This document shows positions 1 to 64,000 of a DNA stretch of 64,000 bases, piece by piece. How positions within the stretch are numbered: position 1 is the first letter of the stretch; each line of letters begins with the position of its first letter. The position numbers were made by a program, and so were the translations under genes. The notes under the pieces were generated by a model. That model made no database searches. It had not been told where the DNA came from and was given only the letters and a program-made list of their open reading frames with translations. The stretch is from the sequence record LR756500.1; one strand, given 5' to 3'.

Positions 1-89
1 TTTAATACTGGAACACCTAATTTTGAAAATAAAAAAGCTACAGTACTTTTACCTGCACCTATACCACCTGTTAAACCTATTTTTGCCAT
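1..89 (-). CDS. coaE: Dephospho-CoA kinase-like P-loop kinase, N-terminal fragment (runs off window start; not in ORF track)
   Basis: Manual translation [29 protein letters not shown] matches the CoaE N-terminal Walker A pattern. Confidence 0.7.
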
Positions 90-111
90 ATTAAATCTAT
101 TTAAAAATTTG

Positions 112-185
112 AGCCTCCAGTAGGATTCGAACCCACGGCCCTCTCGGTACAAACGAGATGCTCCGACCAACTGAGCTATAGAGGC
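112..185 (-). tRNA. tRNA-Thr(UGU)
   Basis: Acceptor GCCTCTA/TGGAGGC, anticodon arm TCTCG-TTTGTAC-CGAGA, T loop TTCGAAT. Confidence 0.92.
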
Positions 186-187
186 AT

Positions 188-225
188 TGGAGCGGGCTCG
201 GCGATTCAACCGAGGATCATCCCGC
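188..225 (-). ncRNA. tRNA-Gly-like minihelix (acceptor + T arm + CCA only)
   Basis: GCGGG-ATGATC-CTCGG-TTGAATCG-CCGAG-CCCGC-T-CCA; no D or anticodon arm. Confidence 0.55.
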
Positions 226-237
226 ATATTTTATTAG

Positions 238-309
238 AGCGAGATATCAGAATTAAACTGACGACCTGAACATTGGCAATGTTCCGCTCTATCACTGAGC
301 TAATCTCGC
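238..309 (-). tRNA. tRNA-Gly(GCC)
   Basis: Anticodon arm GAACA-TTGCCAA-TGTTC; U73; atypical T loop TTTAATT. Confidence 0.9.
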
Positions 310-447
310 ATTGTGTAGTTTTTGTAATATCCCCTGAACTACTAACAGTGCTAACCTATGATTTAGAGAACAGTTGCGCATTATTAAGAGGCAGTTCATA
401 TCTTCGATCCATTATAGTGCACCATAAGAGGGCTAATTTCTAAATTG

Positions 448-519
448 TTGTCTCTCACTGAGTCGAACAGTGATTTTTAGATCCAAATTCTAATATAATA
501 ACCATTATATCAAGAGACA
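448..519 (-). tRNA. tRNA-Gln(UUG)
   Basis: Acceptor TGTCTCT/AGAGACA, anticodon arm TTAGA-ATTTGGA-TCTAA, T arm CACTG-TTCGACT-CAGTG. Confidence 0.85.
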
Positions 520-673
520 ATTTAAAATGCGTAATAAAATAAAACAACGTTTCAACATGTTTCAATTTTATTTTATTACGACTATATAACAATAAGCAGC
601 TGACTACTAATTTCAGCATGTCTCCGTTTAAATTATCACTAACCCTAGGTGTAGAGAACTTATTATTACATTG

Positions 674-753
674 TGGAATCGGAGGGATTCGAACCCCCAA
701 GTCTTTCGAGCCTGATCTACAGTCAGGTAGGCCACCAATTGCCCAACAATTCC
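674..753 (-). tRNA. tRNA-Tyr(GUA)
   Basis: Anticodon arm CCTGA-CTGTAGA-TCAGG, extended variable region, T loop TTCGAAT. Confidence 0.9.
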
Positions 754-2023
754 AATTTATACTAATTCACTTAAAATTTGCCATTTAAATTTATCTTCTT
801 CTAAATCAATTCTTTGCATTACTAATGCTCTCAATATTCCGTAACTATTAACTGAAATATTTTCTTTAAATTTATCCATTGCATCATTAATAGATAAAAA
901 ACTTATCTTAGGTTCTTTTCCTTCATTACGTTCTATCTTTGTTAAATTTTCAATTATTTTACATACATTATATTCATTTAATTCATAAGAAACTGATACA
1001 TAATTTGATATTAAATATAATTTTTTCATTTAGATAACTCTTTAAAATAATTATAAACTTTTTTAAATATATTAATTTTTTCTTTGATATCTTCTTTAAT
1101 ATTAACTTGGCTATAGCCTATTCCAATTTGATTATTAGCAGTTTGAATTGTTTCAGTAATTATAACTTCTTCATTTTCATTTTCATCTAAAGAGTTAATT
1201 TTTAATCTACCTTCCTCGTAATATGAATAATAATTTGATTTAATTTTTTCTATAATAAAATTTGAAGGTATTTTACTTTCATTTTCATAAAATATTTTAT
1301 TGCCTGTTTCAATATGTTCTAATATCATAGCCTATTTATTTTGATTATTAATTTTTAATTTTTCTAATAAATCTTCTGTATCTTTAAGAGTTTTAGCAAA
1401 ATGTTTTTCTTTGTTTAAAACTCCTTGCCTATTAGCTTCATGCTTATCTAAATTTAAATTATTCAATAAGTCAGATGCTATTGATTTAGCATTTAAAAGA
1501 TCATTTGCTTTATAAGTCTTTGAAGGAATATAGGTATCACTTTTATGAGATTCTCTTAAATCTATTAGATGACCACAATTATAACTAAAAGATATTTCTT
1601 TATTAATGGTTCCTTCTACATAACCATACCTTTTTGTCCATTTTATTCTAGGCTTTCTCATCTTTAACTATTTTAATTAATTCTCTTAAACTTTCTAATT
1701 CAGCCTCTTCATAAGAAGATAAATTTTTCCAAGGAGTACCTTTTATTGTCCAACTAGTAATTTCACTTTCAGTTCCTCTATTACCGACAACTTTTCTAAT
1801 AGGAATATGTAAATTATATTTTTCTCTAAACCATCTAAAAGCTTGTTGATATAATGGTGCTTTAATGTAAACTCCATTATAAAATGCTAATTTATAATCT
1901 TTTATATAAATAGATTTATCATCTAAAAAAAACTGCAAAACATTCTTCATCAAATCCTAATTCTTTAAGAGTTAACGTTTCTTCATAAGGTACAAATTCT
2001 TTATTCATAATTTTTAAGATTTG

Positions 2024-2106
2024 TCGAGTTACAAGGATTCGAACCTAAAACTAGATTAATTACTTCTAGTACCACCCTTAATCGTTTTTGGATAAAGGTT
2101 AACTCG
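2024..2106 (-). ncRNA. Atypical or degenerate tRNA-like element
   Basis: 7-bp acceptor CGAGTTA/TAACTCG, T arm with TTCGAAT, CTAGA/TCTAG stem with 9-nt loop, oversized D-like loop. Confidence 0.5.
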
Positions 2107-2110
2107 TTTG

Positions 2111-2183
2111 TCGGAGTAGCTGGCCACGACCCAACGATCTCCACATCCCAAATGTGGCGCGATACCAACTTCGCTATACTCCG
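2111..2183 (-). tRNA. tRNA-Pro(UGG)
   Basis: CGGAGTA acceptor, anticodon arm CCACA-TTTGGGA-TGTGG; atypical T loop GTCGTGG. Confidence 0.9.
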
Positions 2184-2203
2184 ATATTTTTTTATTTAAA
2201 TTG

Positions 2204-2286
2204 TACCGAAAGTGGGAGTCGAACCCACACGCCTTATAGGCAAATCCTCTTAAAAGATTCATGTATAACCATTTCATCACTTCGGC
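2204..2286 (-). tRNA. tRNA-Leu(UAA)
   Basis: Anticodon arm AATCT-TTTAAGA-GGATT, long variable arm, A73. Confidence 0.9.
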
Positions 2287-2402
2287 ATCTTCAAGAAGAA
2301 CCCTATTAACATTTAAATTATCTAATTAATATTCGTCTTCCATCTAATAATTTTTTATTTCCAATACGTCAAAGACCTTTGAATCATTTATAGATTCAGC
2401 TG

Positions 2403-2551
2403 TGAGAGAGGATGGATTTGAACCACCAAAGACTTTCGTCCGCTGATTTACTGTCAGTTGAGTTTACCAATACTCAGTTTTTCTGTAATAGCTTTAAGTT
2501 CTATTTTCATAGATATTGTAAAAGTTATAAATTGAATTTATTAACTCTCTC
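2403..2551 (-). tRNA. tRNA-Tyr(GUA)-like gene interrupted by ~65-nt element (about 2478-2542) between acceptor and D stem
   Basis: Acceptor halves GAGAGAG / CTCTCTC are 149 nt apart; loop CAGTAAA (A33), variable arm GAC-GAAA-GTC. Confidence 0.75.
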
Positions 2552-2677
2552 ATTATTTCAAATAACTTCGGCTGAGTGTTATGGATATCTTTCAATCCTT
2601 TGTTCCTCATTTAATCTTCTAAGTTGCCATTTAGAACCGTTGTGGAATCTAAGGGGTTCGAATCCCTTTTTTAAACT

Positions 2678-3507
2678 TTATTTTAATGAATTTAAATTTA
2701 TATATGTTTCTAATTTATTTTTATAATAAGAACCATATTTTAATTCCCATTCATTAATTTTTTCTTTTAATTCTTCAATATTAATACTGCATTTAAATCC
2801 TTTTGATATATTATCATTATGTCTTAATAATTTACAATTTGCTGGATGAGCTAATAACAAAGGATTAATTTTTTGTTTATATCCTTCTGATACTGATAGC
2901 ATATGATCTCTACTTATGCCATTCATATTATTTCCCCTATTTTTAGCTTTATACCATCCGTATTTTTTATTAAAGTAAAATCAAATTCTTCATTATAACT
3001 ATTTAAAGAAAATTTAAATAGTGCATTATTATAATATTTTTTATAATTATCTAAATGTTTTCTTTTATATGCTCTTACACATTCATCAGAACAGTATTTT
3101 CTCATTAAAAAGTGCTCTTTTTCACAATAAGGACATTTTTTAATTCTAGGAGTTTTTAAAAATTTATCGTTCCATTTTTTATAAGAACCTTTTGATGCCA
3201 AACCGCTAACAGCTCTAGCACAAAATATACAACAATAATATTTTTCTTTAAATTCTCTTTTATTATTTGATTTAACTTCAAATTCTGTATTACATCTTAA
3301 ATAATTATTACACTTAACAATTTTTGTAATAATATTTTTATCTAATTCTTTTTTTCTTTTCTTTAATGATTTAGAAATTTTTTCTGATTGGTTTTTATAA
3401 TCTTTATTTTTATTAATCATTATATTTCTACATGCATAAGAACAATATTTATTAGTTAATTTATATTTTTCTTTACCACATACAGGACAATTTTTTTCGA
3501 GTTCCAT
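2678..3507 (-). pseudogene. Zn-finger/HNH-type homing endonuclease-like gene split by a 1-nt frameshift in an A-run near 2965
   Basis: ORFs 2923..3507 and 2678..2926 join into ...LIKKYGWYKAKNRGNNMNGISRDH... if one A is added; CxxC motifs. Could be a sequencing error. Confidence 0.55.
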
Positions 3508-3558
3508 AAATATTTTATTTTATATATTAGTGGAGCTATCAGAATTTGAACTTATTAT

Positions 3559-3639
3559 TGGTGGAGGAAATGGGGTTCGAATCCCATGAAACCTCTTGAT
3601 TGCAAATCAAGTACTCTAGCCAGACTGAGCTATACCCCC
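3559..3639 (-). tRNA. tRNA-Ala(UGC)
   Basis: Anticodon arm CTTGA-TTTGCAA-TCAAG, G3:U70, encoded CCA. Confidence 0.9.
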
Positions 3640-3685
3640 CCTAATAAAAATTTAATTCACAGTATTCCAAAGAACATTTTTAAAA

Positions 3686-3717
3686 CAAAAAAAATCCGAT
3701 TTGATTAGAACCGGATT
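3686..3717 (-). terminator. Intrinsic terminator of attenuator 1
   Basis: AAATCCG...CGGATTT stem followed by a T-run on the minus strand. Confidence 0.75.
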
Positions 3718-3750
3718 TAATATTTTAGTTTATATTTATACAAACATATC

Positions 3751-3819
3751 TCATCCGGTAATAGGTGGTGTTCCTAAAGTTTGTGCTTGACCTAATGGAT
3801 ATGTAGATAATGTTTTCAT
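3751..3819 (-). CDS. Leader peptide 1, MKTLSTYPLGQAQTLGTPPITG (22 aa)
   Basis: Manually translated; lies between promoter 3857-3885 and terminator; codons match the downstream tRNA cluster. Confidence 0.75.
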   Translation of the reverse strand: MKTLSTYPLGQAQTLGTPPITG

Positions 3820-3856
3820 TTTTTTATATATAAAACCTTTTTTGTGTAATTTGATT

Positions 3857-3885
3857 ATTATATGCATTTTTTCTAAAATGTTTCG
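3857..3885 (-). promoter_or_regulatory. CGAAAC-N17-TATAAT promoter (also at 25512-25540, 33125-33153, 38561-38589, 46540-46568, 62277-62305; N18 at 46604-46633, 47689-47718, 57014-57043)
   Basis: Same two hexamers with 17-18 nt spacing found by eye in at least nine intergenic regions. Confidence 0.7.
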
Positions 3886-4498
3886 AATAATTATTATTAT
3901 ATGTAAATATAATTAAAAAGAAATTAAAATAAAAATTTTTATAAAAATTAGTTAATTATATTCGATAATTGTTCTTGTTGTTGGTTTAACTTCATGCCAT
4001 ATTTGTTTTGCATTTACCATATCTTGTTTAATCCATGGAGAATCTCCTAATACGGCTTTAAAATATTTACCGCTAGATATTTCTTTAATAACATATTCAT
4101 GTTGAGTTGAATTTTTTGATTGATCGCTATCTATTATTTTTTCGCTTACTATTGTATAAAGTTTAATTTCATTTTTTGTATCATAAATACCTTCCTCATA
4201 CATTATAGATCGTATTTGTTCTTCCGTAAATGTTCTAGTTTCCATATTTAATTAATTTATGTTATACTTAATAGATTATGTAATTCCATTTGTAATTCTC
4301 GTCTACCCATTTGTTTTAAATAATAACCCATTTTTTCATATATTTCAATATCTGATAGATTTTGACCGTCTATAGCAAATCTTTGATTATTAATACCATC
4401 AAATACTACATAATCTTTATCTAATAAATCTTTAAATGAAGTTTTAGCATTAAAATTTAGACCAAGACTTACTCCTAATTTTATTATTTCGTTTGTTT

Positions 4499-5275
4499 TC
4501 ATTCGTACAATATTATTCCTTTATTTGAATCTAATATGGGATGATTTTCATTATCAAAAGCCCAGAAAGGAGCATGACTTAATAATTTACCATTTTCTTC
4601 TCCTGTAAAATTATGATTACAATTATGTAATAATCGTATTCTTTTTTCACTTGCATTTTTACACTGTTGTAAATATACATGAGAAATATATGTACCAACT
4701 ACTTCATCATTTTCTCCAATAATAATACTTAATTCGCCTTTAAAATCTTTATATGTTTCCATTATTTGTTTCATTTCAATATTACCAGATGGAGCACATA
4801 ATAATATTTTTTTAATTTCTTTATATCTATTAGCCATATAAGCAGCTACTGCTCCACCTGCAGAAGTACCAATTAAATAAATATTTGGATCTTTTTCTCC
4901 ACATATTTCAATAGAATTGTTTATACAATATTCAATAACTTCATGAGTTTTTGAAATTATATGAGAAGGATATAAATTTCTATTTAATGTATTATACATA
5001 GATCTCGGAACACTATTATTCATTCTAACAAATGAACCTAATTCTTTTGATACTATATAATCACCTAGTTTAATATATTTATTTTCATAACCTTCAGCAG
5101 TGCCACCGTAGCCTGGAATATTAATTATTATATTCTTTGAATTACATTCATGAATAAATATTTCAGAATTATTTAATTTTATCTGCATTTTCTTTAGAAT
5201 ATAAATATATTTGTTTATGTTCAAACCAAAATTGAGCCCATTGTTCTTTAGCTTCTTTTTTATTAAGTCCTTCAA
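4499..5275 (-). CDS. Alpha/beta hydrolase (true start probably internal)
   Basis: PGYGG oxyanion motif, GTSAGG nucleophile elbow, downstream D and H (GENDEVV, HNCNHNF). Confidence 0.65.
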   Translation of the reverse strand: MKDLIKKKLKNNGLNFGLNINKYIYILKKMQIKLNNSEIFIHECNSKNIIINIPGYGGTAEGYENKYIKLGDYIVSKELGSFVRMNNSVPRSMYNTLNRNLYPSHIISKTHEVIEYCINNSIEICGEKDPNIYLIGTSAGGAVAAYMANRYKEIKKILLCAPSGNIEMKQIMETYKDFKGELSIIIGENDEVVGTYISHVYLQQCKNASEKRIRLLHNCNHNFTGEENGKLLSHAPFWAFDNENHPILDSNKGIILYE

Positions 5276-5826
5276 TTAAAAATTTTTTAAGTCTTTTTTT
5301 CCATTTGCGAGGTTTTATTTTAAAAGTTTTCATTTAATAATAAAATTGCAGAATTATTATAATAGCCATCTCCTGTAAGTTTATAATTTTTATTATTGTA
5401 AGTAAATATTATCCAATAATCCCATTGATATCCATTACTATCAAAATTAATTAATATCTTGTCTAATGTATTAATGTAAGATATAATATCATTAGGTCTA
5501 ACATATAATAATTCTATTGTTTTTACTTTGCCTGATAAAACAGATTGAATATCTTCTTCCATCCATTTTATTACCTGTTTTTCAACATCTTTTTTATTCA
5601 TTATTTATTATTAAATAGTTCAATATCTTCATATCTAAAAGATTGACCACACAATGTACATCTATCTTGATCTATAATTTTAAATGTATTTACATCTCTT
5701 TGCATAAATAATATTCCCTCTTCACATTCTGGGCAAATAGATTTATAAATAGATTCATTACTATATCTTTTTAAATTCATGTATTTAATAATCTTTATAG
5801 GATTATTGATATTTATTGCAATTAAA

Positions 5827-6915
5827 TTATTCATATTTTAAAGATTTAATAAGTTTAGGATTTAATAAAATATATTGTAATAATTTTATTAAATCATCAA
5901 CATCATTTTTATGAACAGTTTCAACTGTAGTGTGCATATATCTCATCGCTAATTTTAATAAAGCAGTCGGTATTCCATGTGGATAAGCATATGAATCTGC
6001 ATTTGTTCCAGATCCTCTACCACTCGCAGTTAATTGATAAGGTATTTTATTTTCCTTTGCTGTATCAATTATTAATTTTAATAAATTCTTTTGAATTGAT
6101 GGAGCATTCATAATAACTAAACCTTTGCCCGCTGATACTGTACCTTGTTTACTTTTATTATATGCTGGGCTTTCAGTATCATGAGTTACATCTATGACTA
6201 TAGCTATATCAGGTTTAATTTTTTCAACAACCATTTGAGCGCCATGTAATCCTACTTCTTCCTGTACAGCATTAACTATAATTAATTCAAAAGGTAATTG
6301 AATTTTATTTTCATATAATTTTTTAATTAATTGTGAATTAACAAATCCTCCTATTTTATCATCTAGAGATCTACCACAATAATAATCTCCTAAATCCATA
6401 TAGCCATCAGACATTGTAATAGGAGTTCCAATTGTTATTCCTAATTTTTCAACATCTTCTTTTTTAGAAACTCCTATGTCTATAAAAATATTTTCTATTT
6501 TTAATTCGAATTTATCTTCTTGAACATGAATAGCAGGGTGACCAAAAACACCTTTAACTTTTCCATTGTCTCCCCATATATCAACTCTGGCTGATGGTGT
6601 AATTGTGATGTCAGAACCACCTAAACGTCCAACTTTTATAAATCCTTCATTTGTAATATCAAATACAAAAAAACCTATTTCATCACAATGAGCATCTAAT
6701 AAAACAGTTTTTATTTCTGATGTTTCTTTTAATGTTTTTAATGCTAAATTAGAAATATAATAAGCATATGCATTACCATAATTATCTATTTCAACTTTGT
6801 CAGCATATTTTTTAACATAATCTATCCATACTTTTTGACCTCCTAATAATAATTCGTATCCACTAGGAGATGGTGTATTAATATATTTTTTAAGAAATTC
6901 TTTTCTGTTTTTCAT
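5827..6915 (-). CDS. M42 family metallo-aminopeptidase (FrvX/YsdC-like)
   Basis: SPSGYE, AHCDEIG, LDDK, VQEEVGL, DVT, HT metal-binding motifs. Confidence 0.85.
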   Translation of the reverse strand: MKNRKEFLKKYINTPSPSGYELLLGGQKVWIDYVKKYADKVEIDNYGNAYAYYISNLALKTLKETSEIKTVLLDAHCDEIGFFVFDITNEGFIKVGRLGGSDITITPSARVDIWGDNGKVKGVFGHPAIHVQEDKFELKIENIFIDIGVSKKEDVEKLGITIGTPITMSDGYMDLGDYYCGRSLDDKIGGFVNSQLIKKLYENKIQLPFELIIVNAVQEEVGLHGAQMVVEKIKPDIAIVIDVTHDTESPAYNKSKQGTVSAGKGLVIMNAPSIQKNLLKLIIDTAKENKIPYQLTASGRGSGTNADSYAYPHGIPTALLKLAMRYMHTTVETVHKNDVDDLIKLLQYILLNPKLIKSLKYE

Positions 6916-7806
6916 ATTTTAATCGTTTAGCTTCATATTGTAATTTTTTAATACAACTATATTCATGCTTTAATATTTTTATTTCATTAAGCATAACTTT
7001 ATCGCAATATGAACATTTATAGGCTTTAACTATTATCATTTTTATATTAAAGCATTTAAAATTGTTAATTTATTATTAATTGTAAAATTTATCATTAAAA
7101 AGGAATTATTTTTAATTTTATTAATATCAATAATTTTTTCTATATAAGTAAAATTTTCATTTAATAAAACTTTTTCATTATTAAAAATATCAATATAACT
7201 AATATTTATATTTTTAATTCCATATATTTTTACTTTTATTTTTTTATTATATAAATTAATAACTTCTAAATATGTTTCTATGTTTATTAATTCATTTTTA
7301 TTTAAATCAATATTAAAAACATATGTTCTATAAATACCATTTTTATCTAATGTATTTAATATGATCTCAGTATTAGTTGTATCATTAAAAACATGAGTTA
7401 CTTTTGAATCATAATAAATAGATGATTCAAGTATCCAACGACAATATTCAAAATCATGATTTAAATTAATTTCAGTTATAATTAATTCATTTTTGTTAAT
7501 TTGATATTTAATAGATATATTTGCTAATAATGTAAAATTTATAACAAATAATAAGAATAGTAGAAAAATATTTTTCATATTAATTTTTTATAAATATAAT
7601 AAAAAAGTTAATAAAAAAAAAATTAAATCCACTTAATTGCTTTTTGAAGAAAATTTGGTTTTTCTTTTATTTTTCTAGCCAATTTTAATTGTTTGTCCAA
7701 TGGGATATTATTAATTATAGAAAGGATTAATTCTTGTATTTCTATAATTTCTTTTTTAGAATTACCATTAATTTCAATTTCAATTTTTTGAATCATAATT
7801 TAAATA

Positions 7807-8412
7807 TTAAATTGATTTAACTTCTTGTTTAAGTTTATTAATTTTATCTTTATTAATAGCTCCTTTTTTATTTATAGCAGGAGTTATATTTCCTTTTTTT
7901 GCTAATAAATCAGCTTGTACTTTAGCTAAATCTTCTTGCTTTTTATAATCTCTTAATTTATTTAATTCACTATTTTTAAGTGCACTTAATTCTTTTCTTA
8001 AAGATTCTTTTCTATTTAAATCTGTCTCATCTCTTAATAGAAATTCAATTTTTTTCTTTCTTTTTCTTATTGTTAAAAGTGTAGCTAATCCTCCAATTAA
8101 GGCTGCACCTGCAATTGCATAAGGTATATTGCTTTTTTTAAATATTACATCTGCTACTTTTCCTGCATCAATACCTTTTTTATGCAATGCTGCAGCTCCT
8201 ACAACTCCTGCTCCTGCTCCTAATGCCCATCCTGCTCCTGAAGCTGCTCCTTTTCCATATTCTTGACTAGTTGTAGTTTCATCAATGCCATCATCAATAT
8301 TTATCACTAAATTATATAATGTTTCATAATCTAAATTATTACATTCCTGATTAATACGTTCTTGTTCATTCCAATATTGTTGCCATTCATTGTAAGTATC
8401 GCAATATTTCAT
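7807..8412 (-). CDS. Gly/Ala-rich putative membrane protein with basic tail
   Basis: GAGWALGAGAGVVGAAAL and AIAGAALIGGLATLL segments. Confidence 0.4.
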   Translation of the reverse strand: MKYCDTYNEWQQYWNEQERINQECNNLDYETLYNLVINIDDGIDETTTSQEYGKGAASGAGWALGAGAGVVGAAALHKKGIDAGKVADVIFKKSNIPYAIAGAALIGGLATLLTIRKRKKKIEFLLRDETDLNRKESLRKELSALKNSELNKLRDYKKQEDLAKVQADLLAKKGNITPAINKKGAINKDKINKLKQEVKSI

Positions 8413-8542
8413 AAGTTTAATTTATTTTTTTATATATTTTAAATCTTATTGCTTAATTTATTTTAATACATTTCACCGGCCCTTTAACTGTAAATTTTAT
8501 ATTGGGTTTATATAATAAAGTTTCGAATGCTTACTGTTATTT

Positions 8543-10228
8543 TTATTTTTTATTAATTAAAAAAACTTGTGTTCCATTATTAACAACAATTCCAGCATTA
8601 GAATTGAAAACTTGTGACATTTCATCTACTAAATCACATTCATATTTTGCAATAGGATAAAAATCTTTTGCTCTTAAAAAGGTTAAATTATCATCTTCTG
8701 GTAAAATAATATAGCCATTATCTTTATTATAACCGAAATTTCTAAGATTATCATATGAATCATCAGATAATATTGCATCAAGTCCGTTTATAACAAATAA
8801 TGAAAACCTTTCTTTATCATCCTCGATAAAATGTGCTATACCAACATTACCTTTTTGATAAATATCTTTAAGAGGCAATGGAAAACTAACAGTATTTAAA
8901 ATATCATGCGATTGATAATAAATAAAATTTTTGCCATTTATTCTTTGGATTAATCCATTTAAATTTGAATATCCTTTTCCATATGTTGGAATAAGAGTTG
9001 TTTGAATATAATTATTTAAAATACCATCTAAATTTATTTGATATCTATTATCATTTGTTATTACTATCAAAGTATTATCTATTTGATAGTGAGTAATTAT
9101 TTCAGTTGGTTGAAATCCTTGTATAAGAATATTTTGTTTACGATTTAAATCAATTTTATAAAGTAATTTATCAATAAATATTATCACATTTTTATCTGTG
9201 GGAAATATTCCTCTAAAACCCGAGGGCTTACTTAGTGTATAAACCGGTTTAGCATGTCCCTTATATGTAAGGTCATATATATGGATATTTGCATCCTCTA
9301 AGATGCATCCGAATACATTACTACATGCCATATATTCTATATTTCCTTTAAAAATTTCTTTCATGACAAGTTCGCCTTTTGTAATACTAGTAGGCTTATG
9401 TGTTTTAATTTTTGTAATTATTTTAGTAGTAGGATTTAAATTTAATAAAAAGCGTTCTCCTTCATTAAATATTCTTTCAAATTGATTTAATAAGTTTTGA
9501 TCTGTTATAGGTTCATAACATTTAGGTATTTTTAAATTTGGATCATTTTTAAGTATGCTTAATTTATAAATCATTCTATCTTGAATATCTTTATATTTTT
9601 GATGTATACCTTTATATGGATGTACAGTTGTAATTAAATTAAATATTACAACTGCTAATGAAAAATAATCAGCATTTTTAGAAATTTCTCCATTATGATA
9701 AAAATCTCTAATATCATGTAAAAGTCTTCCCGAGTGTTTATTACCAGGTGTTTCATAGCTATCAACGTCTATAAATGCTATATCGCCATTTTTATGAGCT
9801 AATATATTAAATCCACTAAAATCACCAATCACGATGTTTAAAGAATGAATATAATTTAAACATGTAATTAATTTTTGAGACACAGATAATTTCCAAGATT
9901 CTGTTAAATTATTTCTTTGACAATAATTACTATTAAATGCTGAATGTAAAGGAAAAAAATCTGATGGAACCATATCCATTATAAATCCAATAATATCTTT
10001 ACTTGCTTGATGCGATATTAATAAAGCTTTAGGTTTTATAAATTCTTTTGCATTAATAGCATTAAGACTATTAAATTTTTGATCAGTAATCGGTTCAATT
10101 CCTTGAAGATATAATTTTGCAACTAAACCATGTCCAATTTCAATAATGCGGCCTTCACCACCTCTAGATAATTCTTTCTTTTCATCTATAGTAATTTTTT
10201 TACTAGATGCTTTATCATATACTATCAT
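8543..10228 (-). CDS. Ser/Thr protein kinase-like protein (TerY-triad kinase)
   Basis: RGGEG glycine loop, VAKLY, GDFSGFNIL catalytic loop, IDVDS, DYFSLAV. Confidence 0.75.
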   Translation of the reverse strand: MIVYDKASSKKITIDEKKELSRGGEGRIIEIGHGLVAKLYLQGIEPITDQKFNSLNAINAKEFIKPKALLISHQASKDIIGFIMDMVPSDFFPLHSAFNSNYCQRNNLTESWKLSVSQKLITCLNYIHSLNIVIGDFSGFNILAHKNGDIAFIDVDSYETPGNKHSGRLLHDIRDFYHNGEISKNADYFSLAVVIFNLITTVHPYKGIHQKYKDIQDRMIYKLSILKNDPNLKIPKCYEPITDQNLLNQFERIFNEGERFLLNLNPTTKIITKIKTHKPTSITKGELVMKEIFKGNIEYMACSNVFGCILEDANIHIYDLTYKGHAKPVYTLSKPSGFRGIFPTDKNVIIFIDKLLYKIDLNRKQNILIQGFQPTEIITHYQIDNTLIVITNDNRYQINLDGILNNYIQTTLIPTYGKGYSNLNGLIQRINGKNFIYYQSHDILNTVSFPLPLKDIYQKGNVGIAHFIEDDKERFSLFVINGLDAILSDDSYDNLRNFGYNKDNGYIILPEDDNLTFLRAKDFYPIAKYECDLVDEMSQVFNSNAGIVVNNGTQVFLINKK

Positions 10229-10980
10229 AATTCAATAATTGATTGTGATACATCATTTTGTAATATTAATCTAACAATAGATAAATCATCACTGGGATAA
10301 ATATTTTCTTTATTTTCTAAAATATTAAATTTTCTGGATAACATTACATCTAAATTTTCAAATTTTCTATCTATTAATAAAAAATCTAATATTTTTTTCT
10401 TATCTTCATCACTTAAAAAATGTCCATTTCTTTTTAATTGATCAATTCCATCTGATGTTATTGATATATCATTATAATTTGAAAATTTAATTTCATGTTT
10501 TATTTTGAAGAAATTATTTTGTAAATGATATGAAATATAATCAGGCGCATTATCTATTGGATCAACTCTTAATATTTCTGTACCATTATGAAATATTGAT
10601 CCATCCCCAATAATTATTCCATGAGCATCATTTCTTTTAATATCAGCTACAACCAATACAATAGTTGATAATATTTCATTTTCATTTAAATGTAAAAATT
10701 GACAAGTTTCTTTTAATTTAAGTTTAAAAGATTCTATTAATGAATTAGCAATAGATGAAGTGGTATTATAATCATATAAAAATTTTGTATAAGCTTGAAA
10801 TTCAGTCAACATTAATTTTGTAAATAAGGTTGATGCAAAATATGATTTTGTTCCTCCTGAACATCCATCGAATACTGCAATAAATACCCAATCTTTATAT
10901 TCAAAATATGTAAAATCATCTTCACAATGTAATGAATGAGACTCGCCTTTTCTTAAAAGAGTTTTAATACTATAATCCAT
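10225..10980 (-). CDS. PP2C-like protein phosphatase
   Basis: CEDD, AVFDGCS, IGDG, TSDG, DDLS motifs. Confidence 0.75.
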   Translation of the reverse strand: MDYSIKTLLRKGESHSLHCEDDFTYFEYKDWVFIAVFDGCSGGTKSYFASTLFTKLMLTEFQAYTKFLYDYNTTSSIANSLIESFKLKLKETCQFLHLNENEILSTIVLVVADIKRNDAHGIIIGDGSIFHNGTEILRVDPIDNAPDYISYHLQNNFFKIKHEIKFSNYNDISITSDGIDQLKRNGHFLSDEDKKKILDFLLIDRKFENLDVMLSRKFNILENKENIYPSDDLSIVRLILQNDVSQSIIEL

Positions 10981-11018
10981 TTGTTTAAAAAATAAAAGGG
11001 GCTTTAAGCCCCTTATTA

Positions 11019-11714
11019 TTAAAAGTTTGGTACAGAAATTGCTCCACTAGATGAAGCACTTGATACTGAAGAACTGATCCAGTTAATCATTTTACGTATA
11101 TCCTTAGCAGTTTGACCTACTCTTGCTACAAATTCTTTAGGAATTCCCATATTAGCAGCAGCTGATTCAAAATTTACTGAATCATTAATACCAAATAATA
11201 CAGTTGTAAAATTTCTATTAGTCTTTTCTTCTGCTGCTAATTTAGCATGTATTGCTTTAACTTTAGCAGCATCACCGGTAAGTGATGAATTATCTTCACC
11301 ATCTGTTAAAATAAATACTAAAGTTTTGCAATTAACACCGGAATTTTCAAGTTGATTTCTATAATTTAATGCATTTGTTAATCCTTTTTCTACTGCAGTA
11401 TAAAGTGCAGTTCCATAACCACTACCTTTAAATGTATCTAATTTTACATTTGCAATAGGTTGAAATCCAGATTTAACATTTACACTATCATTAAATTCAA
11501 CAATAGATACTAATAAACTATCTGCTATATGAGATTTTTGCATTTCTTCGGTAAAATCTTTAAGAGCAGAATTTAAATCATTTTCATAATCTGATATTGA
11601 AGGTGATATATCAACAATAAATACTGCATTTATTGTTTCATCAGCATCAATTGCATCAGGATTAAAATTTCCAAATTGATTACCAAATTGTACGTCATTA
11701 TAAAGTTCGTCCAT
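11019..11714 (-). CDS. vWA domain protein (TerY-like)
   Basis: DISPS MIDAS motif, GTALY, FILTDG; adjacent to PP2C and kinase. Confidence 0.75.
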   Translation of the reverse strand: MDELYNDVQFGNQFGNFNPDAIDADETINAVFIVDISPSISDYENDLNSALKDFTEEMQKSHIADSLLVSIVEFNDSVNVKSGFQPIANVKLDTFKGSGYGTALYTAVEKGLTNALNYRNQLENSGVNCKTLVFILTDGEDNSSLTGDAAKVKAIHAKLAAEEKTNRNFTTVLFGINDSVNFESAAANMGIPKEFVARVGQTAKDIRKMINWISSSVSSASSSGAISVPNF

Positions 11715-11725
11715 TGTTATAATTA

Positions 11726-12559
11726 TTAAAGGTTAATATCTGTTAATTTAGCAAATCTTATACCCATTTGTCTAGCTTGAGCATAAATTGGATCTGCAAG
11801 TGTTTCAAATCCTGGTACTGGAGACATTCCATCTTCAAGAATAATAAACTTTGAAGCTAATTGAGGGAATTCCATTGCTTGTTTAAGAGTATTTGCTACA
11901 CAATGACTAGAAGCTTCTCCTGCAAAATAAATTTCATTATATTTTTCTAATGTGTTAATTAGATATTGATTAAGTTGAGTAGCAGGAGCATTTTGAACTG
12001 GAATATTTGCTCTAAATGCACCAAAATGTTCACTTAATGGGTGTTCACCTTTTTGAATAACTTGAAAAAATCTTCCTTGTCTTGCCCAATTTTTAACAGC
12101 TGTCATTAATTCATCTACTATAGCAGCTCCTGTTGATCCAACTATACAATGTTCAGGCCAAATACAATGTGGAAATTCTTTTTGTCTTTCTAATTCTTCA
12201 ACATATTTTAAAGATTCATGAGGCATATATCTTGGAGTCCATTCTCCAGAACGTATTTGTGAAGAACTAATACTTGTAAAATGACCTGGATTATTTCCAT
12301 CTTTATCTTGCCAATATGATGGATGAGATATATCAATTACTTGATGTGTATCTTGAGTTAATCCTATATAATTAATTTGTGATTTATTTCTATCAATAAA
12401 ATCAACAATTCTTTTTACATCATTTTCGGCACCTTTAACATAAAGAGCACCTTGTGGAAAAACAATATCATCTTTTGGATCATTTGTTACTTTAATTCTT
12501 CTTTCTGGTAAACAAAAATCATTTTGTATATCAATAAGTAATAATGCAGATTTTTTCAT
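11726..12559 (-). CDS. Nicotinamidase/isochorismatase-family cysteine hydrolase
   Basis: LLIDIQNDF, TQDTH, WPEHC, GEASSHCV. Confidence 0.75.
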   Translation of the reverse strand: MKKSALLLIDIQNDFCLPERRIKVTNDPKDDIVFPQGALYVKGAENDVKRIVDFIDRNKSQINYIGLTQDTHQVIDISHPSYWQDKDGNNPGHFTSISSSQIRSGEWTPRYMPHESLKYVEELERQKEFPHCIWPEHCIVGSTGAAIVDELMTAVKNWARQGRFFQVIQKGEHPLSEHFGAFRANIPVQNAPATQLNQYLINTLEKYNEIYFAGEASSHCVANTLKQAMEFPQLASKFIILEDGMSPVPGFETLADPIYAQARQMGIRFAKLTDINL

Positions 12560-12628
12560 ATTTAAAAATATTTTAGTTAATATTAATTTTAATGTGTAAA
12601 TATAATAAAAAAGTTATTAATAAAAAAA

Positions 12629-13533
12629 TTATTCAATCCAATAATCATATACTTCTTTAGTTACTCTTGCATAAAAACTGGGACGATACCATGTATCATT
12701 ATTTTTATGCCAAGATGCTATAGTTTCTCCAGCATGTAATGGATCAAATATAATTCCATTTTGTTTATAAATAGTTTGCATAATATTTCCATCTGCATCT
12801 AAATATGAAACATACCAATAACTATATTCAGATTTATTATTTTCAAAATTATCATTTTGAGTTTTAAGTATAATTAATTCTTCTTTTAATAATTTTAATT
12901 CATTTATAACAGATTCTAATTGTTCATATGATACAGCAGATTTATTAGTGTTATTTTCATCTGCCCAATTACACTCATCTTTTGTAATATTTTGAAATTT
13001 TTCATTTTTAACTTTATCATTACAACTTATTAAAAATAAAAAAGGACTTATTATAAGTCCTTTTATAAAATACTTTATCATTTTAATTTATTTATTAAAC
13101 TTTTAGATTGATTATCGATGTATTTAGTTTTTTGTTTCCAAATATCTATATTTTCATTTAATTTATTTCTTTCTTCTTCGGTAAAATTAATTTGATTATA
13201 ATCTTTACTTGCTTTAATATAATATTGTACAGGACCATCTTTTATCCAAATTTGAACTCCATTTTTATTTATAAAATCATATTGTGTCATTTTCCAATCA
13301 TCTGTATGTGTTAAAATATCTATACACAAAATATCAATAACTTTTTCAGGATCAAAATTATTAGTTTTTTCTTTATTAAAAATAAGTCCATCTTTATAAT
13401 TATCTTGTGTAATATATTCGCCAGGTTTATTATAATCATCTGTTGGTCTTATATAAAAATCACCTTTCGATGATTCATATCCACATGAAAATAATGTAAA
13501 TATTATAAATGTAAATAAAATTAGTTTTTTCAT
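12629..13533 (-). CDS. Two putative lipoproteins (12629..13081 and 13078..13533)
   Basis: Short basic-hydrophobic N-termini ending FLISC and LFSC. Confidence 0.5.
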
Positions 13534-13543
13534 ATTTTAAATT

Positions 13544-14383
13544 TTAATTGTTTGTAAAATCTGTTATTTTTATAGAATTAACTTTAAATCTATATTTTAA
13601 TTTTCTTAATATATTATTCAAAGTTATTCTAATAGTTTCGCCTGAAACATCCAATAATTTTCCTATTTCCCAATATGTTTTGCCTTCTTTACCATTTAAT
13701 CCATAATAATTAATTATTATAATTTTTTCACGTTCTGATAAAGCATTAATAACATTTAATAATAATAATTTGTTATCATTTAATATTAAATTATTATCTA
13801 CTGGAATATAATTAGTATCAATCAAAGTATCTAATACACATAAATTATCACTTGATGTTTCGTCATATAAATATGATGTATGCATAAAATTATATTGATA
13901 AAATTTAATATAATCATTTCTATCAATATTTAATAAATCTTCATCAGTTTTAATAGTTTCTTCAAGTTTTCTAATTTTTAAATAGATACTTGAAGGTATT
14001 CTAATATGATTAGAATGATTATGTAATGCGACGTGAATAGTATTTTTAATCCACCATACTGCATATGAAATAAATTTAAATCCTCTTGTTGGATCAAACT
14101 TTTTAGCAGCAATTATAAGTCCTAAATTACCTTCATTTATTAAATCTTCTAATGGCATTAAACCTTGATACATTTTTGCTACACTTATAACAAACCTTAA
14201 ATTATTTAATATTAATTGATCTATAGCATTTTGATCATTTTCCTTTTGATATTTTATAACTAAATCAGTTTCATCTTCTATAGATAATGATTTAAATTTT
14301 TTAATGTCATTAAAATATCTATTAATATTATCGTTTCTGTCTGTTATAACTGATTCTTTGCTTACCTTAAAAACTTTCATCAA
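13544..14383 (-). CDS. Sigma-70 family RNA polymerase sigma factor
   Basis: NLRFVISVAK, DLINEGNLGL, KFDPTRGFKFISYAVWWI (region 2); C-terminal HTH LSEREK...EIG...VSGETIR (region 4). Confidence 0.88.
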   Translation of the reverse strand: MMKVFKVSKESVITDRNDNINRYFNDIKKFKSLSIEDETDLVIKYQKENDQNAIDQLILNNLRFVISVAKMYQGLMPLEDLINEGNLGLIIAAKKFDPTRGFKFISYAVWWIKNTIHVALHNHSNHIRIPSSIYLKIRKLEETIKTDEDLLNIDRNDYIKFYQYNFMHTSYLYDETSSDNLCVLDTLIDTNYIPVDNNLILNDNKLLLLNVINALSEREKIIIINYYGLNGKEGKTYWEIGKLLDVSGETIRITLNNILRKLKYRFKVNSIKITDFTNN

Positions 14384-14710
14384 ATTAAAATTTTACATAA
14401 TGGAACTTCAACAAATCCTATTTTAACATACTTTATAGGTTTACTTATTACATTAGCTTCTAATAAAGCTTCAAGCATGCCTTCATTTTCAGAATAATTT
14501 TTTATGAATATTTCATCATCAGCAATATCCTCGTTAGGTAAATTTATAGTTACAGTTGCTATACATTCTGTACCTAGTTGCATACTATAATTAGGTTCTT
14601 TTAATGATTTAGCATTCATTAATTGTAATGCTAATCTTCCATTACTATATGATTTTTTAACGATATGACATTCATATTCATTAAAAGTTATAATATCATT
14701 TAACATTATT

Positions 14711-15811
14711 CTATTTTGTTAAAACATTAATTAAATTTTCTATTTTATTATGATACAATTTGTTGTAAAATAAATTACTATCAACAATATTTTTATCAAC
14801 AATAATAAAAAAAGAATTATTAAATATTACAATTAATTTATAATCTAAATTATTTAAAACGGCTTTAAATTTTAAAATATTTTTATTTCTTAATTCTTCA
14901 TTTTCTGCACCATAAGACCAAGATGATTTTATCTCTATTATATATTTATTAACTTTATAATCAGATCTATATTGTTTATTAATATTATAATTAAATCTTG
15001 GTCCTCTTTCAACAATGCTAATTAAATTATTATTATACATTAAATCTAAAAAATATTTTTCATAACTACCTTGATAATATAATAAATCATTAAAATATTT
15101 AATAGATGAATTTTTACCAGCTCCATTTTTAAATCCCCGTTCCCATGAATCTAATCCATCTAATCCAATTGTACTTTTCGTTTTAATCATTTTTTTTATT
15201 CTTAATGATTGAATACTTTCATTATTTATAAATCTATTTTTCATTGTATTATTGGATTTTCTAGCATATATAGTAGAAAGTTTTTCATTATTAATAAATG
15301 TTGTCATTTTAGTTTTAGCCGATTTTTCAGCTATAATATTATTTAAAGTTTTACCGTTTTCTAAAATTTTATTTCTTTTAATTTGATTAAAATTATATAT
15401 ATTTACTGCTAAAGATTTACCATTTTCTTGAATAGTATTCATTGCAATACTTATTCCTTTTCCAGATAATTGATTAGGAGTTAATCCATCTTTTATTATA
15501 AAAGTAGATTTATATTTTTTAATACAGTTTTTTGATCCACAATGTTTTTTATATCCCCCCTCGAAATTTACATATTTACAGTATTCATTACAATATAGAC
15601 ATAATTTATGTTCTTTAATATTGTTAATTATACAATATATTCTTTCAGATAAAGTACAATCTAAAAATAAAAAATTTGTACATATTAAAATATTTTTATA
15701 TTCAAGTAAATATTTATTATTTATAAACCATGATTTTTTAAGTCTTGATCCATTTAAACCTATTTTATTCTTATATAAAATAAAAAGATTATCTTTAATA
15801 AATTGTTTCAT
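14711..15811 (-). CDS. Putative free-standing homing endonuclease
   Basis: Repeated basic helices, CxxC, C-terminal YQGSYE...YRSDY...IEIKS PD-(D/E)xK-like motif. Confidence 0.5.
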   Translation of the reverse strand: MKQFIKDNLFILYKNKIGLNGSRLKKSWFINNKYLLEYKNILICTNFLFLDCTLSERIYCIINNIKEHKLCLYCNEYCKYVNFEGGYKKHCGSKNCIKKYKSTFIIKDGLTPNQLSGKGISIAMNTIQENGKSLAVNIYNFNQIKRNKILENGKTLNNIIAEKSAKTKMTTFINNEKLSTIYARKSNNTMKNRFINNESIQSLRIKKMIKTKSTIGLDGLDSWERGFKNGAGKNSSIKYFNDLLYYQGSYEKYFLDLMYNNNLISIVERGPRFNYNINKQYRSDYKVNKYIIEIKSSWSYGAENEELRNKNILKFKAVLNNLDYKLIVIFNNSFFIIVDKNIVDSNLFYNKLYHNKIENLINVLTK

Positions 15812-15813
15812 AT

Positions 15814-15847
15814 TGGAGATGTTTTAATATATATTAAAACATCTCCA
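15814..15847. repeat. Perfect 34-bp palindrome 2 nt upstream of the endonuclease start
   Basis: tggagatgttttaatat/atattaaaacatctcca. Confidence 0.9.
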
Positions 15848-15853
15848 TGTAAT

Positions 15854-16714
15854 TTACAAATTCCTAAATAATACTGGACGTTCTATAATTATAGGTATAT
15901 GCCGTTTAAATTCAGATTTAATATGTCTATTAATAACTAAATGATCTTTATAAATAGATTTTTCTTTATTTACAATATAATCGTAAAGTATTTTATCAGC
16001 TTCTTGATAACTAGATGCACCTATTTGTTCTAAATCACTGTTACTAATTCCTAGCCCATCAGTTGGAACAGCATTAATACATTCTTGAAGAGCTAATTTA
16101 ACTTTACCTTCTAATTCATTATCAACTATATATTGTGATAATTTATAAACTTCAGTTTTCCAAAGCATTTGTATTTGTGCATAATCTCCTTGGTCGCCAC
16201 AGATCGTCCAAAACCCTAATAAATATTCAGTGTAATTATCAGTTGACATTACCATACCTTTATTCTTAGATGCTAAATTATAAAGATAAATCATTCTTAA
16301 TCTAGCTTTAATATTTCCTAATCTTATTTTTTTACCATTTAATGTATTATCAACAATTGGATCAACAATGTCATCAAAGTATTCTATATCATCATAATCT
16401 TCAGATAAATCTAAATGGTTAAAATCAGTACAGAAATTTTTACCAATATTCATAGATCTATTTATTTCATCTACTTTATTAGTTTTAATTGTTAAACTTC
16501 GTCCTATAATAGGAATATTTAATTCATCACATATAGGTTTAGATATTGCTGCAATTAATGCACTATCAATTCCACCTGAAATTCCTAATACAATTGATTT
16601 TAAATTATTGTTTAATAAATATTGTTTTAATTCATTTCTTAAATTTGTAATTACTAAATTGCATTCCTCTTTAGTATTAAGTAATGATACTGGATCGTTA
16701 GAAATATATTTCAT
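15854..16714 (-). CDS. nadE: NH3-dependent NAD+ synthetase
   Basis: LGISGGIDS, GNIKARLRM, TDNYTE, GFWTICGD, PTDGL. Confidence 0.9.
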   Translation of the reverse strand: MKYISNDPVSLLNTKEECNLVITNLRNELKQYLLNNNLKSIVLGISGGIDSALIAAISKPICDELNIPIIGRSLTIKTNKVDEINRSMNIGKNFCTDFNHLDLSEDYDDIEYFDDIVDPIVDNTLNGKKIRLGNIKARLRMIYLYNLASKNKGMVMSTDNYTEYLLGFWTICGDQGDYAQIQMLWKTEVYKLSQYIVDNELEGKVKLALQECINAVPTDGLGISNSDLEQIGASSYQEADKILYDYIVNKEKSIYKDHLVINRHIKSEFKRHIPIIIERPVLFRNL

Positions 16715-16771
16715 ATAATAAAGTATTAATTATGTAAATATAATAATAAAGTTTGATAAATAAAAAAAATG

Positions 16772-16842
16772 TAGCCCTAATAGGAATCGAACCCATATCT
16801 TATCGTCCGTGGCGATATGTTCTATCTTTGAACTATAGAGCC
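16772..16842 (-). tRNA. tRNA-Arg(ACG)
   Basis: Anticodon arm TATCG-CCACGGA-CGATA. Confidence 0.88.
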
Positions 16843-17203
16843 ATAAAAAGCAAGAATTAATTCTTGCTTTTATTATATTTTTCTTTTCTTTTAGCTAAAA
16901 TTTTTTCCCTATTTTTTATATAATAATTTGCATTATATTCTTTTAATAATATTTTAAGTTTCTTTTCTTTTTTATTAAAAATTATTTTTAAATCTTTTGG
17001 ATTAAAAATATATGCAAATCCTTCTAACATAATACCTTTTTTTCCTTTTGTTGTAGACCAATTAGCATCTACTATTTTTTCAACTTTACGAGTAATTCCT
17101 ATTAATGATATATCATCATGACCTAATGTTTTAATTGTTGATTTTATTACTACACTTTTTCCTTTTTTAAATTTTTTCATTTTTATTTTATTAAAAATTA
17201 ACA

Positions 17204-17653
17204 TTAAAATATTTCAAATTTTATTCCAGATATTTTTAAAAGTTCATCTGTTTCTTTTGTATATCCTGATTTATCATACGGACGTTCATATATAACTCTA
17301 GTAATACCAGCAGCTATTAAATGTTTTAAACAATTATGACAAGGTTGATGAGTACAATATAAAGTAGTATTTGATGTTTCTTTTCCTTCTTTAGAAGCAA
17401 ATAAAATACTATTCATTTCAGCATGAACCTCAAATAAATTGGACCATTCATGATGATCTTCTCTGTTAAATTCACCTATAAACTTTTCATTACAATTAAT
17501 AAATCCAGGAGGTGAACCATTATATCCAGTTGATATTATTCTATTACTTTTAACTAAAACTGCACCTACATGATAACTTACACAATTAGACTGTTCTGAT
17601 ATTCTTTGAGCTATATCTAAGAACATCTTATCTATTTTTTTATGTTTATCCAT
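17204..17653 (-). CDS. dCMP deaminase
   Basis: VGAVLV, TGYNG, HAEMN, PCHNC zinc motifs. Confidence 0.9.
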   Translation of the reverse strand: MDKHKKIDKMFLDIAQRISEQSNCVSYHVGAVLVKSNRIISTGYNGSPPGFINCNEKFIGEFNREDHHEWSNLFEVHAEMNSILFASKEGKETSNTTLYCTHQPCHNCLKHLIAAGITRVIYERPYDKSGYTKETDELLKISGIKFEIF

Positions 17654-17658
17654 TTAAA

Positions 17659-18012
17659 TTATATAAAAAAATTAATTAAACTTTTTAAATTATTTATGTT
17701 GTCATTTTTATTAAAAAATGCGTCAAATGGATCATAATTTAAATGCTTGTATTTTTTACTTATTTTACTTGTTGTACTTGAACCTATTATAGATGTCGCA
17801 GGTCGATGTGTTTTAATTATTGTTGCTGCATCATATCCACTCATATTTGTAGTTTGAATATTCATTAAAATTACATCATATTTATTTTCAGCTGCTTTCA
17901 TTATAGCTTCAGAATTACTTTCAACATAATCTATAGAATATTTTTTATCTTTTAAAATTAATTCTATTAAAGTAGAAAAATTTTTATCTTCATCAGATAC
18001 CAGTATATTCAT
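17659..18012 (-). CDS. Stand-alone receiver domain, phospho-acceptor Asp apparently replaced by Asn
   Basis: NILVSDED ... YDVILMNIQTTNMSGYDA (canonical DLILMDIQMP). Confidence 0.55.
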   Translation of the reverse strand: MNILVSDEDKNFSTLIELILKDKKYSIDYVESNSEAIMKAAENKYDVILMNIQTTNMSGYDAATIIKTHRPATSIIGSSTTSKISKKYKHLNYDPFDAFFNKNDNINNLKSLINFFI

Positions 18013-18070
18013 GTCAATAATTTTTTATTTAATTATATATCATGCAATTAAATATACTAATATATCTTAA

Positions 18071-18484
18071 CTAATGTTTAACATAATATTTTCCATTTTC
18101 ACAATTTATACATAAATCAGGTTGTAATTTAAAACCAATATTTAAATGTATTTTTATTGATGGAATGTTATCATTATCAATATAAACCAAACCTTTTTTA
18201 TCTTTATAAAATTCTTTAACAGCTAAACCTCCATATCCTTTATTTTGATATTCTTTTGAAATTTTTAATGGAACTAATTTCCAATAATCAGAATATCCAG
18301 TTATACAACATAACTGTGGATTTAAAAATCCTATAATAATATCATCTAAAAAAATTATTTTAAGAGATCTTTTTAAATTAATATCAAGTTTCCAATGATT
18401 TAAAAATATTGTATGTTCTTTTAATATTAAAGTAACTTTTTTTCGTTGATCTATATTTAAATCATAATAAGGTTTTAAAATCAT
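18071..18484 (-). CDS. GNAT family acetyltransferase
   Basis: YQNKGYG acetyl-CoA motif; NIPSIKIHLNIGF. Confidence 0.5.
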   Translation of the reverse strand: MILKPYYDLNIDQRKKVTLILKEHTIFLNHWKLDINLKRSLKIIFLDDIIIGFLNPQLCCITGYSDYWKLVPLKISKEYQNKGYGGLAVKEFYKDKKGLVYIDNDNIPSIKIHLNIGFKLQPDLCINCENGKYYVKH

Positions 18485-19335
18485 AAATCTAAATCTAAAT
18501 CGGAATTAATAAAATTATTAAAGTCTAAATTATCTTCAATATCTATAAATAAACTTAATAATTTAAATATTATAAATATAGAAAAATAAGCTATTATTGG
18601 TAATACTAAAAAAATAAATGTTCCAAAAATCCAAACTATAAATGAAATTATTCCCCAATAAATTACAGTGGATCCTTCTAGCATATTTTTAGACGGATTT
18701 TGTCTATTTTCTATCGAACAATATTTTCCATAAATTAAATCAAATTTAGCATGAATTTCTTCACCTTTATAATTAAAGGGTAAATTAACGTTATAATTAG
18801 TCGGTAAACCAAAATATTTTCTTCTTAAATACATTAATACTTGGGTTAATGCTCCTAACATAAAATAAAAAAATACACAAAATAAAATATAGATAATTAT
18901 CATAATTTAAAATATTTAATTAAAAATTCGTTTATATCAATTATAGGTTCATTTTTCTCTATTTTTAATTTAGCAGAATCATAGAAATTTTTATATGCAT
19001 AGTCTGATAACATACAGTTATCATCAAATAATATTATAGCTAAGCTTATCATTAATATTAATAATATTAATGAAATATTACTTATTATAAATGGTAAAAA
19101 AAGATGAGATGCTCCACAAGCAAAAAGAATTAAAAATACTACAATTAACATTGATTCGCATATTAATAATGCACCAACTATATTTTTGTATATTTGTCCT
19201 TCTATTCTAGATAAAAAATGTTTCATATATTTAAATTTAATTTGTAAATATAATAATTAAGTTAATTAAAAAAAACATTAAATGCATATTTAGACCAAAA
19301 AATTGTGATAAATATAATAAAATAAAATTATTTAT

Positions 19336-19674
19336 ATGGAACATTTAATTAGATATGAAGATTTCATGGTTGAAAAAATTATGAATGAAGAAGAATTAGT
19401 AAAAGCTGATCAATCTCAAATTATGAAAAAGATTGCTAGAAGTTTTGATAATGATGATTTAAAATTATATTTACAAGGTATGATGTTAGATCTAGATATT
19501 ACAACTAGAAAAAAATATAAAAAACTTTTAGATGACGGTAAATATAGAGAATTAATTACTTTTTTAATTAAAGGAACTTCTGATCCATTAACAAGTAATA
19601 AACTATTAGCAATTAAAAAGGAATTTCTTACAAGTAAAGGTGAAAGTACAACTACTGAAGAACCTGAATTGTAA
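19336..19674 (+). CDS. Hypothetical protein, the only credible plus-strand gene
   Basis: Fills a gap between minus-strand genes; ATATATAAAAATAAA upstream, hairpin terminator near 19795-19825. Confidence 0.7.
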   Translation: MEHLIRYEDFMVEKIMNEEELVKADQSQIMKKIARSFDNDDLKLYLQGMMLDLDITTRKKYKKLLDDGKYRELITFLIKGTSDPLTSNKLLAIKKEFLTSKGESTTTEEPEL

Positions 19675-19896
19675 GATAATTGAGCTTAATTGGACTTCTG
19701 CTTTATGATGTCATTTATCTAAGCCTCAACCTTATCCTATCAAGAGAAACGACTAGATTATTACGAGTTACACATTGTATACAGTATTAACGACAAAAGC
19801 TTAATTTAACATTAAGCTTTTTTTATCTCCTGTTTTCTCTTTATGTGGTACCAATTTTCTCTATATAAAAATATAGCGACATCTTCTCTGATTATC

Positions 19897-20457
19897 TTAC
19901 ATTAATTGGGTAATATATTTAGATGGAACATTATCAGTTAAATAAACATCATTTAAAGTTTTATAAAAAACAATATTATCTTTAACCATTGATTTACAAT
20001 CAATTAATAAAATTACTCCACCATTTTTTTTATCATGTCTAGCTCCGGTTTCTAAAGCCTTTTGTATGTGTTCTTCTCCATATAAATGAACATGATGTCT
20101 TGTCATTTTATTAAGACCTTCTTTTTTAATTTGTGATAATAAACGAAATCCTGTTCCATGATACAATTTTGTAGGAGGTATAACCTTTTCAAAATCATTT
20201 TTAATATTAATAGAATGACCTTGATTAGCTTTAATCATAGTTTTATTTTCATTAAAACGAAATCTTTGTTTAGGACATGTTTCTACTATATTAATAATAT
20301 CATCTACGGTAAAATCTTCTCGCTCACTTGCCTTAGATATAATTTCATCAACGTTAGCCCATCCATATTCATCTAATTTAAGATCAATAGTTTCAGGTCT
20401 ATGCCTTAAAACATAAGTTAAAAATTTACTTATTTTATTTTTTTTGTTTGAATCCAT
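19897..20457 (-). CDS. kptA: RNA 2'-phosphotransferase Tpt1/KptA
   Basis: LRHRP, LDEYGWA, KQRF, ANQGHS, LYHGT, RHHVHL, VYLTD. Confidence 0.9.
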   Translation of the reverse strand: MDSNKKNKISKFLTYVLRHRPETIDLKLDEYGWANVDEIISKASEREDFTVDDIINIVETCPKQRFRFNENKTMIKANQGHSINIKNDFEKVIPPTKLYHGTGFRLLSQIKKEGLNKMTRHHVHLYGEEHIQKALETGARHDKKNGGVILLIDCKSMVKDNIVFYKTLNDVYLTDNVPSKYITQLM

Positions 20458-20954
20458 TATTCCTTTAGTTCTACATAATCTTCAATCGTAACGAATGACC
20501 AACTATCTTTACCCCATAAATGAAACTTTTCTAAAGTTTCTAATATACCTTCAGCTTTTTCTATTGACGTAAATATTCTAGCAGAAGTCATATTTAATTT
20601 GTTATTTATTCCATATCTAGTAACAGTATCACTTATTGAAACATGTCTAAATAATTGTCTATCTGTATCATAACCGATTATAATAAATTTTTTTTCCATA
20701 TAATGAAATATTTTTTATTATATATCGATACACTAAATAGTTTCATTTATGTAACACAAATACTATATTACCTTTTAGCTCAATCTTTGAATCTTTACTT
20801 GCATATGTTGTTGAAACATTAGTAGATCCTGATACATGTTGTGCAATACAATGTTTAACATTATATCCTGATTCTAATAATTTATTTAAATCCATAACAT
20901 CTGTATTTGATTCTGGATTTAAAATATATACTTTTTCCATATTTAAAATTTTAG

Positions 20955-21028
20955 TGGACCCTATAGGACTTGAACCTATAACCTCATCGTTATGAGCGAT
21001 TTGCGCTCACCAATTGCGCCAAAGGTCC
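20955..21028 (-). tRNA. tRNA(CAU), probably Ile2 (lysidine type)
   Basis: GGACCTT acceptor and GCTCATAAC loop typical of Ile2; Met not excluded. Confidence 0.75.
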
Positions 21029-21035
21029 GTTTTTA

Positions 21036-21476
21036 TTATTTGTAAAGTTTTAATTTTCCTGTTATATTATTAATTTCTTCTTCATCAGCTGGTCCTATTG
21101 CTACACATGTTTTAGTAGGAACTCCATTAAATATAGTATCACCAGCATCTGTAATAAGTACTGTAGGAAGTTTAGCATCTTTAGCTTTATAATAAATTAA
21201 TTCTAATTCTTCTTCAGAATTACATTCTAAAACAATTTTAGTAAATTTTTCTTCCAACCATTTATCTAATGAAGAATTAATTGCATATGGAATAGTTATA
21301 ATTTTTTCATTATAAATAAAAGTTGAACCATCCTTAACTTCTTTTCTAATTCTAATATCTTTTTCACTTAAAGATAATACAGCACCTAAAGAAGCATGAG
21401 ATACTTGAGCAGCTAATTTACCAGCCGGCATATTTAAATCTTTTCTTGCTACTATTACTTGTTTTGCTTTTGACAT
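21036..21476 (-). CDS. pth2: Peptidyl-tRNA hydrolase type 2
   Basis: KQVIVARKDL, GKLAAQVSHA, TKIVL, TDAGDT, TCVAIGP. Confidence 0.9.
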   Translation of the reverse strand: MSKAKQVIVARKDLNMPAGKLAAQVSHASLGAVLSLSEKDIRIRKEVKDGSTFIYNEKIITIPYAINSSLDKWLEEKFTKIVLECNSEEELELIYYKAKDAKLPTVLITDAGDTIFNGVPTKTCVAIGPADEEEINNITGKLKLYK

Positions 21477-21525
21477 TTTTATTTACTTTATTTGTGAACC
21501 AGAGAGGATTCCCTATCTTTATTAG

Positions 21526-21597
21526 TACTCCTACTGGGAATCGAACCCAGATTTAAAGATTAGAAATCTTTTATTGTATCCATTCAATTATAGGAGC
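21526..21597 (-). tRNA. tRNA-Arg(UCU)
   Basis: Anticodon arm AAAGA-TTTCTAA-TCTTT. Confidence 0.88.
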
Positions 21598-21659
21598 ATT
21601 TTAATAATTTATATTTGTGAAAAATAAGTTAATTACTCTATCAATAAATTAAATAACTT

Positions 21660-22090
21660 ATAATACCTAGAAATTGAAACCGTTCAAAAATTGAATACTC
21701 AAAAGTATTCTACCGTTTATTTGAATAAAAATTCGGCAAAAAAGGTCATGATTCCGAGATTAAAGTGCAGAAATACATCCGAATTAGCACTTAACTTGAT
21801 GAGGTACAAGTTAAACCCATGTGATATAGCTCATTTGCAAAGCTGTACTGACGTCTTTTCATATGGAAAACCCGTATGAAATACATAGTAACTGACATCT
21901 TAAATATTTTATAATCTATATAATTCATAATATCAAAGAACGGTTTCAACTTCATCATCGGTATCCCACTAAGTAGGGAAACTTTTTAACTTTTCGACAG
22001 TTAACATCGTTTACATGTTTCGCTAGTAACCTACGACACACTGATGCGTTCAGTAGAGACGCCATTAATTAACCTTAATGGGAAGGTTAT
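21660..22090 (-). ncRNA. Candidate large structured ncRNA of unknown family
   Basis: No credible ORF, raised GC, many hairpins, 16-bp long-range helix 21670-21685 / 21938-21953. Confidence 0.5.
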
Positions 22091-22675
22091 AATAAATTAA
22101 TATTATGTGTAAATATAATAATTAAGTTTTACAAATTAAAATATTTATGATCTTTTTTCAAAATAATTTTAAATGAAAATTTAATTAAATATTTATAAAA
22201 AATGAAAAGGGTTATTATCATTTAAATCATCAGTATAAAGATTTTTATCATCAACTTTAACATTTTCTTCAATATTTAAATCCTCTTCTGAAAATTCATC
22301 TTCTTTTATATTTTCATCAATATGATATAAACCGATAATACAATCTTCTCTCTTTCTTCTATATGATTCAAAATAATCAGAATCTACAGGTATACATTTA
22401 TGAATTATATCTTCAGTTATAAGTGTATAACTTGATTCATCATAAACTACACCAGGATCTCCAAAATAATAACCTACTTTACCTTTTTCTTTATATTGCA
22501 AAACTCTGGGACCTGTTCTTCCCATTCCATCTGCATCATACACATATAAAGCATCTTTTATTAAAATATATTCTGCACTTACGAATTTAAATTGAATTTC
22601 ATTATAAACTTCAGGATAAAATTTCTTTAAATATTCAGATTGAAATTTTAATTTTTTTCTAATATTTCAGTATGA

Positions 22676-23203
22676 CTACTCATTATATTTTTTATTAAAA
22701 AGTTTTGTTGCTATTTTTAAACCTTCATTTTTATAATCAATATCTTTTCCTGATTTATAAACTCCAAATAGTCTCCATCTTTCATAATTAATCATATAAT
22801 TTAATCTTTTTTTACTTAGATATTTATATAAAGTATTTAAATTTAAAATGTTATTTCTTTTAAAGATTTTAATACATTCTATTTCATTAAAAGTAAATTC
22901 AAAATGATCATATATCTTTTTAATAGATTTAACATTAATATTAAAAAAATTATTATAAGGTTTTTTATCTTTATTTAATTGAGTTTCCTGATAAATTTTT
23001 ATTTTTTCTTTATTTTTATCTCTCCATTTCTCTTGATAATTTAAATCATGTTCACGTTTATCTTTAATTGTATATCTTAAAGCTCTTTGTTCATGACCAC
23101 ATTTTATACATTTACATTGTATACTTGATTTATATTTATACATTGAAAAAGTAGTAAAACCATGCACTTTACATTCTTTTTGTATTTCTCCTATTTTCAT
23201 CAT
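22676..23203 (-). CDS. Zn-ribbon/endonuclease-like protein (start trimmed to MMKIGE because the called N-terminus overlaps tRNA-Asp)
   Basis: CKVHG...CKCIKC motifs. Confidence 0.4.
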   Translation of the reverse strand: MMKIGEIQKECKVHGFTTFSMYKYKSSIQCKCIKCGHEQRALRYTIKDKREHDLNYQEKWRDKNKEKIKIYQETQLNKDKKPYNNFFNINVKSIKKIYDHFEFTFNEIECIKIFKRNNILNLNTLYKYLSKKRLNYMINYERWRLFGVYKSGKDIDYKNEGLKIATKLFNKKYNE

Positions 23204-23214
23204 TAAAAAATTTG

Positions 23215-23291
23215 CGGACTTAATCAGATTCGAACTGACCTGTTTTTCCTGAGTGACAGTCAGGTGGCCACACCAAGCAACCCCTAAGTCC
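23215..23291 (-). tRNA. tRNA-Asp(GUC)
   Basis: Anticodon arm CCTGA-CTGTCAC-TCAGG, G73. Confidence 0.9.
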
Positions 23292-23292
23292 A

Positions 23293-24186
23293 TTATGCTA
23301 TAAATACCTTTTCATTATTTTTAAATACTAATTTTCTTCCTTTAATCCAACCTTTATTTATCCATTCATAAACTTCTTCTTTTTTTACTCTTATAGATTT
23401 CTTCTCTTCTAAATTATGTATCCAACACTTTCCATACTGACTATTTCTTGAACCTAATTGAGATATTTTATTTGCTTTACTTATTTTTTCTCGATGCTCT
23501 TTAGCTAATTTACGTCCTATTTGAATTCCAACTAATTCACCTGATAAATATCTTGGATCATCTACATTTACCCAAAATTTATTTCCGTCTTTATCTTTTA
23601 CACTTGTTTTATGTTTCATTATTCCAACTAATTCACTACTTAAAACTCTAGAATCATTTAAACGACATCTAATAATANNNNNNNNNNNNNNNNNNNNNAA
23701 AGAAAAATATTTACTTTGATATTGATATTCACCTGATTTTAATTTTATATTATTTACATCACATTTAAAAGAATTTCCTTCTTTATCTATAACATTGACT
23801 TTTCCTATACTTATAGGGAAATATTCATTATTATATCTTGAATCACTTTTTAACATTAATGTTTTATTATTTTTTTTATCTTTAACTAATACCAATCCTT
23901 TAGTATTCCAACCATAACCACCTAACATAATATTATAAACATCTTTTCTTTTAACAAACTCTTCATTTACTAACTCAGCCTCTTTAGCAAACATCTCTTC
24001 AAATGTATCAAAATTATAAAGAACTATACGTTCAAAATTGTCTATTCCATACTTCTTAAATGCCTTATGCAAATAAGTACCTGATCCCATATAACCATCT
24101 TCCAACTTATCCGTCTGATGACAGCCTATATAAATTTTATTGTTAATTTTATTAATAATTTCATAAACTATATTATACTTACTCAT
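23293..24186 (-). CDS. GIY-YIG (Seg-like) homing endonuclease; contains a 21-N gap at 23678-23698
   Basis: NIVYEIINKINNKIYIGCH, YMGSG, YNIMLGG, repeated VKDK motifs. Confidence 0.8.
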   Translation of the reverse strand: MSKYNIVYEIINKINNKIYIGCHQTDKLEDGYMGSGTYLHKAFKKYGIDNFERIVLYNFDTFEEMFAKEAELVNEEFVKRKDVYNIMLGGYGWNTKGLVLVKDKKNNKTLMLKSDSRYNNEYFPISIGKVNVIDKEGNSFKCDVNNIKLKSGEYQYQSKYFSXXXXXXXXIIRCRLNDSRVLSSELVGIMKHKTSVKDKDGNKFWVNVDDPRYLSGELVGIQIGRKLAKEHREKISKANKISQLGSRNSQYGKCWIHNLEEKKSIRVKKEEVYEWINKGWIKGRKLVFKNNEKVFIA

Positions 24187-24243
24187 ACCAATGATATATT
24201 TTATTTTATATATCATTAATAGTTCGAGTAAATTATTCGAGGA

Positions 24244-24381
24244 TGGCCGAGAGGGGATTCGAACCCCTGATGTTATCGTGACAAGATAAGACTTTATCCA
24301 TTTATTCTGTAATAACTTTGAGTCCTATTGAGTAGGTAATTTATAAGTTATCTGTGAACTTATTACTAAGCTACTCGGCCA
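24244..24381 (-). tRNA. tRNA-Asp(GUC)-like gene interrupted by ~66-nt element (about 24301-24366) in the D loop
   Basis: GGCCGAG-TA-GCTT-AG|insert|TGGATA-AAGT-C-TTATC-TTGTCAC-GATAA; A73. Confidence 0.8.
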
Positions 24382-24450
24382 TTTTATCGTCTTTCCGATT
24401 GTCATTACATTTTTCCATCTTACGACTTACAGTATAATACTGGTACCATT

Positions 24451-25149
24451 TTAAATATTATATTCCTTTTTAAATTCTATTTTTTGTTTTCTATTTTGAA
24501 AATCTTTTAATATATTTAAATTTATTAAATCTTCATCTATTAAAATTTTTAATTTACAGGGAAAATTATTCCATTTTGCTAAATCTTTTAATGTAACGTA
24601 TCCTTTAATTTCAATATAAATTTTTTCATCTAATAAAAAGAAATCAGGTCTATATCTTCGAGTTTTTCCTTCATATTCATATTCAAATGTAATATAAGGC
24701 CTTTCCCATTTAATATTATTTTCATCTAAATATTTAGCATAAAGATATTCCCATTTTACTTGTAATTTTATTCCATTATATTCATAATAATTTTTTTTAG
24801 AAAAAGATGTATGCCATTCTCCATTTTTTATTCTTTCATTTATTTTATCAGATATTTTTTGTTTATGTTCTTTTGTTAATTCTGTATTTTTAGAATGATG
24901 TTTAAATAATCCTTCTTTTAAATGTTTCGTTAATGTTTCACCACATCTTTTAACTCTTTCATCAGTATCTTTAGTTAAACCTTTATTCCAAATTATTCTA
25001 CCTTTTTTATATCCGGCATTAGGATCATGATTTCTACCTTCTCCATGCATTTTCCAAATATGTGATCCTATTCCATAAATTGAATATTCTTTATTACATA
25101 TTAAACATTTACATTTTCCGTTATCTAATTTTACATATTGTTTATCCAT
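24451..25149 (-). CDS. Homing endonuclease (zinc finger, WNKGLT repeat, PD-(D/E)xK C-terminus)
   Basis: CxxC-H, WNKGLTK, YRPDF...YIEIKG. Confidence 0.65.
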   Translation of the reverse strand: MDKQYVKLDNGKCKCLICNKEYSIYGIGSHIWKMHGEGRNHDPNAGYKKGRIIWNKGLTKDTDERVKRCGETLTKHLKEGLFKHHSKNTELTKEHKQKISDKINERIKNGEWHTSFSKKNYYEYNGIKLQVKWEYLYAKYLDENNIKWERPYITFEYEYEGKTRRYRPDFFLLDEKIYIEIKGYVTLKDLAKWNNFPCKLKILIDEDLINLNILKDFQNRKQKIEFKKEYNI

Positions 25150-25213
25150 GATATATTTATTTTATATATCATGTTAACTCTTGTGCTCTAGCAAATGTAA
25201 TTTATTAAAATTG

Positions 25214-25285
25214 CTGGGATGAAGGGAATCGAACCCCTATCGATGCGTTAACAGCGCACAGCTCGGACCATTGAGCTACATCCCA
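25214..25285 (-). tRNA. tRNA-Asn(GUU)
   Basis: Anticodon arm GTGCG-CTGTTAA-CGCAT, G73. Confidence 0.92.
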
Positions 25286-25369
25286 ATATTTATTTTCAAT
25301 GAACTAATATGTAAATATAATAAAAAAGTAATTAATAAAAAAATCCAGCATGTCAAAGAACCATTTAAA

Positions 25370-25398
25370 CGAAAAAATCCAACTTGTTAGGTTGGATT
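25370..25398 (-). terminator. Intrinsic terminator of attenuator 2
   Basis: AATCCAAC-CTAACAA-GTTGGATT then T-run; boxA-like GTTCTTTGAC at 25352-25361. Confidence 0.75.
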
Positions 25399-25424
25399 CT
25401 TTAATATTATTTATATTGTTAACA

Positions 25425-25496
25425 TTAAGCCCAACTCGATTGGATGATATTATTATCATCTCTTCTATTGTCTATTATGTTAACTAAATTAATCAT
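25425..25496 (-). CDS. Leader peptide 2, MINLVNIIDNRRDDNNIIQSSWA (23 aa)
   Basis: Manually translated; between promoter 25512-25540 and terminator. Confidence 0.75.
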   Translation of the reverse strand: MINLVNIIDNRRDDNNIIQSSWA

Positions 25497-27416
25497 GTTC
25501 AAAAATTTATTATTATATGCAAATATAATAAAATGTTTCGCTTTGGTAATAAATTTATTTTTAGATATCATTTAAATTAGATTTACCTTCGCAGTTATCA
25601 GATTTAGCAACCATATTATCTCTTTTATCAATTATAGATTTAATTGATTCTTCTAATTTAAGACATTCAAATCCTTTTGATCCGCAACCTACATATTTAC
25701 AACAATTTTTACCTTGTCCTATTTTACAAACCTCTTTTATATGATTATTCATTTTTAATAATTTTAAGTTGTTGTTCAATATAATTAGCTATTTCAATAC
25801 ATTCTTCATCTTGTATCCAATAAAAATCTATTCCATTAATAGTTACTGAAAAATCAGAATCAGTTGGATCAAGAACTACATTTGTTAAACTTACAACTGG
25901 ATTGTGTCTTTCTTTATCTTGCTTTTCCCATCGTTCTTCAAATTTACTAATAACAGAAGGAACTTTGCTTATTTTATTTAATTTTTTTAATGCCTCTGAT
26001 TGATTTTCTTTTGGTTTTATAGGCCAATGATTATCATAATTAAAAAATTCGGTTGATTTTCTAGTAAGTCCATGAGTTATTTTTAATTCTAAACCACTCC
26101 AATCTGTAATTTTATTATAATTTTTTAAAATAAAAATTTTAGCACTATTAGCAACTATAACTAATGCACTAGTATATTTACTATATGTTTCATAAAAATC
26201 TTTATCAGTCCAAAATTCTGTAGATTTATAAGCATTCTCAAAATCTTCTTCTGATGTAAAACACGGAACAAATGAAGGTGAAAAATTACTCATTAATTTT
26301 ATTCGCTAAATTAGTCATTAAATTATTCATTTCATTTGTTGGTTCTTTACTACCATTTTTAAGTGCTTCTAATTCTTCATCAAATATAATAAATGGATCT
26401 TTTGTTATAGATGGAAATCCATTTGCTATTCCTTCTGCATCGAGTTCATTTATATTTAATAAAAAATCTTCAATAATTAATGGACATCCTTCATACTGTA
26501 AAATAGGATAAAAAGAAGCTTCTATATAAACAGTATCTCTACGTAAAACTTTTAAATCTTTAAAAGATTCATGATTATTTATTTGTTTAGTTATTTCTTC
26601 TTGTTGATCAGACCATGATGTAGGACCATCTTTTAATAAAAGTTTAATAACTTTATATTCTTCATCCATCCATACATATCTAAGTCTTCCTAACAATGGA
26701 TATTTTTTTTCAGGATCATGAGGTTGAGCCCAATTTATACAGGCTAATAAATATTTTCCTAGAGGATGTGGTTTAACAACCATATTAAACATTGACATAA
26801 TAATTTATTTTAAATTTATTAAACTGTATGTAGTATTATCAGAATTTAAAAAATATCCACTATTAAAAAGTTTAAGAATATTTTCTTTTTTAATATCTAT
26901 TATAATATTATGATCATTATATTTATACATTTTATAATAAATAGAATCTATATCATATATTAAAAATAGCTGTCTATCATTTTTAATTAAACATAAAAAT
27001 GTTCCAACTGGAATATTATACTGTGTATAAGTTACTAGTTCATTATTTTCATTAAACGATTCACCTAAAAATCTTATATTAGATTTATGTAATTCTTTAG
27101 CAGTTGGACCGCAAGATATAAATAAAACACCAACTAAAAGTATTAAAATATATTTATTCATAATTAAAATATCTAATGTTTCGTTTATAATGAATTTTTT
27201 TAACCATTTTTGATAATAAAAGATATTGTATAATATTTTTATAATTTTTATAATGAGCATTACCATCAAACATATAATGACTATTATTTAAGCATTTTTT
27301 ATTTTTGTCTATAATTCGTTTTACATCTCTCTGTATTATACCTTCAGGATTTTTTTTAATCTCCTCATACACAATCATAGCTGCTTCAAAATTTTCTTTT
27401 CTTAATTTTGGTATCA

Positions 27417-27773
27417 TCAATTAAGTTTTTCTATTTCTCGATTAATCATCATTCTTGATACTGGTTCATATGCTCTTAATAAAACATAATGAAATATTCC
27501 AGATATACAAATTATAGCAAAACATACTATTATATAATCAATTATACTAATAAATGTAATTGGTAAAATATTAACCTTATCATAAATAAATATTGATGAA
27601 ATAATTAATATCCAATGACTTAAACACCATGGACAGTGAATTAATTCTTCTATTTTAGGATGTATTTTAGACAATAATTCTCTTAACCATTTAAAAATAC
27701 TAGTAAAAGTAATTGTAAAAGATATTGCTGATAAACAACATGCAATAATAAAAATATTTGATAATGTATCCAT
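27417..27773 (-). CDS. DUF1360-like membrane protein
   Basis: LRELL...ELIHCPWCLSHW plus transmembrane segments. Confidence 0.45.
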   Translation of the reverse strand: MDTLSNIFIIACCLSAISFTITFTSIFKWLRELLSKIHPKIEELIHCPWCLSHWILIISSIFIYDKVNILPITFISIIDYIIVCFAIICISGIFHYVLLRAYEPVSRMMINREIEKLN

Positions 27774-28015
27774 ATTAACGTAAAGTTTTATCTCCTCTTT
27801 CTATACTTTTTATATAATCTCCGCTTTGTAATAAAGAATCATAAGGAACAATTCTTTCAACTTTAGTTTCATAACAGCCACAACCACAACAAGATTTATA
27901 TAAAAGAACTACAGTACGATGTGTTTTTTGTTCTTTAATTTTATCATATTCATCAAGAACAGATGATGAATTGTTTTTACCCTTTTGATCTTTTTTTACT
28001 TGTAATTGTTCCATA

Positions 28016-29146
28016 TTAAAAATTATGTTGATTTATTAATGTATTTACAGCTTCTTTTATATCACTAAGTATTATTCCTTTAGTTGTAGTATCGTCTTTA
28101 ATATATCTAGATAATGAATTTTTAGTTGCAAATTTTACAATTGATTGAGCCATAGCACCATCTATTTTATCTTTTAATTTAGATTCAAAAATAAGTTTAC
28201 TACCAGTAGTAGATAATTTATTAATTGTATCTATACATAAAACTTTATTTAAATGAATATTTAAAATATCGGAAAAATCACTTTCAATTGGTCGTTTTAT
28301 ATTTAATCTTAAATCTATTCTACCATCTCTTAATATTGCGGGATCAAGTGATCTTTCTAAATTAGTTGATAAAACAATTAACGGTTTTATTTTATTTAAT
28401 CCATCCATTTCAGCTAAAAATGAAGGAACAACAGAAAAACTTTTATATAAACTATCACTTCTATGACTTAATAAAGCTTCAGCTTCATCTATAAAAATTA
28501 CACCTTGTTTACCGGTTTTTTCTGTATATTTTCTAGATCTTTTAAAAATATTAGATACAATTTTTTCAGATTCACCTACATATTTATCTAAAATATCTCC
28601 ACCTTTAATTGATATAAATGCATCTTTATTAACGTTTTTTTCTTTTAAAATTGTATATCCTATAGCTTTTGCTATTAATGTTTTTCCGCAGCCTGAAGGT
28701 CCATATAATAAAATACCATTAAGTGGTTCTAATCCAAACTTTTTAACTAAATCAGGATGTTTTAATGGAATTTCAATTGCATCTCTAACAAGTTGTATTT
28801 GATCTTTTAATCCACCTATTTCTTCCCATTTAATAAGAGAAATATTTTCTTCTGGAATAAATTTATTAAGAGATTCTGGAATAACTTCAACAATAGTATC
28901 TTTAAGTATCATTACTTCGGTACCTTCTTTAATAGATAATTTTTGTTTAGAATCTATAGATTCTAAAATTGCTGGAATAATACTTTCGCCTGATCCAGTA
29001 TCTACCCTATAAAAATTTATACCTCCTACTATATAAGATTTAGAAGTTATAGTTCCAATACTTCTCGATTCTTTTTTTAAAGTATCAAGTATTTCTTCAT
29101 ACTTTTTAATTTTTTCTTCTAATTTCTTTATAACTTCAACACTCAT
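28016..29146 (-). CDS. AAA+ ATPase (ARC/PAN/Cdc48-like)
   Basis: N-terminal coiled coil, WEEIGGL, GPSGCGKT, IFIDEAE, DPAILRDGRID. Confidence 0.85.
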   Translation of the reverse strand: MSVEVIKKLEEKIKKYEEILDTLKKESRSIGTITSKSYIVGGINFYRVDTGSGESIIPAILESIDSKQKLSIKEGTEVMILKDTIVEVIPESLNKFIPEENISLIKWEEIGGLKDQIQLVRDAIEIPLKHPDLVKKFGLEPLNGILLYGPSGCGKTLIAKAIGYTILKEKNVNKDAFISIKGGDILDKYVGESEKIVSNIFKRSRKYTEKTGKQGVIFIDEAEALLSHRSDSLYKSFSVVPSFLAEMDGLNKIKPLIVLSTNLERSLDPAILRDGRIDLRLNIKRPIESDFSDILNIHLNKVLCIDTINKLSTTGSKLIFESKLKDKIDGAMAQSIVKFATKNSLSRYIKDDTTTKGIILSDIKEAVNTLINQHNF

Positions 29147-29220
29147 ATAAATTTATTTTTGTAAATATAATAAAAAAGAATTAAAATAAAAAAGGAATTA
29201 AAAATTTTAATTCCTTTTTG

Positions 29221-29293
29221 TAGCGAGAGAAGGATTCGAACCTTCGACCTTATGGGTATGATTCATATGCTCTGCCAACTAAGCTACCTCGCC
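29221..29293 (-). tRNA. tRNA-Met(CAU), elongator-type
   Basis: GGCGAGG acceptor, loop ATCATAC. Confidence 0.82.
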
Positions 29294-30095
29294 ATATTAA
29301 AAAAGAGTTATTACTAACTCTTTAATATTATGATAACGCTGGATTTTCATCAAATAATAATTTGTATAATTCAACACCTTCTTCATGTGCTAAAGTAGCT
29401 TCTTTTACTGCAAGACTTGCAGTAAGAATTTCGTTAAAATTTGTACCATTTTTAGCATTTTCAATAGTTTTCTTGAAATTTGCATTTGTAGCTCTTACTA
29501 CATTTTTTCTTTTAATAATTACGCTTTCGGCATCAATTCTTAATTCATCAAATGCGCCTTTTGCTGCCTCTTTTGCAATTGTGTCTTTGTCTTTACTCCA
29601 TAAAGAAATTAAGTCAAATTTTTCTACTGTTTTTTCTACTGTTTTTTCCATAATTTTCAATTTTATTGTTAAACTTAAATTTATAATTTATATCTTAATA
29701 TCATTAATCTTCTATATATTGATTTTTGATTTGAAATTATTGTCCATTCTCTAAAAAACTTAGGATCAACTTCAATTTCATCACCAACATTTTTAATATC
29801 CTTTACAGAAAATCCACATAATGATGTTAAAGATCCATCTTCTTTTAAACGTATAGGTACTTTAATATCAGTTAATTTAATTTTAATTAAATTATTTTTA
29901 ATATTATCAACATCTATAACCTTTGCTATTATAATCTTTCCTAAATCTGTAAAATTATATTCTATAGAATTTTTATAAGGAATTATCATATCTCCTACTC
30001 CAAATTTTTCCATTTTTATTTCTATTATGTAAATATAATAATAAAGTTTTAATTATATTTTAAAATTATTATTCATCAGTTCCCATATTTTAATT

Positions 30096-30803
30096 TTAAT
30101 TAAATACTACTTTATCAGCTGTTACAGATCCATTAATCTTTTGACATTTAACATTTTCTGCATCAACATCTCCTTCAATATTATTACAAATAACATTATT
30201 AGATTCAACATTACCTGCTATATCATGAGCAGTAACTTTATCTGCTTCGACATATCCTTCGACATTATTGCATGTAACATTATCTGCAGTAACATCTCCT
30301 CCTATATCCTTACATGTAATATTATTTGTTTCAATACTACCTTCAATATTAATACAAGTTAAATTTGTTGAATGTACATCTCCTTGACAATTTCCATGTA
30401 TAGTTGCATTAGTACATTCTAAATCTGCAATATCACCTATAAACTTTATTTCTACTATTCCTTTTAAATTATCTTTAATTAATTCATTATCAACATATAT
30501 TTTGTTATCAATAACTTTTATACTTGATCCTTCTATATTTTCAAAAACTTCTCCATTTATTATTATAGAATTTTTAATTTTAGAACTATTTTGAACATAC
30601 ATTAATTTATTTAAAATGTCATTAAAATCATCAGTACATTTTATTTTAATAATTTTTTCAGGTTTTCTAAATATTATTTTAAAAAAATGTCCAAATTCTT
30701 TAATTTCTTCAAAATTTATTTTAGTATCAAAAATATATTCATATATTTTCCATATTATTACTAAAACTAATATAACAACTAATATAACAATTATTGTAAT
30801 CAT
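30096..30803 (-). CDS. Membrane-anchored beta-helix repeat protein
   Basis: N-terminal transmembrane segment; 15-residue G(D/N)V.A..V.C..I repeats. Confidence 0.5.
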   Translation of the reverse strand: MITIIVILVVILVLVIIWKIYEYIFDTKINFEEIKEFGHFFKIIFRKPEKIIKIKCTDDFNDILNKLMYVQNSSKIKNSIIINGEVFENIEGSSIKVIDNKIYVDNELIKDNLKGIVEIKFIGDIADLECTNATIHGNCQGDVHSTNLTCINIEGSIETNNITCKDIGGDVTADNVTCNNVEGYVEADKVTAHDIAGNVESNNVICNNIEGDVDAENVKCQKINGSVTADKVVFN

Positions 30804-30829
30804 AATTAATAAATTTAAAAGTTAAAAAT

Positions 30830-31050
30830 AAAGAGGTGATCAAACCTCTTTGTTTAAAGTGATACAAGGGATCAATCTCTTACACTTTCCTTCGTAAAGT
30901 GAATGGTTACTAAGTCATTAACTACATAGTATTTTTGCTATCGTGAAAAATACAACAACGCTATTAATATAGTTCAATAGTAAACTGGGATATACTTAAC
31001 GACGAATTCCCAATGACGCATTTGTTATAGTACAAATGTTAAACTGTACA
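30830..31050 (-). ncRNA. Candidate structured ncRNA 3' of tRNA-Phe, ending in a terminator
   Basis: Consecutive hairpins, closing AAGAGGT/ACCTCTT plus T-rich tail; no ORF. Confidence 0.4.
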
Positions 31051-31059
31051 TCTTAAAAG

Positions 31060-31132
31060 TGGAACAACGTGGAATCGAACCACGATTGTTAGATTTTCAG
31101 TCTAATACCTTTACCACATTGGTTATTGTTCC
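31060..31132 (-). tRNA. tRNA-Phe(GAA)
   Basis: Anticodon arm TTAGA-CTGAAAA-TCTAA. Confidence 0.9.
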
Positions 31133-31195
31133 TTTAAAAATATAAGATAATAGTTATCTATTACTTAATATATTTGTTGCAGAGTTGAATTGTCA

Positions 31196-31792
31196 TTATC
31201 TTTTTCTTTTTCTACCTACTCTAGGCAAAGTATCTAATTTATCAATTAGTTCTAGATTAAGTTTTTTAATATCTTCTGTCAAAGAACCACTTACTGTTTT
31301 ATAATAATCAGATTTAATCCATTCTTCGTAAGGAGTATTTCCTCTTATTCTATTACATTTTCTGCAGCATGATACTAAGTTATCTGGATGCGATTCTCCT
31401 TCACTCTCCCATGTTATAATATGATCAACTGTTAAAGGAACATTATCAACTCCACAATATCTACATTTATAATTATCTCTTCTATAAACTTGCCAAGATA
31501 CTATGCTTTCAATATTTCTTTGAGATTTTCTCAAAATAACATTTTGTCCTTTTCTAATTCCAGATACTTCAACATTATCTAATTGAAATAATATTTTATG
31601 CCACGTATTTATATCCGGTCTTATTACTTTAATATCATTTGAAGTTATTTCTTCATCTGGTAATTTTACAATAAAACATTCACCTTCAGGAGAACTTAAA
31701 GCTATTCCACTTATAGTATTATAAATACCTAATTTTTTAATTTCGTTTTCATTCATCATTTTAAAAATTAAATTATCTTCCTCACTCTTCAA
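31196..31792 (-). CDS. HNH endonuclease domain protein
   Basis: VYRRDNYKCRYCG, LTVDHII, NLVSCCRKCN. Confidence 0.75.
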   Translation of the reverse strand: MKSEEDNLIFKMMNENEIKKLGIYNTISGIALSSPEGECFIVKLPDEEITSNDIKVIRPDINTWHKILFQLDNVEVSGIRKGQNVILRKSQRNIESIVSWQVYRRDNYKCRYCGVDNVPLTVDHIITWESEGESHPDNLVSCCRKCNRIRGNTPYEEWIKSDYYKTVSGSLTEDIKKLNLELIDKLDTLPRVGRKRKR

Positions 31793-31985
31793 TTTTATTT
31801 CTTAAACTTATCATAACAGAATTACCAAAGGAAGTAAGTTTATTTGTCCAACCTAACTCAATAAATCCAATAGTTTCTAAATCCTTTAAATAATTTATAT
31901 CAGGCGAAGTAAGATATTCATTACCAGTTCCTATTGATTTTAAAGTATTATATAATATTTTTTTTCCATTCAATAAAAAGTTTAG

Positions 31986-32057
31986 TTGCGGGGGCAGGAT
32001 TCGAACCTGCGACACACGGCTTATGAGGCCGTTGAGCTACCACTGCTCTACCCAGCA
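31986..32057 (-). tRNA. tRNA-Met(CAU), initiator-like D arm
   Basis: GAGCAGTGGTAGCTC D arm, ACGGC-CTCATAA-GCCGT; lacks the full GGG/CCC initiator stem. Confidence 0.75.
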
Positions 32058-32065
32058 ATTTAAAT

Positions 32066-32141
32066 TGGTTGGTCCGGTAGAAATTGCATCTACGGCCCAT
32101 AAATTAAAAGTTTATTGCTCTACTATCTGAGCTACGGACCA
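32066..32141 (-). tRNA. tRNA-Lys(UUU)
   Basis: ATAAA-CTTTTAA-TTTAT, encoded CCA; atypical T loop TGCAATT and D loop without GG. Confidence 0.85.
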
Positions 32142-32511
32142 ATTTATTTTTTATGACTATCTGGAATTATATTATATGCTTTCATTTCAAAAGGATATAA
32201 CCCTATAAACTCCATTTCATTAGGAATACATTTTTGAATTTCAATTGCTTCATCATCATTATGGCATGCTGCTAAACATACTAATCTTATTGCTTCTGTT
32301 ATATCATCTTCTGATTTAACAATATCACTTAAATGTTTACCTAATAAAGTTTTTACAATTTCTTTTGCTTTAATTAATTCCATTTTCAAAATTTCAAATA
32401 ACATGTAAATTTAATAAATTAGTTTTAATTTAAAAAATTTAGTTTAAAAATATACCGGTTTAATGTAAGGAAGGGGTCTAAATAATAAAGATAACCGGTA
32501 TATTTTTAGAG

Positions 32512-32921
32512 TGGAGCTGCAGGGGTTTGAACCCTGGTCCGTCGAAAGAACTATTAAAATTTCTACATGCTTAGTAACTTTTATCTTTTAATTATTTTAA
32601 TGGTAAGTTACATCCTAATAAAATACTTAGTTGTTATTTTTCGATTAAATATTTCAACTTATATTTAACTTATTTAAGTTCAGTTATGCCATAAAATTAA
32701 AGTACTTAAAACACTTTAAAGTATGACAGCAAATTTAAATACCTAGTATTCAATTTTGCAAGAGTGACTATTAAACAGTACTACCCGTTAAGCTGCCATT
32801 CTCATTTCAGCATTGTTGCCATTTATTATTTGTTATTCATTTCTGTTTAAAGAGAAAAATAAACAAATTCTCTGCATGCTTAATTAACAATTTACTAACA
32901 CGTCAATTCCATGTCAGCCCC
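32512..32921 (-). ncRNA. ssrA: tmRNA; tag ORF 32788-32820 reads (A)GNNAEMRMAA*
   Basis: GGGGCTG/CAGCTCC acceptor with G3:U70, GGAATTGAC 5' motif, T arm, tag ending AA-stop. Confidence 0.92.
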
Positions 32922-32980
32922 CATATTTTCAAAGAACATTATTTAAACTAATATGTAAATATAATAAATTAGTTTAAAAT

Positions 32981-33013
32981 AAAAAAACCCAATTCAAAAA
33001 ATGAATTGGGTTT
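32981..33013 (-). terminator. Intrinsic terminator of attenuator 4
   Basis: AAACCCAATTCA-TTTTT-TGAATTGGGTTT then T-run. Confidence 0.8.
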
Positions 33014-33041
33014 AATTTTAAATTATAGTCTAAGACCCAAT

Positions 33042-33104
33042 TCAGCCGAGTGAAGATTTTCCACTAAACTTTGCTATCATATGCATATCGAATCTTTGAA
33101 GCAT
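33042..33104 (-). CDS. Leader peptide 4, MLQRFDMHMIAKFSGKSSLG (20 aa)
   Basis: Manually translated; the stop codon begins TGAATTGGGT, a perfect 10-nt complement of the terminator 5' arm. Confidence 0.7.
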   Translation of the reverse strand: MLQRFDMHMIAKFSGKSSLG

Positions 33105-36100
33105 TTTTATTTTTTAAATTTATTATTATATACAAAAAATTAAAAATGTTTCGATATTTTATTCAAATACCTCATACTCTGAATTTTTTGTTTTAAATTT
33201 GCAATAGATCATATGATTATCTTTATCATATTTTTCTTCTATTATTTCGGTTACTTCCGTTGTTAACCAATAATCTTTAGTACTATAAGATCTTGCTGTT
33301 AGAGATCCTACTAAAAAAGAACATCCAACTACAGGTTTACCATTTCCAATAACTTCCTTTAATGTGCCATCTTCATTCCATTTAATAGCTTCGGCTCTGC
33401 TGCCAGAGTCACCTTGTCCGTCTTTTATTCTTCTTAATGTAGGCATTATTATTTATTTTAAAGTATCTGCAATAGCTATACTATCAGTTACTGTTACTGC
33501 AGGTATAGTAATTAATGTTGAATCAGTTGCTAATGAATCAATTGATGTTGTTACTGAACCTTCTGGTATACCACAAGATGATACCATTAAAATCATTGCT
33601 AAAATTAAAAATGTAAATTTCATTGTTTTTATTTTTTTATTATTTCTTATTATAGTATATTTATAAGATTATAATCATTAAAGGTTATACTATTAACCAT
33701 TATCAATTATCTCTTTAAATTGAGAATTACTGATTACTTAACTTAATATATATTAGTTTTAATTTTTAAAATTGTACTTGATCAACTATATTTTGATAAT
33801 TTTCATCTTTTTGCATATTCCATAATTTATTTTGTTGTTCTTCGGTAAAAAATCAAAATGGATAACAATGTACAGATAAAAATGCTATATCAATATTTTT
33901 AACATTTAATTGATCTGCAATATACTTAACATACATTAAATTTAAAATCCAACCACCAGGTCTATCAGATGTTGTAATTAATAAAAACATTGCAGCTGGA
34001 GTAAATTCTAAATTTAATTTAAAAACCTTTATTCTAGTAGAAATTATTTTATACGGAAATAAATCTTTTAAAGCGTTTAATAAAGATTCAGATGTTTCAC
34101 TCTCTTTATTAAGAGTAGAATTAATTATTATTTTCATTTGATCATCTGTTCCCTTTAATCTAGGTTGATCATTTTTTAAAAATGTATCAAAAATTTCTTT
34201 AATTCTTTTCATATTTTTATATTAAACCTTTTTCTGTAATATCATAGGGTATTACGGTATCTATTTCACTTTGTGTTTCTAAAAATTGTATTACAGTTAG
34301 TAATTCTTGACCTCTATCAATATTATCCCAAACACCACAAGATTCAATATTAGACGTAGCTTCTATAGCACTAAAATAATTAAATTCAAATATACCATTT
34401 CCACTTCCTTTAAAATCATTTGCCTTTTTTAAGATTTTTGGCGGTTTAAGTTGACATTTATTTGGATCAAAAATATCTATTCCAATGGTATCAAGTAATG
34501 TAATAAGATTTTTTATTAATTTTGGAAAATGATTTTTAATATATTTCCAACTATTTTCAGTATTATTAATATAACGCTTAATATCTGGATCATATAATAT
34601 CATGCTAGAATATAACATATTATCATATACCCTTACATTTTTAAATGGTTCATTATTAACAAGTATAACCATATCAAAATCATCTATAATATGTTTTAAA
34701 GCATTTACAGATAAGCTATATTGTTTATACATTAGTGCACTAAGAGAATATAAAAGATTTTGCACTAAATTAAATTCTTTAGTCCATTCGTTGTGTTTAG
34801 CTAAAAGCTCAGATTCTTTTAACATTTCTAATGGTTCTAAAAGAACCCCTAGTTTATTATCATTTAATACGTCAACTAATGAATTTAATGATTTAGAAAT
34901 CATATTCATTTGGGTTCTAGCATTATCATATATCGTAATTTCAGGATTATGAAATTTTGACATAGATTTAGGTTTTAATGTTTGTATATTTTCTACATGC
35001 ATATTAAATAGATTAAGATATATCCGATGACACGTGTTAAATTAAAAAATTGGTAATATGGTAATATTAAATAATAAAAAAGATTTAAACGGTATCACGG
35101 TTTAAATCTTGTATGCATTATTTTTTCCTTTCCCATAACCCTAAATTTTTATTATCCTCTGTTGTTTCTACAATTGGAAAAGACTTAGATTTAATTGTTG
35201 TTGTTCTTCCAATTTTAATAAAATATTTTTTAGTAGGATCAGGCTTATAAACTTTATCATATGGTTCATACTGTTCAATTTCTTCATAATTCATTCCAGT
35301 ATTATCATGATAATAAAACCATCTTCCACTTTGAAATAAAAATAAAGAAACTATAAAAATAGATATAAAATATGAAGGTAAAACTAATTTACTAATATCA
35401 AATTTTCTTTTATTTTTCATAACTCATAAAATTAAAAAGTATCACTATTCCATCCATTTTCTGTATACCATCTATTAGATACATTTAAATCAGTAGATCT
35501 AAGAGCTGACCAAATAGCTCCTAATCCTGCTCCTAAAATTAAAGAAATACCTAATGAAGGTAAAAAAGGCATGCCAATAATACCTAATATTGGTAATATT
35601 ACTAAATGTGCTATAATAATGCTATTAACAATCCAATGATTTAAAGAAGTTGCTCTTGTAAAACCTTTTATTCTTCTTGTAATTGTAAAATCATTACCCC
35701 ATGAAAATACATGTATAAATTTATCAGATTCTTGTAATGAATAAGGATTGCCATCTACTTTATAAAAAAGCATAGGATCTTTAGGAGCCTTTTGTAATTT
35801 AAAATTTTCTCTTGGAGCAAGAATAAAAAAATTTGCAGCATCACCACTCCATGTATCTCCATTTAAACCTACTCTTTTTCCGTATTTTTTAGCAAAACCT
35901 TTAATACGAGCCGGCACTTCAGGAGAAACGTTTCCTTCGTAATGATTAGTTTGTAAAAAGCGAAGATCATATTTAATAGCTAAATTTTTAATTTCTTTAA
36001 CTGTAAATACTTCTTCATTGTATTCAGTTTCTATTTTTTTACGTTCTAAATCTATTCCTCTAGCAGCTTCAACTTTTTTTACATTTTTATCTAGTCCTAA

Positions 36101-36304
36101 TTTATTAAGAATTAATCTATCTTCAGCTGCATTATTTTCTAATAAAGCTTTTACTTCTGATACTATTAATTCACCTATTTCTTCTTCTGAATGAATTCTT
36201 TCATTTTGAAGTTCTTTTTTAAGATTTACTTGCATAATTTTTATTTAATCAATATTTGTAAATATAATAATTTAGATTATATTAAAAAATATGGGTAATA
36301 AATT

Positions 36305-36730
36305 TTAGTTTATTACCCACTTTTCTTTAAATTGTTTTTCAGTATAATCAAAATATTTTTCTATATTATTTTTATTAATAGCTTTAACAACTTTTCCATA
36401 TACAGCAGTTGTCCAACCATTTATATGTCCTTTATTGTTAGCAATTAAATATCCTTTTGTTTCATTTACTTGTATACATAGATGAGAATCTATATATTTT
36501 CCACGTATCTTACAAAAAAGAATATCTCCTTTTTTATAACTCTTTTGTTTAATAAAAAATGTAAGTGAAGGATTATCTAATTTAGGTAACATGCTATTAC
36601 CATAACATTTCATACTGCCATATCCAAACTTATATAAATTATATCTTAATCTTTCATACTTGTTTGTTTTAATTAATTGTTCGTCAAATTCTTCTTTTAT
36701 TTTTTCTTCTTCTTTTGTTTCTTCGTTCAT
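36305..36730 (-). CDS. S24/S26 peptidase-like protein
   Basis: CYGNSMLP serine motif, KKGDILF. Confidence 0.45.
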   Translation of the reverse strand: MNEETKEEEKIKEEFDEQLIKTNKYERLRYNLYKFGYGSMKCYGNSMLPKLDNPSLTFFIKQKSYKKGDILFCKIRGKYIDSHLCIQVNETKGYLIANNKGHINGWTTAVYGKVVKAINKNNIEKYFDYTEKQFKEKWVIN

Positions 36731-37305
36731 GTTGTTATTTCTTCATAATTTTTTATATTTGCTTTTAAAAGAGTATCTGGAAATATTGTTTTTCCTAAAT
36801 AAAAATCTTCATAAGCAATTCTCATTTTATTAGCACATTCGAAAGGATATACTCCTCCTGTTCCTGTTCCTAATCCAGGACATACTATAGTTCTTAATTG
36901 TGGATTTTGTTTAGCTAAAATAAATATAGCTTTTGCTGCTAAAAATATATTAGGAGTGTTAGATAATAAACTAGGGACTCTCATTGTAGGTGCAGAAATT
37001 AGAGTAGGAAATAAAGGATATTTTGTACTTATAGTTGTTGCTTGACCTACTAATAATTCTCCATTAAATTCATTTTTTATTTTATTTTGAAGTTCATATT
37101 GAATATGCCATCCCATTTTTAAAGAATATAATAAATCTATTCCTCCATCCATAAATCCAAATGAATTAGCTGGACTAACTATAGCATCTCCTGTAAAATT
37201 AAATATATCACCTTTATATACTTCAAAATTAGAATATAATTTAAATTCTTTTTCCCATGCTTTAACTAGAACATCTTTAGTATCTACTAAAATAAATTTT
37301 GTCAT
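36727..37305 (-). CDS. Macrodomain (ADP-ribose binding/hydrolase)
   Basis: GDIF, AIVSPANSFGFMDGGID, APTMRVP, PGLGTGTG. Confidence 0.88.
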   Translation of the reverse strand: MTKFILVDTKDVLVKAWEKEFKLYSNFEVYKGDIFNFTGDAIVSPANSFGFMDGGIDLLYSLKMGWHIQYELQNKIKNEFNGELLVGQATTISTKYPLFPTLISAPTMRVPSLLSNTPNIFLAAKAIFILAKQNPQLRTIVCPGLGTGTGGVYPFECANKMRIAYEDFYLGKTIFPDTLLKANIKNYEEITT

Positions 37306-37664
37306 TTTATTAAAAGTTTTTCTTCAATTCTTTTTTGAACTATTTCTCTATCTTTTTTAGTTTCTTTATAATCATTCATAAGTTCATTTGGTAAATTATC
37401 CCATGAAGAACCATAATAACTTACGTTAAATCCTCTATCTATACATTCTTGATATAATTTTTCATATCTATTTTTAAGATATAATAATTTATCATAAAAA
37501 AATTTAACGTGACCTGTACCTAATTTAAATTCTTTAGGCTGTCCATTTAAAGAATAAGTACCTTTACTAATATAATTAGGAATTCTTTTAATTTCTCTAT
37601 GCTCTGCAATAAGATGTTTATTATTTAATTCTTTAGGTAATATTGCAACATTTATTCTAGTCAT
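37302..37664 (-). CDS. denV: Pyrimidine dimer DNA glycosylase (T4 endonuclease V-like)
   Basis: MTRIN, HLIAEHREIKRI, FKLGTGHVKFFYDKL. Confidence 0.88.
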   Translation of the reverse strand: MTRINVAILPKELNNKHLIAEHREIKRIPNYISKGTYSLNGQPKEFKLGTGHVKFFYDKLLYLKNRYEKLYQECIDRGFNVSYYGSSWDNLPNELMNDYKETKKDREIVQKRIEEKLLIK

Positions 37665-37934
37665 ATGATCAAATGTTTTAAAAATAAATATTATAAGTAG
37701 GCCCTAACCCTACATAATCGTCCTGACTTCCACAGTATAGAACATCTCGAAGTAAATCTTTCATTAGTAATCATATTTATCGTATGTGCCCCTATTACTA
37801 AATGATTAACGTTGAATGTTAATTACAGTTGCTTAATCCATCATAATATCCAGTTATAAATTTGGCAAAATTTTATACTGTTTGAGATTTTTTTATTATA
37901 TTGCCATAATGAAAATCAATAAAAACATTAACAG

Positions 37935-38017
37935 AGGAAGGAGTGGGATTCGAACCCACGGTACCGTAGTACGTCAGTTTTCAGGACTGAATTCATAAAC
38001 CTCTCGAACACCCTTCC
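37935..38017 (-). tRNA. tRNA-Ser(UGA)
   Basis: TCAGT-CCTGAAA-ACTGA, long variable arm GTAC-TACG-GTAC. Confidence 0.88.
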
Positions 38018-38198
38018 AGTATATTTTAATTCAAATAAATATCTTGTTCTACACAATAATTATTGAACTCAAAAGCCATCATATATAATTTATCAAAAAT
38101 TTTATCATTATTAGTTTGTTTTAATTGACTAATAAAAAAATTAGCGATTTTTTGATAAATTTTTATTTTTATTTTTTTTATCATTTAATTAAAATTTG

Positions 38199-38286
38199 CA
38201 GAGAGAGCGGGATTTGAACCCGCGGATCAATTACTCGATCATCACCTTAGCAGGGTGACCTATTAAACCAGCTCTAGCACCTCTCT
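38199..38286 (-). tRNA. tRNA-Ser(GCU)
   Basis: TCACC-CTGCTAA-GGTGA, long variable arm, G73. Confidence 0.9.
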
Positions 38287-38291
38287 AATTT

Positions 38292-38543
38292 TTACGAATA
38301 TAATAAACTTGAAGATGAATCTGAATTTAAACTCGAATTTTCACTCAGATCAAGCGGTGTCATATGTTGATGTCCTTTAAGAGTCCATAAAACTAAACCT
38401 TTAGTAATTTTGATATAACCTTCACTCATAAGTTGATTAACTCTATTCTGACCATATATAGCATGTAAATTTGCTATAGTATTGCTCATATTGAATTCAC
38501 CATTCTTAATTGTATTCATTATTGAAATGTCTATCGATTTCAT
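38292..38543 (-). CDS. Small protein with Ser-rich C-terminus directly upstream of two tRNA-Ser genes
   Basis: Ends LSENSSLNSDSSSSLLYS; promoter at 38561-38589. Confidence 0.6.
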   Translation of the reverse strand: MKSIDISIMNTIKNGEFNMSNTIANLHAIYGQNRVNQLMSEGYIKITKGLVLWTLKGHQHMTPLDLSENSSLNSDSSSSLLYS

Positions 38544-39205
38544 TTGAACTTTTATTTTTTATTATATACAAAAAATTAATTTTGTTTCGAATTATTTATT
38601 TGCATAATGATTTTTATGCCATTTATATAAATTTTGATTTAAATAATGTTGAGCTAATTTATCATTTGGACAATTAATCTTATACCATTCACTTAATTCT
38701 TCTATAGTTGCAATTATAGGATAATTAATAATAACACGCATATTTCGCACTTCAACTCTATGCTTATGATAAAACCATTCCCAATTTTCTTTAGAATTAT
38801 TTAATTCGTATTGTGTTTGTGTTATATTATAAAATGAAGTGTTTAATAATAAAACACTTCCTAATTTAACTGTAGATTTTTCACTATTTTTATAAGCATT
38901 TAACCAATGCTTGCAAAAAGCAATAGCTAAATCTTTTTTATATTTCTTTTTTCTTTTTCTACTAAGTTTAAATTTTTGATATGGCTTTTGATATTGCGAA
39001 TTCACATCTTTGTTTTGATCTATACCAATTTTCACTTTTAATTAAATTAATTTTCTGTTCATTATCTAATGCAGACCAAGATATAGAATTAGGTTCTAAA
39101 ATATATGTAAAAGTATTTGTTCTTATATAATAAATTAAAACTTTTTGTCTTTTAGATGCTGCATCTAATTGCATTATTATATTTGTTATGTCTAAATCTT
39201 TCATA

Positions 39206-39778
39206 TTAATCAGTTGATCCAATATCACGTATTTTCTTTATAAATTTTGGAGCAGAATTTAAAGATACTTTAAATGTTTCTCCTGTATACTGTAATAGAA
39301 ATTCAACATATGAATCTGTTTTATCAATTATTAATGCCCAGGAATTACTATTAATTTTTAGATTACAATCTCGACCTACATCTAAATTTGATGTAATATA
39401 TTCTCTATCTTGATCTGGAACAATATCTTCAAATCGTTTTATTATTTTATATGCATTATTTTTTAATACATTAAATATTCTAATATTATATGTAGAATGT
39501 AACATAAAAAATACATAAGTTGAATCTGTCTCATCTATTATTAATATTTCTACGCCACTCCTTAATATACAACATTTTCCAACATCTATATTCTTTTTAA
39601 TAAATTCTTCATCTAATTCTCTTTGCTTAATAGCAGATAATGTTTCATCATTATTAACCATTTCAGATTCTTTAGAAGACTCAGAATAAGTTTCATTATC
39701 ATTAGTTATAACAGGTTCTTTTTTAGAACTACATGATAAAAATAAAATCGAAATTAAAATTAATGTTAAATATTTCAT
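39206..39778 (-). CDS. Putative lipoprotein
   Basis: MKYLTLILISILFLSC lipobox. Confidence 0.55.
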   Translation of the reverse strand: MKYLTLILISILFLSCSSKKEPVITNDNETYSESSKESEMVNNDETLSAIKQRELDEEFIKKNIDVGKCCILRSGVEILIIDETDSTYVFFMLHSTYNIRIFNVLKNNAYKIIKRFEDIVPDQDREYITSNLDVGRDCNLKINSNSWALIIDKTDSYVEFLLQYTGETFKVSLNSAPKFIKKIRDIGSTD

Positions 39779-40836
39779 AATTACAATTTTTAAAAAGATA
39801 GCAAAGAATCGGTAACTACCCGATAAAGTTGTTAAAGTTTAACCTGATTTATAACAGTATAAAGTTATTAGTTATTTATTCTTCAGTATCTTTTAGATTT
39901 TTAAATATTTTATTTGCTTCTTTCGAATTAATTACTGCTAATAATAATTTATTAGTTTGTAGTGCTAATTTAAAAACAGAATTTGATGCTTTATATTTAT
40001 ATAAAATATAAGATTCATATGAATTTAAAAATTGTTCTACGTTACCATCAAATATTTTAGCTATATGTTCTTGTGTAGGAGCTTCTAGTTTGGTTAAACG
40101 TTTACAATATAATTTATATTCATATTGTGCATCAGTTAATATTGATATTAAAACATTATTAAATCCTAATTTTTTAGCAACTGATTTAAGATGAGCAACT
40201 AACATTCCAGTCTTTTGATTACTATTTAATTTTTGATATATCTTATATTTATTTTCTTTCATTGGAAAACCATACAATAAAAGACTAAAATTAAACGATA
40301 AATCTCTAATTAAATTAGCATTGCCTATTTTTTGAAAATCTTTACTCATCTGGTAATTTATTATAATATATTAGTATTATTGTATACCATAAATAACCAG
40401 GTATAAATGATAATTTAAATTCTTTTTTAGTTACTACTTGTTTATTATAATGCTTATATGCATAAAATGAATACAGTTCTAAATAATAAATAAGCAATGC
40501 AAAAAATAAAATAATCGTTAATACTACTAAAAATATTTCCATGATTAATCGGGTATTTTATTATAACTACTTAGTATTGAATTATACCACCAATAAAAAG
40601 GTATTAAAGACATTTTAGCTTCTTTTTTATTTTTAAATCCATTTATTAGTTCATATTCTCCCCAGTATTTATCATATTCTTGAAAAAATCTTATTACATA
40701 AAGAATATAATAAATGATTAAAACAAATGTAATTAATATTAATACAACACATAATTAATAATTTTAATAAATTTAATAATAAAGTTTATAATTAAAAAAT
40801 AAAGGTGCAAATATTTTATAAATGCACCTTTATTAA

Positions 40837-41874
40837 TTAGATTGTAAATTCTTTAGCTTTATGCCATTTAGAATTTTTTACCCATCCATTGTTAGCAATA
40901 AGTGAAAAATAAATTATAGCTTTATCTTCAGATATTATTTGACCTAAAAATTGAGTATTCTTAACATGAATTCTTACATTATTATTAGTAGTTTCATCTA
41001 CTTCTGAAACAAATTCTTCATCAATAAGATCTCTAACAATTTCAGCAACTTTATCTTTTTGAGATAATTCAGTTTTAGTTAATTCTTTTTCTAATTGATC
41101 AAAAGTTGTTATACCGGTAATTGATAATTTAGTTCTAATTTTTTCAACAGATGCATTATCTACTTTTCCAGTTTGTTGATTTTCAATAGCTAAAGATCCA
41201 TAACAACCTCTAATAAGTTGAGACCAGATAGATTTCCAATAATCATAATTAGGAGCTCTTTCTATTCCTACTACAGTTCCATTAATAAGAATTATAGCAC
41301 CTACTTGTTTAGGAACTGTTTCAAATTCTGCAGCAAATTCCTCTAATTCTTTTTCAAATTTTTTAAAGAAAAATTCTAAATGACCTCGATTTTCATATCC
41401 ATTTTGTACAGATTTAGTTCTTGTATTAAATTCTATAATGGCTGGCCACATTTTATTATAGGATCTTTCCTTTCTTACTGCATGCGATTTTTCACGTAAT
41501 GAAAATGGCATAATAACAAACTCATGATTATCCATAGGAATATGGCCCGCTTGTGTTTGTTGAACACATGCTGCAGTATCATATGTTTTAGTCATTTTTT
41601 TACAAATTATTCCTGCATGCATCATTCCATGATCTTGAGCTGCATGTTTTGTCATATATGTAGCATTAGATGGAATAATCATTTTTTTATCACTATCATT
41701 TTGAAAATTCATAGAACCATAACTATTAGTTCCAAATTTTCCAGCTTGTTTAGGAGATACATAATCATTAAACTCTATATCTGATAATAGAGGAATAACT
41801 TGCATAGCTCCAACTGTTTGTAAATTTCCCGTGACAGTTCCCTTAAGAAGTTCTCTTACTGTTAATTTTGACAT
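40837..41874 (-). CDS. Hypothetical protein, ARPP-1/DUF6569-like (tentative)
   Basis: General resemblance from memory (GAMQVIPLL, QVGAIILING); paired with the vWA gene. Confidence 0.35.
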   Translation of the reverse strand: MSKLTVRELLKGTVTGNLQTVGAMQVIPLLSDIEFNDYVSPKQAGKFGTNSYGSMNFQNDSDKKMIIPSNATYMTKHAAQDHGMMHAGIICKKMTKTYDTAACVQQTQAGHIPMDNHEFVIMPFSLREKSHAVRKERSYNKMWPAIIEFNTRTKSVQNGYENRGHLEFFFKKFEKELEEFAAEFETVPKQVGAIILINGTVVGIERAPNYDYWKSIWSQLIRGCYGSLAIENQQTGKVDNASVEKIRTKLSITGITTFDQLEKELTKTELSQKDKVAEIVRDLIDEEFVSEVDETTNNNVRIHVKNTQFLGQIISEDKAIIYFSLIANNGWVKNSKWHKAKEFTI

Positions 41875-41882
41875 AATTTTTC

Positions 41883-43448
41883 TTATTTTTTAGTAGGTTT
41901 AAGTTTAGGAAGTGTTAAGTTAAATAGTCCAATAATGCCATCTTGTAAATTAGATTCTAACATTGCTTTAATCATTCCTAGTCCTAATGAACTAGGTTTA
42001 TTAGCAGGTATTACTGATAATTTATCACTTAATCTTTTAATTCCAGATGATTCAGCGCTCATTACTGGAGTTACTTGATATACTGGTATATTACATCCCA
42101 TATTTCTTACTGCATGCAATACTTCGTTTACTCTACCAGCTGGAGCATTTTCATATCCATCAGATATAATAAATATTGCATTAGGTTCTTCTTTAAATAA
42201 TTGAACAAGCGGTTTTGCTAAATTTGTTTCTCCTAATGGATAGATAAGATCATTTTTATCTAAACCTCCGGCATAAACTACTTTACTTTTCTTAGCTGTT
42301 GCTTGTAGCATATCTCTTATTGCTAATGTTATTGCAATAGGTCTTAATTCTTGGGTTGAATCACCTCTTGAAGAATTTGATCCATCAACAAGTATTCCAA
42401 TATTTTCATAAGATAAAGGAGCCTTTTTAGCAGCATCTTCAGCTTTAGCTTTTAATGCTATTTTTACTTCAGGACTCATTCCTGTTTTATATGCATGAAT
42501 ATAAAGGTCAACCACCTCTTGTTTTGAAGGATCCCAAGCAATACTTATTCCAGCCTGCTTAGCTCTTGTTTGAACCTTCATTTTTTCTTTTTCAGTAAAA
42601 TTATCTTTAGCAACTTCTATAACTTTTTCTTTAGTTACATTTTTATGATAAATACTTCTTATACCTTCAAGTACTTCTGGGGGTAATTTTTTACCTTTTG
42701 TAATATTGGTTTTAGCTTCATTATAAGATTTAAGTGTTTCTATATTTAAATCTTTTTCATTTCCTAAAATAAAACTTAAGCATTCATATACGTATTCATT
42801 AGTATTTGAAACAATATATTTATGAACATTTTTAATCATAATAGTTTGCTCTTTAGCATCCCATGTATTTGATTTTCTTTTAAGAATAGAAGCAATAATA
42901 CTTGATGTTCTTTTTCCCCAGGCATGCTCTAATGCTGAACGAAGTTTTCTTCTATATTTAATTGACCAATAATCTAAACTTTTAGAATTAATTATTGTTC
43001 TTAAAATAATATTTCTTGTTCTAGAATTATTAATTCTTTTTTCTTTAATTTCTTCATAAAGTTTTAGCATCCTTTGAGGAGGAAGTTGATTTAACAAATA
43101 AATAACAATATTTGTTTCAATATCTAATGGAAGCATTGACGATTCTCTATTATCTTTTTCTGATAATAATTTTTCAACACCTACCATTTTAGAATAATCT
43201 GTTAATCCATCTAAAAGTAATGTAGCACCATATAAACCTCTATTTATAGTAAATAAATTTCGGTGAATTGCATTAACTGCATCTCTTTGTTCATCCTTTG
43301 TGTTATAAGCAGTTGCTCGATCTGTTGATGTATTTGCTACATCAATAAAACTAAGAAACGTTTTTATAACAACATCTTCATTTAAACCAGAGAAGTTTTG
43401 CAGATTAATATCTGTACCTGCAACTTGAATTGATCTAGTTTCTGTCAT
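41883..43448 (-). CDS. Helical N-terminus plus C-terminal vWA domain (TROVE/Ro-like architecture, tentative)
   Basis: ILVDGSNS, GETNL, FIISDGYEN. Confidence 0.45.
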   Translation of the reverse strand: MTETRSIQVAGTDINLQNFSGLNEDVVIKTFLSFIDVANTSTDRATAYNTKDEQRDAVNAIHRNLFTINRGLYGATLLLDGLTDYSKMVGVEKLLSEKDNRESSMLPLDIETNIVIYLLNQLPPQRMLKLYEEIKEKRINNSRTRNIILRTIINSKSLDYWSIKYRRKLRSALEHAWGKRTSSIIASILKRKSNTWDAKEQTIMIKNVHKYIVSNTNEYVYECLSFILGNEKDLNIETLKSYNEAKTNITKGKKLPPEVLEGIRSIYHKNVTKEKVIEVAKDNFTEKEKMKVQTRAKQAGISIAWDPSKQEVVDLYIHAYKTGMSPEVKIALKAKAEDAAKKAPLSYENIGILVDGSNSSRGDSTQELRPIAITLAIRDMLQATAKKSKVVYAGGLDKNDLIYPLGETNLAKPLVQLFKEEPNAIFIISDGYENAPAGRVNEVLHAVRNMGCNIPVYQVTPVMSAESSGIKRLSDKLSVIPANKPSSLGLGMIKAMLESNLQDGIIGLFNLTLPKLKPTKK

Positions 43449-44362
43449 AATATAAAATTTATTTGTTTAATTGATTTATTTGTAAATATAATAATTTTGT
43501 AATTAAATAGGTATTTAATTATCATTTAATTTATAAATAGTTATTATAACCATTTATAAATTCTATTACTCATTTGTTCTAAAATGTGTTTTCTATCTTT
43601 ATCTAAAATTTCAATTTCATTTAATATTTCAGTTAAACTATTTTGAAGAATAATTTTAACATTAGCTTGTTCAAATTTATGTTGTGTTTTACTAAAAATA
43701 TTAAACTCACCTGTTAATAAATCTTTAACAACTATTTGATATTCATTTACTGCTATAATTTCAAAATAGTTTAATCCATTTGTAGTTATTTTATTTTCAA
43801 TTTCAAACATAAATTTATTTAGATATTATATCGAATTCATCTCCAAGTTTATTAATTGTATTTGCTAATATTTTAACTAATGATTTTATCCATTCATTAG
43901 ATTGTCGTTCTAAAATTTCATCTTGTTCTTTATCGGTTAAATCTTCAAAAACAACATTTTCCCATTTACTTGTTTCTATATTTTTACTTCTAAAAAAGCA
44001 ACCTGATAATTTTCTTTGTGTTTTAGGCATTTTTATTTTTTGAAATTTTTATTATAACTTTTTCATTTAAATCATTTACATGTTCTAAACTTTTTATATT
44101 TAATTTTTTTAAATCTTCAATGTTTTTTATTCCTATTAATTCATTATAAGCATTAATTTGATCTTCTGATAATGAATTAACAAAATCGATTGATTTTGTT
44201 ATATGTAATGAAAAATTATAATCTTCTTCTGTTAATATATTTTCACCACATAATGGACATGTTTTATTAATCCAATTAATATAGTCTTCATGTTTAATTG
44301 TTTCATCTTTCCAATCACAATTAGGATTATCACATTGTAATCCTTCATTTATTACTTCTATA

Positions 44363-44845
44363 TTATTTTTCATTTTTTCTTTTCCATTTTTTAAAAGGAT
44401 TTCTAGCTAATTCCGCATTATAGTATTTTTTAGTATAACTAACTTCTTTTTCAATCCAAATAGGTTTTTCAAATTCTTCATTTTCAGATGTTAATTCAAT
44501 TTCAGCCATAATTAATCCCTCATTATCATCTTCGAAAAAATCAATTTCCCATTTCTTATCTTTATACATTAAAACAGATCTTGTTTTTTTAATTTTATTT
44601 TTACAAAATTTTTCGTATAGTTCAGAACCTTGTTTAAAAGGAATTTCATATTCAATTTCTTCTCGAGATATTCCTTTTACTTTACTTTTAATTGTCATTA
44701 ATCCAAGACTGCTATCTATTAATCTAACTCTAATAGAACACTCTGAATTTTTAGATAAATAACCTTGTTTTATTTTATATGATATATCAAAAGATACATT
44801 ATTAATAAGATCTTTGTTAACTAAAAATTTTCTTTCTATTTCCAT
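44363..44845 (-). CDS. CYTH domain protein
   Basis: MEIERKFLV, QGYL, RVR, TIK, EIEYEI, KTR, WEID, AEIEL. Confidence 0.88.
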   Translation of the reverse strand: MEIERKFLVNKDLINNVSFDISYKIKQGYLSKNSECSIRVRLIDSSLGLMTIKSKVKGISREEIEYEIPFKQGSELYEKFCKNKIKKTRSVLMYKDKKWEIDFFEDDNEGLIMAEIELTSENEEFEKPIWIEKEVSYTKKYYNAELARNPFKKWKRKNEK

Positions 44846-44919
44846 ACGTGTGTTTAAACAATTAAACCGAACTCACATAGAATTTGGTTTAATAATGGAG
44901 ATAATTCAACAATTATTTT

Positions 44920-44995
44920 TGGTTGAATGTATCGGATTTGAACCGAAGACCCTCTGCTTTTAAGGCGGATGCTCTACCAACTGAGCTAATATTCT
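44920..44995 (-). tRNA. tRNA-like gene with UAA anticodon in a class I (Lys-like) body, flanked by the permuted element
   Basis: TCCGC-CTTAAAA-GCAGA, 5-nt variable loop, two acceptor mismatches, encoded CCA. Confidence 0.65.
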
Positions 44996-45078
44996 GTAAT
45001 AATTATTAGTTCTCCATTATTTTTTATTAATTAAAATATTTATATGCAATATTAATAATAATGTTTAAATAATAAAAA

Positions 45079-45885
45079 TTACCAATATTTATAAATATCT
45101 CCATCAATTCCATCAACATGTATTTTTAGATTATATGCTTCTTCTAAAGACATTATTATTTTTTGCATATCTGCATCATAAAATCCTGCACAAGCAATAC
45201 TTCCACATTCTACAATTTTCCACCTATATTCACTAAGACATATATCTATAGTAAATGCTTTAGCCAATTGAAATATTTTAATCATTTGTTTAACATATTC
45301 AATTGCATCATTATCAACTATATCATCATAAGCAATATATGTTCCTCTTCTATAAGTACTTTGTGTAACTATTTTTCCATCTATTATCCAAAATCTTATT
45401 TCTTGAGTAATATTTTTAACAGTTGCTACTTGTAATAAAGTTTCATTTGTTATAGTCGTTTTAGGTAGTAAATTATTTTTAAAATTTGTCCATTCTTCAT
45501 ATGTAAATACTCTTCCAGTAAATACTTTACTATCTAATGTTGGTCTAATAAAATGTTTATCAGAAATCCATTCAAAATCATTTCCAAATTTAACTATTCT
45601 AGAATCATAATTAAGTAAATTTTCTTTATAATGTTTAGAATAAACATCATAATCATGATTTTTAGTTATTAGAGTGCCTGGAAACCAATTATATTGTTTT
45701 GATAATCTAGCTAGTTTTAAAGATCCAAATATAAAAACATCTTCACGATCAGTATTAAAATCTAATGTTTCTTTATCATTACTAACATTTATTAATTCAT
45801 AAGATATATTAAATCTATCTAATGTTTTAATAAGTTTATCATAACCTTCTTCTCTAAATAAATTTTTTTGTATAATATAATACAT
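45079..45885 (-). CDS. ATP-grasp domain protein (DUF4343-like)
   Basis: FIRP...KVFTG, EIRFWIIDG, FTIDI, KIVEC, AGFY. Confidence 0.65.
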   Translation of the reverse strand: MYYIIQKNLFREEGYDKLIKTLDRFNISYELINVSNDKETLDFNTDREDVFIFGSLKLARLSKQYNWFPGTLITKNHDYDVYSKHYKENLLNYDSRIVKFGNDFEWISDKHFIRPTLDSKVFTGRVFTYEEWTNFKNNLLPKTTITNETLLQVATVKNITQEIRFWIIDGKIVTQSTYRRGTYIAYDDIVDNDAIEYVKQMIKIFQLAKAFTIDICLSEYRWKIVECGSIACAGFYDADMQKIIMSLEEAYNLKIHVDGIDGDIYKYW

Positions 45886-45973
45886 TTATAGTTAAATATT
45901 ATTTTTTGAATTTTATATATCTAAATAATATAAAAAAACCTATATAAATAAATTATATAGGTTTTTTTGGGGC

Positions 45974-46114
45974 TGGAGGGAGTAGGAATTGAACCTACAA
46001 TATCAAAACCCTAAATTTTGCGTGTTTACCGTTTTTCTGTAATGACTTTGAGTTCACCTTTAAAAGATGGTATTGTAAAAGACATAATTGAATTTTTATT
46101 TTCACCATCCCTCC
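45974..46114 (-). tRNA. tRNA(UAG), Leu-like with short variable loop, interrupted by ~69-nt element (about 46032-46100) in the D loop
   Basis: GGAGGGA-TG-GTG-AA|insert|CGGTAAA-CAC-G-CAAAA-TTTAGGG-TTTTG. Confidence 0.8.
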
Positions 46115-46369
46115 ATGTAATGTTTGTAAAAATTGAGTTAATTAATAAGATAAGTTTTTGTATATTTTTTATAACGCTTACAAGCTTTAAGTAATTTAAA
46201 TAGTTACTACTATGTTGTTTTGAACCTTATCAAAACTTCTAACAAACAATGTTTATTAGACTCGCTTTTTATTTGATAAATTATTATCAATTTTTCTGAA
46301 CTATCTTAGAGTTCTCAATTTTAATCATAATGTTAAAGAACGTATTTTACTTTTTAAAGTAAATGTATT

Positions 46370-46506
46370 TGGCGGGGGAATTCGGGATCGAACCGAAACT
46401 GAATGTTTTCAACACATTTGCTCTACCAATTAAGCTTTTATACTGTAATAACTTAGAGTTTCTTTTCAGACTAATTTTAAAGTTATAGATGTAAATCTAT
46501 TCCCCC
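46370..46506 (-). tRNA. tRNA(UGA) in a class I body, interrupted by ~62-nt element (about 46436-46497) after position 9
   Basis: GGGGGAA-TA|insert|GCTT-AATTGGTA-GAGC-A-AATGT-GTTGAAA-ACATT; G73 plus CCA. Confidence 0.78.
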
Positions 46507-46672
46507 ATATTTTATTTTTAAAATGTTAATGAACGTTTAATTATATAAAATAAATTAAAAAAGTTTCGAAATTAATAAAAATTATTTAATTTATTTTATA
46601 ATTATTATATGTAAATATAAATATAAAGTTTCGCATTTAAAATTTTTTCCTGTAAAAATTAAAAAATATTTT

Positions 46673-47662
46673 TTATTGCACATTAAATCCTATATTTCCT
46701 TTAGTTCCTAATTGACCATTTGCTTTTAACTTTCCATTCATCATTGATTTTATTTCATTAACAGCATCTTTAAAATCATATCCTAAAACAAATACAGATA
46801 AAAGAAGTTCTTTTAAATGATCTAAAGTAAATCCTTCGGATACTTTAACCCATTCATTTAAATTAATATTTTTTAATTCTTCTATACTTAATTTTTTTTC
46901 TATATAATATTTTCGTACTTCTTTAGAAGGTAATCCTATTTCATATCTTCTATCAAATCTTGAAGGTCTATTAGCTATTCTTTCTTCTAATTTTTCTTGA
47001 TAGTTTGTAGTTGCAATAGTTATAATATTATCTAACTTATTACTTCCATCTAATATTTGTAAAAGTTTTGTTAACAACGCTTTATCAACATTAATAAAAT
47101 TATCGATATCTTCTAATATAAGAATAATTTTTCTATCTGGTTCTATTTCTCGTAAAGGAACCATTATTTTATTAAAGTCGTATATGTGATCAGGTTGAGT
47201 TATATTGATTATAATACCTTTATGATCGTTAATTAAATTTTCACTTACTAATTGAATTAAAGAAGTTTTTCCACAACCTGGATGTCCATATAATATAATT
47301 CCACGTTTATAAATAAATGAATGATTATTATATTTGTTTTGACTTGTCCAGAATTTTTTAATATCTTCTAAAATCAATTCAAAATTATTATCTGGCAATC
47401 TAAGTATTTCTTCTGTTATAATATTTCTTTTTCTTAAGAAGAATTCATCTCTTCTAGGATCATATTCTAACTCATAAAATCCGCTTGGTAATTTTTCTTC
47501 GGTTTTTCCAGTTGGATAAAAAGCATTTCCTATTACACTCCATTGTACAACACCACTTTTATATTCAACACCATCATCATCAATATTAATTTCAGAAATA
47601 TTAATGTCTTCTTCATCTCCTAAAATATCACTTAAAGATATTCTTTTATTTTTGCTGCCCAT
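46673..47662 (-). CDS. AAA+ ATPase
   Basis: GHPGCGKT, LILEDID, TTNY, NRPSRFD. Confidence 0.85.
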   Translation of the reverse strand: MGSKNKRISLSDILGDEEDINISEINIDDDGVEYKSGVVQWSVIGNAFYPTGKTEEKLPSGFYELEYDPRRDEFFLRKRNIITEEILRLPDNNFELILEDIKKFWTSQNKYNNHSFIYKRGIILYGHPGCGKTSLIQLVSENLINDHKGIIINITQPDHIYDFNKIMVPLREIEPDRKIILILEDIDNFINVDKALLTKLLQILDGSNKLDNIITIATTNYQEKLEERIANRPSRFDRRYEIGLPSKEVRKYYIEKKLSIEELKNINLNEWVKVSEGFTLDHLKELLLSVFVLGYDFKDAVNEIKSMMNGKLKANGQLGTKGNIGFNVQ

Positions 47663-47710
47663 CCCATATAATTTAAAATTTAACAGTAATTATATGGGAT
47701 GGGCAGCAAA
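47651..47710. repeat. Perfect 23-bp inverted repeat covering the AAA+ ATPase start codon
   Basis: tttgctgcccatcccatataatt / aattatatgggatgggcagcaaa with a 14-nt loop. Confidence 0.92.
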
Positions 47711-47721
47711 TAGTTTCGTAA

Positions 47722-48591
47722 TTATATAGTAATAATATTTAAAATCCTATTAGTTTCTAGTGCAATTTTAGCTGTGTCTTGACCTCTAAATGATTCAGTA
47801 TAGCAATTATAAGCGTTTAAAGCAGATACTTGAAAATCATCCTTTTTATTATAAAGAATTAATTCAGGTCTAAATAAATAAGTATTCATTGAACTACTTA
47901 TAGTATCTAATTTATCGGTTTCAGATGAAATTAAATTTTGAGCTAATTTTCTAGCTAATGATATTTTCGATGTTTGCATTTCTTTTTTGCTTTCATCATA
48001 TATAAGACCTTTAACTATATCATGAAATGATACCATTTTTCCATTAAGATTAGATATAATTTCTAATTGTTTATCAATTATAATTCCAAATCTTTTTAAT
48101 TTATCACTAAATGATTCTATTTTTTTAGAAAGTGAATTATGAAAATGTTTTGATTTAATTGAAGCATTTTCTCCTGGAACAGCAGCAACCATTCCATTAG
48201 CACAAACTAATCTTAATAAACCAATATTAATTTGAAGAGATTTCATTCTATTTGATGAATTAAGTAAACTTAGCATTTTAAAATATTTTTCTCCATTAAC
48301 ATCTACTTCATCCCCAAATATTCTTAATTCTTGAATTCCTCTATTTATATCCATACGATATCTTACAGGTTTAAAATAATTATCTATTTTACTAACAATA
48401 CTTTTTGTGAAATCTGGAAAATCAAATGCATAATATCTAGTCGAAACTTCTTGTTCATGTACAAGTTTATCATAATAAAATGTAGAAACTAAATTATTTT
48501 TTTTATCAATTCTAAGATGATCTAAATTTTCAAAAATCTTTTTTTCATCAAAAGGTACTGCTGTCTTAATATAATCTGTAGCGAAACTCAT
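47722..48591 (-). CDS. DUF932-like protein
   Basis: LLNSSN...LQINIGLLRLVCANG. Confidence 0.5.
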   Translation of the reverse strand: MSFATDYIKTAVPFDEKKIFENLDHLRIDKKNNLVSTFYYDKLVHEQEVSTRYYAFDFPDFTKSIVSKIDNYFKPVRYRMDINRGIQELRIFGDEVDVNGEKYFKMLSLLNSSNRMKSLQINIGLLRLVCANGMVAAVPGENASIKSKHFHNSLSKKIESFSDKLKRFGIIIDKQLEIISNLNGKMVSFHDIVKGLIYDESKKEMQTSKISLARKLAQNLISSETDKLDTISSSMNTYLFRPELILYNKKDDFQVSALNAYNCYTESFRGQDTAKIALETNRILNIITI

Positions 48592-48652
48592 AACTAAATT
48601 TTTTAAATTTCTAATAAGTAAATATAATAAAAATGTTTTAATTAAAAATTTG

Positions 48653-48720
48653 TAGGACTAGTGGGAGCTGAACCCACGTTATCGGTTTTAGAGACCGATT
48701 TCTAACCACTAGATAGTCCC
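48653..48720 (-). tRNA. Amber suppressor tRNA(CUA) with tRNA-Pyl-like geometry
   Basis: GGGACTA / TCTA-GTGGT-TAGA / ATCGGT-CTCTAAA-ACCGAT / AAC / GTGGG-TTCAGCT-CCCAC / TAGTCCT-A; 68 nt. Confidence 0.8.
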
Positions 48721-48725
48721 CTTTG

Positions 48726-48909
48726 TGATTGTAGAAGGACTCGAACCAACAACCCCTCACTTTCAAATTACTGACAAAAATACTATTAAGCGTCCCTAAA
48801 TTCATTTTGTTTTTATTCTATTTATTATAAATATATCATCCACTTATGCGCTATAAGCTTATATACACCTACAATAAAAATAAGACTCTAACCATTGAGC
48901 TATACAACC
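48726..48909 (-). tRNA. tRNA gene with ~112-nt insertion in the anticodon loop; anticodon unresolved
   Basis: Acceptor GGTTGTA/TACAATC, intact D and T arms, stem CTTAT/GTGAG separated by about 48764-48875. Confidence 0.7.
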
Positions 48910-48946
48910 ATGTAAATATAATTAAAAAGATCGAAATATAAAAGGC

Positions 48947-49381
48947 TTATAAGCCTTTTATATTTTTATAGAATGTTCCTTTTTCATCTTTATAATCTTG
49001 TAATGCTAAATCTGCAGCATCTTTTAACTTTAGCCATTCTTTACGAAGCTTTTGAATTCTTTCATGCTGCTCAGATACTAATTTAACTCTTTCATCTGAT
49101 TTTAAAATCTCTTTAGCAACAAAATGAAATAATCTATTTATACTACCTAAACTATTAACAAATCTACATTTATTTAAAAATCTTTTAAGCCTTTTTCTAT
49201 CACATATTCCTAAATCAGTTATATGACTTTCTTTTACTTCTTGTAAAAGATCTTGTTTACCTTTAAAGGTATATACCTTTTTATCATCAATAATTGTGTT
49301 ATTTTGTAATTTTTCAATTTCATTTATTGTATTATAATATTCATTGAACAAATTTGCGTTGTGATCTACTATTTTTTCCAT
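48947..49381 (-). CDS. Hypothetical protein in the amber module
   Basis: ORF track; C-terminal coiled coil; no family recognised. Confidence 0.6.
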   Translation of the reverse strand: MEKIVDHNANLFNEYYNTINEIEKLQNNTIIDDKKVYTFKGKQDLLQEVKESHITDLGICDRKRLKRFLNKCRFVNSLGSINRLFHFVAKEILKSDERVKLVSEQHERIQKLRKEWLKLKDAADLALQDYKDEKGTFYKNIKGL

Positions 49382-49435
49382 TGTTTTAAATTTTTTATTT
49401 TAAGTTGTTTTATTTTTGTTGGGTTTGTAATTAAT

Positions 49436-49483
49436 TTAAAACAAATACGTAGGACCTCTAATTGTAATTTTAATCTATTTCAT
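49436..49483 (-). CDS. Short amber-containing peptide MK*IKITIRGPTYLF (not in ORF track)
   Basis: ATG AAA TAG ATT ... AGA GGT CCT ... TAA; start context 15/16 identical to the upstream gene. Confidence 0.55.
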
Positions 49484-49495
49484 AACTTTAATTTT

Positions 49496-49837
49496 TTAAA
49501 TTTCACGAAGCATAAGTGGTAAACTTGAACATATTCTTTTAGACTCAATTCCTGGCTCAACAGCAATTGCAGTAAGTTGATTGCCTATATCAGGTTCTCT
49601 AAATTCTGTATAAGCCAACTTAGAATGCATAAATTTAGAAATATACTTTTCTAATTCGCATTCATTTTTAACAGATAATAAACAAAGATAATTTGAATTT
49701 TTATTCCAACATTTAGAAATTTCTGGATATTGATGTTGAAAATCTATAGCAGCATGTGTAGCCTGAACTGCCTGATAACCAGGCTTTAAATCTTCCCTAG
49801 TAATAATAATTAGTTTATGATTATTAATCTACTTCAT
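49496..49837 (-). CDS. Pth2-fold protein with in-frame TAG at codon 3 (113 codons; not in ORF track)
   Basis: MK*INNHKLIIITREDLKPGYQAVQATHAA...LSVKNECEL...EFREPDIGNQLTAIAVEP. Confidence 0.75.
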
Positions 49838-49893
49838 AACAAAATTTATTTAATTATTATATGCAAATATAATAAAAATGTTTCAAATAAAAA

Positions 49894-50316
49894 TTATTTT
49901 TTTAATTTATTTTTAACTATTATTTTTAATAATTCATAATTTAAATCATTTGGATGTAATTCCATACAATTTTTCATAAAAAAACCAAAATATGATTGTT
50001 CTCCATATATATGTTTATTAAATTCTTCATTATTATTTTTAATAACGTTATTTACTAAATTAATAGTTTCTTCTTCTGATAAATATTTTGGAAGATATTT
50101 TTCAATTATACAAATTTCATTTATTGCTTGTATGGTTCCTATTGTTTCTAGATTACTTATTAATGTTCTTAGAATAAAGTTAACTTCATAATCTTTTAAT
50201 ATTTTATTAAATTGTCTATGAAACTCTCCAATAATTACTTTTAATATACTAATATATTCCTTATCTTTATTTTTGATAGCTATTTTTAAGTCATTTTTAA
50301 TTTTATTTTGAAGCAT
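49894..50316 (-). CDS. GatB/YqeY domain protein
   Basis: KIKNDLKIAIKNKDK...ILKVIIGE...EKYLPKYLSEEE. Confidence 0.65.
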   Translation of the reverse strand: MLQNKIKNDLKIAIKNKDKEYISILKVIIGEFHRQFNKILKDYEVNFILRTLISNLETIGTIQAINEICIIEKYLPKYLSEEETINLVNNVIKNNNEEFNKHIYGEQSYFGFFMKNCMELHPNDLNYELLKIIVKNKLKK

Positions 50317-50568
50317 AATGAATGATCTTATTTATTTATTTATTAAAAATAAAGTATCTGTCTTTTATTATTTTGTGGAAATATTTCCAATAATTTTTTT
50401 CTTTTATATTCTAATTCTAAAATATGATATCTTTCTAGTATTTTATCATATGCTTCTTTATCATTGTATTTTTTAAAAAATAATTCTAAATACTTTTTAG
50501 AATTATTTAATTGTGATAATGTTTTACAATTATTAACAGTACTAAAACATTTTTCGTATAATTTTACA

Positions 50569-50783
50569 CTAATTAACAATTTCATTATTTATTATTTTAA
50601 TAATTTTAGAAGAAACTAATTTATATTTATTCATAATTTCTTTAATTCTTTTTTTGGAATATCATAATGATCTGAGTGAAACTAACATTTTTTTACATTT
50701 AATTTCATTGTCATTAAATGTAAATTAAGCACGGAATACGGAATACAAATTAAATGCCTGCTATTATCACAGATAAATTCCAT
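50569..50783 (-). pseudogene. DUF4031-like small gene with an in-frame TAG and a frameshift
   Basis: MEFICDNSRHLICIPYSVLNLH...KKC*FHSDHYDIPKK then out of frame in a 7-A run. Confidence 0.45.
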
Positions 50784-50793
50784 CTTTAATTAT

Positions 50794-51336
50794 TTAAGAT
50801 ATATCAATAATTAAATCTAATATTTCTTCTGCAGAATCTTCTATACTTAAAATATCAGTTCTTAATTCAAGATCTGGATCTTCTGGAGCTTCATATGGAG
50901 AATCTATTCCTGTAAAATCTTTTATTTTACCAGCTCTAACTTTTTTATAAAGTCCTTTAACATCTCTTCTTTCACATAATTCAATTGGAGCATTAACATA
51001 AATTTCTATAAAATTTTCTAAACCTATAATTTCTTTAGCTAAATCTCTAATTTCCTTAGTAGGACTAATAAAAGAAACTATTACATTTCTATTATTTAAT
51101 ATAAATAATTTTGCAATTTCGGCAACTCTTCTAATATTTTCTTTTCTATCATTATTAGTAAATCCTAAATCTTTATTTATACCAAGTCTTAAATCATCTC
51201 CATCAAGAATTATAATACCTGAATATTCTTTTTTTACCTGCTTTGCTATTGTTGTTTTACCAGCTCCAGATAATCCAGTTAACCAATATACTTTTTTCAT
51301 TGTTTTTAATTTATATATCGTATACTTCAGCGACAC
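50794..51336 (-). CDS. cysC: Adenylyl-sulfate kinase
   Basis: WLTGLSGAGKTT, LDGDDLR, DRKENIRR, RDVKGLY, FTGIDSPYEAP. Confidence 0.92.
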   Translation of the reverse strand: MSLKYTIYKLKTMKKVYWLTGLSGAGKTTIAKQVKKEYSGIIILDGDDLRLGINKDLGFTNNDRKENIRRVAEIAKLFILNNRNVIVSFISPTKEIRDLAKEIIGLENFIEIYVNAPIELCERRDVKGLYKKVRAGKIKDFTGIDSPYEAPEDPDLELRTDILSIEDSAEEILDLIIDIS

Positions 51337-51744
51337 CGTGATCTACTATTACAACCATAGTTTCTGTTAAATTTTCTTTTAATTTTAAAGCAGCTTCTTT
51401 ATCAATAATATCAAGAACTTTTTGCATGTATTCTCTTAATGCTAAACCTCTTGCAAATGGAATTTCACCTCTATCTCTAATATCTTGCCAATTAAAATTA
51501 GGCATTAATGCATTAGCTATATCTAATCCAAATGGAGCATCAACATTAATAATAACTATAACTACATCATTATTTGTTAAATGTCTTTCATTAATTCTAT
51601 TTCTAAAATGTACAATTCTATCTATATTGAGATGAAATGTATTTATACAATTACTTTTTTCAACTGCTTTAATTACAGAAACTGCTTCAGGATCAATTAA
51701 AACAATTTCGCCATTAATATTTTCTATTCGTGGTAAATTTTCCA

Positions 51745-52221
51745 TTATTTTATAAAATCATTACGTAATTGTGTTAATACTTTTCCTAATAAATTTTGAC
51801 CTGGCCATTTATTTTCTGGAATATTTACAGCATCTTCTTCTAATAATCCAATACCCCATATTTTATCATAAGGACTTGCTTCTACTAAAGTTCTAGTTTC
51901 AGTAGCAATTAATTGTTTTAATAGGTTTGGATTTTGTTCAAATTTTTCTTTATTAACATCATACATAAAATTATATGATATTTTACTCCATTTATCAGTA
52001 TCAAATCCTTTAACTTTTCTTCCTAATTTTTTATTTAAACTCGGATTAGGTTCATTTAAAATTTCATTTGCTGTTTTAGAATCATTAAAATAATTTGCTT
52101 TTTCCCACATAAAAGCTTGTTCACTATTTGAAAATTCTAAACTTTTATAATTAAATTTAACAGAATACCAATTGGAATATATTCCATTCCAAAAAAATAC
52201 ATACTTATCAGTTGTTATCAT
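51745..52221 (-). CDS. NADAR (YbiA-like) family protein
   Basis: YSNWY, SEQAFMWEKA, KKLGR, KFEQN, EASPYDKIWG, GQNLLGKVL. Confidence 0.9.
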   Translation of the reverse strand: MITTDKYVFFWNGIYSNWYSVKFNYKSLEFSNSEQAFMWEKANYFNDSKTANEILNEPNPSLNKKLGRKVKGFDTDKWSKISYNFMYDVNKEKFEQNPNLLKQLIATETRTLVEASPYDKIWGIGLLEEDAVNIPENKWPGQNLLGKVLTQLRNDFIK

Positions 52222-52243
52222 TTCTAAAAATATTAAAAATTAG

Positions 52244-52314
52244 AGGGCCTAGAGGGATTCAAACCCCCGTAGTCAGCTTTGCAGGCTGCGACCTAATCAC
52301 TCGGACATAGGCCC
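52244..52314 (-). tRNA. tRNA-Cys(GCA)
   Basis: CAGC-CTGCAAA-GCTG, U73. Confidence 0.88.
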
Positions 52315-52321
52315 ATATCGT

Positions 52322-53278
52322 TTATCTATTAAAAAACTCTTTTTCGTTATAATACAACATACTTAATCTAGTAGCAAATGTTTTATCAGATGTACTATCT
52401 CCTATCATTATACATTGTTTAGGATCTAACATATATTTATATATTAGATCTATACCCATTCCACTTTGAGGTTTTCTACAATAACAAATTTCCTTAGGTA
52501 TACTATGAGGACAATATTTATAATCATCAATAATATTATTCATTAAAGAATTTGTTTCTTTAATTATATCTTCAACGTTATCTATAAAGTGACCTTTATT
52601 AACTCCTGATTGATTAGTTACTGCTAAAATTAAAAATCCTCTATTTTTATATTTTTGTAAAATGCTTACGGTATTTTCTAAAATATATTGATCATTTAAG
52701 TTAATTGGATATTTTTCTCCACTAACTGTTTTTCTAACAGTACCATCTAAATCAATTAATAATGCTTTATTTTTTAAATTAGTATCCCAAATTCTTTCAA
52801 ATTCTGTAATTACTAATTCATTATAATCTGTAACTTTAGGCTTTTTAAATTCTTTTGAATACTTAAATATTGCTGGAAGAACCCAAACATTTGGATTATT
52901 TTTAAATATAATAGGAATAGTATCTGTATAATTATGAAAGCTTCCTGTAATTTTTTTAATTCTAATATAAGAATTAATTAATGCATCTTCTTTAGAAGTA
53001 TTCATTAAATGAAATCCTATTGTGTGTTTATGATATTTACAATTATCTATAAATAAATATCTTGTATTTTCATTAGGAAGAGTTGCATCAATTACTATTT
53101 TCTTAACACCGTCTTTTATATGTTTTTCATGAAGTGCAGCTAAATCTATCATAGAAATATTTAAGCTATCTCTATTTAAAATTAAATATCCTAATTTTTC
53201 GTATTCTTTTGAAATACTAGATTTTCCACTTGCTGGATATCCTCCAATTAAAACAGTATCAGTATTACAAAGTTTCAT
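52322..53278 (-). CDS. Polynucleotide kinase/3'-phosphatase (P-loop kinase + HAD domain)
   Basis: GYPASGKS, VIDAT, LIDLDGT, TNQSG, CRKP, IGD. Confidence 0.75.
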   Translation of the reverse strand: MKLCNTDTVLIGGYPASGKSSISKEYEKLGYLILNRDSLNISMIDLAALHEKHIKDGVKKIVIDATLPNENTRYLFIDNCKYHKHTIGFHLMNTSKEDALINSYIRIKKITGSFHNYTDTIPIIFKNNPNVWVLPAIFKYSKEFKKPKVTDYNELVITEFERIWDTNLKNKALLIDLDGTVRKTVSGEKYPINLNDQYILENTVSILQKYKNRGFLILAVTNQSGVNKGHFIDNVEDIIKETNSLMNNIIDDYKYCPHSIPKEICYCRKPQSGMGIDLIYKYMLDPKQCIMIGDSTSDKTFATRLSMLYYNEKEFFNR

Positions 53279-53428
53279 ATTTCTTTATATTTTTTGAATA
53301 GTTCATCATATAATGCTTCATCTAACTTTTTCATTTTAGTAAACAATTTACCAATTCCTGATTCAGCTTTTGTTTTAGTACCATTCTTAATAGCATTCAT
53401 TAAGCCGATAATCTTTTGTTCAAGTTCT

Positions 53429-53680
53429 TTAATATGCTTCATATAATTCAACAATATGTCCAATTTCTTTAAATTGCTTAGCTATTTCATTAGCTTCATT
53501 TATATCTTTTCTAAAAGATACTGTAATAGGTTCATTAGTATAATAAAGCTCATCATATATTTTTTTACATTCATATAATGAAAAATCAGTATTATCTTTT
53601 ATTAACCTAATTGTAAATAAAGGTCTTTTACCTTTTGTTAATAAGCTTACATTATATTTAATTTCCTCGTCTTCTTTCAT
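53429..53680 (-). CDS. Ribosomal protein L7/L12 C-terminal-domain-like protein (tentative)
   Basis: IRLIKDNTDFSLYECKKIYD...EANEIAKQFKEIG resembles the L7/L12 CTD pattern. Confidence 0.4.
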   Translation of the reverse strand: MKEDEEIKYNVSLLTKGKRPLFTIRLIKDNTDFSLYECKKIYDELYYTNEPITVSFRKDINEANEIAKQFKEIGHIVELYEAY

Positions 53681-54279
53681 ATTCTATATATAAATAATAT
53701 GATATTATCGTAAATAAAACCCAAAATAAAACATGATACAGATGTATCATAGTAGGTAAAAACGGCAAAGAAAGTGTTTGTAAAATTACTTCACTTACAC
53801 CAATTACTAACCACTTATTAAAAATACCTTTCTTCTTCCAAAAGTTTTTTAATTTATTCCAATAATAATTAAATTCTTTAATCATATTGTAAATATAATA
53901 ATAATGTTTAACAAATAAAAATGTAATACTTTAAAGAGTGTAGTGAAGCTGCAGCTTCTGTGGGTACTACACATTTTATCCACTTTTATTAAAATCTCAT
54001 AGGTTAACAACCAATCATTTGAGAGTTTAATATGTTATTTGAATTCTTTTTTTCCCTTTACATGAATCAAGAGAGCACTGTAAATTATAATTTTCAGTTT
54101 TTAAATAAAAATTTTCTTTTTTAATTATTTCTAAATTTATTTCTTGTTCATCATTAATTTCATTATTATTTTCATCTGGAATAAACCATATAATAATTAT
54201 AATCATTATCATACCAATAAATGTAATATAGTCTTGTATTAAAATTTTATTCATAATCTATTTATATATTGTAGCCGGG

Positions 54280-55098
54280 TTAATATCTTATTGTAAATAA
54301 AGAATAATCTATTTTATAATCTTTATAATATTCTTTAAATATTGGTAAATTTTCTAATTTTAAATTATCTAAATTTTTAAATTCATTTTTTTCTATTAAT
54401 CTTAAATCTATATTATTATATTCTAATACTTTATTCATTTTATAAATATCTCTATCTTTCATCCAGCCTTTTACTTCGATATAAATGTTAAAGTCAGGTA
54501 AATAAAAATCTGATGTATAAAACCTATTATTTAAATATTTTAATCTTTTTCTTTCCCAATAGATATTATTACTAGTTAACCATTCTGCAACTTTCTTTTC
54601 CCAGGTCCCTTGTACTTTAATATTAAATTTACCATTAAATACTTCATACCATAAAGTATGATGATCACCGTTATTTTCTAAAAATTTTATTCTACCTCTA
54701 CTTATAGATTCTTTATGTTTTTCAGTTAATGATATACCTATTCTCCGTTTAGTTGCACCTATAGATAATTTATTTCTATATTCTTTAGCCTTTTCTTTTC
54801 CTAATGCTTCTTCTAAAGTTCTTCCCTTTCTCCAAATCCATCCGTTAGTTGTAATACATCTTTTAATAGGTTCTTTCCCATTTCTATGAATTAAACAAAA
54901 TGAAAAATGTCCATTTAATGATTGTGCTTTTTCAAACTCTTTACCACATTCACATATATAAATATTTTTATCAACTATAAAATACTTACTTTTTTTCTTA
55001 ATAGCCTTTAAAATTATATCAAACTTATCACATTTAAATCCATATGTTGATAATCCTCTTTGTGTTTTAAATTCTTTTCCACAATTACACTTAAACAT
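54280..55098 (-). CDS. Homing endonuclease (two C2H2-like fingers, NUMOD3-like, PD-(D/E)xK)
   Basis: CNCGKEF, CECGKEF, VQGTWE, YTSDF...YIEVKG. Confidence 0.65.
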   Translation of the reverse strand: MFKCNCGKEFKTQRGLSTYGFKCDKFDIILKAIKKKSKYFIVDKNIYICECGKEFEKAQSLNGHFSFCLIHRNGKEPIKRCITTNGWIWRKGRTLEEALGKEKAKEYRNKLSIGATKRRIGISLTEKHKESISRGRIKFLENNGDHHTLWYEVFNGKFNIKVQGTWEKKVAEWLTSNNIYWERKRLKYLNNRFYTSDFYLPDFNIYIEVKGWMKDRDIYKMNKVLEYNNIDLRLIEKNEFKNLDNLKLENLPIFKEYYKDYKIDYSLFTIRY

Positions 55099-55160
55099 AA
55101 TGATATTTTTATTTTATATATCATTATATCTAGTCTAAACCAATTACCATTATGACCTTG

Positions 55161-55242
55161 TAACGAAGGAGAGATTCGAACTCTCACGCAATTAAGCATC
55201 AGTTCCTAAGACTGACGGGTCTTACCGTTCCCCCACTTCGTC
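55161..55242 (-). tRNA. tRNA-Leu(UAG)
   Basis: TCAGT-CTTAGGA-ACTGA, long variable arm, A73. Confidence 0.9.
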
Positions 55243-56367
55243 ATTTATATTTAAAACATTATACGGTCATCATCGGGTTCATATCGTGATTTATCAAATA
55301 ATACATGTATTGGACTATTACCATCACTTTGTATTTTAACCGTATAACCGGTTTGCTCTTTAATTCTATTAAACATCTTTTCCATTGCAGCTGGCATATC
55401 TTTAGTTGCTATACCTTCTATTTGATCACCAAATGAAATAGGCTGAACATTTCTAACTATTGGAAAACTCCATTCAAAATCCATAATTTTATTTTTTAAA
55501 TTGTATCAATTTCTGGTGAACCATCATTCATTGTTATAAAATAATAATCTCTCGCAAACATTAATGTACTTGGATCTTCAACCATTTTATTTATCTTTCT
55601 TACTGCATCGAGAATAATCTTTGGTACATTTGAAATTCTTTTATCATTAAAATTAATTACACTTATATTTGGATAATTCTTTTTAATATAATGTTTGTGT
55701 ATATCAGGATATGATAAACTTGAAAGATAATCTATATCCCATAGTTTACCTTGATTTTTTTCAGATAGACCTATAAGCTTTCCTGATCTCCATATTCCAA
55801 ATGCATTATTTCCTAAAATTAAAATACTTAAATAAACATTCTTTATATTATTTGAACTCATAATTTTATTTTTTAACTCTATAACATATTCCTTCTAAAA
55901 TATATTTATCTTCTTTATCTATTCTAATTTTAGGAGCAGGAAGATCTTCATATTTACTATAAATAGCTTCTAATACACCACCATCACATTTTTTATTTTT
56001 ACATTTAGGACCATTATAATTTCTTTCGAATGATGTCCACATTTCACTTCCACATTTACTGCATATAGCAGATAGTCCTATATCATATATTCTTCCACTC
56101 ATGACTTACAAATACTTAGATTACTTTCAAATACAAATGAATTTTGTTCAATTGCTTTTCTAATATATCTCATAAAAAGAATCGCTTTATCTTCATTTGA
56201 AAAAGTTGCATCTCCAATATCTTGAATAGGTACTGGAAATAAATATTTTTTATTATCAACATTTACATTATAATATAAATGTCCTGCTCTATAATATGAA
56301 AAATAAACTTTATTGTCTTTTATAATTTCTTTTATATTTGGTAACATAACTTTTTTTATTTAGTTTG

Positions 56368-56444
56368 TCCGCTAAGATGGATTTGAACCAGCATGTAACC
56401 AATTAACCTTTCAACCGGGTATCAGCCGGAGGGTATATTAGCGG
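56368..56444 (-). tRNA. tRNA-Ile(GAU)-like RNA with non-canonical arm order
   Basis: CCGCTAA/TTAGCGG acceptor, CCGG-CTGATAC-CCGG arm only 8 nt from the acceptor, D-loop-like AATTGGTTA placed 3' of it. Confidence 0.6.
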
Positions 56445-56455
56445 TTTATAATTTG

Positions 56456-56526
56456 CAGATCTACAAAGATTCGAACTCTGAAAGACGGGTCTGGAATCCG
56501 TCGTGTTACCATTACACTATAGACCT
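56456..56526 (-). tRNA. tRNA-Trp(CCA)
   Basis: ACGGA-TTCCAGA-CCCGT, G73. Confidence 0.85.
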
Positions 56527-56537
56527 ATTTAAATTCG

Positions 56538-56613
56538 TGGGAACTGAGAGATTTGAACTCCCGGCCTTAATTTTGTAAGAATTCTGCTCTAAACCAAACT
56601 GAGCTAAGCTCCC
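56538..56613 (-). tRNA. tRNA-Val(UAC)
   Basis: Loop CTTACAA, GGGAGCT acceptor, A73. Confidence 0.88.
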
Positions 56614-56632
56614 ATTTACACCTAAACTTTTG

Positions 56633-56716
56633 TACTACGTATGGGATTCGAACCCATGAGTTGTTTCCAACACAACAGTGAAAGTGTTGCGACCTAAACC
56701 TCTAGTCGAACGTAGC
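56633..56716 (-). tRNA. tRNA-Glu(UUC) with long variable arm
   Basis: CAACA-CTTTCAC-TGTTG then GTTG-GAAA-CAAC. Confidence 0.85.
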
Positions 56717-56738
56717 ATTTAAATTTGGGTGGAAGATG

Positions 56739-56822
56739 GGTACCTGATAGGATTCGAACCTACGATGTTTCTAATGTATAGAGCCACAATCTATTGCCTT
56801 CGGCCGCTAGGCTACAGATACC
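56739..56822 (-). tRNA. tRNA-His(GUG) with 14-nt variable region
   Basis: G-1:C73, ATAGA-TTGTGGC-TCTAT. Confidence 0.88.
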
Positions 56823-56845
56823 ATATTAAATATTTCAAAGAACAA

Positions 56846-56880
56846 AATAAAAAGGTTCAAATCTTGCGATTTGAACCTTT
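56846..56880 (-). terminator. Intrinsic terminator of attenuator 3
   Basis: AAAGGTTCAAATC-GCAA-GATTTGAACCTTT then T-rich; boxA-like GTTCTTTGAA at 56834-56843. Confidence 0.85.
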
Positions 56881-56910
56881 AAATATAGAATTATATAGTT
56901 AATGCACAAA

Positions 56911-56985
56911 TCACATAATATTAATGTTCACCTCTTCTAGAAGATGTTCCCAAATATGAATGATATGTACAGAAATTGCTTTCAT
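56911..56985 (-). CDS. Leader peptide 3, MKAISVHIIHIWEHLLEEVNINIM (24 aa)
   Basis: Manually translated; between promoter 57014-57043 and terminator. Confidence 0.78.
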   Translation of the reverse strand: MKAISVHIIHIWEHLLEEVNINIM

Positions 56986-57070
56986 TTGTTTATATATTAA
57001 AATTTTATTTGTAATTATATGCAAATATATATAAAAAGTTTCGCATTTACAAATTTATTTTAAATTATTT

Positions 57071-58135
57071 TTAACTTATTTTATTTTGAAGTTCTTGTAT
57101 ACCTTTTTTATCTTTAATTTTATTACCAATATATTCAAATTGTCCTCTCCATTCATCACTTGAACTGTATGATTCTTTTTCTGTAAGAATTTTTTTATGT
57201 TGTAAATAAATTAAAATCGCATCTGCTAATTCAAAAAGTTGTTGATATTTTAATTTGCCTTTGTATTTTCCGATAAATTGATTAGTTTTAACATTATTGT
57301 ATTTTGTATTACCATTAAGTATTTTAGCAATTGAAGTACTACTATGTGAAGAAGGCAATTCATATATAAGTGTAAGTATATCATTTATGATTTCTTTTTC
57401 ATTAATTGAAAGTTCCGTTTTATCAAAAATATATAATGATAGAAATTTTTGATAATTATTCCATGAATCATTGGAATGATTATATACCGTATTCAAATCA
57501 TAATTATCATAAGTATCAATTTTATTTAAATCAAACGATTCATAACATTGTTCTTTAATAAAAAATATTTTATCAATTTCGTCTTGTGTATGAATTTGTG
57601 TATGTGGTAAGTGTAGTCTATATAACATAGCATTAGTATCTAAGTTATTATCCTTTTGGAATTTTGCCCAAAAATCATAAAAATCTTGTTCCTTTTTAAT
57701 GTAATAATTTACGCTATCATCATAATGATATTTATAACCAGAACCATTAGGATTGTTTATATCTAATTTATATTTTGTTATGCTTGCTATAGCATCAGGG
57801 TTATCTAAAAAATGAGCTCTTGATATTTTATAAAAATCTATTCTATTGAAATCATACGTATGTCCAGGTGACCATGTTATTAATTCAATATTATTTTTCC
57901 AGAAAAATTGTAATCTTGCTGCTAATTTTCTTTTTTGTAAAGTTTCATATAAATTATTATCGAATTTAAAAAGATGTAATGGAACTTCTTTTCCATATTT
58001 ATCTAAAACTATAATAAGTGGAATTTTATTGTGTATAAATATTTTAGAAATTTTATACATTTGATCTCTATGAAAATATAAAGATTGTTGTGATGCTTTT
58101 AAGCTATCACCAGGCATAAGATATTCTCTATTCAT
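57071..58135 (-). CDS. Hypothetical protein with possible C-terminal RQC-like winged helix
   Basis: SSTSIAKILNG...FIGKYK. Confidence 0.3.
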   Translation of the reverse strand: MNREYLMPGDSLKASQQSLYFHRDQMYKISKIFIHNKIPLIIVLDKYGKEVPLHLFKFDNNLYETLQKRKLAARLQFFWKNNIELITWSPGHTYDFNRIDFYKISRAHFLDNPDAIASITKYKLDINNPNGSGYKYHYDDSVNYYIKKEQDFYDFWAKFQKDNNLDTNAMLYRLHLPHTQIHTQDEIDKIFFIKEQCYESFDLNKIDTYDNYDLNTVYNHSNDSWNNYQKFLSLYIFDKTELSINEKEIINDILTLIYELPSSHSSTSIAKILNGNTKYNNVKTNQFIGKYKGKLKYQQLFELADAILIYLQHKKILTEKESYSSSDEWRGQFEYIGNKIKDKKGIQELQNKIS

Positions 58136-58490
58136 TTAATAAAATATAAAAAAAGAACATAACTATATTAACTATATTATGTTCTTTTTAATTAATAAAA
58201 ATATTATTTACTTTCATCAAAATATTCTTTATGAATTTTTTTCTGAAGCTCAATAGAAGCTTTAACTTCTTCAATTTCTTTGTGAATTTCTCTTATTGAA
58301 GCGAAATTTAGAGTTTGATGTTGAAATGCAGTGTTTAAAGCTCTTTTCTTAATAACAATTTCTTGTTCTAAAGAAGATACTTCTTTGTTTGATGCTGCAA
58401 TAGCTTCTTCTAATCTTAGAGAAGCATCTTGATTTGCTGTTTCTTTATCGTCAGCGCTGATTAGTTTAAGGTACTTGTTCATAATAATAA

Positions 58491-59750
58491 TTATTTGGTT
58501 AATAAATTAAAAAATATATCAATTAAATGTTTTTCAAATTTTAAAGTTTTTTGTTTTGCATCACTTCTTATTAATTCTTGTTCTTTTATAAGAAGTTTGA
58601 AAAATTCCGTTTTTCTTAAATCAAATGCTTGTTCAGAAAGATAAATAGTTCTTTTAATATTATGAGATAGCAGCCCATTGTTATTAATTAAACCTTTAAT
58701 AGAAGCATTTAAGAAATATCCCTTTTTAGCTAGAAATAATCTAGCTTTTTCTACTTCATTTAGTTCTTTAGGTAAAAGTTCTCTTTCTTCACAACCTTCC
58801 GAGTTTTCAGCTAATCTACCTGCAACATGATTTATTCCACTAATTGTTTTAATGTTTTCAACCATTCCTTTAGGTAAAGATATAACTTCCTTTTTTGTTG
58901 ATTTAATAGATACCTTATAAGTATCTTTAAATTCAGATTCAACTATTCTTTTATTGCTTAAAACTTTTTTCCAAGAATCATTATAAGTATAAGCTCCAAA
59001 CCAATCCCATCTAAGATTTGCTTCATAAGTTTTTTCGATTTCATTACATACAGTAATTACTAAATCTTCTGGAAGAGATCCCGCAATTATTCTCACTATC
59101 TTATCATCCATATCCCAAGTATCTTTTACAATACGAGATTCATTTATTTTAAGATTATCTATATCATAATGAAAAATAGATGGAGCATTATATTCATAGC
59201 ATTTAATTCCTTTTCTGTAAATAATTAATTTATCTCCTCCTTTAAAAAGTTTAAATCCATTTCCTGTATATAATAAATCTTTTCGTTCAAATGAAAAATA
59301 ATAATCCCATTTATTAATAACTTCTTTTATAGATGGAATGATATCAATAAAAATACAAGTCTTATTATCTTCAGAATTAACTTCTTCAACAATTTCCCAT
59401 ATAGGATTTTCTTCATCTAAAGCATTACAATAAATTTCACGTATTACCATCCAAGGTTCCCATATAGTACCTCCCATATCAACACAAAAAGAAGTTTCTT
59501 TTCCATCTATAACAATAAATTCTGCATCTTCACCTCTAAATTTATGTGATGTTATACTAAAAAGTATTTCTCTATGACCAGAAAATGCATGAAATTTTAT
59601 TTTATTTCTCATTAACCAAGCAATAGCATAATTAAGACCACTTCCATATTCTCCTATTTTAGTGTCATCATTTTTCTTAGTAGAAAATCCTATTTTTTCA
59701 AAAGCTTTAGGTTCTATTTTACCTTTATTTGAAATTTTTAAGAATGCCAT
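58491..59750 (-). CDS. GHKL/Hsp90-like ATPase domain protein
   Basis: ISNKG, IGFSTK...IGEYGSGL, REIYCNALDE. Confidence 0.6.
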   Translation of the reverse strand: MAFLKISNKGKIEPKAFEKIGFSTKKNDDTKIGEYGSGLNYAIAWLMRNKIKFHAFSGHREILFSITSHKFRGEDAEFIVIDGKETSFCVDMGGTIWEPWMVIREIYCNALDEENPIWEIVEEVNSEDNKTCIFIDIIPSIKEVINKWDYYFSFERKDLLYTGNGFKLFKGGDKLIIYRKGIKCYEYNAPSIFHYDIDNLKINESRIVKDTWDMDDKIVRIIAGSLPEDLVITVCNEIEKTYEANLRWDWFGAYTYNDSWKKVLSNKRIVESEFKDTYKVSIKSTKKEVISLPKGMVENIKTISGINHVAGRLAENSEGCEERELLPKELNEVEKARLFLAKKGYFLNASIKGLINNNGLLSHNIKRTIYLSEQAFDLRKTEFFKLLIKEQELIRSDAKQKTLKFEKHLIDIFFNLLTK

Positions 59751-60659
59751 TTAAATTATATTTAATGAATTAATTATGTAAATATAATAAAAAAGAGTTT
59801 AATTAAAAACAAAAAGAGCATAATTAAAAATTACACTCCTTATTAATTTAAAATATTTTGTTTATTTATTTTCAGTTGTTCCTTTTGCAGATTCTTTAAT
59901 TTCCTCAAATTGCTTTTGTACTTCAGCATAAGGTATTTGTTGTAAATCAAATGCTATAATATGTATAACCTTTAATTCATTATCTATAGTATTTGTAAAT
60001 GATGAATCAATTATAGAAGTAGATAAATATGTTTGAATTTGATTATCCATATTTGCATACATTTTATAATGTTCTTTATTTGAAGATAAATTTTCATCCA
60101 TTTTTAATCCTAATGGAATTATTTTACTAAATAATAAAATACCAGTACATATCAAAAATGTTGCTAATAAATTATCTGAAGAATCTCCCCATCCTTTTTT
60201 AGAAATAATTAAACCTAAAATTAAACAAACTATCATAAATATAGTTTGTAAAATTATAAAATAATATAAATTAGCTATAAAAAAATCTATAGTTTTATCG
60301 TGTGAATCTGCTCTTTTTCTTATAATTTTTAGTTGATTAAATATTCTATTTAATGTATATTTATCTTCATTTTTTTTAGGATTAACAATATATCTAGCAT
60401 TAGATACTTTATCATAAATGACTACAGTTTTTTCAGAATTAATAGAAGTATCCTTTAGGGTTAAAATATTTTTATCACCAGATAATTTATCTGATTTAGT
60501 TTCAGCCATTCTAATAGTAATAAAATGAAATATAAATAACATTAATATTAATATAATGGCTGAAACTAAAACAAATCTTTTTTTAATAAAATTTATAACC
60601 TTTACATAATTCATAGAATTAACTATATTAAATTATATATTGATCATAAACCCTTTTAA

Positions 60660-61280
60660 TTAGTCATTTAATAAACTAGATTTAGATTTATATAATTTTT
60701 CTTTACTCATACCTCTATAATTAGATGTACCTTTACTTATAGTGGCATAAGCGTTATTTGTTCCATCTGCAGTAGCTGCAAAACACATAGAATTACTTGT
60801 TGACATTCCCATAGATTGTCCAGCTTGCATAGCATCTTGATTTGCTGCTAAAAATATAAATTCCCAATCACCTTTTCTTTTCTCTTCAATAAGTTTAAAA
60901 ATATTTTCTCTTGTGAATTCTCTACTTGCATTTTCTTCTCCATCTGTAAGAATAACACATAGATATCTATCTGCTTCTATTTGCATTGATTCAACTTGGT
61001 GTACTCCTTTTCCAATTGCATCATATAATGCAGTTGAACCTCTAGGTACAAAAGTTTTGTCATTTAATTCTTCTATATTTTTGATATCTTCACCATGAGC
61101 AATAAGATCATATTCAGTATCAAATAAAGCTATGCTCATCATACATTTTCCTTCAATATTTTTTTGATCATTTAAAAATGTATTAAATCCACCTATAGCA
61201 TCATTTTTTATAGTTGACATAGATCCTGATCTATCTATAATTGCTAATATAACTGTTCCGTCAAATTTTTCTTTTTTCAT
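60660..61280 (-). CDS. vWA domain protein
   Basis: IIDRSGSM, PRGSTALYDAIG, ILTDGEENAS, WEFIFLAAN. Confidence 0.82.
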   Translation of the reverse strand: MKKEKFDGTVILAIIDRSGSMSTIKNDAIGGFNTFLNDQKNIEGKCMMSIALFDTEYDLIAHGEDIKNIEELNDKTFVPRGSTALYDAIGKGVHQVESMQIEADRYLCVILTDGEENASREFTRENIFKLIEEKRKGDWEFIFLAANQDAMQAGQSMGMSTSNSMCFAATADGTNNAYATISKGTSNYRGMSKEKLYKSKSSLLND

Positions 61281-63330
61281 AATTATTTTTATTTAAATTT
61301 AATTGTTAAATATTCTCACTTTGTTGATTAAGTTGTTAAGGCTTTTAATCTAATTTTTCTCCACATGTTGGACAAAATTTCCATGTCGATTTTTTAATTC
61401 TTGATCTACATTCTGGACAATATTGTCTATTATCAGTTGGAAAAATAACAGTTTTTTGAGATTCAGGAAGAATCTTATATTCAACAAATGATGAACAATA
61501 AGAATTAAATTCAATATCTATTTGATCAAAATATTGACTTGAAGTTTTACCTTTAGATATTCTACCAGTTTCTTTTGTCGCAGACATTTTAGAACATTTA
61601 ACTGATCTTTTATTTTCATTTAAAAATCCTTTAGTTTGTTCTTGATTAGAATTTACATTAATATTGATATCTAAGCTATCTGTTGTAGTAGAATATTGTC
61701 CACTAGTATTTGTAACTCCTGTTGAATAAAAACATGTATTAATATTTTGAGTTCCATTTGTATACGTACCAGGAAACCAATAATCTTTGTCAAAAGATAA
61801 TGTTAAATTTTGATTTTTAACTTTTTCATCATAAAATTCTATACGTAAAATACCATTTTTTGCAATAGCATGATTAGTTGATTGATTATTTTCAACTTCA
61901 TACGTTTCAAAAAGAAATTTACGATTCTGATCTAAATATCTATCTAACCAAACTCGTTCACCTGGTTTTAAAACAAGTAAATTCTTTGACATAGAATTAC
62001 CATTAAAGATAATTTTAATACCGATAGTATTTTGTTTTGGATTATAGAGTTCTAATTCAAACTCATCTTTGTCTCTTAAAAAGACATTATTATCGTTTGC
62101 CTGGGAACGATAAACCCTTTGTCTGTTTTTGCCTATGGCCACGTGAGCCTCTGGCGTTCCATAAAATAATTGTACCATTTTTAATCTCTATTTTTATTTT
62201 TGCTAATTTTTTTGTCGCTCTTAAACGACTCTAAGCTTATTAAACTCAAAACTAACAAAGTGAGACCTTAACATTAATTATATGAAAATAAAATTAAAAG
62301 TTTCGATTTAATTATCGAAAAATCCGAAATCACTTGAATTTTTTAAATGTTCATATTTATCTTTAAACCAGTTTGGAAAAAATTTCCAATTTTTATCATT
62401 TATATTGTTTATAAATTTTAAATTTTTAGATAAAATATCATCTAAATCTTTCCAAATATTTTTATTTTTATTTATTAATTTAGTATCAAATTCTAATGTA
62501 TCTTTTTCAAACATTGTATAATTTTTTCCTAAATCAAAAATTTTACGTATTTTATCTCCATCTTTATGATATTCTAATAAAGCAAAAAATAATCTACCTA
62601 AACTATTAAATTCTTCTGAATTTCCTACACCATTAGAATCTTCTATATCACCAGAATATAAAGCAGGATTACTAGTATTACTTGCTTCACATACAACATA
62701 TCTTATAGGAATATTTATTAAAAAATTATCATTAAATATATCATTTAAATTATCAACTCCACTAATATTATAATACTGATATCCTTTAAGAGATGGTAAA
62801 ATAGCAATTATAATTCTATAATCATCATTTTTTAAAAAAATTGGTGATACATCTGTTATATCACCTTCTTCCTTTAAATATTTAGTTGACCAATATTCTA
62901 ATTCAATACTTATAATATTAATATCATTACCGTGTTTAGATTCATAATTTTTAACTAAATGTTGAAATATTTCAATAACTATATCACCTTTAGCATTGTT
63001 ATATAAAATTTTACTAATTTCAGGGTATGGATTTCCATATGATTTACCTTCATTTAAAAAACTAATATAATCTTTAATAAATTTCATTAATTATTTTATT
63101 TTATATATTTTCTTTTTTAGCTCTTAAAATTTTTGGTATAAATTCTTCATTAATATTTTTGCAATCTGCACATCTAAAACCTGGTATAGGTAAATTTTCC
63201 TTTTTACCTGTTCCTGATTGTAAAATAGATGCAATTTTAATTATATAAATTTGTTCAAATACATCACTACCACATTTTGAACAAACTGCATTAGGCATAT
63301 TTGGAATTTCATTTTTAATTGTTAATTGAT

Positions 63331-64000
63331 TCATGACATTAAATTTTTTAATCTGTTATTAAAGTGATCTGGAAAATTTTCTCTATTATTTAATATATTC
63401 ATTATAGTACCATCTATAAAATAAGTTATAGCCCAATCGTCTTTTGTTCTAATTGATCTACCCACGCCCTGAAAAATACTGATTTCTGTTTTCCAAGAAT
63501 ACCATTCATTTGATTTTTTTAATTTTGCTTTAACTAATGGATCTGATAATGATGGATATGGAACTTTAAAAAATATTTGAAATCTACTTATATCATCTTT
63601 TAAATCTAAACCTTCTAAAAGAGATGGTCCTATAAGTATTAAACCTTCTTTGTTATTTTTAAAAGTATTTAATATTTGTAATTTTTCTTGAGTATTAACG
63701 TAACTAATTAATCTATTTTTGTATTTTGAATTTTTTAAAATATAATTCATGAATTCATAAGATCCAGTATGAATAATACCTGAATTATTTTTATGTTTTT
63801 TCTCAATAATATAATCCATTACTTTTAATACATACGGAAGATTTTTTTCTTTTTCTTTATATGATAATTTATATTTAGGTAAATAGAAAATAGGTGATTT
63901 ATCATAATTAAAATCACTAGGTATTCTCATAAATTTAACTTTATCTAAAGCTATAACATTTGCATATCTCTGAGGTGTTCCAATAGTAGCACTCATAAAA
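63331..64000 (-). CDS. DinG/XPD-like helicase, C-terminal part (gene starts beyond the window)
   Basis: MSATIG, EGLDLKDD, KVPYP, QGVGRSIRTKDDWA. Confidence 0.82.
   Translation of the reverse strand, partial: FMSATIGTPQRYANVIALDKVKFMRIPSDFNYDKSPIFYLPKYKLSYKEKEKNLPYVLKVMDYIIEKKHKNNSGIIHTGSYEFMNYILKNSKYKNRLISYVNTQEKLQILNTFKNNKEGLILIGPSLLEGLDLKDDISRFQIFFKVPYPSLSDPLVKAKLKKSNEWYSWKTEISIFQGVGRSIRTKDDWAITYFIDGTIMNILNNRENFPDHFNNRLKNLMS

What the first reader, a model, noticed from the sequence alone, without database searches (positions are those of the whole stretch)
2403..46506. Conserved ~65-nt structured element inserted in four different tRNA genes at non-anticodon positions
Seen: inserts at about 2478-2542 (Tyr), 24301-24366 (Asp), 46032-46100 (UAG) and 46436-46497 (UGA) share AATA(A/G)A-n-TTCA-n3-4-ATAACTT-[A-rich]-hairpin-ACT(C/T)-n-AAGTTAT-TACAGAA-AAA. 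Pairing is supported by covariation: TTC/GAA becomes TAC/GTA in the UGA copy, and ATAACTT/AAGTTAT becomes ATGTCTTT/AAAGTCAT in the UAG copy. The apical stem varies freely and has a GAAA loop in two copies. Two copies sit at positions 8-10 and two in the D loop just before N-G18-G19. Established: bacterial tRNA introns are large group I/II introns in or near the anticodon loop; small introns at varied positions are archaeal BHB type. This fits neither as far as I can see. Inference: a new mini-intron, processing signal, protein-binding domain or tiny mobile element.
Basis: partly seen in the sequence, partly recalled or inferred. Interest (0 to 1): 0.92.

Follow-up and report, generated by a model that had tools for sequence, protein, structure and literature searches.

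The report
Hairpin inserts splitting phage tRNA genes
Four otherwise intact tRNA genes of a 430-460 kb groundwater phage are each split near the D arm by a copy of the same ~65-base hairpin-forming insert. The insert matches no known intron, ribozyme or RNA family, and it looks like a small mobile tRNA intervening sequence of a kind not described for bacteria or their viruses.

Summary
Four copies (61-69 nt, 61-77% identical) of one element interrupt tRNA-Tyr(GUA), tRNA-Asp(GUC) and two class-I tRNAs with anticodons UAG and UGA. These two anticodons read Leu and Ser codons; they are not stop suppressors. Two copies sit between nt 9 and 10, and two sit in the D loop just 5' of G18G19. Removing each insert restores a normal cloverleaf. 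A fifth, decayed copy lies between genes.

All copies fold into the same P1-P2-P3 hairpin with conserved internal loops. The fold is thermodynamically weak and covariation is thin (two compensatory pairs).

No Rfam family, BHB motif, group I/II intron or known ribozyme fits. No copy was found in IMG/VR, JGI metagenomes, 185,000 prokaryote genomes or 28 related phage records. Relatives do carry other short inserts in tRNA genes, including one at the same D-loop site.

The phage encodes Pnkp, an Rnl2-type ligase and Tpt1 within or near the tRNA array. It has no splicing endonuclease, RtcB, reverse transcriptase or RNase III.

Best reading (about 0.4): a lineage-specific mobile mini-intron cut out and resealed by proteins. 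Rivals are a retained or unligated extra arm, a MITE-like element in redundant pseudogenes, and a new ribozyme. No RNA data exist to decide between them.

The parts
2477..2542 (-). Insert copy 1 (66 nt) in tRNA-Tyr(GUA), between nt 9 and 10. Layout 5'->3': linker 2542-2537, P1 2536-2534/2483-2481, P2 2528-2522/2494-2488, P3 hairpin with GAAA loop 2513-2500, 3' linker 2480-2477.
   Evidence: 73.1 bits; MFE reproduces P1-P2-P3
2403..2551 (-). Interrupted tRNA-Tyr(GUA) gene, class II. Exon 1 is 2543-2551 and exon 2 is 2403-2476. It has A33 and an A27.C43 mismatch.
24301..24364 (-). Insert copy 2 (64 nt) in the D loop of tRNA-Asp(GUC), between AGU and UGGAUA.
   Evidence: 69.4 bits; -8.1 kcal/mol, z -1.8
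24244..24380 (-). Interrupted tRNA-Asp(GUC) gene. All stems are intact after excision. The discriminator is A73.
46031..46099 (-). Insert copy 3 (66-69 nt; the 5' border is ambiguous within an A run) in the D loop of a class-I tRNA with anticodon UAG, directly before GGUAAA.
   Evidence: 77.4 bits; MFE of the whole precursor keeps the cloverleaf plus the insert hairpin
45974..46114 (-). Interrupted class-I tRNA with anticodon UAG (reads CUA/CUN Leu codons; G37).
   Evidence: (Rfam tRNA partial hit)
46437..46497 (-). Insert copy 4 (61-62 nt) between nt 9 and 10 of a class-I tRNA with anticodon UGA. P1 is UAC/GUA instead of UUC/GAA. The apical loop is GAAA.
   Evidence: (70.9 bits)
46370..46506 (-). 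Interrupted class-I tRNA with anticodon UGA (reads UCA Ser codons; A36A37A38; G73; CCA encoded).
   Evidence: (Rfam tRNA 38.7 bits, model positions 6-65)
46290..46353 (-). Degenerate fifth copy. It is intergenic, 17 nt downstream of the CCA end of tRNA(UGA). P2 is broken and no tRNA lies around it.
   Evidence: 27.4 bits, E about 0.01; no tRNA there
19897..20457 (-). Context, inferred partner only: Tpt1/KptA RNA 2'-phosphotransferase inside the tRNA array.
   Evidence: (PF01885, 162 bits)
52322..53278 (-). Context, inferred partner only: T4-Pnkp-like polynucleotide kinase/3'-phosphatase.
   Evidence: PF08645; phrog_505
24451..25149 (-). Context: probable free-standing homing endonuclease (Zn finger, NUMOD3-like repeats, PD-(D/E)XK-like motif), 70 nt upstream of the interrupted tRNA-Asp.
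   Evidence: (PHROG endonuclease families, E 5e-10); the motif reading is by eye

Best explanation
The element is a lineage-specific family of small (61-69 nt) structured intervening sequences. It has spread, in the sense orientation, into the 5' quarter (nt 9/10 or the D loop before G18) of at least four different tRNA genes of this huge phage.

**Proposed working:**
1. The tRNA is transcribed with the insert.
2. The insert folds on its own into a P1-P2-P3 hairpin. Its base (P1), flanked by A-rich single-stranded linkers, brings the two exon ends together while the rest of the tRNA forms its cloverleaf.
3. A protein endonuclease, not identified, probably reads the conserved internal loops (UACA; WUAMAWUA/ACUYW) and cuts in or at the linkers.
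4. The ends are healed and sealed by the phage's own RNA-repair set (Pnkp-like kinase/phosphatase, Rnl2-type ligase, and Tpt1 if a 2'-phosphate is left).

**Shown:** the copies, their positions, the common fold, the intact exons and the repair genes.

**Inferred:** transcription, excision, the enzymes involved and the mobility mechanism.
For: - **tRNA association.** Four of five copies lie in tRNA genes, which make up under 1% of the genome. All are on the tRNA sense strand.
- **Spread rather than gene duplication.** Inserts are more alike (61-77%) than their host tRNAs (49-63%). They sit at two different sites, and these do not follow the two insert sub-families.
- **Clean excision.** Removing the whole unit restores canonical connectors and D loops such as AGUUGGAUA. 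Three of four genes then pass ARAGORN at default settings.
- **Leader context.** All four keep the AT|G1 leader seen in 16 of 25 normal tRNAs.
- **Common fold.** All four sense strands independently give the same P1-P2-P3 minimum-energy fold. The whole UAG precursor folds as cloverleaf plus hairpin.
- **Pairing.** There are two compensatory changes, and P3 differs in sequence between copies yet always pairs.
- **Decay outside tRNA.** The only copy outside a tRNA is the decayed one.
- **Repair genes.** The phage carries Tpt1, a Pnkp-like gene and an Rnl2-type ligase.
- **Relatives.** Related phages have other 50-68-nt inserts built as an A-rich linker plus hairpin. One lies in a tRNA-His D loop at the same site.
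Against: - **No expression data.** There is no RNA evidence at all, and no RNA runs hold this phage.
- **No endonuclease.** No candidate was identified. No EndA, RtcB, 2H CPDase, RNase III or reverse transcriptase was found in the 429-kb record.
- **Repair genes have another explanation.** Tpt1, Pnkp and the ligase are already explained in the literature as repair of tRNAs cut by host nucleases (PMC9503650, PMC7824862).
- **Weak structure.** The hairpin is weak (-3.2 to -8.1 kcal/mol, z not significant) and covariation is statistically weak.
- **Redundancy.** Each interrupted tRNA has an uninterrupted gene with the same anticodon in the window, so they could be dispensable.
- **Imperfect hosts.** The Tyr copy has A33, and the Asp copy has A73 instead of the usual G73.
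- **No conservation.** The element was found in no other genome searched.
Confidence: 0.4

Rival explanations
1. **Retained or unligated extra arm.** The hairpin stays in the mature RNA as an additional arm projecting from the D-loop/connector region. Alternatively it is cut out without re-ligation, as with the intervening sequences of bacterial 23S rRNA, leaving a two-piece tRNA held together by the acceptor stem. In this reading the RNA is a specialised tRNA or tRNA-like molecule, for example a decoy or protein-docking scaffold.
For: - The D-loop alpha region (nt 16-17) naturally tolerates extra nucleotides (established tRNA knowledge).
- The A-rich linkers would act as flexible tethers.
- The whole precursor can fold as cloverleaf plus hairpin.
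- The conserved loops look like a protein-binding surface.
- No splicing endonuclease was found.
- Relatives have conserved insert families at fixed sites in tRNA-like genes. L124 and L201-203 share one; L126, L182 and L190 share another.
- The hosts are odd tRNAs: class-I bodies with Leu or Ser anticodons, and A33 in Tyr.
Against: - A 60-nt arm at the elbow, or between nt 9 and 10, should clash with RNase P, the ribosome and the core tertiary pairs (inference from known tRNA structure).
- The same element at two different sites in four unrelated tRNAs fits a passenger better than a purpose-built domain.
- The element is not conserved outside this genome.
Confidence: 0.2
2. **MITE-like DNA element.** The element is a non-autonomous DNA element, or a passenger of homing endonucleases, whose imperfect terminal inverted repeats only look like an RNA hairpin. 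It landed in redundant tRNA gene copies, which are now pseudogenes or on the way to becoming so.
For: - P1+P2 read equally well as 14-15-bp imperfect inverted repeats.
- Copies occur in one genome only.
- There is one extragenic decayed copy.
- Every host tRNA has an intact isoacceptor.
- The Tyr copy fails default ARAGORN.
- Homing endonuclease genes lie in the array: 24451-25149 beside the Asp copy, and an HNH gene at 31196-31792.
- A tRNA-Tyr 3' fragment at about 2640-2670 shows that recombination occurs here.
Against: - No target-site duplication or common target sequence is seen.
- No Y1 transposase or reverse transcriptase was found.
- All copies are in the sense orientation.
- The inserts have diverged by 23-39%, yet all stems of three host tRNAs are perfect.
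- Conservation is asymmetric and strongest in the unpaired loops.
- G.U pairs (Asp P1 extension, UAG P3) would be C.A mismatches on the other strand.
Confidence: 0.2
3. **New small ribozyme.** The element is a new self-cleaving or self-splicing RNA. The conserved internal loops would form the active site, and the cuts would be resealed by the ribozyme itself or by the phage ligase.
For: - It has a two-internal-loop, three-helix layout with invariant unpaired nucleotides and a size typical of small ribozymes.
- The phage has healing and sealing enzymes and Tpt1, which suit 2',3'-cyclic-phosphate ends.
Against: - There is no match to any Rfam ribozyme, even at E up to 10.
- Excision needs two cuts, both outside P1, and one 65-nt hairpin offers no obvious second active site.
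- The 7-bp P2 leaves no hinge for the two loops to dock.
- The fold is very AU-rich and weak.
Confidence: 0.08

Closest known systems
Archaeal non-canonical (BHB) tRNA introns, including related introns at different positions in different tRNA genes of one genome
   Same: Short (tens of nt) inserts at many non-anticodon positions including the D arm. Related insert sequences occur in unrelated tRNA genes of one genome, which implies transposition. Removal restores a normal tRNA.
   Different: No bulge-helix-bulge motif at homologous positions. No EndA in this phage or in 28 relatives. The genome is a tailed-phage type that encodes a tmRNA, which points to a bacterial host.
Bacterial and phage group I (and rare group II) introns in tRNA genes
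   Same: Intervening sequences in bacterial-type tRNA genes. They are often mobile and often accompanied by homing endonucleases.
   Different: Those introns are 200 nt or longer, lie in the anticodon loop, and have recognisable ribozyme cores. This element is 61-69 nt, lies at nt 9/10 or the D loop, and gives no Rfam intron hit.
Intervening sequences (IVS) of bacterial 23S/16S rRNA, excised by RNase III without re-ligation
   Same: Lineage-specific hairpin inserts in a stable-RNA gene at tolerated surface sites. They are sporadic among relatives and removed by host processing.
   Different: IVS are longer, well-paired RNase III substrates in rRNA. This hairpin has at most 7 contiguous base pairs and sits in tRNA. 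No phage RNase III was found.
MITEs / REP-like palindromic elements
   Same: Small, multi-copy within one genome, with inverted-repeat ends and no coding capacity.
   Different: The element associates only with tRNA genes, always in the sense orientation. It has conserved asymmetric loops, no target-site duplication and no cognate transposase.
Phage tRNA-repair modules (T4 Pnkp/Rnl, jumbo-phage KptA systems; PMC9503650, PMC7824862) and yeast/plant tRNA splicing (healing, sealing, Tpt1)
   Same: The window carries Tpt1, a Pnkp-like gene, Macro and NADAR domains, and an Rnl2-type ligase lies elsewhere in the genome. These are the steps that follow the endonuclease in fungal and plant tRNA splicing.
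   Different: In phages these genes are read as repair of nuclease-damaged tRNAs. No link to introns has been shown, here or elsewhere.

Membership tests
Archaeal/eukaryal BHB tRNA intron | Bulge-helix-bulge (3-nt bulge, 4-bp helix, 3-nt bulge) placing both splice sites | tested here: not met
   An enumeration of BHB-like motifs in the four precursors gave only scattered AU-rich chance helices. None lies at homologous positions, and none excises the insert to leave a valid tRNA. Both junctions lie on the same (outer) side of P1.
Archaeal/eukaryal BHB tRNA intron | Splicing endonuclease (EndA/Sen, PF01974) available | tested here: not met
   No PF01974 match in the phage or in 28 related phage records. 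The host is unknown, so a host enzyme cannot be excluded.
Group I intron | Conserved P3-P8 ribozyme core of about 200 nt or more, usually in the anticodon loop | tested here: not met
   No Rfam intron family at gathering or at E up to 10. Length is 61-69 nt. Position is nt 9/10 or the D loop.
Group II intron | Six-domain structure, GUGYG...AY ends, often an RT ORF | tested here: not met
   No Rfam hit. The ends are A-rich. No RVT_1 in the genome.
Known small self-cleaving ribozymes (hammerhead, hairpin, twister, pistol, hatchet, HDV-like) | Match to the family covariance model or core motifs | tested here: not met
   cmscan of 45960-46530 at E up to 10 lists only tRNA and chance hits. The whole window at gathering lists only tRNA and tmRNA. 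Catalysis itself is not testable with these tools.
IS200/IS605-type PATE or REP element | Cognate Y1 transposase (TnpA/RAYT) and a fixed target tetranucleotide at the left end | tested here: not met
   No PF01797 match in the genome. The flanks of the four copies share no fixed target.
MITE (DNA transposon derivative) | Terminal inverted repeats plus target-site duplication; random orientation | tested here: inconclusive
   Imperfect inverted repeats exist (P1+P2). No target-site duplication is seen. All 5 copies have the same orientation, but the number is small.
Structured RNA element (generic) | Base pairs kept by compensatory change, beyond chance | tested here: inconclusive
   Over P1+P2, 90% of cells are paired and 2 pairs change on both sides; 34 of 500 shuffles do as well. 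Slid controls give 30-48% paired. The same minimum-energy architecture appears in all 4 copies, but z-scores are only -0.1 to -1.8.
Functional tRNA gene (the hosts) | Cloverleaf with intact stems and conserved G18G19/T loop after removal of the insert | tested here: met
   Met for three of the four hosts. ARAGORN at default settings calls Asp, UAG and UGA after excision. Tyr is called only at a relaxed threshold. Expression and charging are not testable here.
rRNA-type IVS (RNase III-excised) | Long near-perfect duplex serving as an RNase III substrate | tested here: not met
   The longest helix is 7 bp, broken by 4x4 and 8x5 internal loops. No phage RNase III.

The most novel reading that the evidence does not exclude
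Huge phages of this clade carry a previously unrecognised class of small tRNA introns at non-anticodon positions. Each is an A-rich linker plus hairpin, without a BHB motif or a ribozyme core. They would be removed by a new endonuclease and rejoined by the phage's Pnkp/Rnl2/Tpt1 set. This would give phage and bacterial Tpt1 (KptA) a natural splicing substrate, and it would show protein-dependent tRNA splicing in the bacterial virus world.
Probability: 0.3. Interest if true: 0.9.

Novelty: new variant of a known kind. Interest (0 to 1): 0.72.

Why it matters
- **A gap in the textbook picture.** As far as I know, tRNA introns in bacteria and their phages are all self-splicing group I introns (rarely group II) in the anticodon loop. 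Small protein-spliced introns at varied positions are regarded as an archaeal and eukaryotic trait. A small, structured, apparently mobile insert in the D-arm region of phage tRNA genes would break that division if it is spliced. It would also point to an unknown endonuclease.
- **A substrate for KptA/Tpt1.** It could give bacterial and phage KptA/Tpt1 a natural substrate. As far as I know, none is established for the bacterial enzyme.
- **If the insert is retained.** It would then be the first tRNA with an extra arm at the elbow.
- **A practical consequence.** ARAGORN did not call these four genes, and Rfam gave only partial hits for two of them. tRNA counts for huge phages may therefore be underestimates. 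In 41 related tRNA-cluster loci, 23 candidate interrupted genes were found beside 405 called tRNAs. Several of those candidates are duplicates from near-identical contigs or false positives.

Tried and rejected
- **Rfam.** The whole window at gathering and the 45960-46530 region at E up to 10 gave nothing for the insert.
- **Pattern scans.** Exact or degenerate pattern scans covered IMG/VR, JGI metagenome contigs and 185,579 prokaryote genomes. They returned only this phage's own contig and chance hits inside ORFs.
- **Covariance model R1.** I ran it on relatives' loci and on 28 whole related records. The only hit was a chance match at the start of a GIY-YIG ORF.
- **Sequencing runs.** Only groundwater DNA runs hold this phage, and no RNA runs do. 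Laying contigs showed the same phage with identical sequence and no insert-free variant. A second public assembly (NCBI LR756500.1, 462 kb) is 100% identical over 20.8 kb, so no strain comparison was possible.
- **BHB motif.** Rejected.
- **Sigma-70 promoter inside the element.** By eye, the -35-like TTCA.. and -10-like TACAAT are only about 10 nt apart. Rejected.
- **MazF-type ACA sites, CRISPR-repeat-like 3' end, tetraloop receptor.** Resemblances seen by eye only and not consistent across copies. Dropped.
- **Hairpin-ribozyme resemblance (UAUUAC).** The loops do not correspond. Dropped.
- **Correlation with Tpt1.** Tpt1 is above cut-off in 5 of 28 relatives. The sample is too small and fragmentary to compare with the presence of interrupted tRNAs.
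- **Literature.** Nine searches found no description of such inserts in phage tRNA genes. The huge-phage paper (PMC7162821) does not mention introns.
- **MAFFT register.** MAFFT could not put the Tyr P1 in register, and the model alignment also leaves it shifted. P1 pairing is therefore understated.

Full report
**Where the window lies.** The window is positions 324729-388728 of a 429,198-bp IMG/VR virus record (24% G+C, CheckV 96%). The source is a groundwater metagenome. The same sequence is in NCBI as LR756500.1 (462,018 bp), which is 100% identical over the 20.8 kb compared. All ORFs in the window are on the - strand. ARAGORN finds 25 tRNAs and a tmRNA in the window, and Rfam adds one more tRNA. 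All 26 ARAGORN tRNAs of the genome lie within about 58 kb.

**The assembly gap.** The N run at 23678-23698 lies inside ORF 23293-24216, which continues through it in frame (21 N). It is 603 nt from the nearest insert and has no bearing on the finding. I did not read or print that stretch.

Read on the - strand, the four places show a tRNA 5' part, a 61-69-nt insert, and the rest of the tRNA.
- The 19-nt core ACTYWAAGYYATTACAGWA occurs four times against 0.08 expected. It occurs nowhere else in the genome apart from one 2-mismatch hit on the other strand.
- A covariance model built on the four copies scores them at 69-77 bits. The only other hit of note is a fifth copy at 46290-46353(-), with 27 bits and E about 0.01.

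**Anatomy of the element.** In the 5' to 3' direction:
1. An A-rich linker (AAUARA).
2. P1, 3 bp: UUC/GAA, or UAC/GUA in the UGA copy.
3. A 4-5 x 4 internal loop whose 3' strand is always UACA.
4. P2, 7 bp: AUAACUU/AAGUUAU.
5. An 8 x 5 internal loop: WUAMAWUA opposite ACUYW.
6. A variable apical hairpin P3 of 3-6 bp, with loops GAAA (twice), CUCAA and UUUAA.
7. A 3' linker: AAAC or UAAA.

RNAfold gives this same architecture for each copy on its own. For the UAG gene, the minimum-energy fold of the whole precursor is a cloverleaf with the hairpin emerging from the D loop.

**How strong the structure is.**
- Folding energies are -3.2 to -8.1 kcal/mol, with z-scores of -0.1 to -1.8 against shuffles.
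- Over P1+P2 there are two compensatory pairs: U-A to A-U in P1 of the UGA copy, and A-U to G-C in P2 of the UAG copy. The central P2 pair is A.C in the Tyr copy and U.U in the UAG copy. 34 of 500 column shuffles reach the same count. The model alignment leaves the Tyr P1 one column out of register, so P1 pairing is understated.
- The unpaired loop nucleotides are better conserved than the helices. This suggests recognition by a protein or a tertiary contact rather than a simple stable hairpin.
- G.U pairs in the Asp P1 extension and in the UAG P3 fit RNA on the tRNA strand. On the other strand they would be C.A.

**The host genes.** Excising the whole unit gives tRNA-Asp(GUC), a 76-nt class-I tRNA with anticodon UAG and a 76-nt class-I tRNA with anticodon UGA. 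ARAGORN calls all three at default settings. The class-II tRNA-Tyr(GUA) is called only at a relaxed threshold because of A33 and an A27.C43 mismatch.
- UAG and UGA here are anticodons. They read CUA/CUN (Leu) and UCA (Ser) codons, with the expected G37 and A36A37A38 contexts. They are not stop suppressors.
- Precise removal restores ordinary connectors (U8-N9) and ordinary D loops (AGUUGGAUA in Asp).
- All four genes have AT immediately before G1, as do 16 of the 25 uninterrupted tRNAs. They therefore sit in the same leader context.
- Each has an uninterrupted gene with the same anticodon elsewhere in the window: Tyr 673-753, Asp 23214-23291, Leu(tag) 55160-55242, Ser(tga) 37934-38017. These are only 52-67% identical to the interrupted genes.

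**Signs of spread.**
- Inserts are 61-77% identical to one another, while the host tRNAs are 49-63% identical.
- Two sub-families are visible. Tyr and UAG share ACAAUA and a 3' AAAC. Asp and UGA share AAAUUA and a 3' UAAA. Each sub-family has one copy at nt 9/10 and one in the D loop, so position does not follow descent.
- Four of five copies lie in tRNA genes, which make up less than 1% of the genome. All five are in the sense orientation.
- The fifth copy is 17 nt past the CCA end of tRNA(UGA). It has a broken P2, and no tRNA can be recognised around it.
- The contrast between this decayed extragenic copy and four well-kept copies inside intact tRNAs is my main argument for selection on the element when it sits inside a tRNA.

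**What the element is not.**
- No Rfam family matches.
- No bulge-helix-bulge motif lies at homologous positions, and both junctions lie outside P1 on the same side.
- The phage record has no splicing endonuclease, RtcB, T4 Rnl1, 2H phosphoesterase, Y1 transposase, reverse transcriptase or RNase III. About 33 kb of the 462-kb genome is missing from that record, so these absences are not final.
- None of 28 related records has an EndA.

**Distribution.** Pattern scans of IMG/VR, JGI metagenome contigs and one genome for each of 185,579 prokaryote species found the element only in this phage's own contig. Every other match was a chance hit inside an ORF. The model found nothing in 41 tRNA-cluster loci (695 kb) or in 28 whole related records. 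The closest relatives share only about 60-69% protein identity in the neighbouring R2K ATP-grasp gene. The element therefore belongs to a lineage with a single sequenced member.

**Relatives have their own inserts.** A simple detector looked for a perfect T arm, a perfect 7-bp acceptor pairing 105-200 nt apart, and a deletion that makes ARAGORN call a full tRNA. It recovers the four genes here and three in the first relatives. It also finds 23 candidates beside 405 called tRNAs in 41 further loci. Some of these are duplicates from near-identical contigs and a few are false positives.
- A tRNA-His(GUG) in L173/L210 has a 59-68-nt insert in the D loop directly before GGUAAA. This is the same site as the UAG copy here. 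It is built as a poly-A linker plus hairpin.
- L124 7328-7455 has AAAAA plus a 7-bp-closed hairpin after GGG of the D loop.
- L124 14026-14150 is a full-length Rfam tRNA hit spanning 125 nt. It shares an insert family with L201-203.
- L126, L182, L190 and L191 share a 135-nt tRNA-like gene with an insert after the D arm.

Short non-canonical inserts in tRNA genes thus look recurrent in this clade of huge phages. I found no paper that describes them.

**Gene context.** RNA-repair and NAD/ADP-ribose genes are interleaved with the tRNAs:

| Gene | Window coordinates |
|---|---|
| Tpt1/KptA (162 bits) | 19897-20457 |
| T4-Pnkp-like kinase/phosphatase | 52322-53278 |
| NADAR | 51745-52221 |
| Macro | 36727-37305 |
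| CYTH | 44363-44845 |
| R2K ATP-grasp | 45079-45885 |
| NAD synthase | 15854-16714 |
| HNH endonuclease | 31196-31792 |

An Rnl2-type RNA ligase lies at genome positions 288419-288925. The literature reads such sets as repair of tRNAs cut by host nucleases (PMC9503650, PMC7824862). They are also exactly the steps that follow the endonuclease in fungal and plant tRNA splicing. That link is my inference, not a result.

ORF 24451-25149 lies 70 nt upstream of the interrupted Asp gene. It matches PHROG endonuclease families (E 5e-10). By eye it shows a C2H2 finger, NUMOD3-like repeats and a PD-(D/E)XK-like motif. This suggests a free-standing homing endonuclease and possibly collaborative homing with the insert.

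**Verdict.**
- Best explanation (about 0.4): a lineage-specific, mobile, structured mini-intron of tRNA genes, removed by an unidentified protein endonuclease and resealed by the phage's repair enzymes.
- Rival, about 0.2: a retained extra arm, or IVS-like excision without ligation.
- Rival, about 0.2: a MITE-like DNA element in redundant, decaying tRNA copies.
- Rival, about 0.08: a new small ribozyme.

No RNA data exist for this phage, and the one reads call showed only identical DNA. The choice among these readings therefore rests on inference. The finding deserves follow-up. It is real, it matches nothing known, and it belongs to a wider, undescribed pattern in huge-phage tRNA arrays.

Noticed in passing
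window 45974-46114 and 46370-46506 (-); also L124 9418-9492, 12430-12504; L147 414-488: These are class-I (short variable loop) tRNAs carrying Leu (UAG, AAG) or Ser (UGA, CGA) anticodons. Bacterial tRNA-Leu and tRNA-Ser are normally class II. It is unclear which synthetase charges these tRNAs.
   Followed up: partly
window 19897-20457, 52322-53278, 51745-52221, 36727-37305, 44363-44845, 45079-45885, 15854-16714, 11726-12559: The tRNA array is interleaved with an RNA-repair and NAD/ADP-ribose gene set: Tpt1/KptA, a Pnkp-like gene, NADAR, Macro, CYTH, an R2K ATP-grasp, NAD synthase and an isochorismatase-like gene.
   Followed up: partly
window 24451-25149 (-) and 31196-31792 (-): Two probable free-standing homing endonucleases lie inside the tRNA array. 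One has a Zn finger, NUMOD3-like repeats and a PD-(D/E)XK-like motif. The other is an HNH enzyme. The first lies directly upstream of the interrupted tRNA-Asp.
   Followed up: partly
window about 2640-2670 (-): An isolated tRNA 3' fragment (T arm plus acceptor 3' strand) resembles the end of tRNA-Tyr 673-753. It lies about 90 nt upstream of the interrupted tRNA-Tyr and is a likely recombination remnant.
   Followed up: no
window about 2024-2106 (-) and about 56368-56443 (-): Two further tRNA-like genes with perfect 7-bp acceptor stems and T arms were not called by ARAGORN. One has a 9-nt anticodon loop. The other has an Ile-like GAU anticodon arm followed by a D-arm-like segment in an unusual order.
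   Followed up: no
window 48652-48720 (-): A 69-nt tRNA with anticodon CUA (ARAGORN labels it 'Pyl') would read UAG stop codons. ORFs in this window look normal under code 11, so I did not test recoding.
   Followed up: no
window 46203-46236 (-): There is a weak Rfam hit to a CRISPR repeat family (CRISPR-DR22, 21.5 bits, E 0.058 for the 571-nt region) in the spacer between the two interrupted tRNAs. It is probably chance, but solitary repeat-like RNAs are known in phages.
   Followed up: no
L173 12948-13090 / L210 12789-12931; L124 7328-7455 and 14026-14150; L201-L203 9430-9558; L126 6195-6330; L182 3435-3569; L190/L191 7649-7783; L184/L185/L188 5069-5266; L197 1854-2039; L198 4707-4893: Related huge phages carry tRNA or tRNA-like genes with other 30-126-nt inserts in the D loop, after the D arm, or in the anticodon/variable region. 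Some insert families are shared between different phages.
   Followed up: partly
L126 about 6260-6366: A 25-nt motif of the form GTGGTGAKRA..GAGWTACTTCGT occurs twice. One copy lies inside an interrupted tRNA-like gene. The other lies directly upstream of a D arm that has no recognisable 5' acceptor strand.
   Followed up: no
L186 10291-10679: Three tandem tRNA-Leu(CAA)-like genes of 110-116 nt have a 7-bp anticodon stem and a variable arm of about 45 nt.
   Followed up: no
window 23678-23698: The window shows 21 N here, while the genome copy laid in the Python box contains no N at all. The stretch therefore appears to be masked rather than unread. I did not read it.
   Followed up: no
window, -2/-1 of tRNA genes: 16 of 25 tRNAs, and all four interrupted ones, are preceded by AT (often AAAT) directly before G1. 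This may be a conserved leader or RNase P context in this phage.
   Followed up: partly

What the first reader, a model, noticed from the sequence alone, without database searches (positions are those of the whole stretch)
2403..46506. Every element-bearing tRNA duplicates an anticodon already present in an intact gene and has identity defects
Pairs: Tyr GUA (674 vs 2403), Asp GUC (23215 vs 24244), Leu UAA (2204 vs 44920), Leu UAG (55161 vs 45974), Ser UGA (37935 vs 46370). The element copies have A33, A73 in Asp, or lack the long variable arm typical of bacterial Leu/Ser tRNAs. Inference: they may be non-translating anticodon decoys for host anticodon nucleases, mischarged tRNAs, or relaxed duplicates.
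Basis: inference. Interest (0 to 1): 0.7.

Follow-up and report, generated by a model that had tools for sequence, protein, structure and literature searches.

The report
Hairpin-interrupted spare tRNAs in a phage
A 429-kb groundwater phage carries four extra tRNA genes split by a conserved 61-70-base hairpin module and a fifth flanked by half-modules; these are conserved, well-folded members of a family shared with related phages, not decaying copies.

Summary
All five loci are real and sit at the stated places. Their anticodons (GUA, GUC, UAA, UAG, UGA) repeat those of uninterrupted genes. A33 (Tyr), A73 (Asp) and the missing long variable arm (Leu, Leu, Ser) are all present.

The duplication itself says little. 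The uninterrupted genes already form a complete minimal decoding set of 24 anticodons, so almost any extra sense tRNA must be a duplicate.

The "element" is a structured module: helix P1 with strong covariation, an inner hairpin P2, an ACU motif and an invariant UACAG. It lies between nt 9|10 or inside the D-loop. I found about 15 interrupted homologues in at least 7 other AT-rich phage contigs. All keep 7/7 acceptor pairing across the insert, with compensated sequences and intact T and anticodon arms. Removing the module in silico restores canonical cloverleaves.

They are therefore selected tRNAs, not relaxed pseudogenes. Anticodons vary among homologues, although class-I Ser-UGA, Leu-UAA and Leu-UAG recur. 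Nothing specifically supports nuclease decoys.

No RNA data exist, so I could not determine how the module is handled. My best guess is that it is an intervening sequence removed or cut from the precursor. No description of it turned up in the literature searches.

The parts
2403..2551 (-). Interrupted tRNA-Tyr(GUA). 5' exon 2543-2551; element E 2477-2542 (66 nt, between nt 9|10); 3' exon 2403-2476. Class II, A33, A73.
   Evidence: With E removed, ARAGORN calls an 84-nt tRNA-Tyr. CM R1 scores 61.5 bits.
24244..24380 (-). Interrupted tRNA-Asp(GUC). 5' exon 24365-24380; E 24300-24364 (65 nt, in the D-loop before G18); 3' exon 24244-24299. A73.
   Evidence: R1 scores 67.9 bits.
45974..46114 (-). 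Interrupted class-I tRNA with Leu anticodon UAG. 5' exon 46101-46114; E about 46031-46100 (70 nt, in the D-loop; the boundary within an A run is ambiguous); 3' exon 45974-46030. A73, G37.
   Evidence: R1 scores 72.3 bits.
46370..46506 (-). Interrupted class-I tRNA with Ser anticodon UGA. 5' exon 46498-46506; E 46437-46497 (61 nt, between nt 9|10); 3' exon 46373-46436 plus encoded CCA 46370-46372. G73.
   Evidence: Rfam tRNA matches only model positions 6-65 at 46379-46439. The E-less homologue L052:6392-6465 fixes the insertion site.
44891..45021 (-). Contiguous class-I tRNA with Leu anticodon UAA (44920-44995, CCA encoded). It is preceded by the 3' third of E (about 44996-45015, ending UUAC|AG, where AG begins the acceptor). 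About 21 bp of long-range pairing encloses the tRNA (45011-45021 with 44891-44901, plus an inner helix).
   Evidence: MFE fold z = -3.99. The same layout is seen in L090:1931-2006 and L187:1242-1315.
673..753 (-). Uninterrupted class-II tRNA-Tyr(GUA), partner of 2403.
23214..23291 (-). Uninterrupted but atypical tRNA-Asp(GUC), G73, 78 nt; partner of 24244.
   Evidence: (36.7 bits)
2203..2286 (-). Uninterrupted class-II tRNA-Leu(UAA).
55160..55242 (-). Uninterrupted class-II tRNA-Leu(UAG).
37934..38017 (-). Uninterrupted class-II tRNA-Ser(UGA).
23293..24216 (-). GIY-YIG homing-endonuclease ORF lying exactly between the two Asp genes. Contains the N gap 23678-23698.
   Evidence: phrog_314, E 6e-37
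24451..25149 (-). Endonuclease ORF (PD-(D/E)XK-like) directly upstream of the interrupted Asp gene.
52322..53278 (-). Pnkp-like polynucleotide kinase/3'-phosphatase ORF within the tRNA cluster (an RNA-end-healing enzyme).

Best explanation
The five loci belong to a second, non-canonical tRNA set that this huge phage carries beside a complete canonical set.

Four genes are interrupted by a conserved structured module, E (61-70 nt). Its layout is: an A/U-rich linker, an 8-bp helix P1, an internal loop, hairpin P2, an ACU motif, the P1 return strand, an invariant UACAG, and an A-rich tail. E lies between nt 9|10 or within the D-loop. The fifth gene has E sequence as its 5' leader and acceptor start.

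These genes are kept under selection as tRNAs. The overlap with canonical anticodons is a consequence of the canonical set being complete. The 'identity defects' are traits of the family's class-I chassis, which related phages also carry without the module.

Most likely mechanism (inferred, not shown):
1. The precursor is cut by RNase P at the distal G1.
2. E acts as an RNA-level intervening sequence, recognised through P1 plus UACAG.
3. E is cut out of, or cut within, the precursor. This yields either a religated tRNA or a two-piece tRNA held together by the G/C-rich acceptor stem.
4. The Tyr, Asp and probably Leu products then decode as spare tRNAs. The fate of the class-I Ser-UGA product is open.
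For: Shown:
1. Real split genes. In all four window copies a 7/7 acceptor complement lies 57-71 nt upstream of ACAG, in a 24% GC genome.
2. E is a structured element. On 19 distinct copies, P1 is 90% paired and 6 of 8 pairs carry double (compensatory) changes. No shuffle out of 500 reached the observed values, and slid controls were 35-46% paired. P2 covaries by inspection (CUA/UAG, CCUA/UAGG, UCUC/GAGA, CUUCC/GGAAG).
3. The family is conserved. CM R1 and pattern scans found interrupted copies in IMG/VR and metagenome contigs L053/L055 (two copies), L060, L090 (two), L098 (three), L142, L059 and L051. Every one has perfect acceptor pairing with a different sequence.
4. The Ser-UGA lineage (window, L060, L098c, and E-less L052) keeps acceptor, anticodon and T stems fully paired while their sequences differ.
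5. Removing E gives canonical tRNAs.
6. The leader before G1 (..AAAU|G) matches that of the intact genes.
7. Position 37 follows the decoding rule: G37 with UAG and UGG, A37 with UAA, UGA, GUA, GUC, UCU, UGC and UAU.
8. The canonical set is complete.
9. In the second phage, G001, the interrupted Tyr and Met genes also duplicate canonical ones.
10. Uninterrupted class-I tRNAs with Leu or Ser anticodons occur in L043, L044, L045, L052 and L090.
11. E occurs only in tRNA contexts in the 429-kb genome.
Against: - No RNA data. All runs holding this DNA are groundwater DNA runs, and the read laying was uninformative. Excision, religation and charging are therefore all inferred.
- E's ends lie in single-stranded linkers rather than a defined junction helix. 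That would also fit an insert retained as an extra arm.
- No known ribozyme or intron family matches.
- No EndA, Rnl1 or Rnl2 family hit in the genome (the two ligase searches had no positive control). A crude motif scan found no ligase.
- Insertion sites differ (9|10, 17|18, after 20), and half-modules flank contiguous tRNAs. This is also what a DNA-level mobile or recombination module would give.
- A class-I Ser-UGA tRNA should not be a SerRS substrate, and the phage encodes no SerRS or LeuRS.
Confidence: 0.5

Rival explanations
1. Anticodon decoys. These RNAs are not translated with. They present host-like anticodon loops to soak up or misdirect host anticodon nucleases, or they are nuclease-resistant variants.
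For: - A Pnkp-like end-healing enzyme sits in the cluster. This fits an arms race over tRNA cleavage.
- Tyr has A33, and a relative's Asn(GUU) has the loop CAGUUAA, also with A33. Both are GUN anticodons, the class targeted by colicin-E5-type nucleases.
- The published hypothesis that phage tRNAs evade anticodon nucleases through anticodon-loop changes (PMC10264068; PMC11555353).
Against: - Homologues carry at least 14 anticodons, with no focus on known targets.
- A decoy needs only an anticodon arm, yet the acceptor, T arm, leader, position 37 and, in two copies, an encoded CCA are all conserved.
- The host and its tRNAs are unknown, so no loop comparison is possible.
- The idea does not explain E.
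Confidence: 0.12
2. Relaxed duplicates: tRNA genes knocked out by insertion of a small mobile DNA element and now drifting.
For: - ARAGORN does not call the four interrupted genes, and Rfam detects only part of the Ser copy (46379-46439, model positions 6-65).
- Homing-endonuclease ORFs crowd the cluster.
- Insertion sites vary.
- Target-duplication-like repeats of the first 9-11 tRNA bases flank the insert in L168 and in a Saccharibacteria MAG, L261.
Against: - The E copies are only about 60% identical, so they are old. Yet 15 of 15 interrupted genes keep perfect, compensated acceptor helices and intact arms.
- There are no terminal duplications around the window copies.
- The G-U pairs in P1 work only on the transcribed strand.
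Confidence: 0.1
3. E is mainly a DNA-level module. It would be a recombination or cassette boundary, comparable to the promoter-stem-loop cassettes of T4-type phages, that shuffles tRNA genes. At the RNA level it would be merely tolerated, either as an extra arm protruding from the D-loop/elbow or as a flanking processing stem.
For: - Contiguous tRNAs are flanked by a 3' half-E upstream and a 5' half-E downstream. This is a circular permutation of 'E then tRNA', as expected from unequal exchange in E-tRNA arrays.
- Relatives have highly plastic arrays with 3-5 copies of one anticodon.
- E is joined to the tRNA by flexible A/U linkers.
- The same D-arm-plus-E combination occurs on otherwise different tRNAs: the window's Leu-UAG copy and L098's Pro-UGG copy.
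Against: - The invariant UACAG and ACU, and the strand-specific covariation, point to recognition at the RNA level.
- An insert between nt 9 and 10 would sit in the tRNA core.
- No recombinase is tied to E.
- Promoter-like and terminator-like sites are not enriched (19 against 18.2 expected; 0 terminators).
Confidence: 0.18
4. Mischarging, or uncharged signalling. The class-I Ser and Leu anticodon tRNAs would be charged with another amino acid. Alternatively they would stay uncharged on purpose, for example to switch on host T-box or stringent responses.
For: - Class-I Ser-UGA recurs in at least 4 phage contigs, with G73 or A73 and no long arm.
- CCA is encoded in the Ser-UGA and Leu-UAA copies.
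- Four of the five window loci belong to the class-II isotypes (Tyr, Leu, Leu, Ser), against 5 of 24 canonical anticodons (my count; hypergeometric p about 0.002). Across all relatives the enrichment is weak (9 of 25).
Against: - No identity set of another synthetase is visible. There is no G3:U70, even in the relative with an Ala anticodon.
- The idea is wholly untested.
- It does not explain E, nor the Tyr, Asp and Met members.
Confidence: 0.07

Closest known systems
Non-canonical (BHB-type) tRNA introns of archaea and some eukaryotes
   Same: They are short intervening sequences at non-anticodon positions, including the D-arm. The gene is unrecognisable to standard finders until the insert is removed. 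Exon pairing is maintained across the insert.
   Different: The context here is bacterial: tmRNA is present and Tyr is class II. No EndA gene is in the phage (with a valid control). By inspection there is no bulge-helix-bulge at the junctions. E has its own conserved sequence and structure (P1, ACU, UACAG), whereas archaeal introns share only the BHB.
Group I introns in bacterial and phage tRNA or protein genes
   Same: They are intervening sequences in bacteria and phages, often associated with homing endonucleases. E ends in G.
   Different: E is 61-70 nt, far too small for a group I core. It is not in the anticodon loop. There is no Rfam intron hit, even at E <= 1.
Ribosomal RNA intervening sequences and two-piece tmRNA (excision without religation)
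   Same: A hairpin-forming insert sits in a structural RNA whose function survives because the flanking helices hold the pieces together. This is the model for a possible two-piece tRNA.
   Different: Such inserts have never been described for tRNA. The E helices (about 8 + 4 bp) are shorter than typical RNase III substrates. Excision is not shown here.
Theta (HDV-like) ribozymes next to gut-phage tRNAs (PMC10879173)
   Same: They are small structured RNAs embedded in phage tRNA clusters and proposed to control tRNA maturation. This phage also carries a CUA suppressor-type tRNA.
   Different: Theta ribozymes flank tRNAs and have an HDV-like double pseudoknot. E has two A/U-rich helices, lies inside the tRNA, and matches no HDV-like model.
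Phage tRNAs proposed to evade anticodon nucleases (PMC10264068, PMC11555353)
   Same: These are redundant phage copies of tRNAs that carry anticodon-loop peculiarities (A33). RNA-repair genes lie nearby.
   Different: Those tRNAs are contiguous and chargeable. The case here rests on one loop change, and the host is unknown.

Membership tests
Bacterial-type tRNA (Rfam RF00005) | Cloverleaf with a 7-bp acceptor stem, D, anticodon and T arms, and a GTTCRANYC-type T-loop. | tested here: met
   Met after removing E: ARAGORN calls Tyr(gta), Asp(gtc), Leu(tag) and Ser(tga). With E in place, Rfam sees only model positions 6-65 of the Ser copy.
Bacterial tRNA-Ser / tRNA-Leu (class II) | A long, paired variable arm. 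| tested here: not met
   Variable loops are 4-5 nt at 46373, 45974 and 44920. The uninterrupted partners do have the arm.
Archaeal/eukaryal BHB tRNA intron | A splicing endonuclease (EndA) is available. | tested here: not met
   TIGR00324 is absent from the 429-kb genome, and the control rang in 4 archaea. The host is unknown, but tmRNA and a class-II Tyr point to a bacterium.
Archaeal/eukaryal BHB tRNA intron | A bulge-helix-bulge formed by the two exon-intron junctions. | tested here: inconclusive
   Inspected by eye only, at the Ser_w and Asp_w junctions. There is no 3-4-3 motif, and the junctions lie in A/U linkers. No dedicated BHB scan was run.
Group I intron | A P1-P9 catalytic core (at least about 200 nt) matching Rfam Intron_gpI. 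| tested here: not met
   E is 61-70 nt. No hit at gathering threshold or at E <= 1.
Known small self-cleaving ribozymes (hammerhead, twister, twister-sister, pistol, hatchet, HDV-like) | A match to the family covariance model. | tested here: not met
   No hit at E <= 1 anywhere in the window. Self-cleavage itself cannot be tested with these tools.
MITE / IS-derived insertion | Terminal inverted repeats at the very ends, plus a target-site duplication. | tested here: not met
   P1 is subterminal and there are no flanking direct repeats at the four window copies. Duplicated 5' tRNA ends are seen only in L168 and L261.
Nuclease-evading phage tRNA (van den Berg et al. 2023) | Anticodon-loop substitutions, relative to the host tRNA, at a nuclease's cleavage site. 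| not testable with these tools
   The host and its nucleases are unknown. Only A33 in Tyr_w is unusual.

The most novel reading that the evidence does not exclude
E is a previously undescribed class of bacterial-virus tRNA intervening sequence. It would be a roughly 60-nt hairpin module, recognised through P1 plus UACAG, that is excised from the D-arm region of the precursor either by self-cleavage or by a phage or host nuclease. The product would be a religated tRNA or a natural two-piece tRNA. Maturation of a parallel class-I tRNA set, including orphan Ser-UGA tRNAs, would then be gated during infection.
Probability: 0.3. Interest if true: 0.85.

Novelty: new variant of a known kind. Interest (0 to 1): 0.62.

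Why it matters
Outside group I introns in anticodon loops, bacterial and phage tRNA genes are taken to be uninterrupted. Standard finders therefore miss these genes, and huge-phage tRNA counts are underestimates.

A conserved, structured insert in the D-arm region has been maintained across diverged phages, with compensatory evolution of the split acceptor stem. That implies either an unknown processing route or an unexpectedly tolerant tRNA architecture.

The accompanying class-I tRNAs with Ser and Leu anticodons raise a directly testable question: how, or whether, they are charged.

For the finding as posed, the useful result is negative. Redundancy with the canonical set is expected, and it is not evidence for decoys.

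Tried and rejected
- **IMG/VR scan for the exact 3' motif**. All 38 outside hits were chance matches in coding DNA.
- **BLAST against phage records.** It found only the near-identical, unannotated LR756500.1.
- **Public runs.** Only groundwater DNA runs hold the region, with no RNA. Laying contigs gave no allele lacking E. It showed only other organisms' tRNAs matching the body of the 44920 gene.
- **GTDB representative genomes.** There were 100 pattern hits but no convincing E copy (best 24.7 bits). Two CPR MAG tRNAs have ..UUACAG.. leaders, one with a duplicated 5' end.
- **Promoter reading of E.** Sigma-70-like sites are at the shuffled expectation, and there are no terminators. The tail after ACAG is not conserved as a -10 box.
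- **An alternative helix between the 5' exon (GUAAUAA) and UUAUUAC.** Relatives do not support it, whereas P1 is supported.
- **Integron attC-like and IS200/IS605-like readings** (TTAC target). The AAC/GTT or guide features are not conserved, and no transposase or recombinase is linked to E.
- **Codon supply.** Four of the five duplicated anticodons serve abundant codons (UUA 65, GAU 60, UAU 46, UCN 45 per 1000). However, CUN is rare (15), and the most used codons (AAA, AAU, GAA, AUU/AUA) have no extra copy. The result is not decisive.
- **RNA ligase hunt**. Nothing was found, but the family searches lacked positive controls.

Full report
**Context.** The window is part of a 429-kb virus record (CheckV estimates it 96% complete). 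It is identical to the unannotated GenBank record LR756500.1, 'uncultured phage', 462 kb. The DNA is found only in groundwater metagenome runs. GC content is about 24%, and nearly all ORFs and all RNA genes lie on the - strand. All of the genome's tRNA genes lie within about 58 kb, and all but one inside this window. They comprise 26 tRNAs and a tmRNA called by ARAGORN, plus a Cys gene seen only by Rfam. A tmRNA and class-II Tyr tRNAs point to a bacterial host.

**Gap.** The N run at 23678-23698 lies inside a GIY-YIG homing-endonuclease ORF (23293-24216). The frame as written stays open across it, and endonuclease-family matches lie on both sides. The gap length is only an estimate, so continuity and frame are not established. 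I did not look the letters up elsewhere. Neither Asp gene is within 380 nt of the gap.

**Observation.** All five loci are as described.
- In four of them, a G/C-rich 7-mer lies 57-71 nt upstream of a conserved ..AUUACAG. This 7-mer is the perfect complement of the 3' acceptor strand that follows a normal T arm.
- Among about 110 unrelated pattern hits in metagenomes, only true copies of the element showed such a complement at that distance.
- The loops read CAGUAAA (Tyr, A33), UUGUCAC (Asp; discriminator A73), UUUAGGG (Leu UAG) and GUUGAAA (Ser UGA).
- The Leu and Ser copies have variable loops of 4-5 nt.
- Locus 44920 is a contiguous class-I tRNA (Rfam 51.5 bits). Only the last third of the element lies in front of it.

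The uninterrupted partners exist. However, the uninterrupted genes already supply 24 anticodons covering all 20 amino acids plus CUA. This is a Mollicutes-like minimal set with U34 in the four-codon boxes. Any additional sense tRNA would therefore duplicate one of them, so the headline regularity carries little information.

**What the element is.** I call the element E. Alignment of the four copies with homologues shows this layout:
- an A/U-rich linker (..AAAUUYA..);
- helix P1 (consensus AUAACUUU / AAAGUUAU);
- a 7-nt loop strand ending in UA;
- hairpin P2 (3-6 bp);
- (G)AACUN;
- the P1 return strand;
- an invariant U(A/U)CAG;
- an A-rich tail of 5-9 nt.

P1 has strong covariation. On 19 distinct sequences, 90% of cells are paired, and 6 of 8 pairs show changes on both sides (AU, GC, GU, UA, UG at single positions). 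No shuffle out of 500 reached the observed values, and partners slid by 1-3 columns reached only 35-46%. The independent MAFFT alignment gave the same picture. P2 covaries by inspection.

A covariance model, R1, finds exactly the four copies in the 429-kb genome, and the exact 3' motif occurs nowhere else in it. Rfam finds no intron or ribozyme there, even at E <= 1.

**Relatives.** Pattern scans plus R1 recovered interrupted tRNAs in two ~200-kb IMG/VR phages (L053/L055 = G001/G002, two copies each). They also recovered them in contigs L060, L090 (two), L098 (three), L142, L059 and L051. L090 and L142 share the tmRNA-Lys synteny of this window.

- **Insertion sites.** E lies between U17 and G18 of the D-loop in most copies, including Asp and Leu-UAG here. 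It lies after G19-20 in one copy. It lies between nt 9 and 10 in Ser and Tyr here and in L053a. An E-less class-I Ser-UGA gene (L052:6392-6465) has an almost identical D-arm and T-loop, and this fixes the Ser insertion at 9|10.
- **Conservation.** Every one of the 15 interrupted genes has 7/7 acceptor pairing, and each has a different sequence. In the Ser-UGA lineage (window, L060, L098c, L052), the acceptor, anticodon and T stems all stay paired while their sequences differ.
- **Fold and context.** Deleting E in silico gives canonical cloverleaves. The leaders before G1 resemble those of the intact genes. Position 37 tracks the anticodon as decoding rules predict. The exceptions are two of the three CAU copies, which have U37.

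These are selected, tRNA-shaped RNAs, not decaying duplicates.

**Other contexts of E.** E, or its 3' half, also lies directly before contiguous class-I tRNAs whose acceptor begins at the AG of ACAG. Examples are 44920 here, L090 Leu-UAG, L187 Phe, L051, L059, L084 and L168. In these cases a 5' half-E lies downstream, so the two halves enclose the tRNA in a long-range stem. E also precedes a bare T-arm minihelix in G002.

This permuted layout, the plastic and highly redundant arrays of relatives, and the many homing-endonuclease ORFs all suggest that E also takes part in DNA-level shuffling.

**Function.** No RNA data exist.

I favour an RNA-level intervening sequence that is cut out or cut, for three reasons:
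- UACAG and ACU are conserved, and P1 covaries in a strand-specific way.
- An insert at 9|10 would sit in the tRNA core.
- The exons reconstitute perfect tRNAs.

Points against this view:
- The junctions lie in flexible linkers.
- There is no EndA (valid control).
- No RNA ligase was found (weak tests).
- No known ribozyme matches.

A Pnkp-like end-healing enzyme is present in the cluster.

- Relaxed duplicates are contradicted by the evidence above.
- Decoys have no specific support. Homologues carry at least 14 anticodons, and everything a working tRNA needs is conserved. A33 occurs in the Tyr copy and in one Asn relative, both with GUN anticodons. That detail is compatible with the published nuclease-evasion idea.
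- The Leu copies have A73. From what is known of E. coli LeuRS (my recollection), they may be chargeable without the long arm.
- The class-I Ser-UGA tRNA is conserved in at least four contigs and remains an orphan. The phage has no SerRS or LeuRS.
- Codon usage neither explains nor excludes a supply role.

**Novelty.** Literature searches for interrupted or D-arm-intron phage tRNAs found nothing comparable. The closest analogues are archaeal non-canonical introns, rRNA intervening sequences and two-piece tmRNA, and the theta ribozymes of gut-phage tRNA clusters. I rate the element as a new variant of a known kind (disrupted tRNA genes). The specific claim of the finding is true but largely explained.

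Noticed in passing
window 32922-32990, 25286-25350, 56822-56860, about 46590-46640; also downstream of 16771 and 48652: A repeated motif, TTATTATATTTACATATTAG, is followed after about 10 nt by GTTCTTTGAAAATA. It lies upstream of tmRNA, Asn and His and at other intergenic sites. It is probably a phage-specific promoter or regulatory repeat.
   Followed up: no
window 56632-56716 and 56738-56821: ARAGORN draws the uninterrupted tRNA-Glu(UUC) (85 nt) and tRNA-His(GUG) (84 nt) with long, paired variable arms. This is abnormal for these isotypes. Related contigs also have 84-88-nt Glu, Gln, Gly and Cys genes.
   Followed up: partly
window 48652-48720 and 48730-48790: An amber-suppressor-type tRNA (anticodon CUA, 69 nt) is present. 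Just upstream lies another T-arm-like GGTTCGAGTCC, possibly a degenerate tRNA. I did not test the genome for TAG recoding.
   Followed up: no
window 52244-52314 and 52322-53278: tRNA-Cys(GCA) is detected only by Rfam. It lies next to a Pnkp-like polynucleotide kinase/3'-phosphatase ORF. No RNA ligase partner was found.
   Followed up: partly
window 23214-24380: A GIY-YIG homing-endonuclease gene fills the whole space between the interrupted and the uninterrupted Asp genes. Its stop codon abuts one gene, and its start lies 28 nt from the other. This looks like a homing insertion next to its target. Further endonuclease ORFs lie at 24451-25149 and 54280-55098, and there is an HNH-like ORF (motif seen by eye, no PHROG hit) at 2923-3507.
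   Followed up: partly
window 2555-2700: Just upstream of the interrupted Tyr gene lies another E-like hairpin (ATAAC..GTTAT, about 2560-2585). There is also an inverted fragment resembling the 3' end of the intact Tyr gene (about 2640-2690).
   Followed up: no
L043:14026-14150; L045:6340-6430; L187:1330-1405: Related phages hold other odd tRNA forms. One is a tRNA with a ~50-nt insert in the anticodon loop. Another is a class-I UAA tRNA body without a nearby 5' acceptor strand. A third is an E module followed only by a T-arm/acceptor minihelix ending in CCA.
   Followed up: no
L261:4300-4440 (Saccharibacteria MAG); L227:1535-1643 (Daviesbacteria MAG); L168:1594-1745: Bacterial (CPR) and unassigned contigs have complete tRNAs preceded by ..UUACAG(A/U)AUA.. 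leaders. In L261 and L168, the first 9-11 tRNA bases are repeated 45-70 nt upstream. This may hint at the host lineage, or at how E moves.
   Followed up: partly
window 31985-32141 and 237-309, 2110-2183: Several uninterrupted tRNAs have non-consensus T-loops: Lys UGCAAUU, Gly UUUAAUU, Pro GUCGUGG. Deviations from canonical tRNA features are therefore not confined to the interrupted genes.
   Followed up: no

What the first reader, a model, noticed from the sequence alone, without database searches (positions are those of the whole stretch)
3686..57043. Leader-peptide attenuators whose codons mirror the downstream phage tRNA clusters (four copies)
Seen: four times the order is promoter (CGAAAC-N17/18-TATAAT), a 20-24 codon ORF, an intrinsic terminator, a boxA-like motif, then a tRNA cluster. 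In each, sequence at or around the leader stop codon is complementary to the terminator 5' arm. The leaders are unrelated in sequence, yet each is enriched in codons read by the tRNAs downstream. Established: this is the geometry of his/trp/thr-type ribosome attenuation, where stalling allows the antiterminator to form. Inference: the phage senses shortage or cleavage of specific tRNAs during translation and induces its own replacements. I do not know of attenuators controlling phage tRNA arrays.
Basis: partly seen in the sequence, partly recalled or inferred. Interest (0 to 1): 0.93.

Follow-up and report, generated by a model that had tools for sequence, protein, structure and literature searches.

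The report
Codon-matched attenuators gating phage tRNA genes
A huge groundwater phage puts in front of each group of its tRNA genes a tiny translated frame rich in the codons those tRNAs read, followed by a transcription-stop hairpin, so it probably makes a tRNA group only when ribosomes run short of it; four other huge phages carry the same device, and I found no description of it.

Summary
The window lies in a 429-kb, 24% G+C huge phage (LR756500.1). Four units on the minus strand read promoter, 20-24-codon ORF, intrinsic terminator, boxA-like motif, then tRNA or tmRNA genes. Leader codons match the downstream tRNAs: A 18/21, B 12/22, E 11/23 and C 6/19 (C is not significant alone). Matches to the other clusters are depleted. 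The terminator 5' arm pairs with the leader's 3' end, clearly in A and C and weakly in B and E.

The main new evidence is comparative. An automatic scan of four other huge phages (three Mahaphage genomes of 635-735 kb and one IMG/VR fragment) found 23 more units. Their leaders and tRNA groupings differ, yet leader composition follows each cluster. Over all 27 units, 336/721 codons match the unit's own set against 133 +/- 16 after permutation (z = 12, 0 of 100,000). Cognate codons peak at codons 9-16. Antiterminator complementarity is significant overall (Fisher 1e-19).

Best reading: multi-amino-acid, ribosome-mediated attenuators giving demand-driven feedback on phage tRNA supply. Nothing here has been tested by experiment, and no RNA data exist. 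Seven literature searches found no precedent. I class it as a new variant of a known mechanism.

The parts
57014..57043 (-). Unit E promoter, CGAAAC-N18-TATAAT
   Evidence: 9 matches against 0.03 expected; sequence
56911..56985 (-). Unit E leader ORF, 24 codons plus TGA: 3 His, 3 Glu, 2 Val, 1 Trp, 2 Leu (CTN)
   Evidence: (11/23 cognate, p 5e-4)
56900..56935 (-). Unit E stretch able to pair with the terminator 5' arm (weak)
56851..56880 (-). Unit E intrinsic terminator, 13-bp stem plus T run
56833..56844 (-). Unit E boxA-like motif TGTTCTTTGAAA
52244..56821 (-). Unit E RNA genes: tRNA-His, Glu, Val, Trp (56821-56455), Leu(tag) 55242-55160, Cys(gca) 52314-52244, with ORFs between them
38561..38589 (-). 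Unit D promoter, CGAAAC-N17-TATAAT
38292..38543 (-). Unit D ORF of 83 aa. Its last 23 codons, from the in-frame ATG at 38363, hold 9 Ser. There is no terminator, and the ORF stops 6 nt before tRNA-Ser(gct).
37934..38286 (-). tRNA-Ser(gct) and tRNA-Ser(tga)
33125..33153 (-). Unit C promoter
33042..33104 (-). Unit C leader ORF, 20 codons plus TGA
   Evidence: 6/19, not significant
33034..33045 (-). Unit C antiterminator strand at the stop codon; 10 bp with the terminator 5' arm, -14.0 kcal/mol
32985..33013 (-). Unit C intrinsic terminator, 12-bp stem plus T run
32927..32938 (-). Unit C boxA-like motif. A second promoter-like motif, TTATTATATTTACA, lies at 32967-32954, between the terminator and this motif.
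29220..32921 (-). Unit C RNA genes: tmRNA 32921-32511, tRNA-Lys, Met, Phe, Met, with an HNH ORF and others between them
25512..25540 (-). Unit B promoter
25425..25496 (-). Unit B leader ORF, 23 codons plus TAA: 5 Asn, 3 Asp, 2 Arg (AGA), 2 ATA
   Evidence: (12/22, p 1e-3)
25429..25436 (-). Unit B antiterminator strand just before the stop (weak, -6 to -7 kcal/mol)
25376..25398 (-). Unit B terminator hairpin plus TTTTTTCGTTT, the weakest of the four
   Evidence: one search lists the hairpin on the plus strand only
25351..25362 (-). Unit B boxA-like motif GGTTCTTTGACA. A second promoter-like motif follows at about 25323-25310.
16771..25285 (-). Unit B RNA genes: tRNA-Asn, Asp, Arg(tct), CAT (Ile2-like), Arg(acg). 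ORFs lie between them (PTH2 21476-21036; the GIY-YIG-like ORF that holds the N gap).
3857..3885 (-). Unit A promoter
3751..3819 (-). Unit A leader ORF, 22 codons plus TGA: 5 Thr, 3 Leu (TTA), 3 Pro, 3 Gly, 2 Gln, 1 Ala, 1 Tyr
   Evidence: (18/21, p 7e-7)
3752..3760 (-). Unit A antiterminator strand ACCGGAU(G), which overlaps the stop codon
3692..3718 (-). Unit A intrinsic terminator
3665..3676 (-). Unit A boxA-like motif TGTTCTTTGGAA
111..3639 (-). Unit A tRNAs: Ala, Leu(taa), Pro, Tyr, Gln, Gly(gcc), Thr. Gly(tcc) lies just outside the window.

Best explanation
Each unit is a ribosome-mediated (leader-peptide) transcription attenuator placed in front of a group of phage tRNA genes.

How it would work. 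Transcription starts at a sigma-70-like promoter, and a ribosome translates the 16-42-codon leader. The middle of the leader, codons 9-16, is packed with codons read by the tRNAs encoded downstream. If every one of those aminoacyl-tRNAs is plentiful, the ribosome runs on to the last codons. There it covers the antiterminator strand, or sits between that strand and the terminator's 5' arm. The hairpin plus U-run then forms and transcription stops. If any of those tRNAs is scarce, the ribosome stalls upstream. The antiterminator strand pairs with the 5' arm, and RNA polymerase reads on past a boxA-like motif into the tRNA genes.

The outcome is negative feedback: the phage makes a tRNA group when, and only when, decoding of its codons is slow. 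Several amino acids are polled per leader, as in the multivalent attenuation of thr and ilv. In the larger relatives, internal attenuators gate sub-clusters.

Shown here: the anatomy, the statistics and the co-variation. Inferred: translation of the leaders, termination at the hairpins, and the direction of control.
For: Anatomy of the four window units.

Codon match to the unit's own cluster against the other clusters and against genome codon usage. Against 1276 random short ORFs.

Co-variation. An automatic scan gives 24 units in 5 genomes; with window units A-C added by hand there are 27. Own-set matches are 336/721, against 132.9 +/- 16.4 when tRNA sets are permuted (z 12.4, 0/100,000). 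Without the window it is 291/636 (z 11.7). Permuting only within genomes gives z 8.0, 0/100,000. Examples: a leader with 7 Gln in 15 codons before three tRNA-Gln, and a Leu leader using all six Leu codons before four Leu isoacceptors.

Position. The cognate fraction is 0.15-0.33 at codons 2-5, 0.67-0.85 at codons 9-16, and 0.15-0.33 in the last six codons.

Antiterminator. The terminator 5' arm is complementary to the leader's 3' part in 19/27 units at p <= 0.05 (Fisher 1e-19). Folds made before the 3' arm exists show the arm paired unless the ribosome is within about 5 codons of the stop. The naked transcript keeps the terminator in 24/27 units.

Translatability. Only 6% of the phage's long ORFs have any SD-like word, and the leaders share the A-rich start context of real genes.

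Controls without the device: the crAss001 tRNA array, another IMG/VR tRNA array, and 29 tRNA loci of a Flavobacteriales MAG.
Against: There are no expression, Term-seq or Ribo-seq data; only groundwater DNA runs hold the window.

At equilibrium the terminator wins whatever the ribosome position in B, C and E, so the model needs kinetic control, as it does in trp.

Unit C has a non-significant codon match. B and E have weak antiterminators when taken alone.

No 1:2 anti-antiterminator pairing rises above shuffles.

In B and C, a second promoter-like motif lies between the terminator and the first RNA gene and could bypass the attenuator.

Unit D has the Ser-rich frame but no terminator.

The tRNAs lie up to several kb downstream, with ORFs and further hairpins between them, so which genes each attenuator controls is inferred.

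Leaders B and E hold 5 and 6 Ile codons, but the phage has no tRNA-Ile(GAU).

Whether transcription and translation are coupled in the unknown host (probably Bacteroidota) is not known.
Confidence: 0.8

Rival explanations
1. The short ORFs are translated sensors of the same tRNAs, but the output is not intrinsic termination. A stalled or passing ribosome would instead change Rho access, RNase processing or the stability of the tRNA precursor. The hairpins would then be processing or stability elements.
For: Unit D has a Ser-rich frame ending 6 nt before tRNA-Ser and no terminator. Hairpins made of the last codons of ordinary ORFs sit directly before tRNA-Arg(acg) and tRNA-Met. The equilibrium folds do not switch in 3 of 4 units.
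Against: The hairpins are canonical terminators, a G+C-rich stem followed by TTTT(G)TTTT, in nearly all 27 units. The 5' arm is specifically complementary to the leader's 3' part. That complementarity has no role in a processing model.
Confidence: 0.1
2. The sign is opposite, a feed-forward control. Fast translation of the leader, possible only when the phage tRNAs are already present, lets the ribosome follow RNA polymerase and melt the terminator. tRNA expression would then reinforce itself.
For: Ribosomes that stop a few bases before a terminator are known to suppress it (abstract of PMC4824070, listed). Two ordinary ORFs in the window do end inside hairpins.
Against: In the 27 units the stop codon lies 20-54 nt (median 29) before the hairpin. 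That is beyond the reach of a ribosome at the stop. This model also has no use for the antiterminator complementarity or for the placing of cognate codons upstream of it.
Confidence: 0.05
3. The match is chance or a composition artefact. Short AT-rich ORFs happen to lie before ordinary terminators, and their composition resembles the tRNA sets by accident.
For: Unit C alone is not significant. AT-rich genomes hold many short ORFs (1276 of 18-30 codons).
Against: z = 12 over 27 units, and z = 8 when sets are permuted only within genomes; no permutation in 100,000 reaches the observed value. A and B exceed all 1276 random ORFs. The same scanner finds no matched ORF in a bacterial genome.
Confidence: 0.01
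4. The small ORFs encode functional peptides, and their composition reflects peptide function rather than codon sensing.
For: The N-termini are semi-conserved, M-(K/R/T/N)-(T/N)-(I/V/L)-N.
Against: The leaders are otherwise unrelated in sequence. Only composition is shared, and it follows the neighbouring tRNA genes. Where both codon boxes of Leu, Ser or Arg have tRNAs downstream, the leader uses both boxes.
Confidence: 0.02

Closest known systems
Leader-peptide attenuators of amino-acid operons (trpL, hisL, pheL, leuL; multivalent thrL and ilvL) of Enterobacteria
   Same: A short translated leader with a block of regulatory codons, an intrinsic terminator, and an alternative pairing of the terminator's 5' arm with the leader's 3' end. 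A stall gives read-through. Several amino acids are sensed per leader, as in thr and ilv. This comparison rests on established knowledge; the kinetics are treated in PMC1183508.
   Different: The regulated genes here are tRNA genes, and in one case a tmRNA gene, not biosynthetic enzymes. The product sensed, aminoacyl-tRNA, is the product made, so the loop is direct. Up to seven or eight amino acids are polled by one leader. No 1:2 anti-antiterminator is detectable. The units are phage-encoded, occur many times per genome, and some are nested inside arrays.
The pheST (pheM leader) attenuator of E. coli
   Same: Leader-peptide attenuation is applied to a gene of the translation apparatus rather than to biosynthesis (from established knowledge).
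   Different: It controls an aminoacyl-tRNA synthetase, uses one amino acid, and is a single bacterial locus.
T-box riboswitches
   Same: They sense the state of a specific tRNA and decide between a terminator and an antiterminator upstream of translation-related genes.
   Different: A T-box binds uncharged tRNA directly, with no ribosome and no ORF. The window has no Rfam T-box match, only tRNA and tmRNA.
boxA / Nus-factor antitermination of rRNA operons
   Same: A motif like boxA (GTTCTTTGA/G..) stands at the start of a long, largely untranslated RNA operon. It follows all four window terminators, and also occurs in LR756501 and in the IMG/VR relative.
   Different: Only sequence resemblance is shown. 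Nus binding is untested, and boxB/boxC were not sought.
Phage tRNA arrays seen as codon compensation or as counter-defence to tRNA-targeting immunity (PMC10264068, PMC12409363)
   Same: A near-complete phage tRNA set sits next to tRNA-repair and ribosome-rescue genes (Pnkp, PTH2, tmRNA).
   Different: I found no account of attenuators controlling such arrays, and found none in the two other phage arrays I checked. The crAss001 array runs straight from a promoter.

Membership tests
Ribosome-mediated (leader-peptide) transcription attenuator | A short translatable ORF between the promoter and the regulated genes | tested here: met
   ORFs of 20-24 codons start 15-38 nt after the -10 element. Their start context is like that of the phage's real genes, which lack SD. 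Translation itself is not shown.
Ribosome-mediated (leader-peptide) transcription attenuator | Regulatory codons in the leader that relate to the regulated product | tested here: met
   47% cognate codons against 18% after permutation, concentrated at codons 9-16. Unit C alone is not significant.
Ribosome-mediated (leader-peptide) transcription attenuator | An intrinsic terminator between the leader and the regulated genes | tested here: met
   for A, C and E. B's hairpin is weak. The other phages have canonical terminators.
Ribosome-mediated (leader-peptide) transcription attenuator | A mutually exclusive antiterminator formed by the leader's 3' end and the terminator's 5' arm | tested here: met
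   19/27 units at p <= 0.05, Fisher 1e-19. Window units B and E are weak when taken alone.
Ribosome-mediated (leader-peptide) transcription attenuator | Read-through that depends on leader translation and on the supply of the cognate aminoacyl-tRNA | not testable with these tools
   No RNA runs hold the window, and the phage is uncultured.
trp-type four-segment attenuator | A 1:2 (anti-antiterminator) pairing inside the leader | tested here: not met
   mean z -0.35, 2/27 units at p <= 0.05, Fisher p 0.057.
T-box riboswitch | T-box leader RNA fold (Rfam) | tested here: not met
   The Rfam gathering scan of the window finds only tRNA and tmRNA.
boxA / Nus antitermination site | boxA consensus at the head of a stable-RNA operon, bound by NusB/NusE | tested here: inconclusive
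   The motif is present behind all four terminators and in relatives. Binding cannot be tested here.

The most novel reading that the evidence does not exclude
Huge phages of the Mahaphage kind run a modular, codon-addressed tRNA homeostat. Every tRNA sub-operon carries its own translated probe that polls the live aminoacyl-tRNA pool for exactly the species encoded behind it. Nested probes allow graded, group-by-group induction. In the strongest version this is a counter-defence circuit: when host anticodon nucleases or other tRNA-depleting immunity remove particular tRNAs, only the matching replacement clusters switch on, alongside the neighbouring Pnkp, PTH2 and tmRNA repair and rescue genes.
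Probability: 0.35. Interest if true: 0.93.

Novelty: new variant of a known kind. Interest (0 to 1): 0.88.

Why it matters
Why phages carry tRNA genes has been debated for fifty years, with codon compensation set against escape from tRNA-targeting defence. How those genes are regulated has hardly been addressed.

These units suggest the phage does not express its tRNAs blindly. It would measure decoding speed codon by codon and feed the result back on transcription. This would be the first case I know of in which leader-peptide attenuation controls tRNA genes, and the most multivalent attenuators described.

Each leader also works as a readable label saying which tRNAs the phage treats as one regulatory group. 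That makes the function of phage tRNA arrays testable with simple reporters or cell-free systems.

The modules are compact, about 150 nt, and their specificity can be read from the sequence. They could serve as sensors of the supply of individual tRNAs.

Tried and rejected
Searches for relatives that failed:
- ORF 58135-57071 against IMG/VR gave none.
- blastn of leader-plus-tRNA stretches against GenBank phages hit only the phage itself.
- A pattern search with the second promoter-like motif gave mostly unrelated contigs, whose tRNA arrays had no leaders.
- Contexts of Pnkp homologues were T4-like contigs without tRNA leaders.
- The terminase Pfam model found nothing in the genome.
- Pfam scans of the largest ORFs and tblastn of a 961-aa tail-fibre-like protein said nothing about kinship.
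- The CGAAAC promoter is not shared by the relatives.

Modelling that did not support the finding:
- Equilibrium folding with a ribosome footprint switches only unit A. I replaced it with folds of the transcript before the 3' arm exists.
- A trp-type 1:2 pairing is not supported.
- Codon-box specificity for Leu, Ser and Arg, where only one box has a tRNA downstream, is only a modest excess: 22/32 against 17 expected.

Expression: no RNA runs exist.

Is the device general?
- The crAss001 array has none.
- Tenacibaculum phage PTm1 has no tRNAs.
- A Flavobacteriales MAG has none at 29 tRNA loci.

Other points:
- Alternative genetic codes are not indicated; table 11 fits the whole genome.
- The structured stretch 22060-21700 has no Rfam family.
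- One script timed out, and one call had a wrong parameter.
- Structure and complex prediction were not relevant and were not used.

Full report
**What the window is.** The 64-kb window is G000:C1:324729-388728 of a 429-kb virus record, identical to GenBank LR756500.1 ("uncultured phage", 462 kb). It has 24% G+C and nearly all its genes are on the minus strand. Every tRNA gene of the genome lies in or just beside the window. There are 26 tRNAs and one tmRNA by ARAGORN, plus a tRNA-Cys seen only by Rfam. Public runs that hold the sequence are groundwater DNA metagenomes; none is RNA. Table 11 fits the whole genome.

**The N gap.** The 21 N at 23678-23698 lie inside ORF 24216-23293, whose N-terminal part is weakly GIY-YIG-like. 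As written, both sides share one frame. The gap length is only estimated, so frame and continuity remain open. No promoter, leader, terminator or tRNA touches the gap.

- The promoter CGAAAC-N17/18-TATAAT occurs 9 times, all on the minus strand, against 0.03 expected.
- Four promoters are followed by ORFs of 20-24 codons, then by hairpin-plus-T-run terminators. The tool calls these for A, C and E. B is weaker and is called only on the plus strand.
- Next comes GTTCTTTG, a boxA-like word found only 8 times on the gene strand of the whole genome.
- Then come RNA genes.
- A fifth promoter drives an 83-aa ORF whose last 23 codons hold 9 Ser. It stops 6 nt before two tRNA-Ser genes and has no terminator.

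**Codon match within the window.** I counted codons of the box or amino acid served by the tRNAs that follow each leader.

| Unit | Cognate codons | p | Downstream tRNA genes |
|---|---|---|---|
| A | 18/21 | 7e-7 | Ala, Leu-taa, Pro, Tyr, Gln, Gly, Thr |
| B | 12/22 | 1e-3 | Asn, Asp, Arg-tct, an Ile2-like CAT tRNA, Arg-acg |
| E | 11/23 | 5e-4 | His, Glu, Val, Trp, Leu-tag, Cys |
| C | 6/19 | 0.075 | tmRNA, Lys, Met, Phe, Met |

Every off-diagonal comparison is depleted. Against all 1276 ATG ORFs of 18-30 codons in the genome, A and B exceed every one, E is in the top 1.3%, and C is unremarkable.

**Alternative pairing within the window.**
- The terminator 5' arm pairs with the stop-codon region in A (-10.9 kcal/mol, p 0.003) and C (10 bp, -14.0, p < 0.003). 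The pairing is weak in B and E.
- Equilibrium folds with a ribosome footprint switch only in A.
- I also folded the transcript as it exists before the 3' arm is made. In all four units the 5' arm is then paired upstream (P 0.7-0.9) while the ribosome is anywhere up to about 5 codons from the stop. It is free (P 0.1-0.3) once the ribosome is at the end.
- Each unit beats dinucleotide shuffles at p <= 0.05.

**Relatives.** Close relatives were hard to find. An M42 peptidase gene 2 kb upstream of unit A led to an IMG/VR fragment of 187 kb (65% identity). It also led to three GenBank huge phages: LR745206.1 (635 kb), LR756504.1 (636 kb) and LR756501.1 (735 kb). The source paper says all genomes above 634 kb fall in the Mahaphage clade with predicted Bacteroidetes hosts. 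That paper does not contain the words "attenuat" or "leader" (PMC7162821).

All four relatives carry their tRNAs in dispersed same-strand clusters. I used an automatic scan with rules fixed in advance:
- an ATG ORF of 12-45 codons;
- its stop no more than 90 nt before a hairpin of -9 kcal/mol or stronger plus a T run;
- a tRNA within 450 nt;
- the longest qualifying ORF taken.

This found 24 units in the five genomes. The leaders are unrelated in sequence to the window's. The promoters differ too: Bacteroidota-like TAnnTTTG in two of the genomes. The tRNAs are grouped differently, yet each leader follows its own group. Examples:
- a leader with 7 Gln in 15 codons before three tRNA-Gln;
- a leader with 5 Ile, 3 Arg (AGA) and 3 internal Met before Arg-tct, Ile and Met;
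- a Leu/Ser/Cys leader before Leu, Leu, Ser, Cys, Ser, Ser, Leu, Leu;
- a Phe/Asp/Glu/Ala leader before Phe, Glu, Asp, Glu, Ala, Asp.

**Statistics over all units.** With window units A-C added by hand there are 27 units.
- 336 of 721 leader codons are cognate to the unit's own set. Permuting the sets among leaders gives 132.9 +/- 16.4 (z 12.4, 0 of 100,000).
- Leaving the window out gives z 11.7.
- Permuting only within genomes gives z 8.0.
- The cognate fraction is 0.15-0.33 at codons 2-5, which form a semi-conserved A-rich start. It is 0.67-0.85 at codons 9-16 and 0.15-0.33 in the last six codons.
- The terminator 5' arm is complementary to the 3' part of the leader in 19/27 units at p <= 0.05 (Fisher 1e-19).
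- The stop codon lies 20-54 nt before the hairpin.
- The naked transcript keeps its terminator in 24/27 units, but a trp-like 1:2 pairing is not supported.
- Where both codon boxes of Leu, Ser or Arg have tRNAs downstream, the leaders use both. One Leu leader uses all six Leu codons.
- Some leaders start right after an upstream tRNA, so they are internal attenuators nested in an array.

**Controls.** The crAss001 array, another IMG/VR array and 29 tRNA loci of a Flavobacteriales MAG have no such units.

**Translatability.** Only 6% of the phage's long ORFs have any SD-like word. Starts are A/T-rich, and the leaders look the same.

**Mechanism.** The most likely reading (confidence 0.8) is leader-peptide attenuation with negative feedback on tRNA supply.
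- A ribosome stalled in the cognate block leaves the antiterminator strand free, and transcription reads on.
- A ribosome that reaches the last codons covers that strand, or separates it from the 5' arm, and the terminator forms.
- The boxA-like motif behind the terminator may then make the polymerase processive over the long, mostly untranslated operon. This last step is inference from resemblance only.

The anatomy, the codon statistics and the co-variation are shown. Translation of the leaders, termination at the hairpins and the sign of control are inferred.

**Defence link.** Whether the natural trigger is host tRNA cleavage is open. Pnkp, PTH2 and tmRNA among the tRNAs fit that idea. So does published work on phage tRNAs as counter-defence (PMC10264068, PMC12409363, listed).

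**Weak points.**
- Unit C has a poor codon match.
- B and E have weak antiterminators.
- A second promoter-like motif lies downstream of the B and C terminators.
- Unit D has no terminator.
- Leaders B and E hold Ile codons although the phage has no tRNA-Ile(GAU).
- ORFs and further hairpins lie between the tRNAs.

**Novelty.** Seven full-text searches and two paper look-ups found no report of attenuators controlling tRNA genes, in phages or in bacteria. The mechanism class is classical; its target, its degree of multivalence and its modular use across huge phages are new. I therefore rate it a new variant of a known kind, with high interest.

Noticed in passing
window, minus strand: 59786, 53897, 48920, 46619, 43490, 36266, 32963, 30037, 29169, 25319, 22117, 19252, 16742, 12604, 3911: A second, longer promoter-like motif (..AAC TTTwTTATTATATTTACA..). 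It occurs 28 times on the gene strand of the genome against 4 on the other strand, with 15 in the window. It often follows a terminator T-run. In units B and C it lies between the attenuator terminator and the first RNA gene.
   Followed up: partly
window 46370-46500 (-), with promoters at 46633 and 46568 and ACGTTCTTTAACA at 46343-46331: A tRNA-like RNA with an encoded CCA end and an insertion after the acceptor 5' strand, behind two tandem CGAAAC promoters and followed by a boxA-like word. Rfam matches only positions 6-65 of a tRNA, and ARAGORN finds nothing.
   Followed up: partly
The call is doubtful.
   Followed up: partly
window 52244-52314 (-): tRNA-Cys(GCA), found by Rfam (46.6 bits) but missed by ARAGORN. 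It lies directly downstream of the Pnkp-like gene 53278-52322.
   Followed up: yes
window 21700-22060 (-): A stretch that is G+C-richer and looks structured, behind a class-2 promoter-like motif and upstream of tRNA-Arg(tct). No Rfam family matches at E <= 1.
   Followed up: partly
window 48652-48720 (-): A suppressor tRNA with anticodon CUA, although table 11 gives dense ORFs genome-wide and reading TAG as sense adds almost nothing.
   Followed up: partly
window 21036-21476, 52322-53278, 32511-32921, 31196-31792, 23293-24216 (all -): Genes for translation repair and rescue, and for homing endonucleases, lie among the tRNAs: PTH2 peptidyl-tRNA hydrolase (1e-34), polynucleotide kinase/phosphatase, tmRNA, an HNH endonuclease and a GIY-YIG-like ORF.
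   Followed up: partly
window 16843-16880 and 29294-29335 (-): Terminator-like hairpins whose 5' arm is made of the last codons of ordinary ORFs (17204-16857 and 29660-29328). They stand 6-10 nt before tRNA-Arg(acg) and tRNA-Met. A ribosome at the stop would melt them.
   Followed up: no
window 38292-38589 (-): Unit D: a CGAAAC promoter and an ORF with a Ser-rich tail that stops 6 nt before tRNA-Ser(gct), with no terminator. The tail ends ..LYS, like the Ser/Arg leader of LR745206 (L113:3131-3205).
   Followed up: partly
window leaders B and E; whole genome: No tRNA-Ile(GAU) is found in the phage, yet leaders B and E hold 5 and 6 Ile codons. The CAT tRNA at 21028-20954 resembles tRNA-Ile2; I judged that from memory of E. 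coli ileX and did not test it.
   Followed up: no
window leaders A, C, E: Three of the four leaders stop at TGA, against 14% of the genome's long ORFs. Over all 27 units the counts are TAA 18, TGA 8, TAG 1.
   Followed up: partly
L128 (LR756501.1), minus strand of the locus, ORF 1844-1912: A Leu leader that uses all six Leu codons once or twice, in front of tRNA-Leu genes with four different anticodons (tag, gag, caa, taa).
   Followed up: yes
L099 (IMG/VR 3300027833_000012), reverse strand 400-760: A G+C-rich, structured-looking RNA behind two tandem Bacteroidota-like promoters, upstream of the Met-Met tRNA pair. It was not identified.
   Followed up: no

Follow-up and report, generated by a model that had tools for sequence, protein, structure and literature searches.

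A predicted leader-peptide attenuator upstream of tRNA genes in a huge groundwater phage

The 64,000-nucleotide stretch of DNA analyzed here (the window) is part of a 429-kb phage genome from a groundwater metagenome; the 462-kb record LR756500.1 is identical to it over the stretches compared. The GC content is about 24%, and nearly all genes lie on the minus strand. All of the genome's tRNA genes but one, together with its tmRNA gene, lie within the window, where they are interspersed with homing endonucleases and translation-related genes. On the minus strand, positions 3886-3687 hold a promoter-like site, a 22-codon open reading frame (ORF), and a hairpin with a T-run, followed by tRNA-Ala and eight more tRNAs (Table 1). 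The last of these, Gly(UCC), lies about 500 nt beyond the window start. The second Tyr(GUA) gene is a weak prediction: ARAGORN detects it only at a lowered threshold, and Rfam returns only a sub-threshold tRNA-clan hit.

Table 1. Features of the Ala unit and of its three sibling units, in window coordinates.
Feature	Position	Strand	Description
Motif A	3901..3911	-	TATATTTACAT; general promoter-like motif of this phage, here just upstream of the unit
Motif B	3857..3886	-	sigma-70-like promoter; -35 TCGAAA 3886-3881 (inside CGAAACATTTT 3885-3875), 18-nt spacer, -10 TATAAT 3862-3857
Leader ORF	3751..3819	-	ATG 3819 to TGA 3753-3751; 22 codons plus stop
Region 1	3790..3804	-	leader codons 6-10 (Thr-Tyr-Pro-Leu-Gly); pairs with region 2 when no ribosome is present (anti-antiterminator)
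Region 2	3744..3759	-	last two codons, the stop and 7 nt after it; contains ACCGGAT (3759-3753)
Intrinsic terminator	3687..3718	-	hairpin 3718-3692 with 10-bp stem and 7-nt loop; 5' arm 3718-3709 is region 3 and contains ATCCGGT (3716-3710); 3' arm 3701-3692 is region 4; T8 run to 3687
GTTCTTTGG motif	3667..3675	-	variant of the conserved GTTCTTTGA motif
tRNA-Ala(UGC)	3559..3639	-	first regulated gene in the model, 55 nt after the hairpin
Rest of the putative transcription unit	111..2483	-	tRNA genes interspersed with ORFs
tRNA-Tyr(GUA), weak	2402..2483	-	
tRNA-Leu(UAA)	2203..2286	-	
tRNA-Pro(UGG)	2110..2183	-	
tRNA-Tyr(GUA)	673..753	-	
tRNA-Gln(UUG)	447..519	-	
tRNA-Gly(GCC)	237..309	-	
tRNA-Thr(UGU)	111..185	-	
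Sibling unit 1 (His)	56854..57043	-	motif B; 24-codon leader 56985-56911 rich in His, Glu, Val, Trp and CTN-Leu (CTT and CTA); terminator 56877-56854; precedes tRNAs His, Glu, Val, Trp, then Leu(UAG)
Sibling unit 2 (tmRNA)	32988..33153	-	motif B; 20-codon leader 33104-33042; terminator 33010-32988; 10-bp antiterminator across the stop codon; precedes tmRNA, then Lys, Met, Phe
Sibling unit 3 (Asn)	25378..25540	-	motif B; 23-codon leader 25496-25425 rich in Asn, Ile, Asp, Arg; terminator 25396-25378; precedes tRNAs Asn, Ile(UAU), Asp, Arg(UCU), Met

The leader ORF is written largely in the codons of the tRNAs that follow it. It contains Thr x5 (ACA x3, ACT, ACC), Leu TTA x3, Pro x3 (CCA x2, CCT), Gly x3 (GGT, GGA x2), Gln CAA x2, Tyr TAT and Ala GCA; the remaining residues are Met, Lys, Ser and Ile. 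An earlier note, made from the sequence alone, had claimed that 18 of the 22 leader residues match the downstream Ala/Tyr/Leu/Pro/Gln/Gly/Thr tRNAs and that ACCGGAT at the leader end is complementary to the 5' arm of the terminator. Both claims, and the codon counts given with them, were confirmed, and the tRNAs that the note named are present downstream on the same strand, the second Tyr only as the weak prediction described above. With the amino acid usage of the phage itself, the seven cognate residues make up 0.33 of protein, so that 18 cognate residues among the 21 non-initiator positions correspond to a binomial p = 8e-7. ACCGGAT, spanning the last two codons and the first base of the stop, is the exact complement of ATCCGGT; the energy of the duplex between regions 2 and 3 is -11.2 kcal/mol, against -3.9 to -4.6 kcal/mol for shuffled sequences (p about 0.003-0.004). 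Replication in independent units, within the window and in relatives (see below), rules out a multiple-testing artefact.

The sigma-70-like site lies between the upstream gene, which ends at 3952, and the leader ORF, with no other gene in between. Copies of motif B (CGAAACATTTT, about 10 nt, then TGCATATAATAAT) with the full -10 partner lie only in the tRNA region of the 429-kb genome, at window positions 57043, 49885, 46568, 33153, 25540 and 3885, with a variant near 38590. Motif A is more general, with 17 copies genome-wide, mostly directly before ORFs. The leader start resembles that of real genes of this phage, which lack a Shine-Dalgarno sequence (GGAG before fewer than 1% of 382 ORFs), have A-rich upstream regions, and carry Lys as the commonest second codon; the leader fits all three, although its translation was not observed. 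That the tRNA genes form one transcription unit is inferred only from the absence of predicted terminators and promoters: the genes are spread over 3.6 kb with ORFs in between, no credible minus-strand terminator was found between the attenuator hairpin and tRNA-Thr (the next prediction, at 57-39, has a 5-bp stem and looks false), and no copy of motif A or motif B occurs between 3885 and the window start.

Folding the leader RNA in both of its states, which the earlier note had proposed as a check of its reading, reproduced the expected switch. The unconstrained minimum free energy (MFE) fold pairs region 1 with region 2 and forms the terminator (z = -2.55). When a 30-nt ribosome footprint was placed with its A-site at codons 4-13, region 2 instead paired with the 5' arm of the terminator in an extended hairpin, even when the 3' arm was available. 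With the A-site at codon 16, 19, 22 or the stop, the terminator formed again, together with the 1:2 pairing. The Rfam Thr_leader covariance model (RF00506) aligns end to end over 3813-3685 with the same two hairpins, but at 30.5 bits (E 4e-4) it falls below the family threshold of 55 bits, and the element is not assigned to that family.

Three further copies of motif B in the window are followed by a 20-24 codon ORF and a hairpin with a T-run. The residue match of the tmRNA unit is weak by itself (6/19, p = 0.09). In the tmRNA and Asn units the ORF end is significantly complementary to the 5' arm of the hairpin; in the His unit it is not (p = 0.06 and p = 0.20 in two analyses), although a pairing of regions 1 and 2 was also seen there. 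The 1:2 pairing was not assessed in relatives. For these three units, equilibrium folds of the full-length RNA with a stalled ribosome always retained the long terminator; the antiterminator appeared only in nascent-RNA folds, and for the Asn unit not as the MFE, so that the switch must be kinetic there. Equilibrium folding cannot see a kinetic switch, and we did not count this result as evidence against one. A motif A copy sits between terminator and RNA gene in the tmRNA and Asn units, and the GTTCTTTGA motif, to which no role was assigned, is found between terminator and first stable-RNA gene in several units. One further locus (38543-38292) has a Ser-rich ORF tail directly before tRNA-Ser without any hairpin.

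To ask whether the correspondence between leader and tRNA set extends beyond this genome, we searched for relatives. By DNA similarity, the phage collection returned only the same phage (LR756500.1, 100% identical), which gives no information on conservation, and a single-protein search of IMG/VR with the AAA ATPase found no relatives. A scan of IMG/VR for the promoter pattern returned unrelated phages with a GC content of 33-36% (loci L001-L009), of which L001 and L005 have a short ORF plus hairpin after a similar promoter but no clear tie to tRNAs. The huge phages LR756511 and LR745208 (GC 42% and 57%), found via peptidyl-tRNA hydrolase, show no leaders before their tRNAs; the more distant huge phages inspected (L010, L011, L001, L005) lack such leaders. 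The M42 peptidase 2 kb upstream of the Ala unit (5827-6915) proved more informative, with homologues of 60-74% identity on AT-rich huge-phage contigs; an alignment of these retrieved 42 IMG/VR loci. The closer M42 homologues P0003, P0004, P0011, P0012, P0016 and P0019 gave loci without tRNAs because synteny is not kept, P0005 had no DNA, and no true orthologue of the Ala unit was recovered.

Among the M42-derived loci, L013, L019 and L054 carry a short ORF (L013:13138-13245) located 2.3 kb downstream of the peptidase, with 19 of 20 consecutive residues from Ala, Val, Arg, Thr, Gly and Pro; a terminator and the GTTCTTTGA motif follow, and then tRNAs Pro, Thr, Gly, Arg, Val, Val and Ala. We then fixed a scan that required a tRNA group, a hairpin within 230 nt upstream, and an ORF of at least 10 codons ending from 8 nt inside to 90 nt before the hairpin. 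Many more units were found: PQDQDQP before Gln-Asp-Pro-Asp (L036); SSSSSRSS before Arg-Ser-Ser, AYYYEGE before Glu/Tyr/Gly/Ala, and IGGGAGA before Ala/Gly (each in L041 and L043); VHMSSSSSHVSV before Ser-Val-His (L023); a His/Lys/Phe/Trp-rich leader before Phe-His-Phe-Trp-Lys x4 (L043); and a leader with 19 kinds of residue before a 19-tRNA array (L055).

The correspondence was quantified using the longest ORF without trimming, which dilutes the signal, and a tRNA set comprising every tRNA up to the next unit or a 2.5-kb gap. In a discovery set of 14 non-redundant units, 201 of 436 residues are cognate against 114 expected, while the same DNA read in the other two frames gives 214 of 805, the background rate; Fisher's combined p is about 1e-19, and 0 of 100,000 permutations of tRNA sets among leaders reach the observed value. 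We then fetched further tRNA regions of four of these genomes as a held-out set and ran the unchanged pipeline. Eight new units gave 87 of 195 cognate residues against 46.6 expected (Fisher 4e-9; 4 of 40,320 permutations), with LCLCLLVLV before Cys-Leu-Val-Val-Leu (L068) and 17 of 20 residues before Leu-Leu-Ile-Glu-Asn-Ile-Met (L064) as examples. For Leu, Ser and Arg, 33 of 40 leader codons fall in the box read by the downstream anticodon against 21.9 expected (p = 1.5e-5), so the leaders track isoacceptors and not just amino acids; one leader carries Arg CGC and CGA before tRNA-Arg(ACG) in a genome where CGN is 7% of Arg codons.

The architecture is regular across the 25 units scored, all of which possess a hairpin plus T-run. 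The stop codon lies 20-42 nt before the hairpin (median 26), and the best complement to the 5' arm lies in the last codons or across the stop, being individually significant in 14 of 25 units (Fisher 6e-16). The hairpin ends 8-155 nt before the first tRNA; in 11 units this gap is only 8-23 nt, too short for a separate promoter, so those tRNAs can only be reached through the terminator.

Taken together, a model emerges of a ribosome-mediated transcription attenuator placed in front of a phage tRNA transcription unit. In this model, transcription would start at the motif B promoter (about 3850) and a ribosome would translate the leader. If the cognate tRNAs are plentiful and charged, the ribosome would reach the last codons and the stop and cover region 2, the terminator would form, and RNA polymerase would terminate before tRNA-Ala. 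If any of those tRNAs is limiting, the ribosome would stall within about codons 2-14, occupying region 1 and leaving region 2 free to pair with the 5' arm of the terminator, and transcription would read on into Ala, Tyr, Leu, Pro, Tyr, Gln, Gly, Thr and Gly. Because the products are the molecules being sensed, this would be direct end-product feedback on decoding capacity, resolved to the isoacceptor, and would let the phage make only the tRNAs that the infected cell lacks, for example in a host with different codon usage or after tRNA depletion. Sequence and computation establish the anatomy, the alternative pairings, and the leader-tRNA correspondence with its covariation across phages, whereas promoter firing, ORF translation, termination at the hairpin, and the direction of the response are our inferences. 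The sequence was found only in DNA runs of one groundwater study, whose contigs gave identical fragments and nothing about RNA, and no RNA, ribosome-profiling or termination data exist for this phage or its relatives; the dependence of read-through on leader translation and aminoacyl-tRNA supply was thus not measured, and, with the host unidentified, transcription-translation coupling and the identity of the polymerase are assumed. The attenuator interpretation offered in the earlier note is supported, in that every sequence-level prediction of such a device is fulfilled, with the parts in the right order and spacing, and we hold it with fairly high confidence. Its key claim, that the leader mirrors the downstream tRNAs, is reproduced in the three other units of the window and in more than 20 units of related phages whose tRNA sets differ.

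Two alternatives survive best, though we consider both unlikely. In the first, leader translation would control tRNA output without the antiterminator switch, through changes in Rho access, RNase processing or precursor stability, or with inverted logic in which stalling lowers output. Only sequence evidence is available, equilibrium folds of three window units do not show the switch, and the locus preceding tRNA-Ser lacks a hairpin; however, the presence of hairpin and T-run at a narrow distance from the stop in every scored unit, the overall significance of the complementarity, and the folding of the Ala unit exactly as the classical model requires all speak against it. In the second, the device would be the same but the signal would be amino acid supply, as in biosynthetic operons. 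A stalled ribosome senses only aminoacyl-tRNA, as in the trp and his attenuators, and cannot tell a missing tRNA from an uncharged one, so that starvation would also trigger read-through; yet tRNA genes cannot relieve amino acid starvation, the leaders follow anticodon boxes, and leaders with up to 19 different residues precede 19-tRNA arrays (L055).

Somewhat less likely still, the short ORF plus terminator could be a self-contained small gene or small RNA, with the tRNAs transcribed from their own promoter downstream of the hairpin, such as the GTTCTTTGA/GTTCTTTGG motif or motif A. The 55-nt gap with its conserved motif in the Ala unit and the motif A copies in the tmRNA and Asn units are compatible with this reading, and an extra promoter is not excluded for the Ala unit. 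It does not explain why leader composition, down to codon boxes, follows the downstream tRNA set in more than 20 units, nor the complementarity of the stop codon region to the terminator arm, and in the 11 units with the shortest gaps there is no room for a promoter; an added constitutive promoter would be compatible with attenuation rather than replace it. Chance, a spurious ORF beside the terminator of the upstream gene favored by the abundance of short ORFs and by choosing the tRNA set after seeing the peptide, and likewise a tRNA-fragment origin of the ORF, are rejected by the frame controls and permutations, chance being further contradicted by the p value of this unit, the replication, and the dedicated promoter between the upstream gene and the ORF.

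The device works like known leader-peptide attenuators, and the differences can be stated system by system. The threonine operon leader (thrL) and the other single-pathway leaders (trpL, hisL, pheL, leuL) share the promoter, the short ORF with runs of regulatory codons, the 1:2, 2:3 and 3:4 alternative hairpins, and a stop codon next to region 2 with an intrinsic terminator after it. Their regulated genes encode biosynthetic enzymes, however, whereas here they are tRNA genes, and tmRNA in a sibling unit; the present leader is phage-encoded and carries seven kinds of regulatory residue instead of one or two, and the element is not a member of the amino acid operon leaders. The multivalent ilvGMEDA and ilvBN attenuators of enterobacteria similarly report on several amino acids or tRNAs at once, a stall at any of them giving read-through, but cover three related amino acids (Ile, Leu, Val) of one pathway; here the sets are arbitrary mixtures that copy the downstream tRNA array. 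The pheST attenuator, a Phe-codon leader before phenylalanyl-tRNA synthetase, also controls part of the translation apparatus, but through a protein gene for one amino acid, while here the RNA product is itself the sensed molecule. T-box riboswitches couple isoacceptor-specific sensing of tRNA status to a terminator/antiterminator choice, but bind uncharged tRNA directly through a specifier codon and need no translation; here an ATG-to-stop ORF carries an in-frame signal, and no T-box match appeared in 3500-4000 at the gathering threshold or at E up to 10. T4-like and jumbo phages also cluster tRNA genes with homing endonucleases and translation-related genes; full-text literature searches found no description of leader-peptide control of tRNA genes in phages or cells.

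Why phages carry tRNA genes, and how they time or dose them, is an open question, for which codon-usage matching and escape from host tRNA depletion are the usual answers. An attenuator that reads the phage's own tRNAs would be the first regulatory logic shown for phage tRNA arrays, and we know of no other case in which leader-peptide attenuation controls tRNA or tmRNA genes, such that the regulated product is the sensed molecule. The question becomes directly testable, because each leader states which decoding shortages the phage expects, and the leaders offer natural, modular sensors of individual isoacceptors that could serve as reporters of tRNA availability in cells or cell-free systems. 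In a broader reading, which we judge only slightly more likely than not, a whole clade of AT-rich huge phages would run its translation-supply genes as a set of closed feedback loops. Each tRNA array, and the tmRNA gene, would sit behind a leader that spells out its own anticodon repertoire, up to 19 kinds, so that the phage would measure, codon by codon, what the infected cell cannot decode and transcribe only those tRNAs. The conserved mini-ORF with TAG as its third codon, upstream of the suppressor tRNA(CUA), would be the same idea applied to stop-codon recoding.

As three of the four window leaders end in TGA, we also considered whether TGA is a sense codon in this phage. This was rejected: frames of up to 1,792 codons are open under code 11, Trp from TGG alone is 1.1%, and the only tRNA-Trp has anticodon CCA.

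A suppressor tRNA(CUA) is present in the phage, and relatives have one too (L065, L067 and L069, sequences from related phages). Directly after a copy of motif B, the sigma-70-like promoter, a Pth2-like ORF starts ATG AAG TAG, and a mini-ORF starting ATG AAA TAG follows; the same mini-ORF (Met-Lys-TAG-Ile...Arg-Gly-Pro-Thr) precedes the tRNA(CUA) region in L067. TAG is probably read as sense, and the mini-ORF may be a sensor of suppressor activity. The tRNA region also carries a second Pth2-like (peptidyl-tRNA hydrolase) gene and tmRNA, while relatives (L017 and L072) carry SmpB, IF3, a HisRS-like gene and a sigma-70-family gene near the M42 peptidase. The clade invests heavily in translation supply.

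A conserved motif, GTTCTTTGA, lies 6–33 nt upstream of tRNA or tmRNA 5′ ends, often right after the attenuator's terminator, and is rare elsewhere in the genome. It reads GTTCTTTGG in the Ala unit, and GTTCATTGA or GTTCTTTAA in some relatives. The motif could be a promoter element, a processing site or a pause site, among which our analysis did not decide. It also precedes a GC-richer, apparently structured non-coding stretch upstream of tRNA-Arg(UCU); a similarly placed stretch occurs in a relative, L065. No Rfam family matches at the gathering threshold, and the stretch may be an undescribed stable RNA.

After a motif-B-like promoter, an 83-codon ORF ends in a Ser-rich tail (9 of the last 17 residues, mixing AGT and TCN codons), with only a few bases and no hairpin before tRNA-Ser(GCU) and tRNA-Ser(UGA). 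This arrangement may be a different, terminator-less version of the same idea. Zn-finger and homing-endonuclease-like ORFs sit between tRNA genes of the putative transcription units; they would be co-transcribed with the tRNAs if the attenuator is read through. Several tRNA genes carry insertions or introns of 60–110 nt; ARAGORN calls an intron in two of them, and Rfam sees only a partial tRNA at 46379-46439.

Genome-wide, motif A (TATATTTACAT, preceded by a T-rich tract) occurs 17 times, usually just before ORF starts and sometimes immediately before the ATG, which suggests a general phage promoter and leaderless or very short-leader mRNAs. Across the whole genome there is no Shine-Dalgarno signal (GGAG upstream of fewer than 1% of 382 long ORFs), positions −14 to −10 are A-rich, and stop codon use is TAA 318, TGA 45 and TAG 19. 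These features point to a host with SD-independent initiation.

Coordinates of additional features in the window and in related phages (L-numbered sequences)
Feature	Position	Strand
Suppressor tRNA(CUA)	48652-48720	-
Motif-B promoter before the TAG-containing Pth2-like ORF	49885	
Start of that Pth2-like ORF (ATG AAG TAG)	49826-49837	-
Start of mini-ORF (ATG AAA TAG)	49472-49483	-
Mini-ORF in L067	L067:1524-1553	
Pth2-like genes and tmRNA	21036-21476, 49500-49837, 32511-32921	-
GTTCTTTGA motif and variants	3667-3675 (Ala unit), 21933-21941, 25353-25361, 32929-32937, 56835-56843	-
GTTCTTTGA motif or variant in L013	L013:13325-13333	
Apparently structured non-coding stretch	21700-22000	-
Similarly placed stretch in L065	L065:2110-2600	
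Motif-B-like promoter before the Ser-tailed ORF	about 38590	
Ser-tailed ORF	38292-38543	-
Zn-finger and homing-endonuclease-like ORFs	2923-3507, 2678-2926, 23293-24216, 24451-25149	-
tRNA genes with insertions or introns	48725-48909, about 46375-46510, about 45965-46110, 24241-24381	-
Motif A, example copies	3901-3911, 16732-16742, 30027-30037, 59776-59786	-
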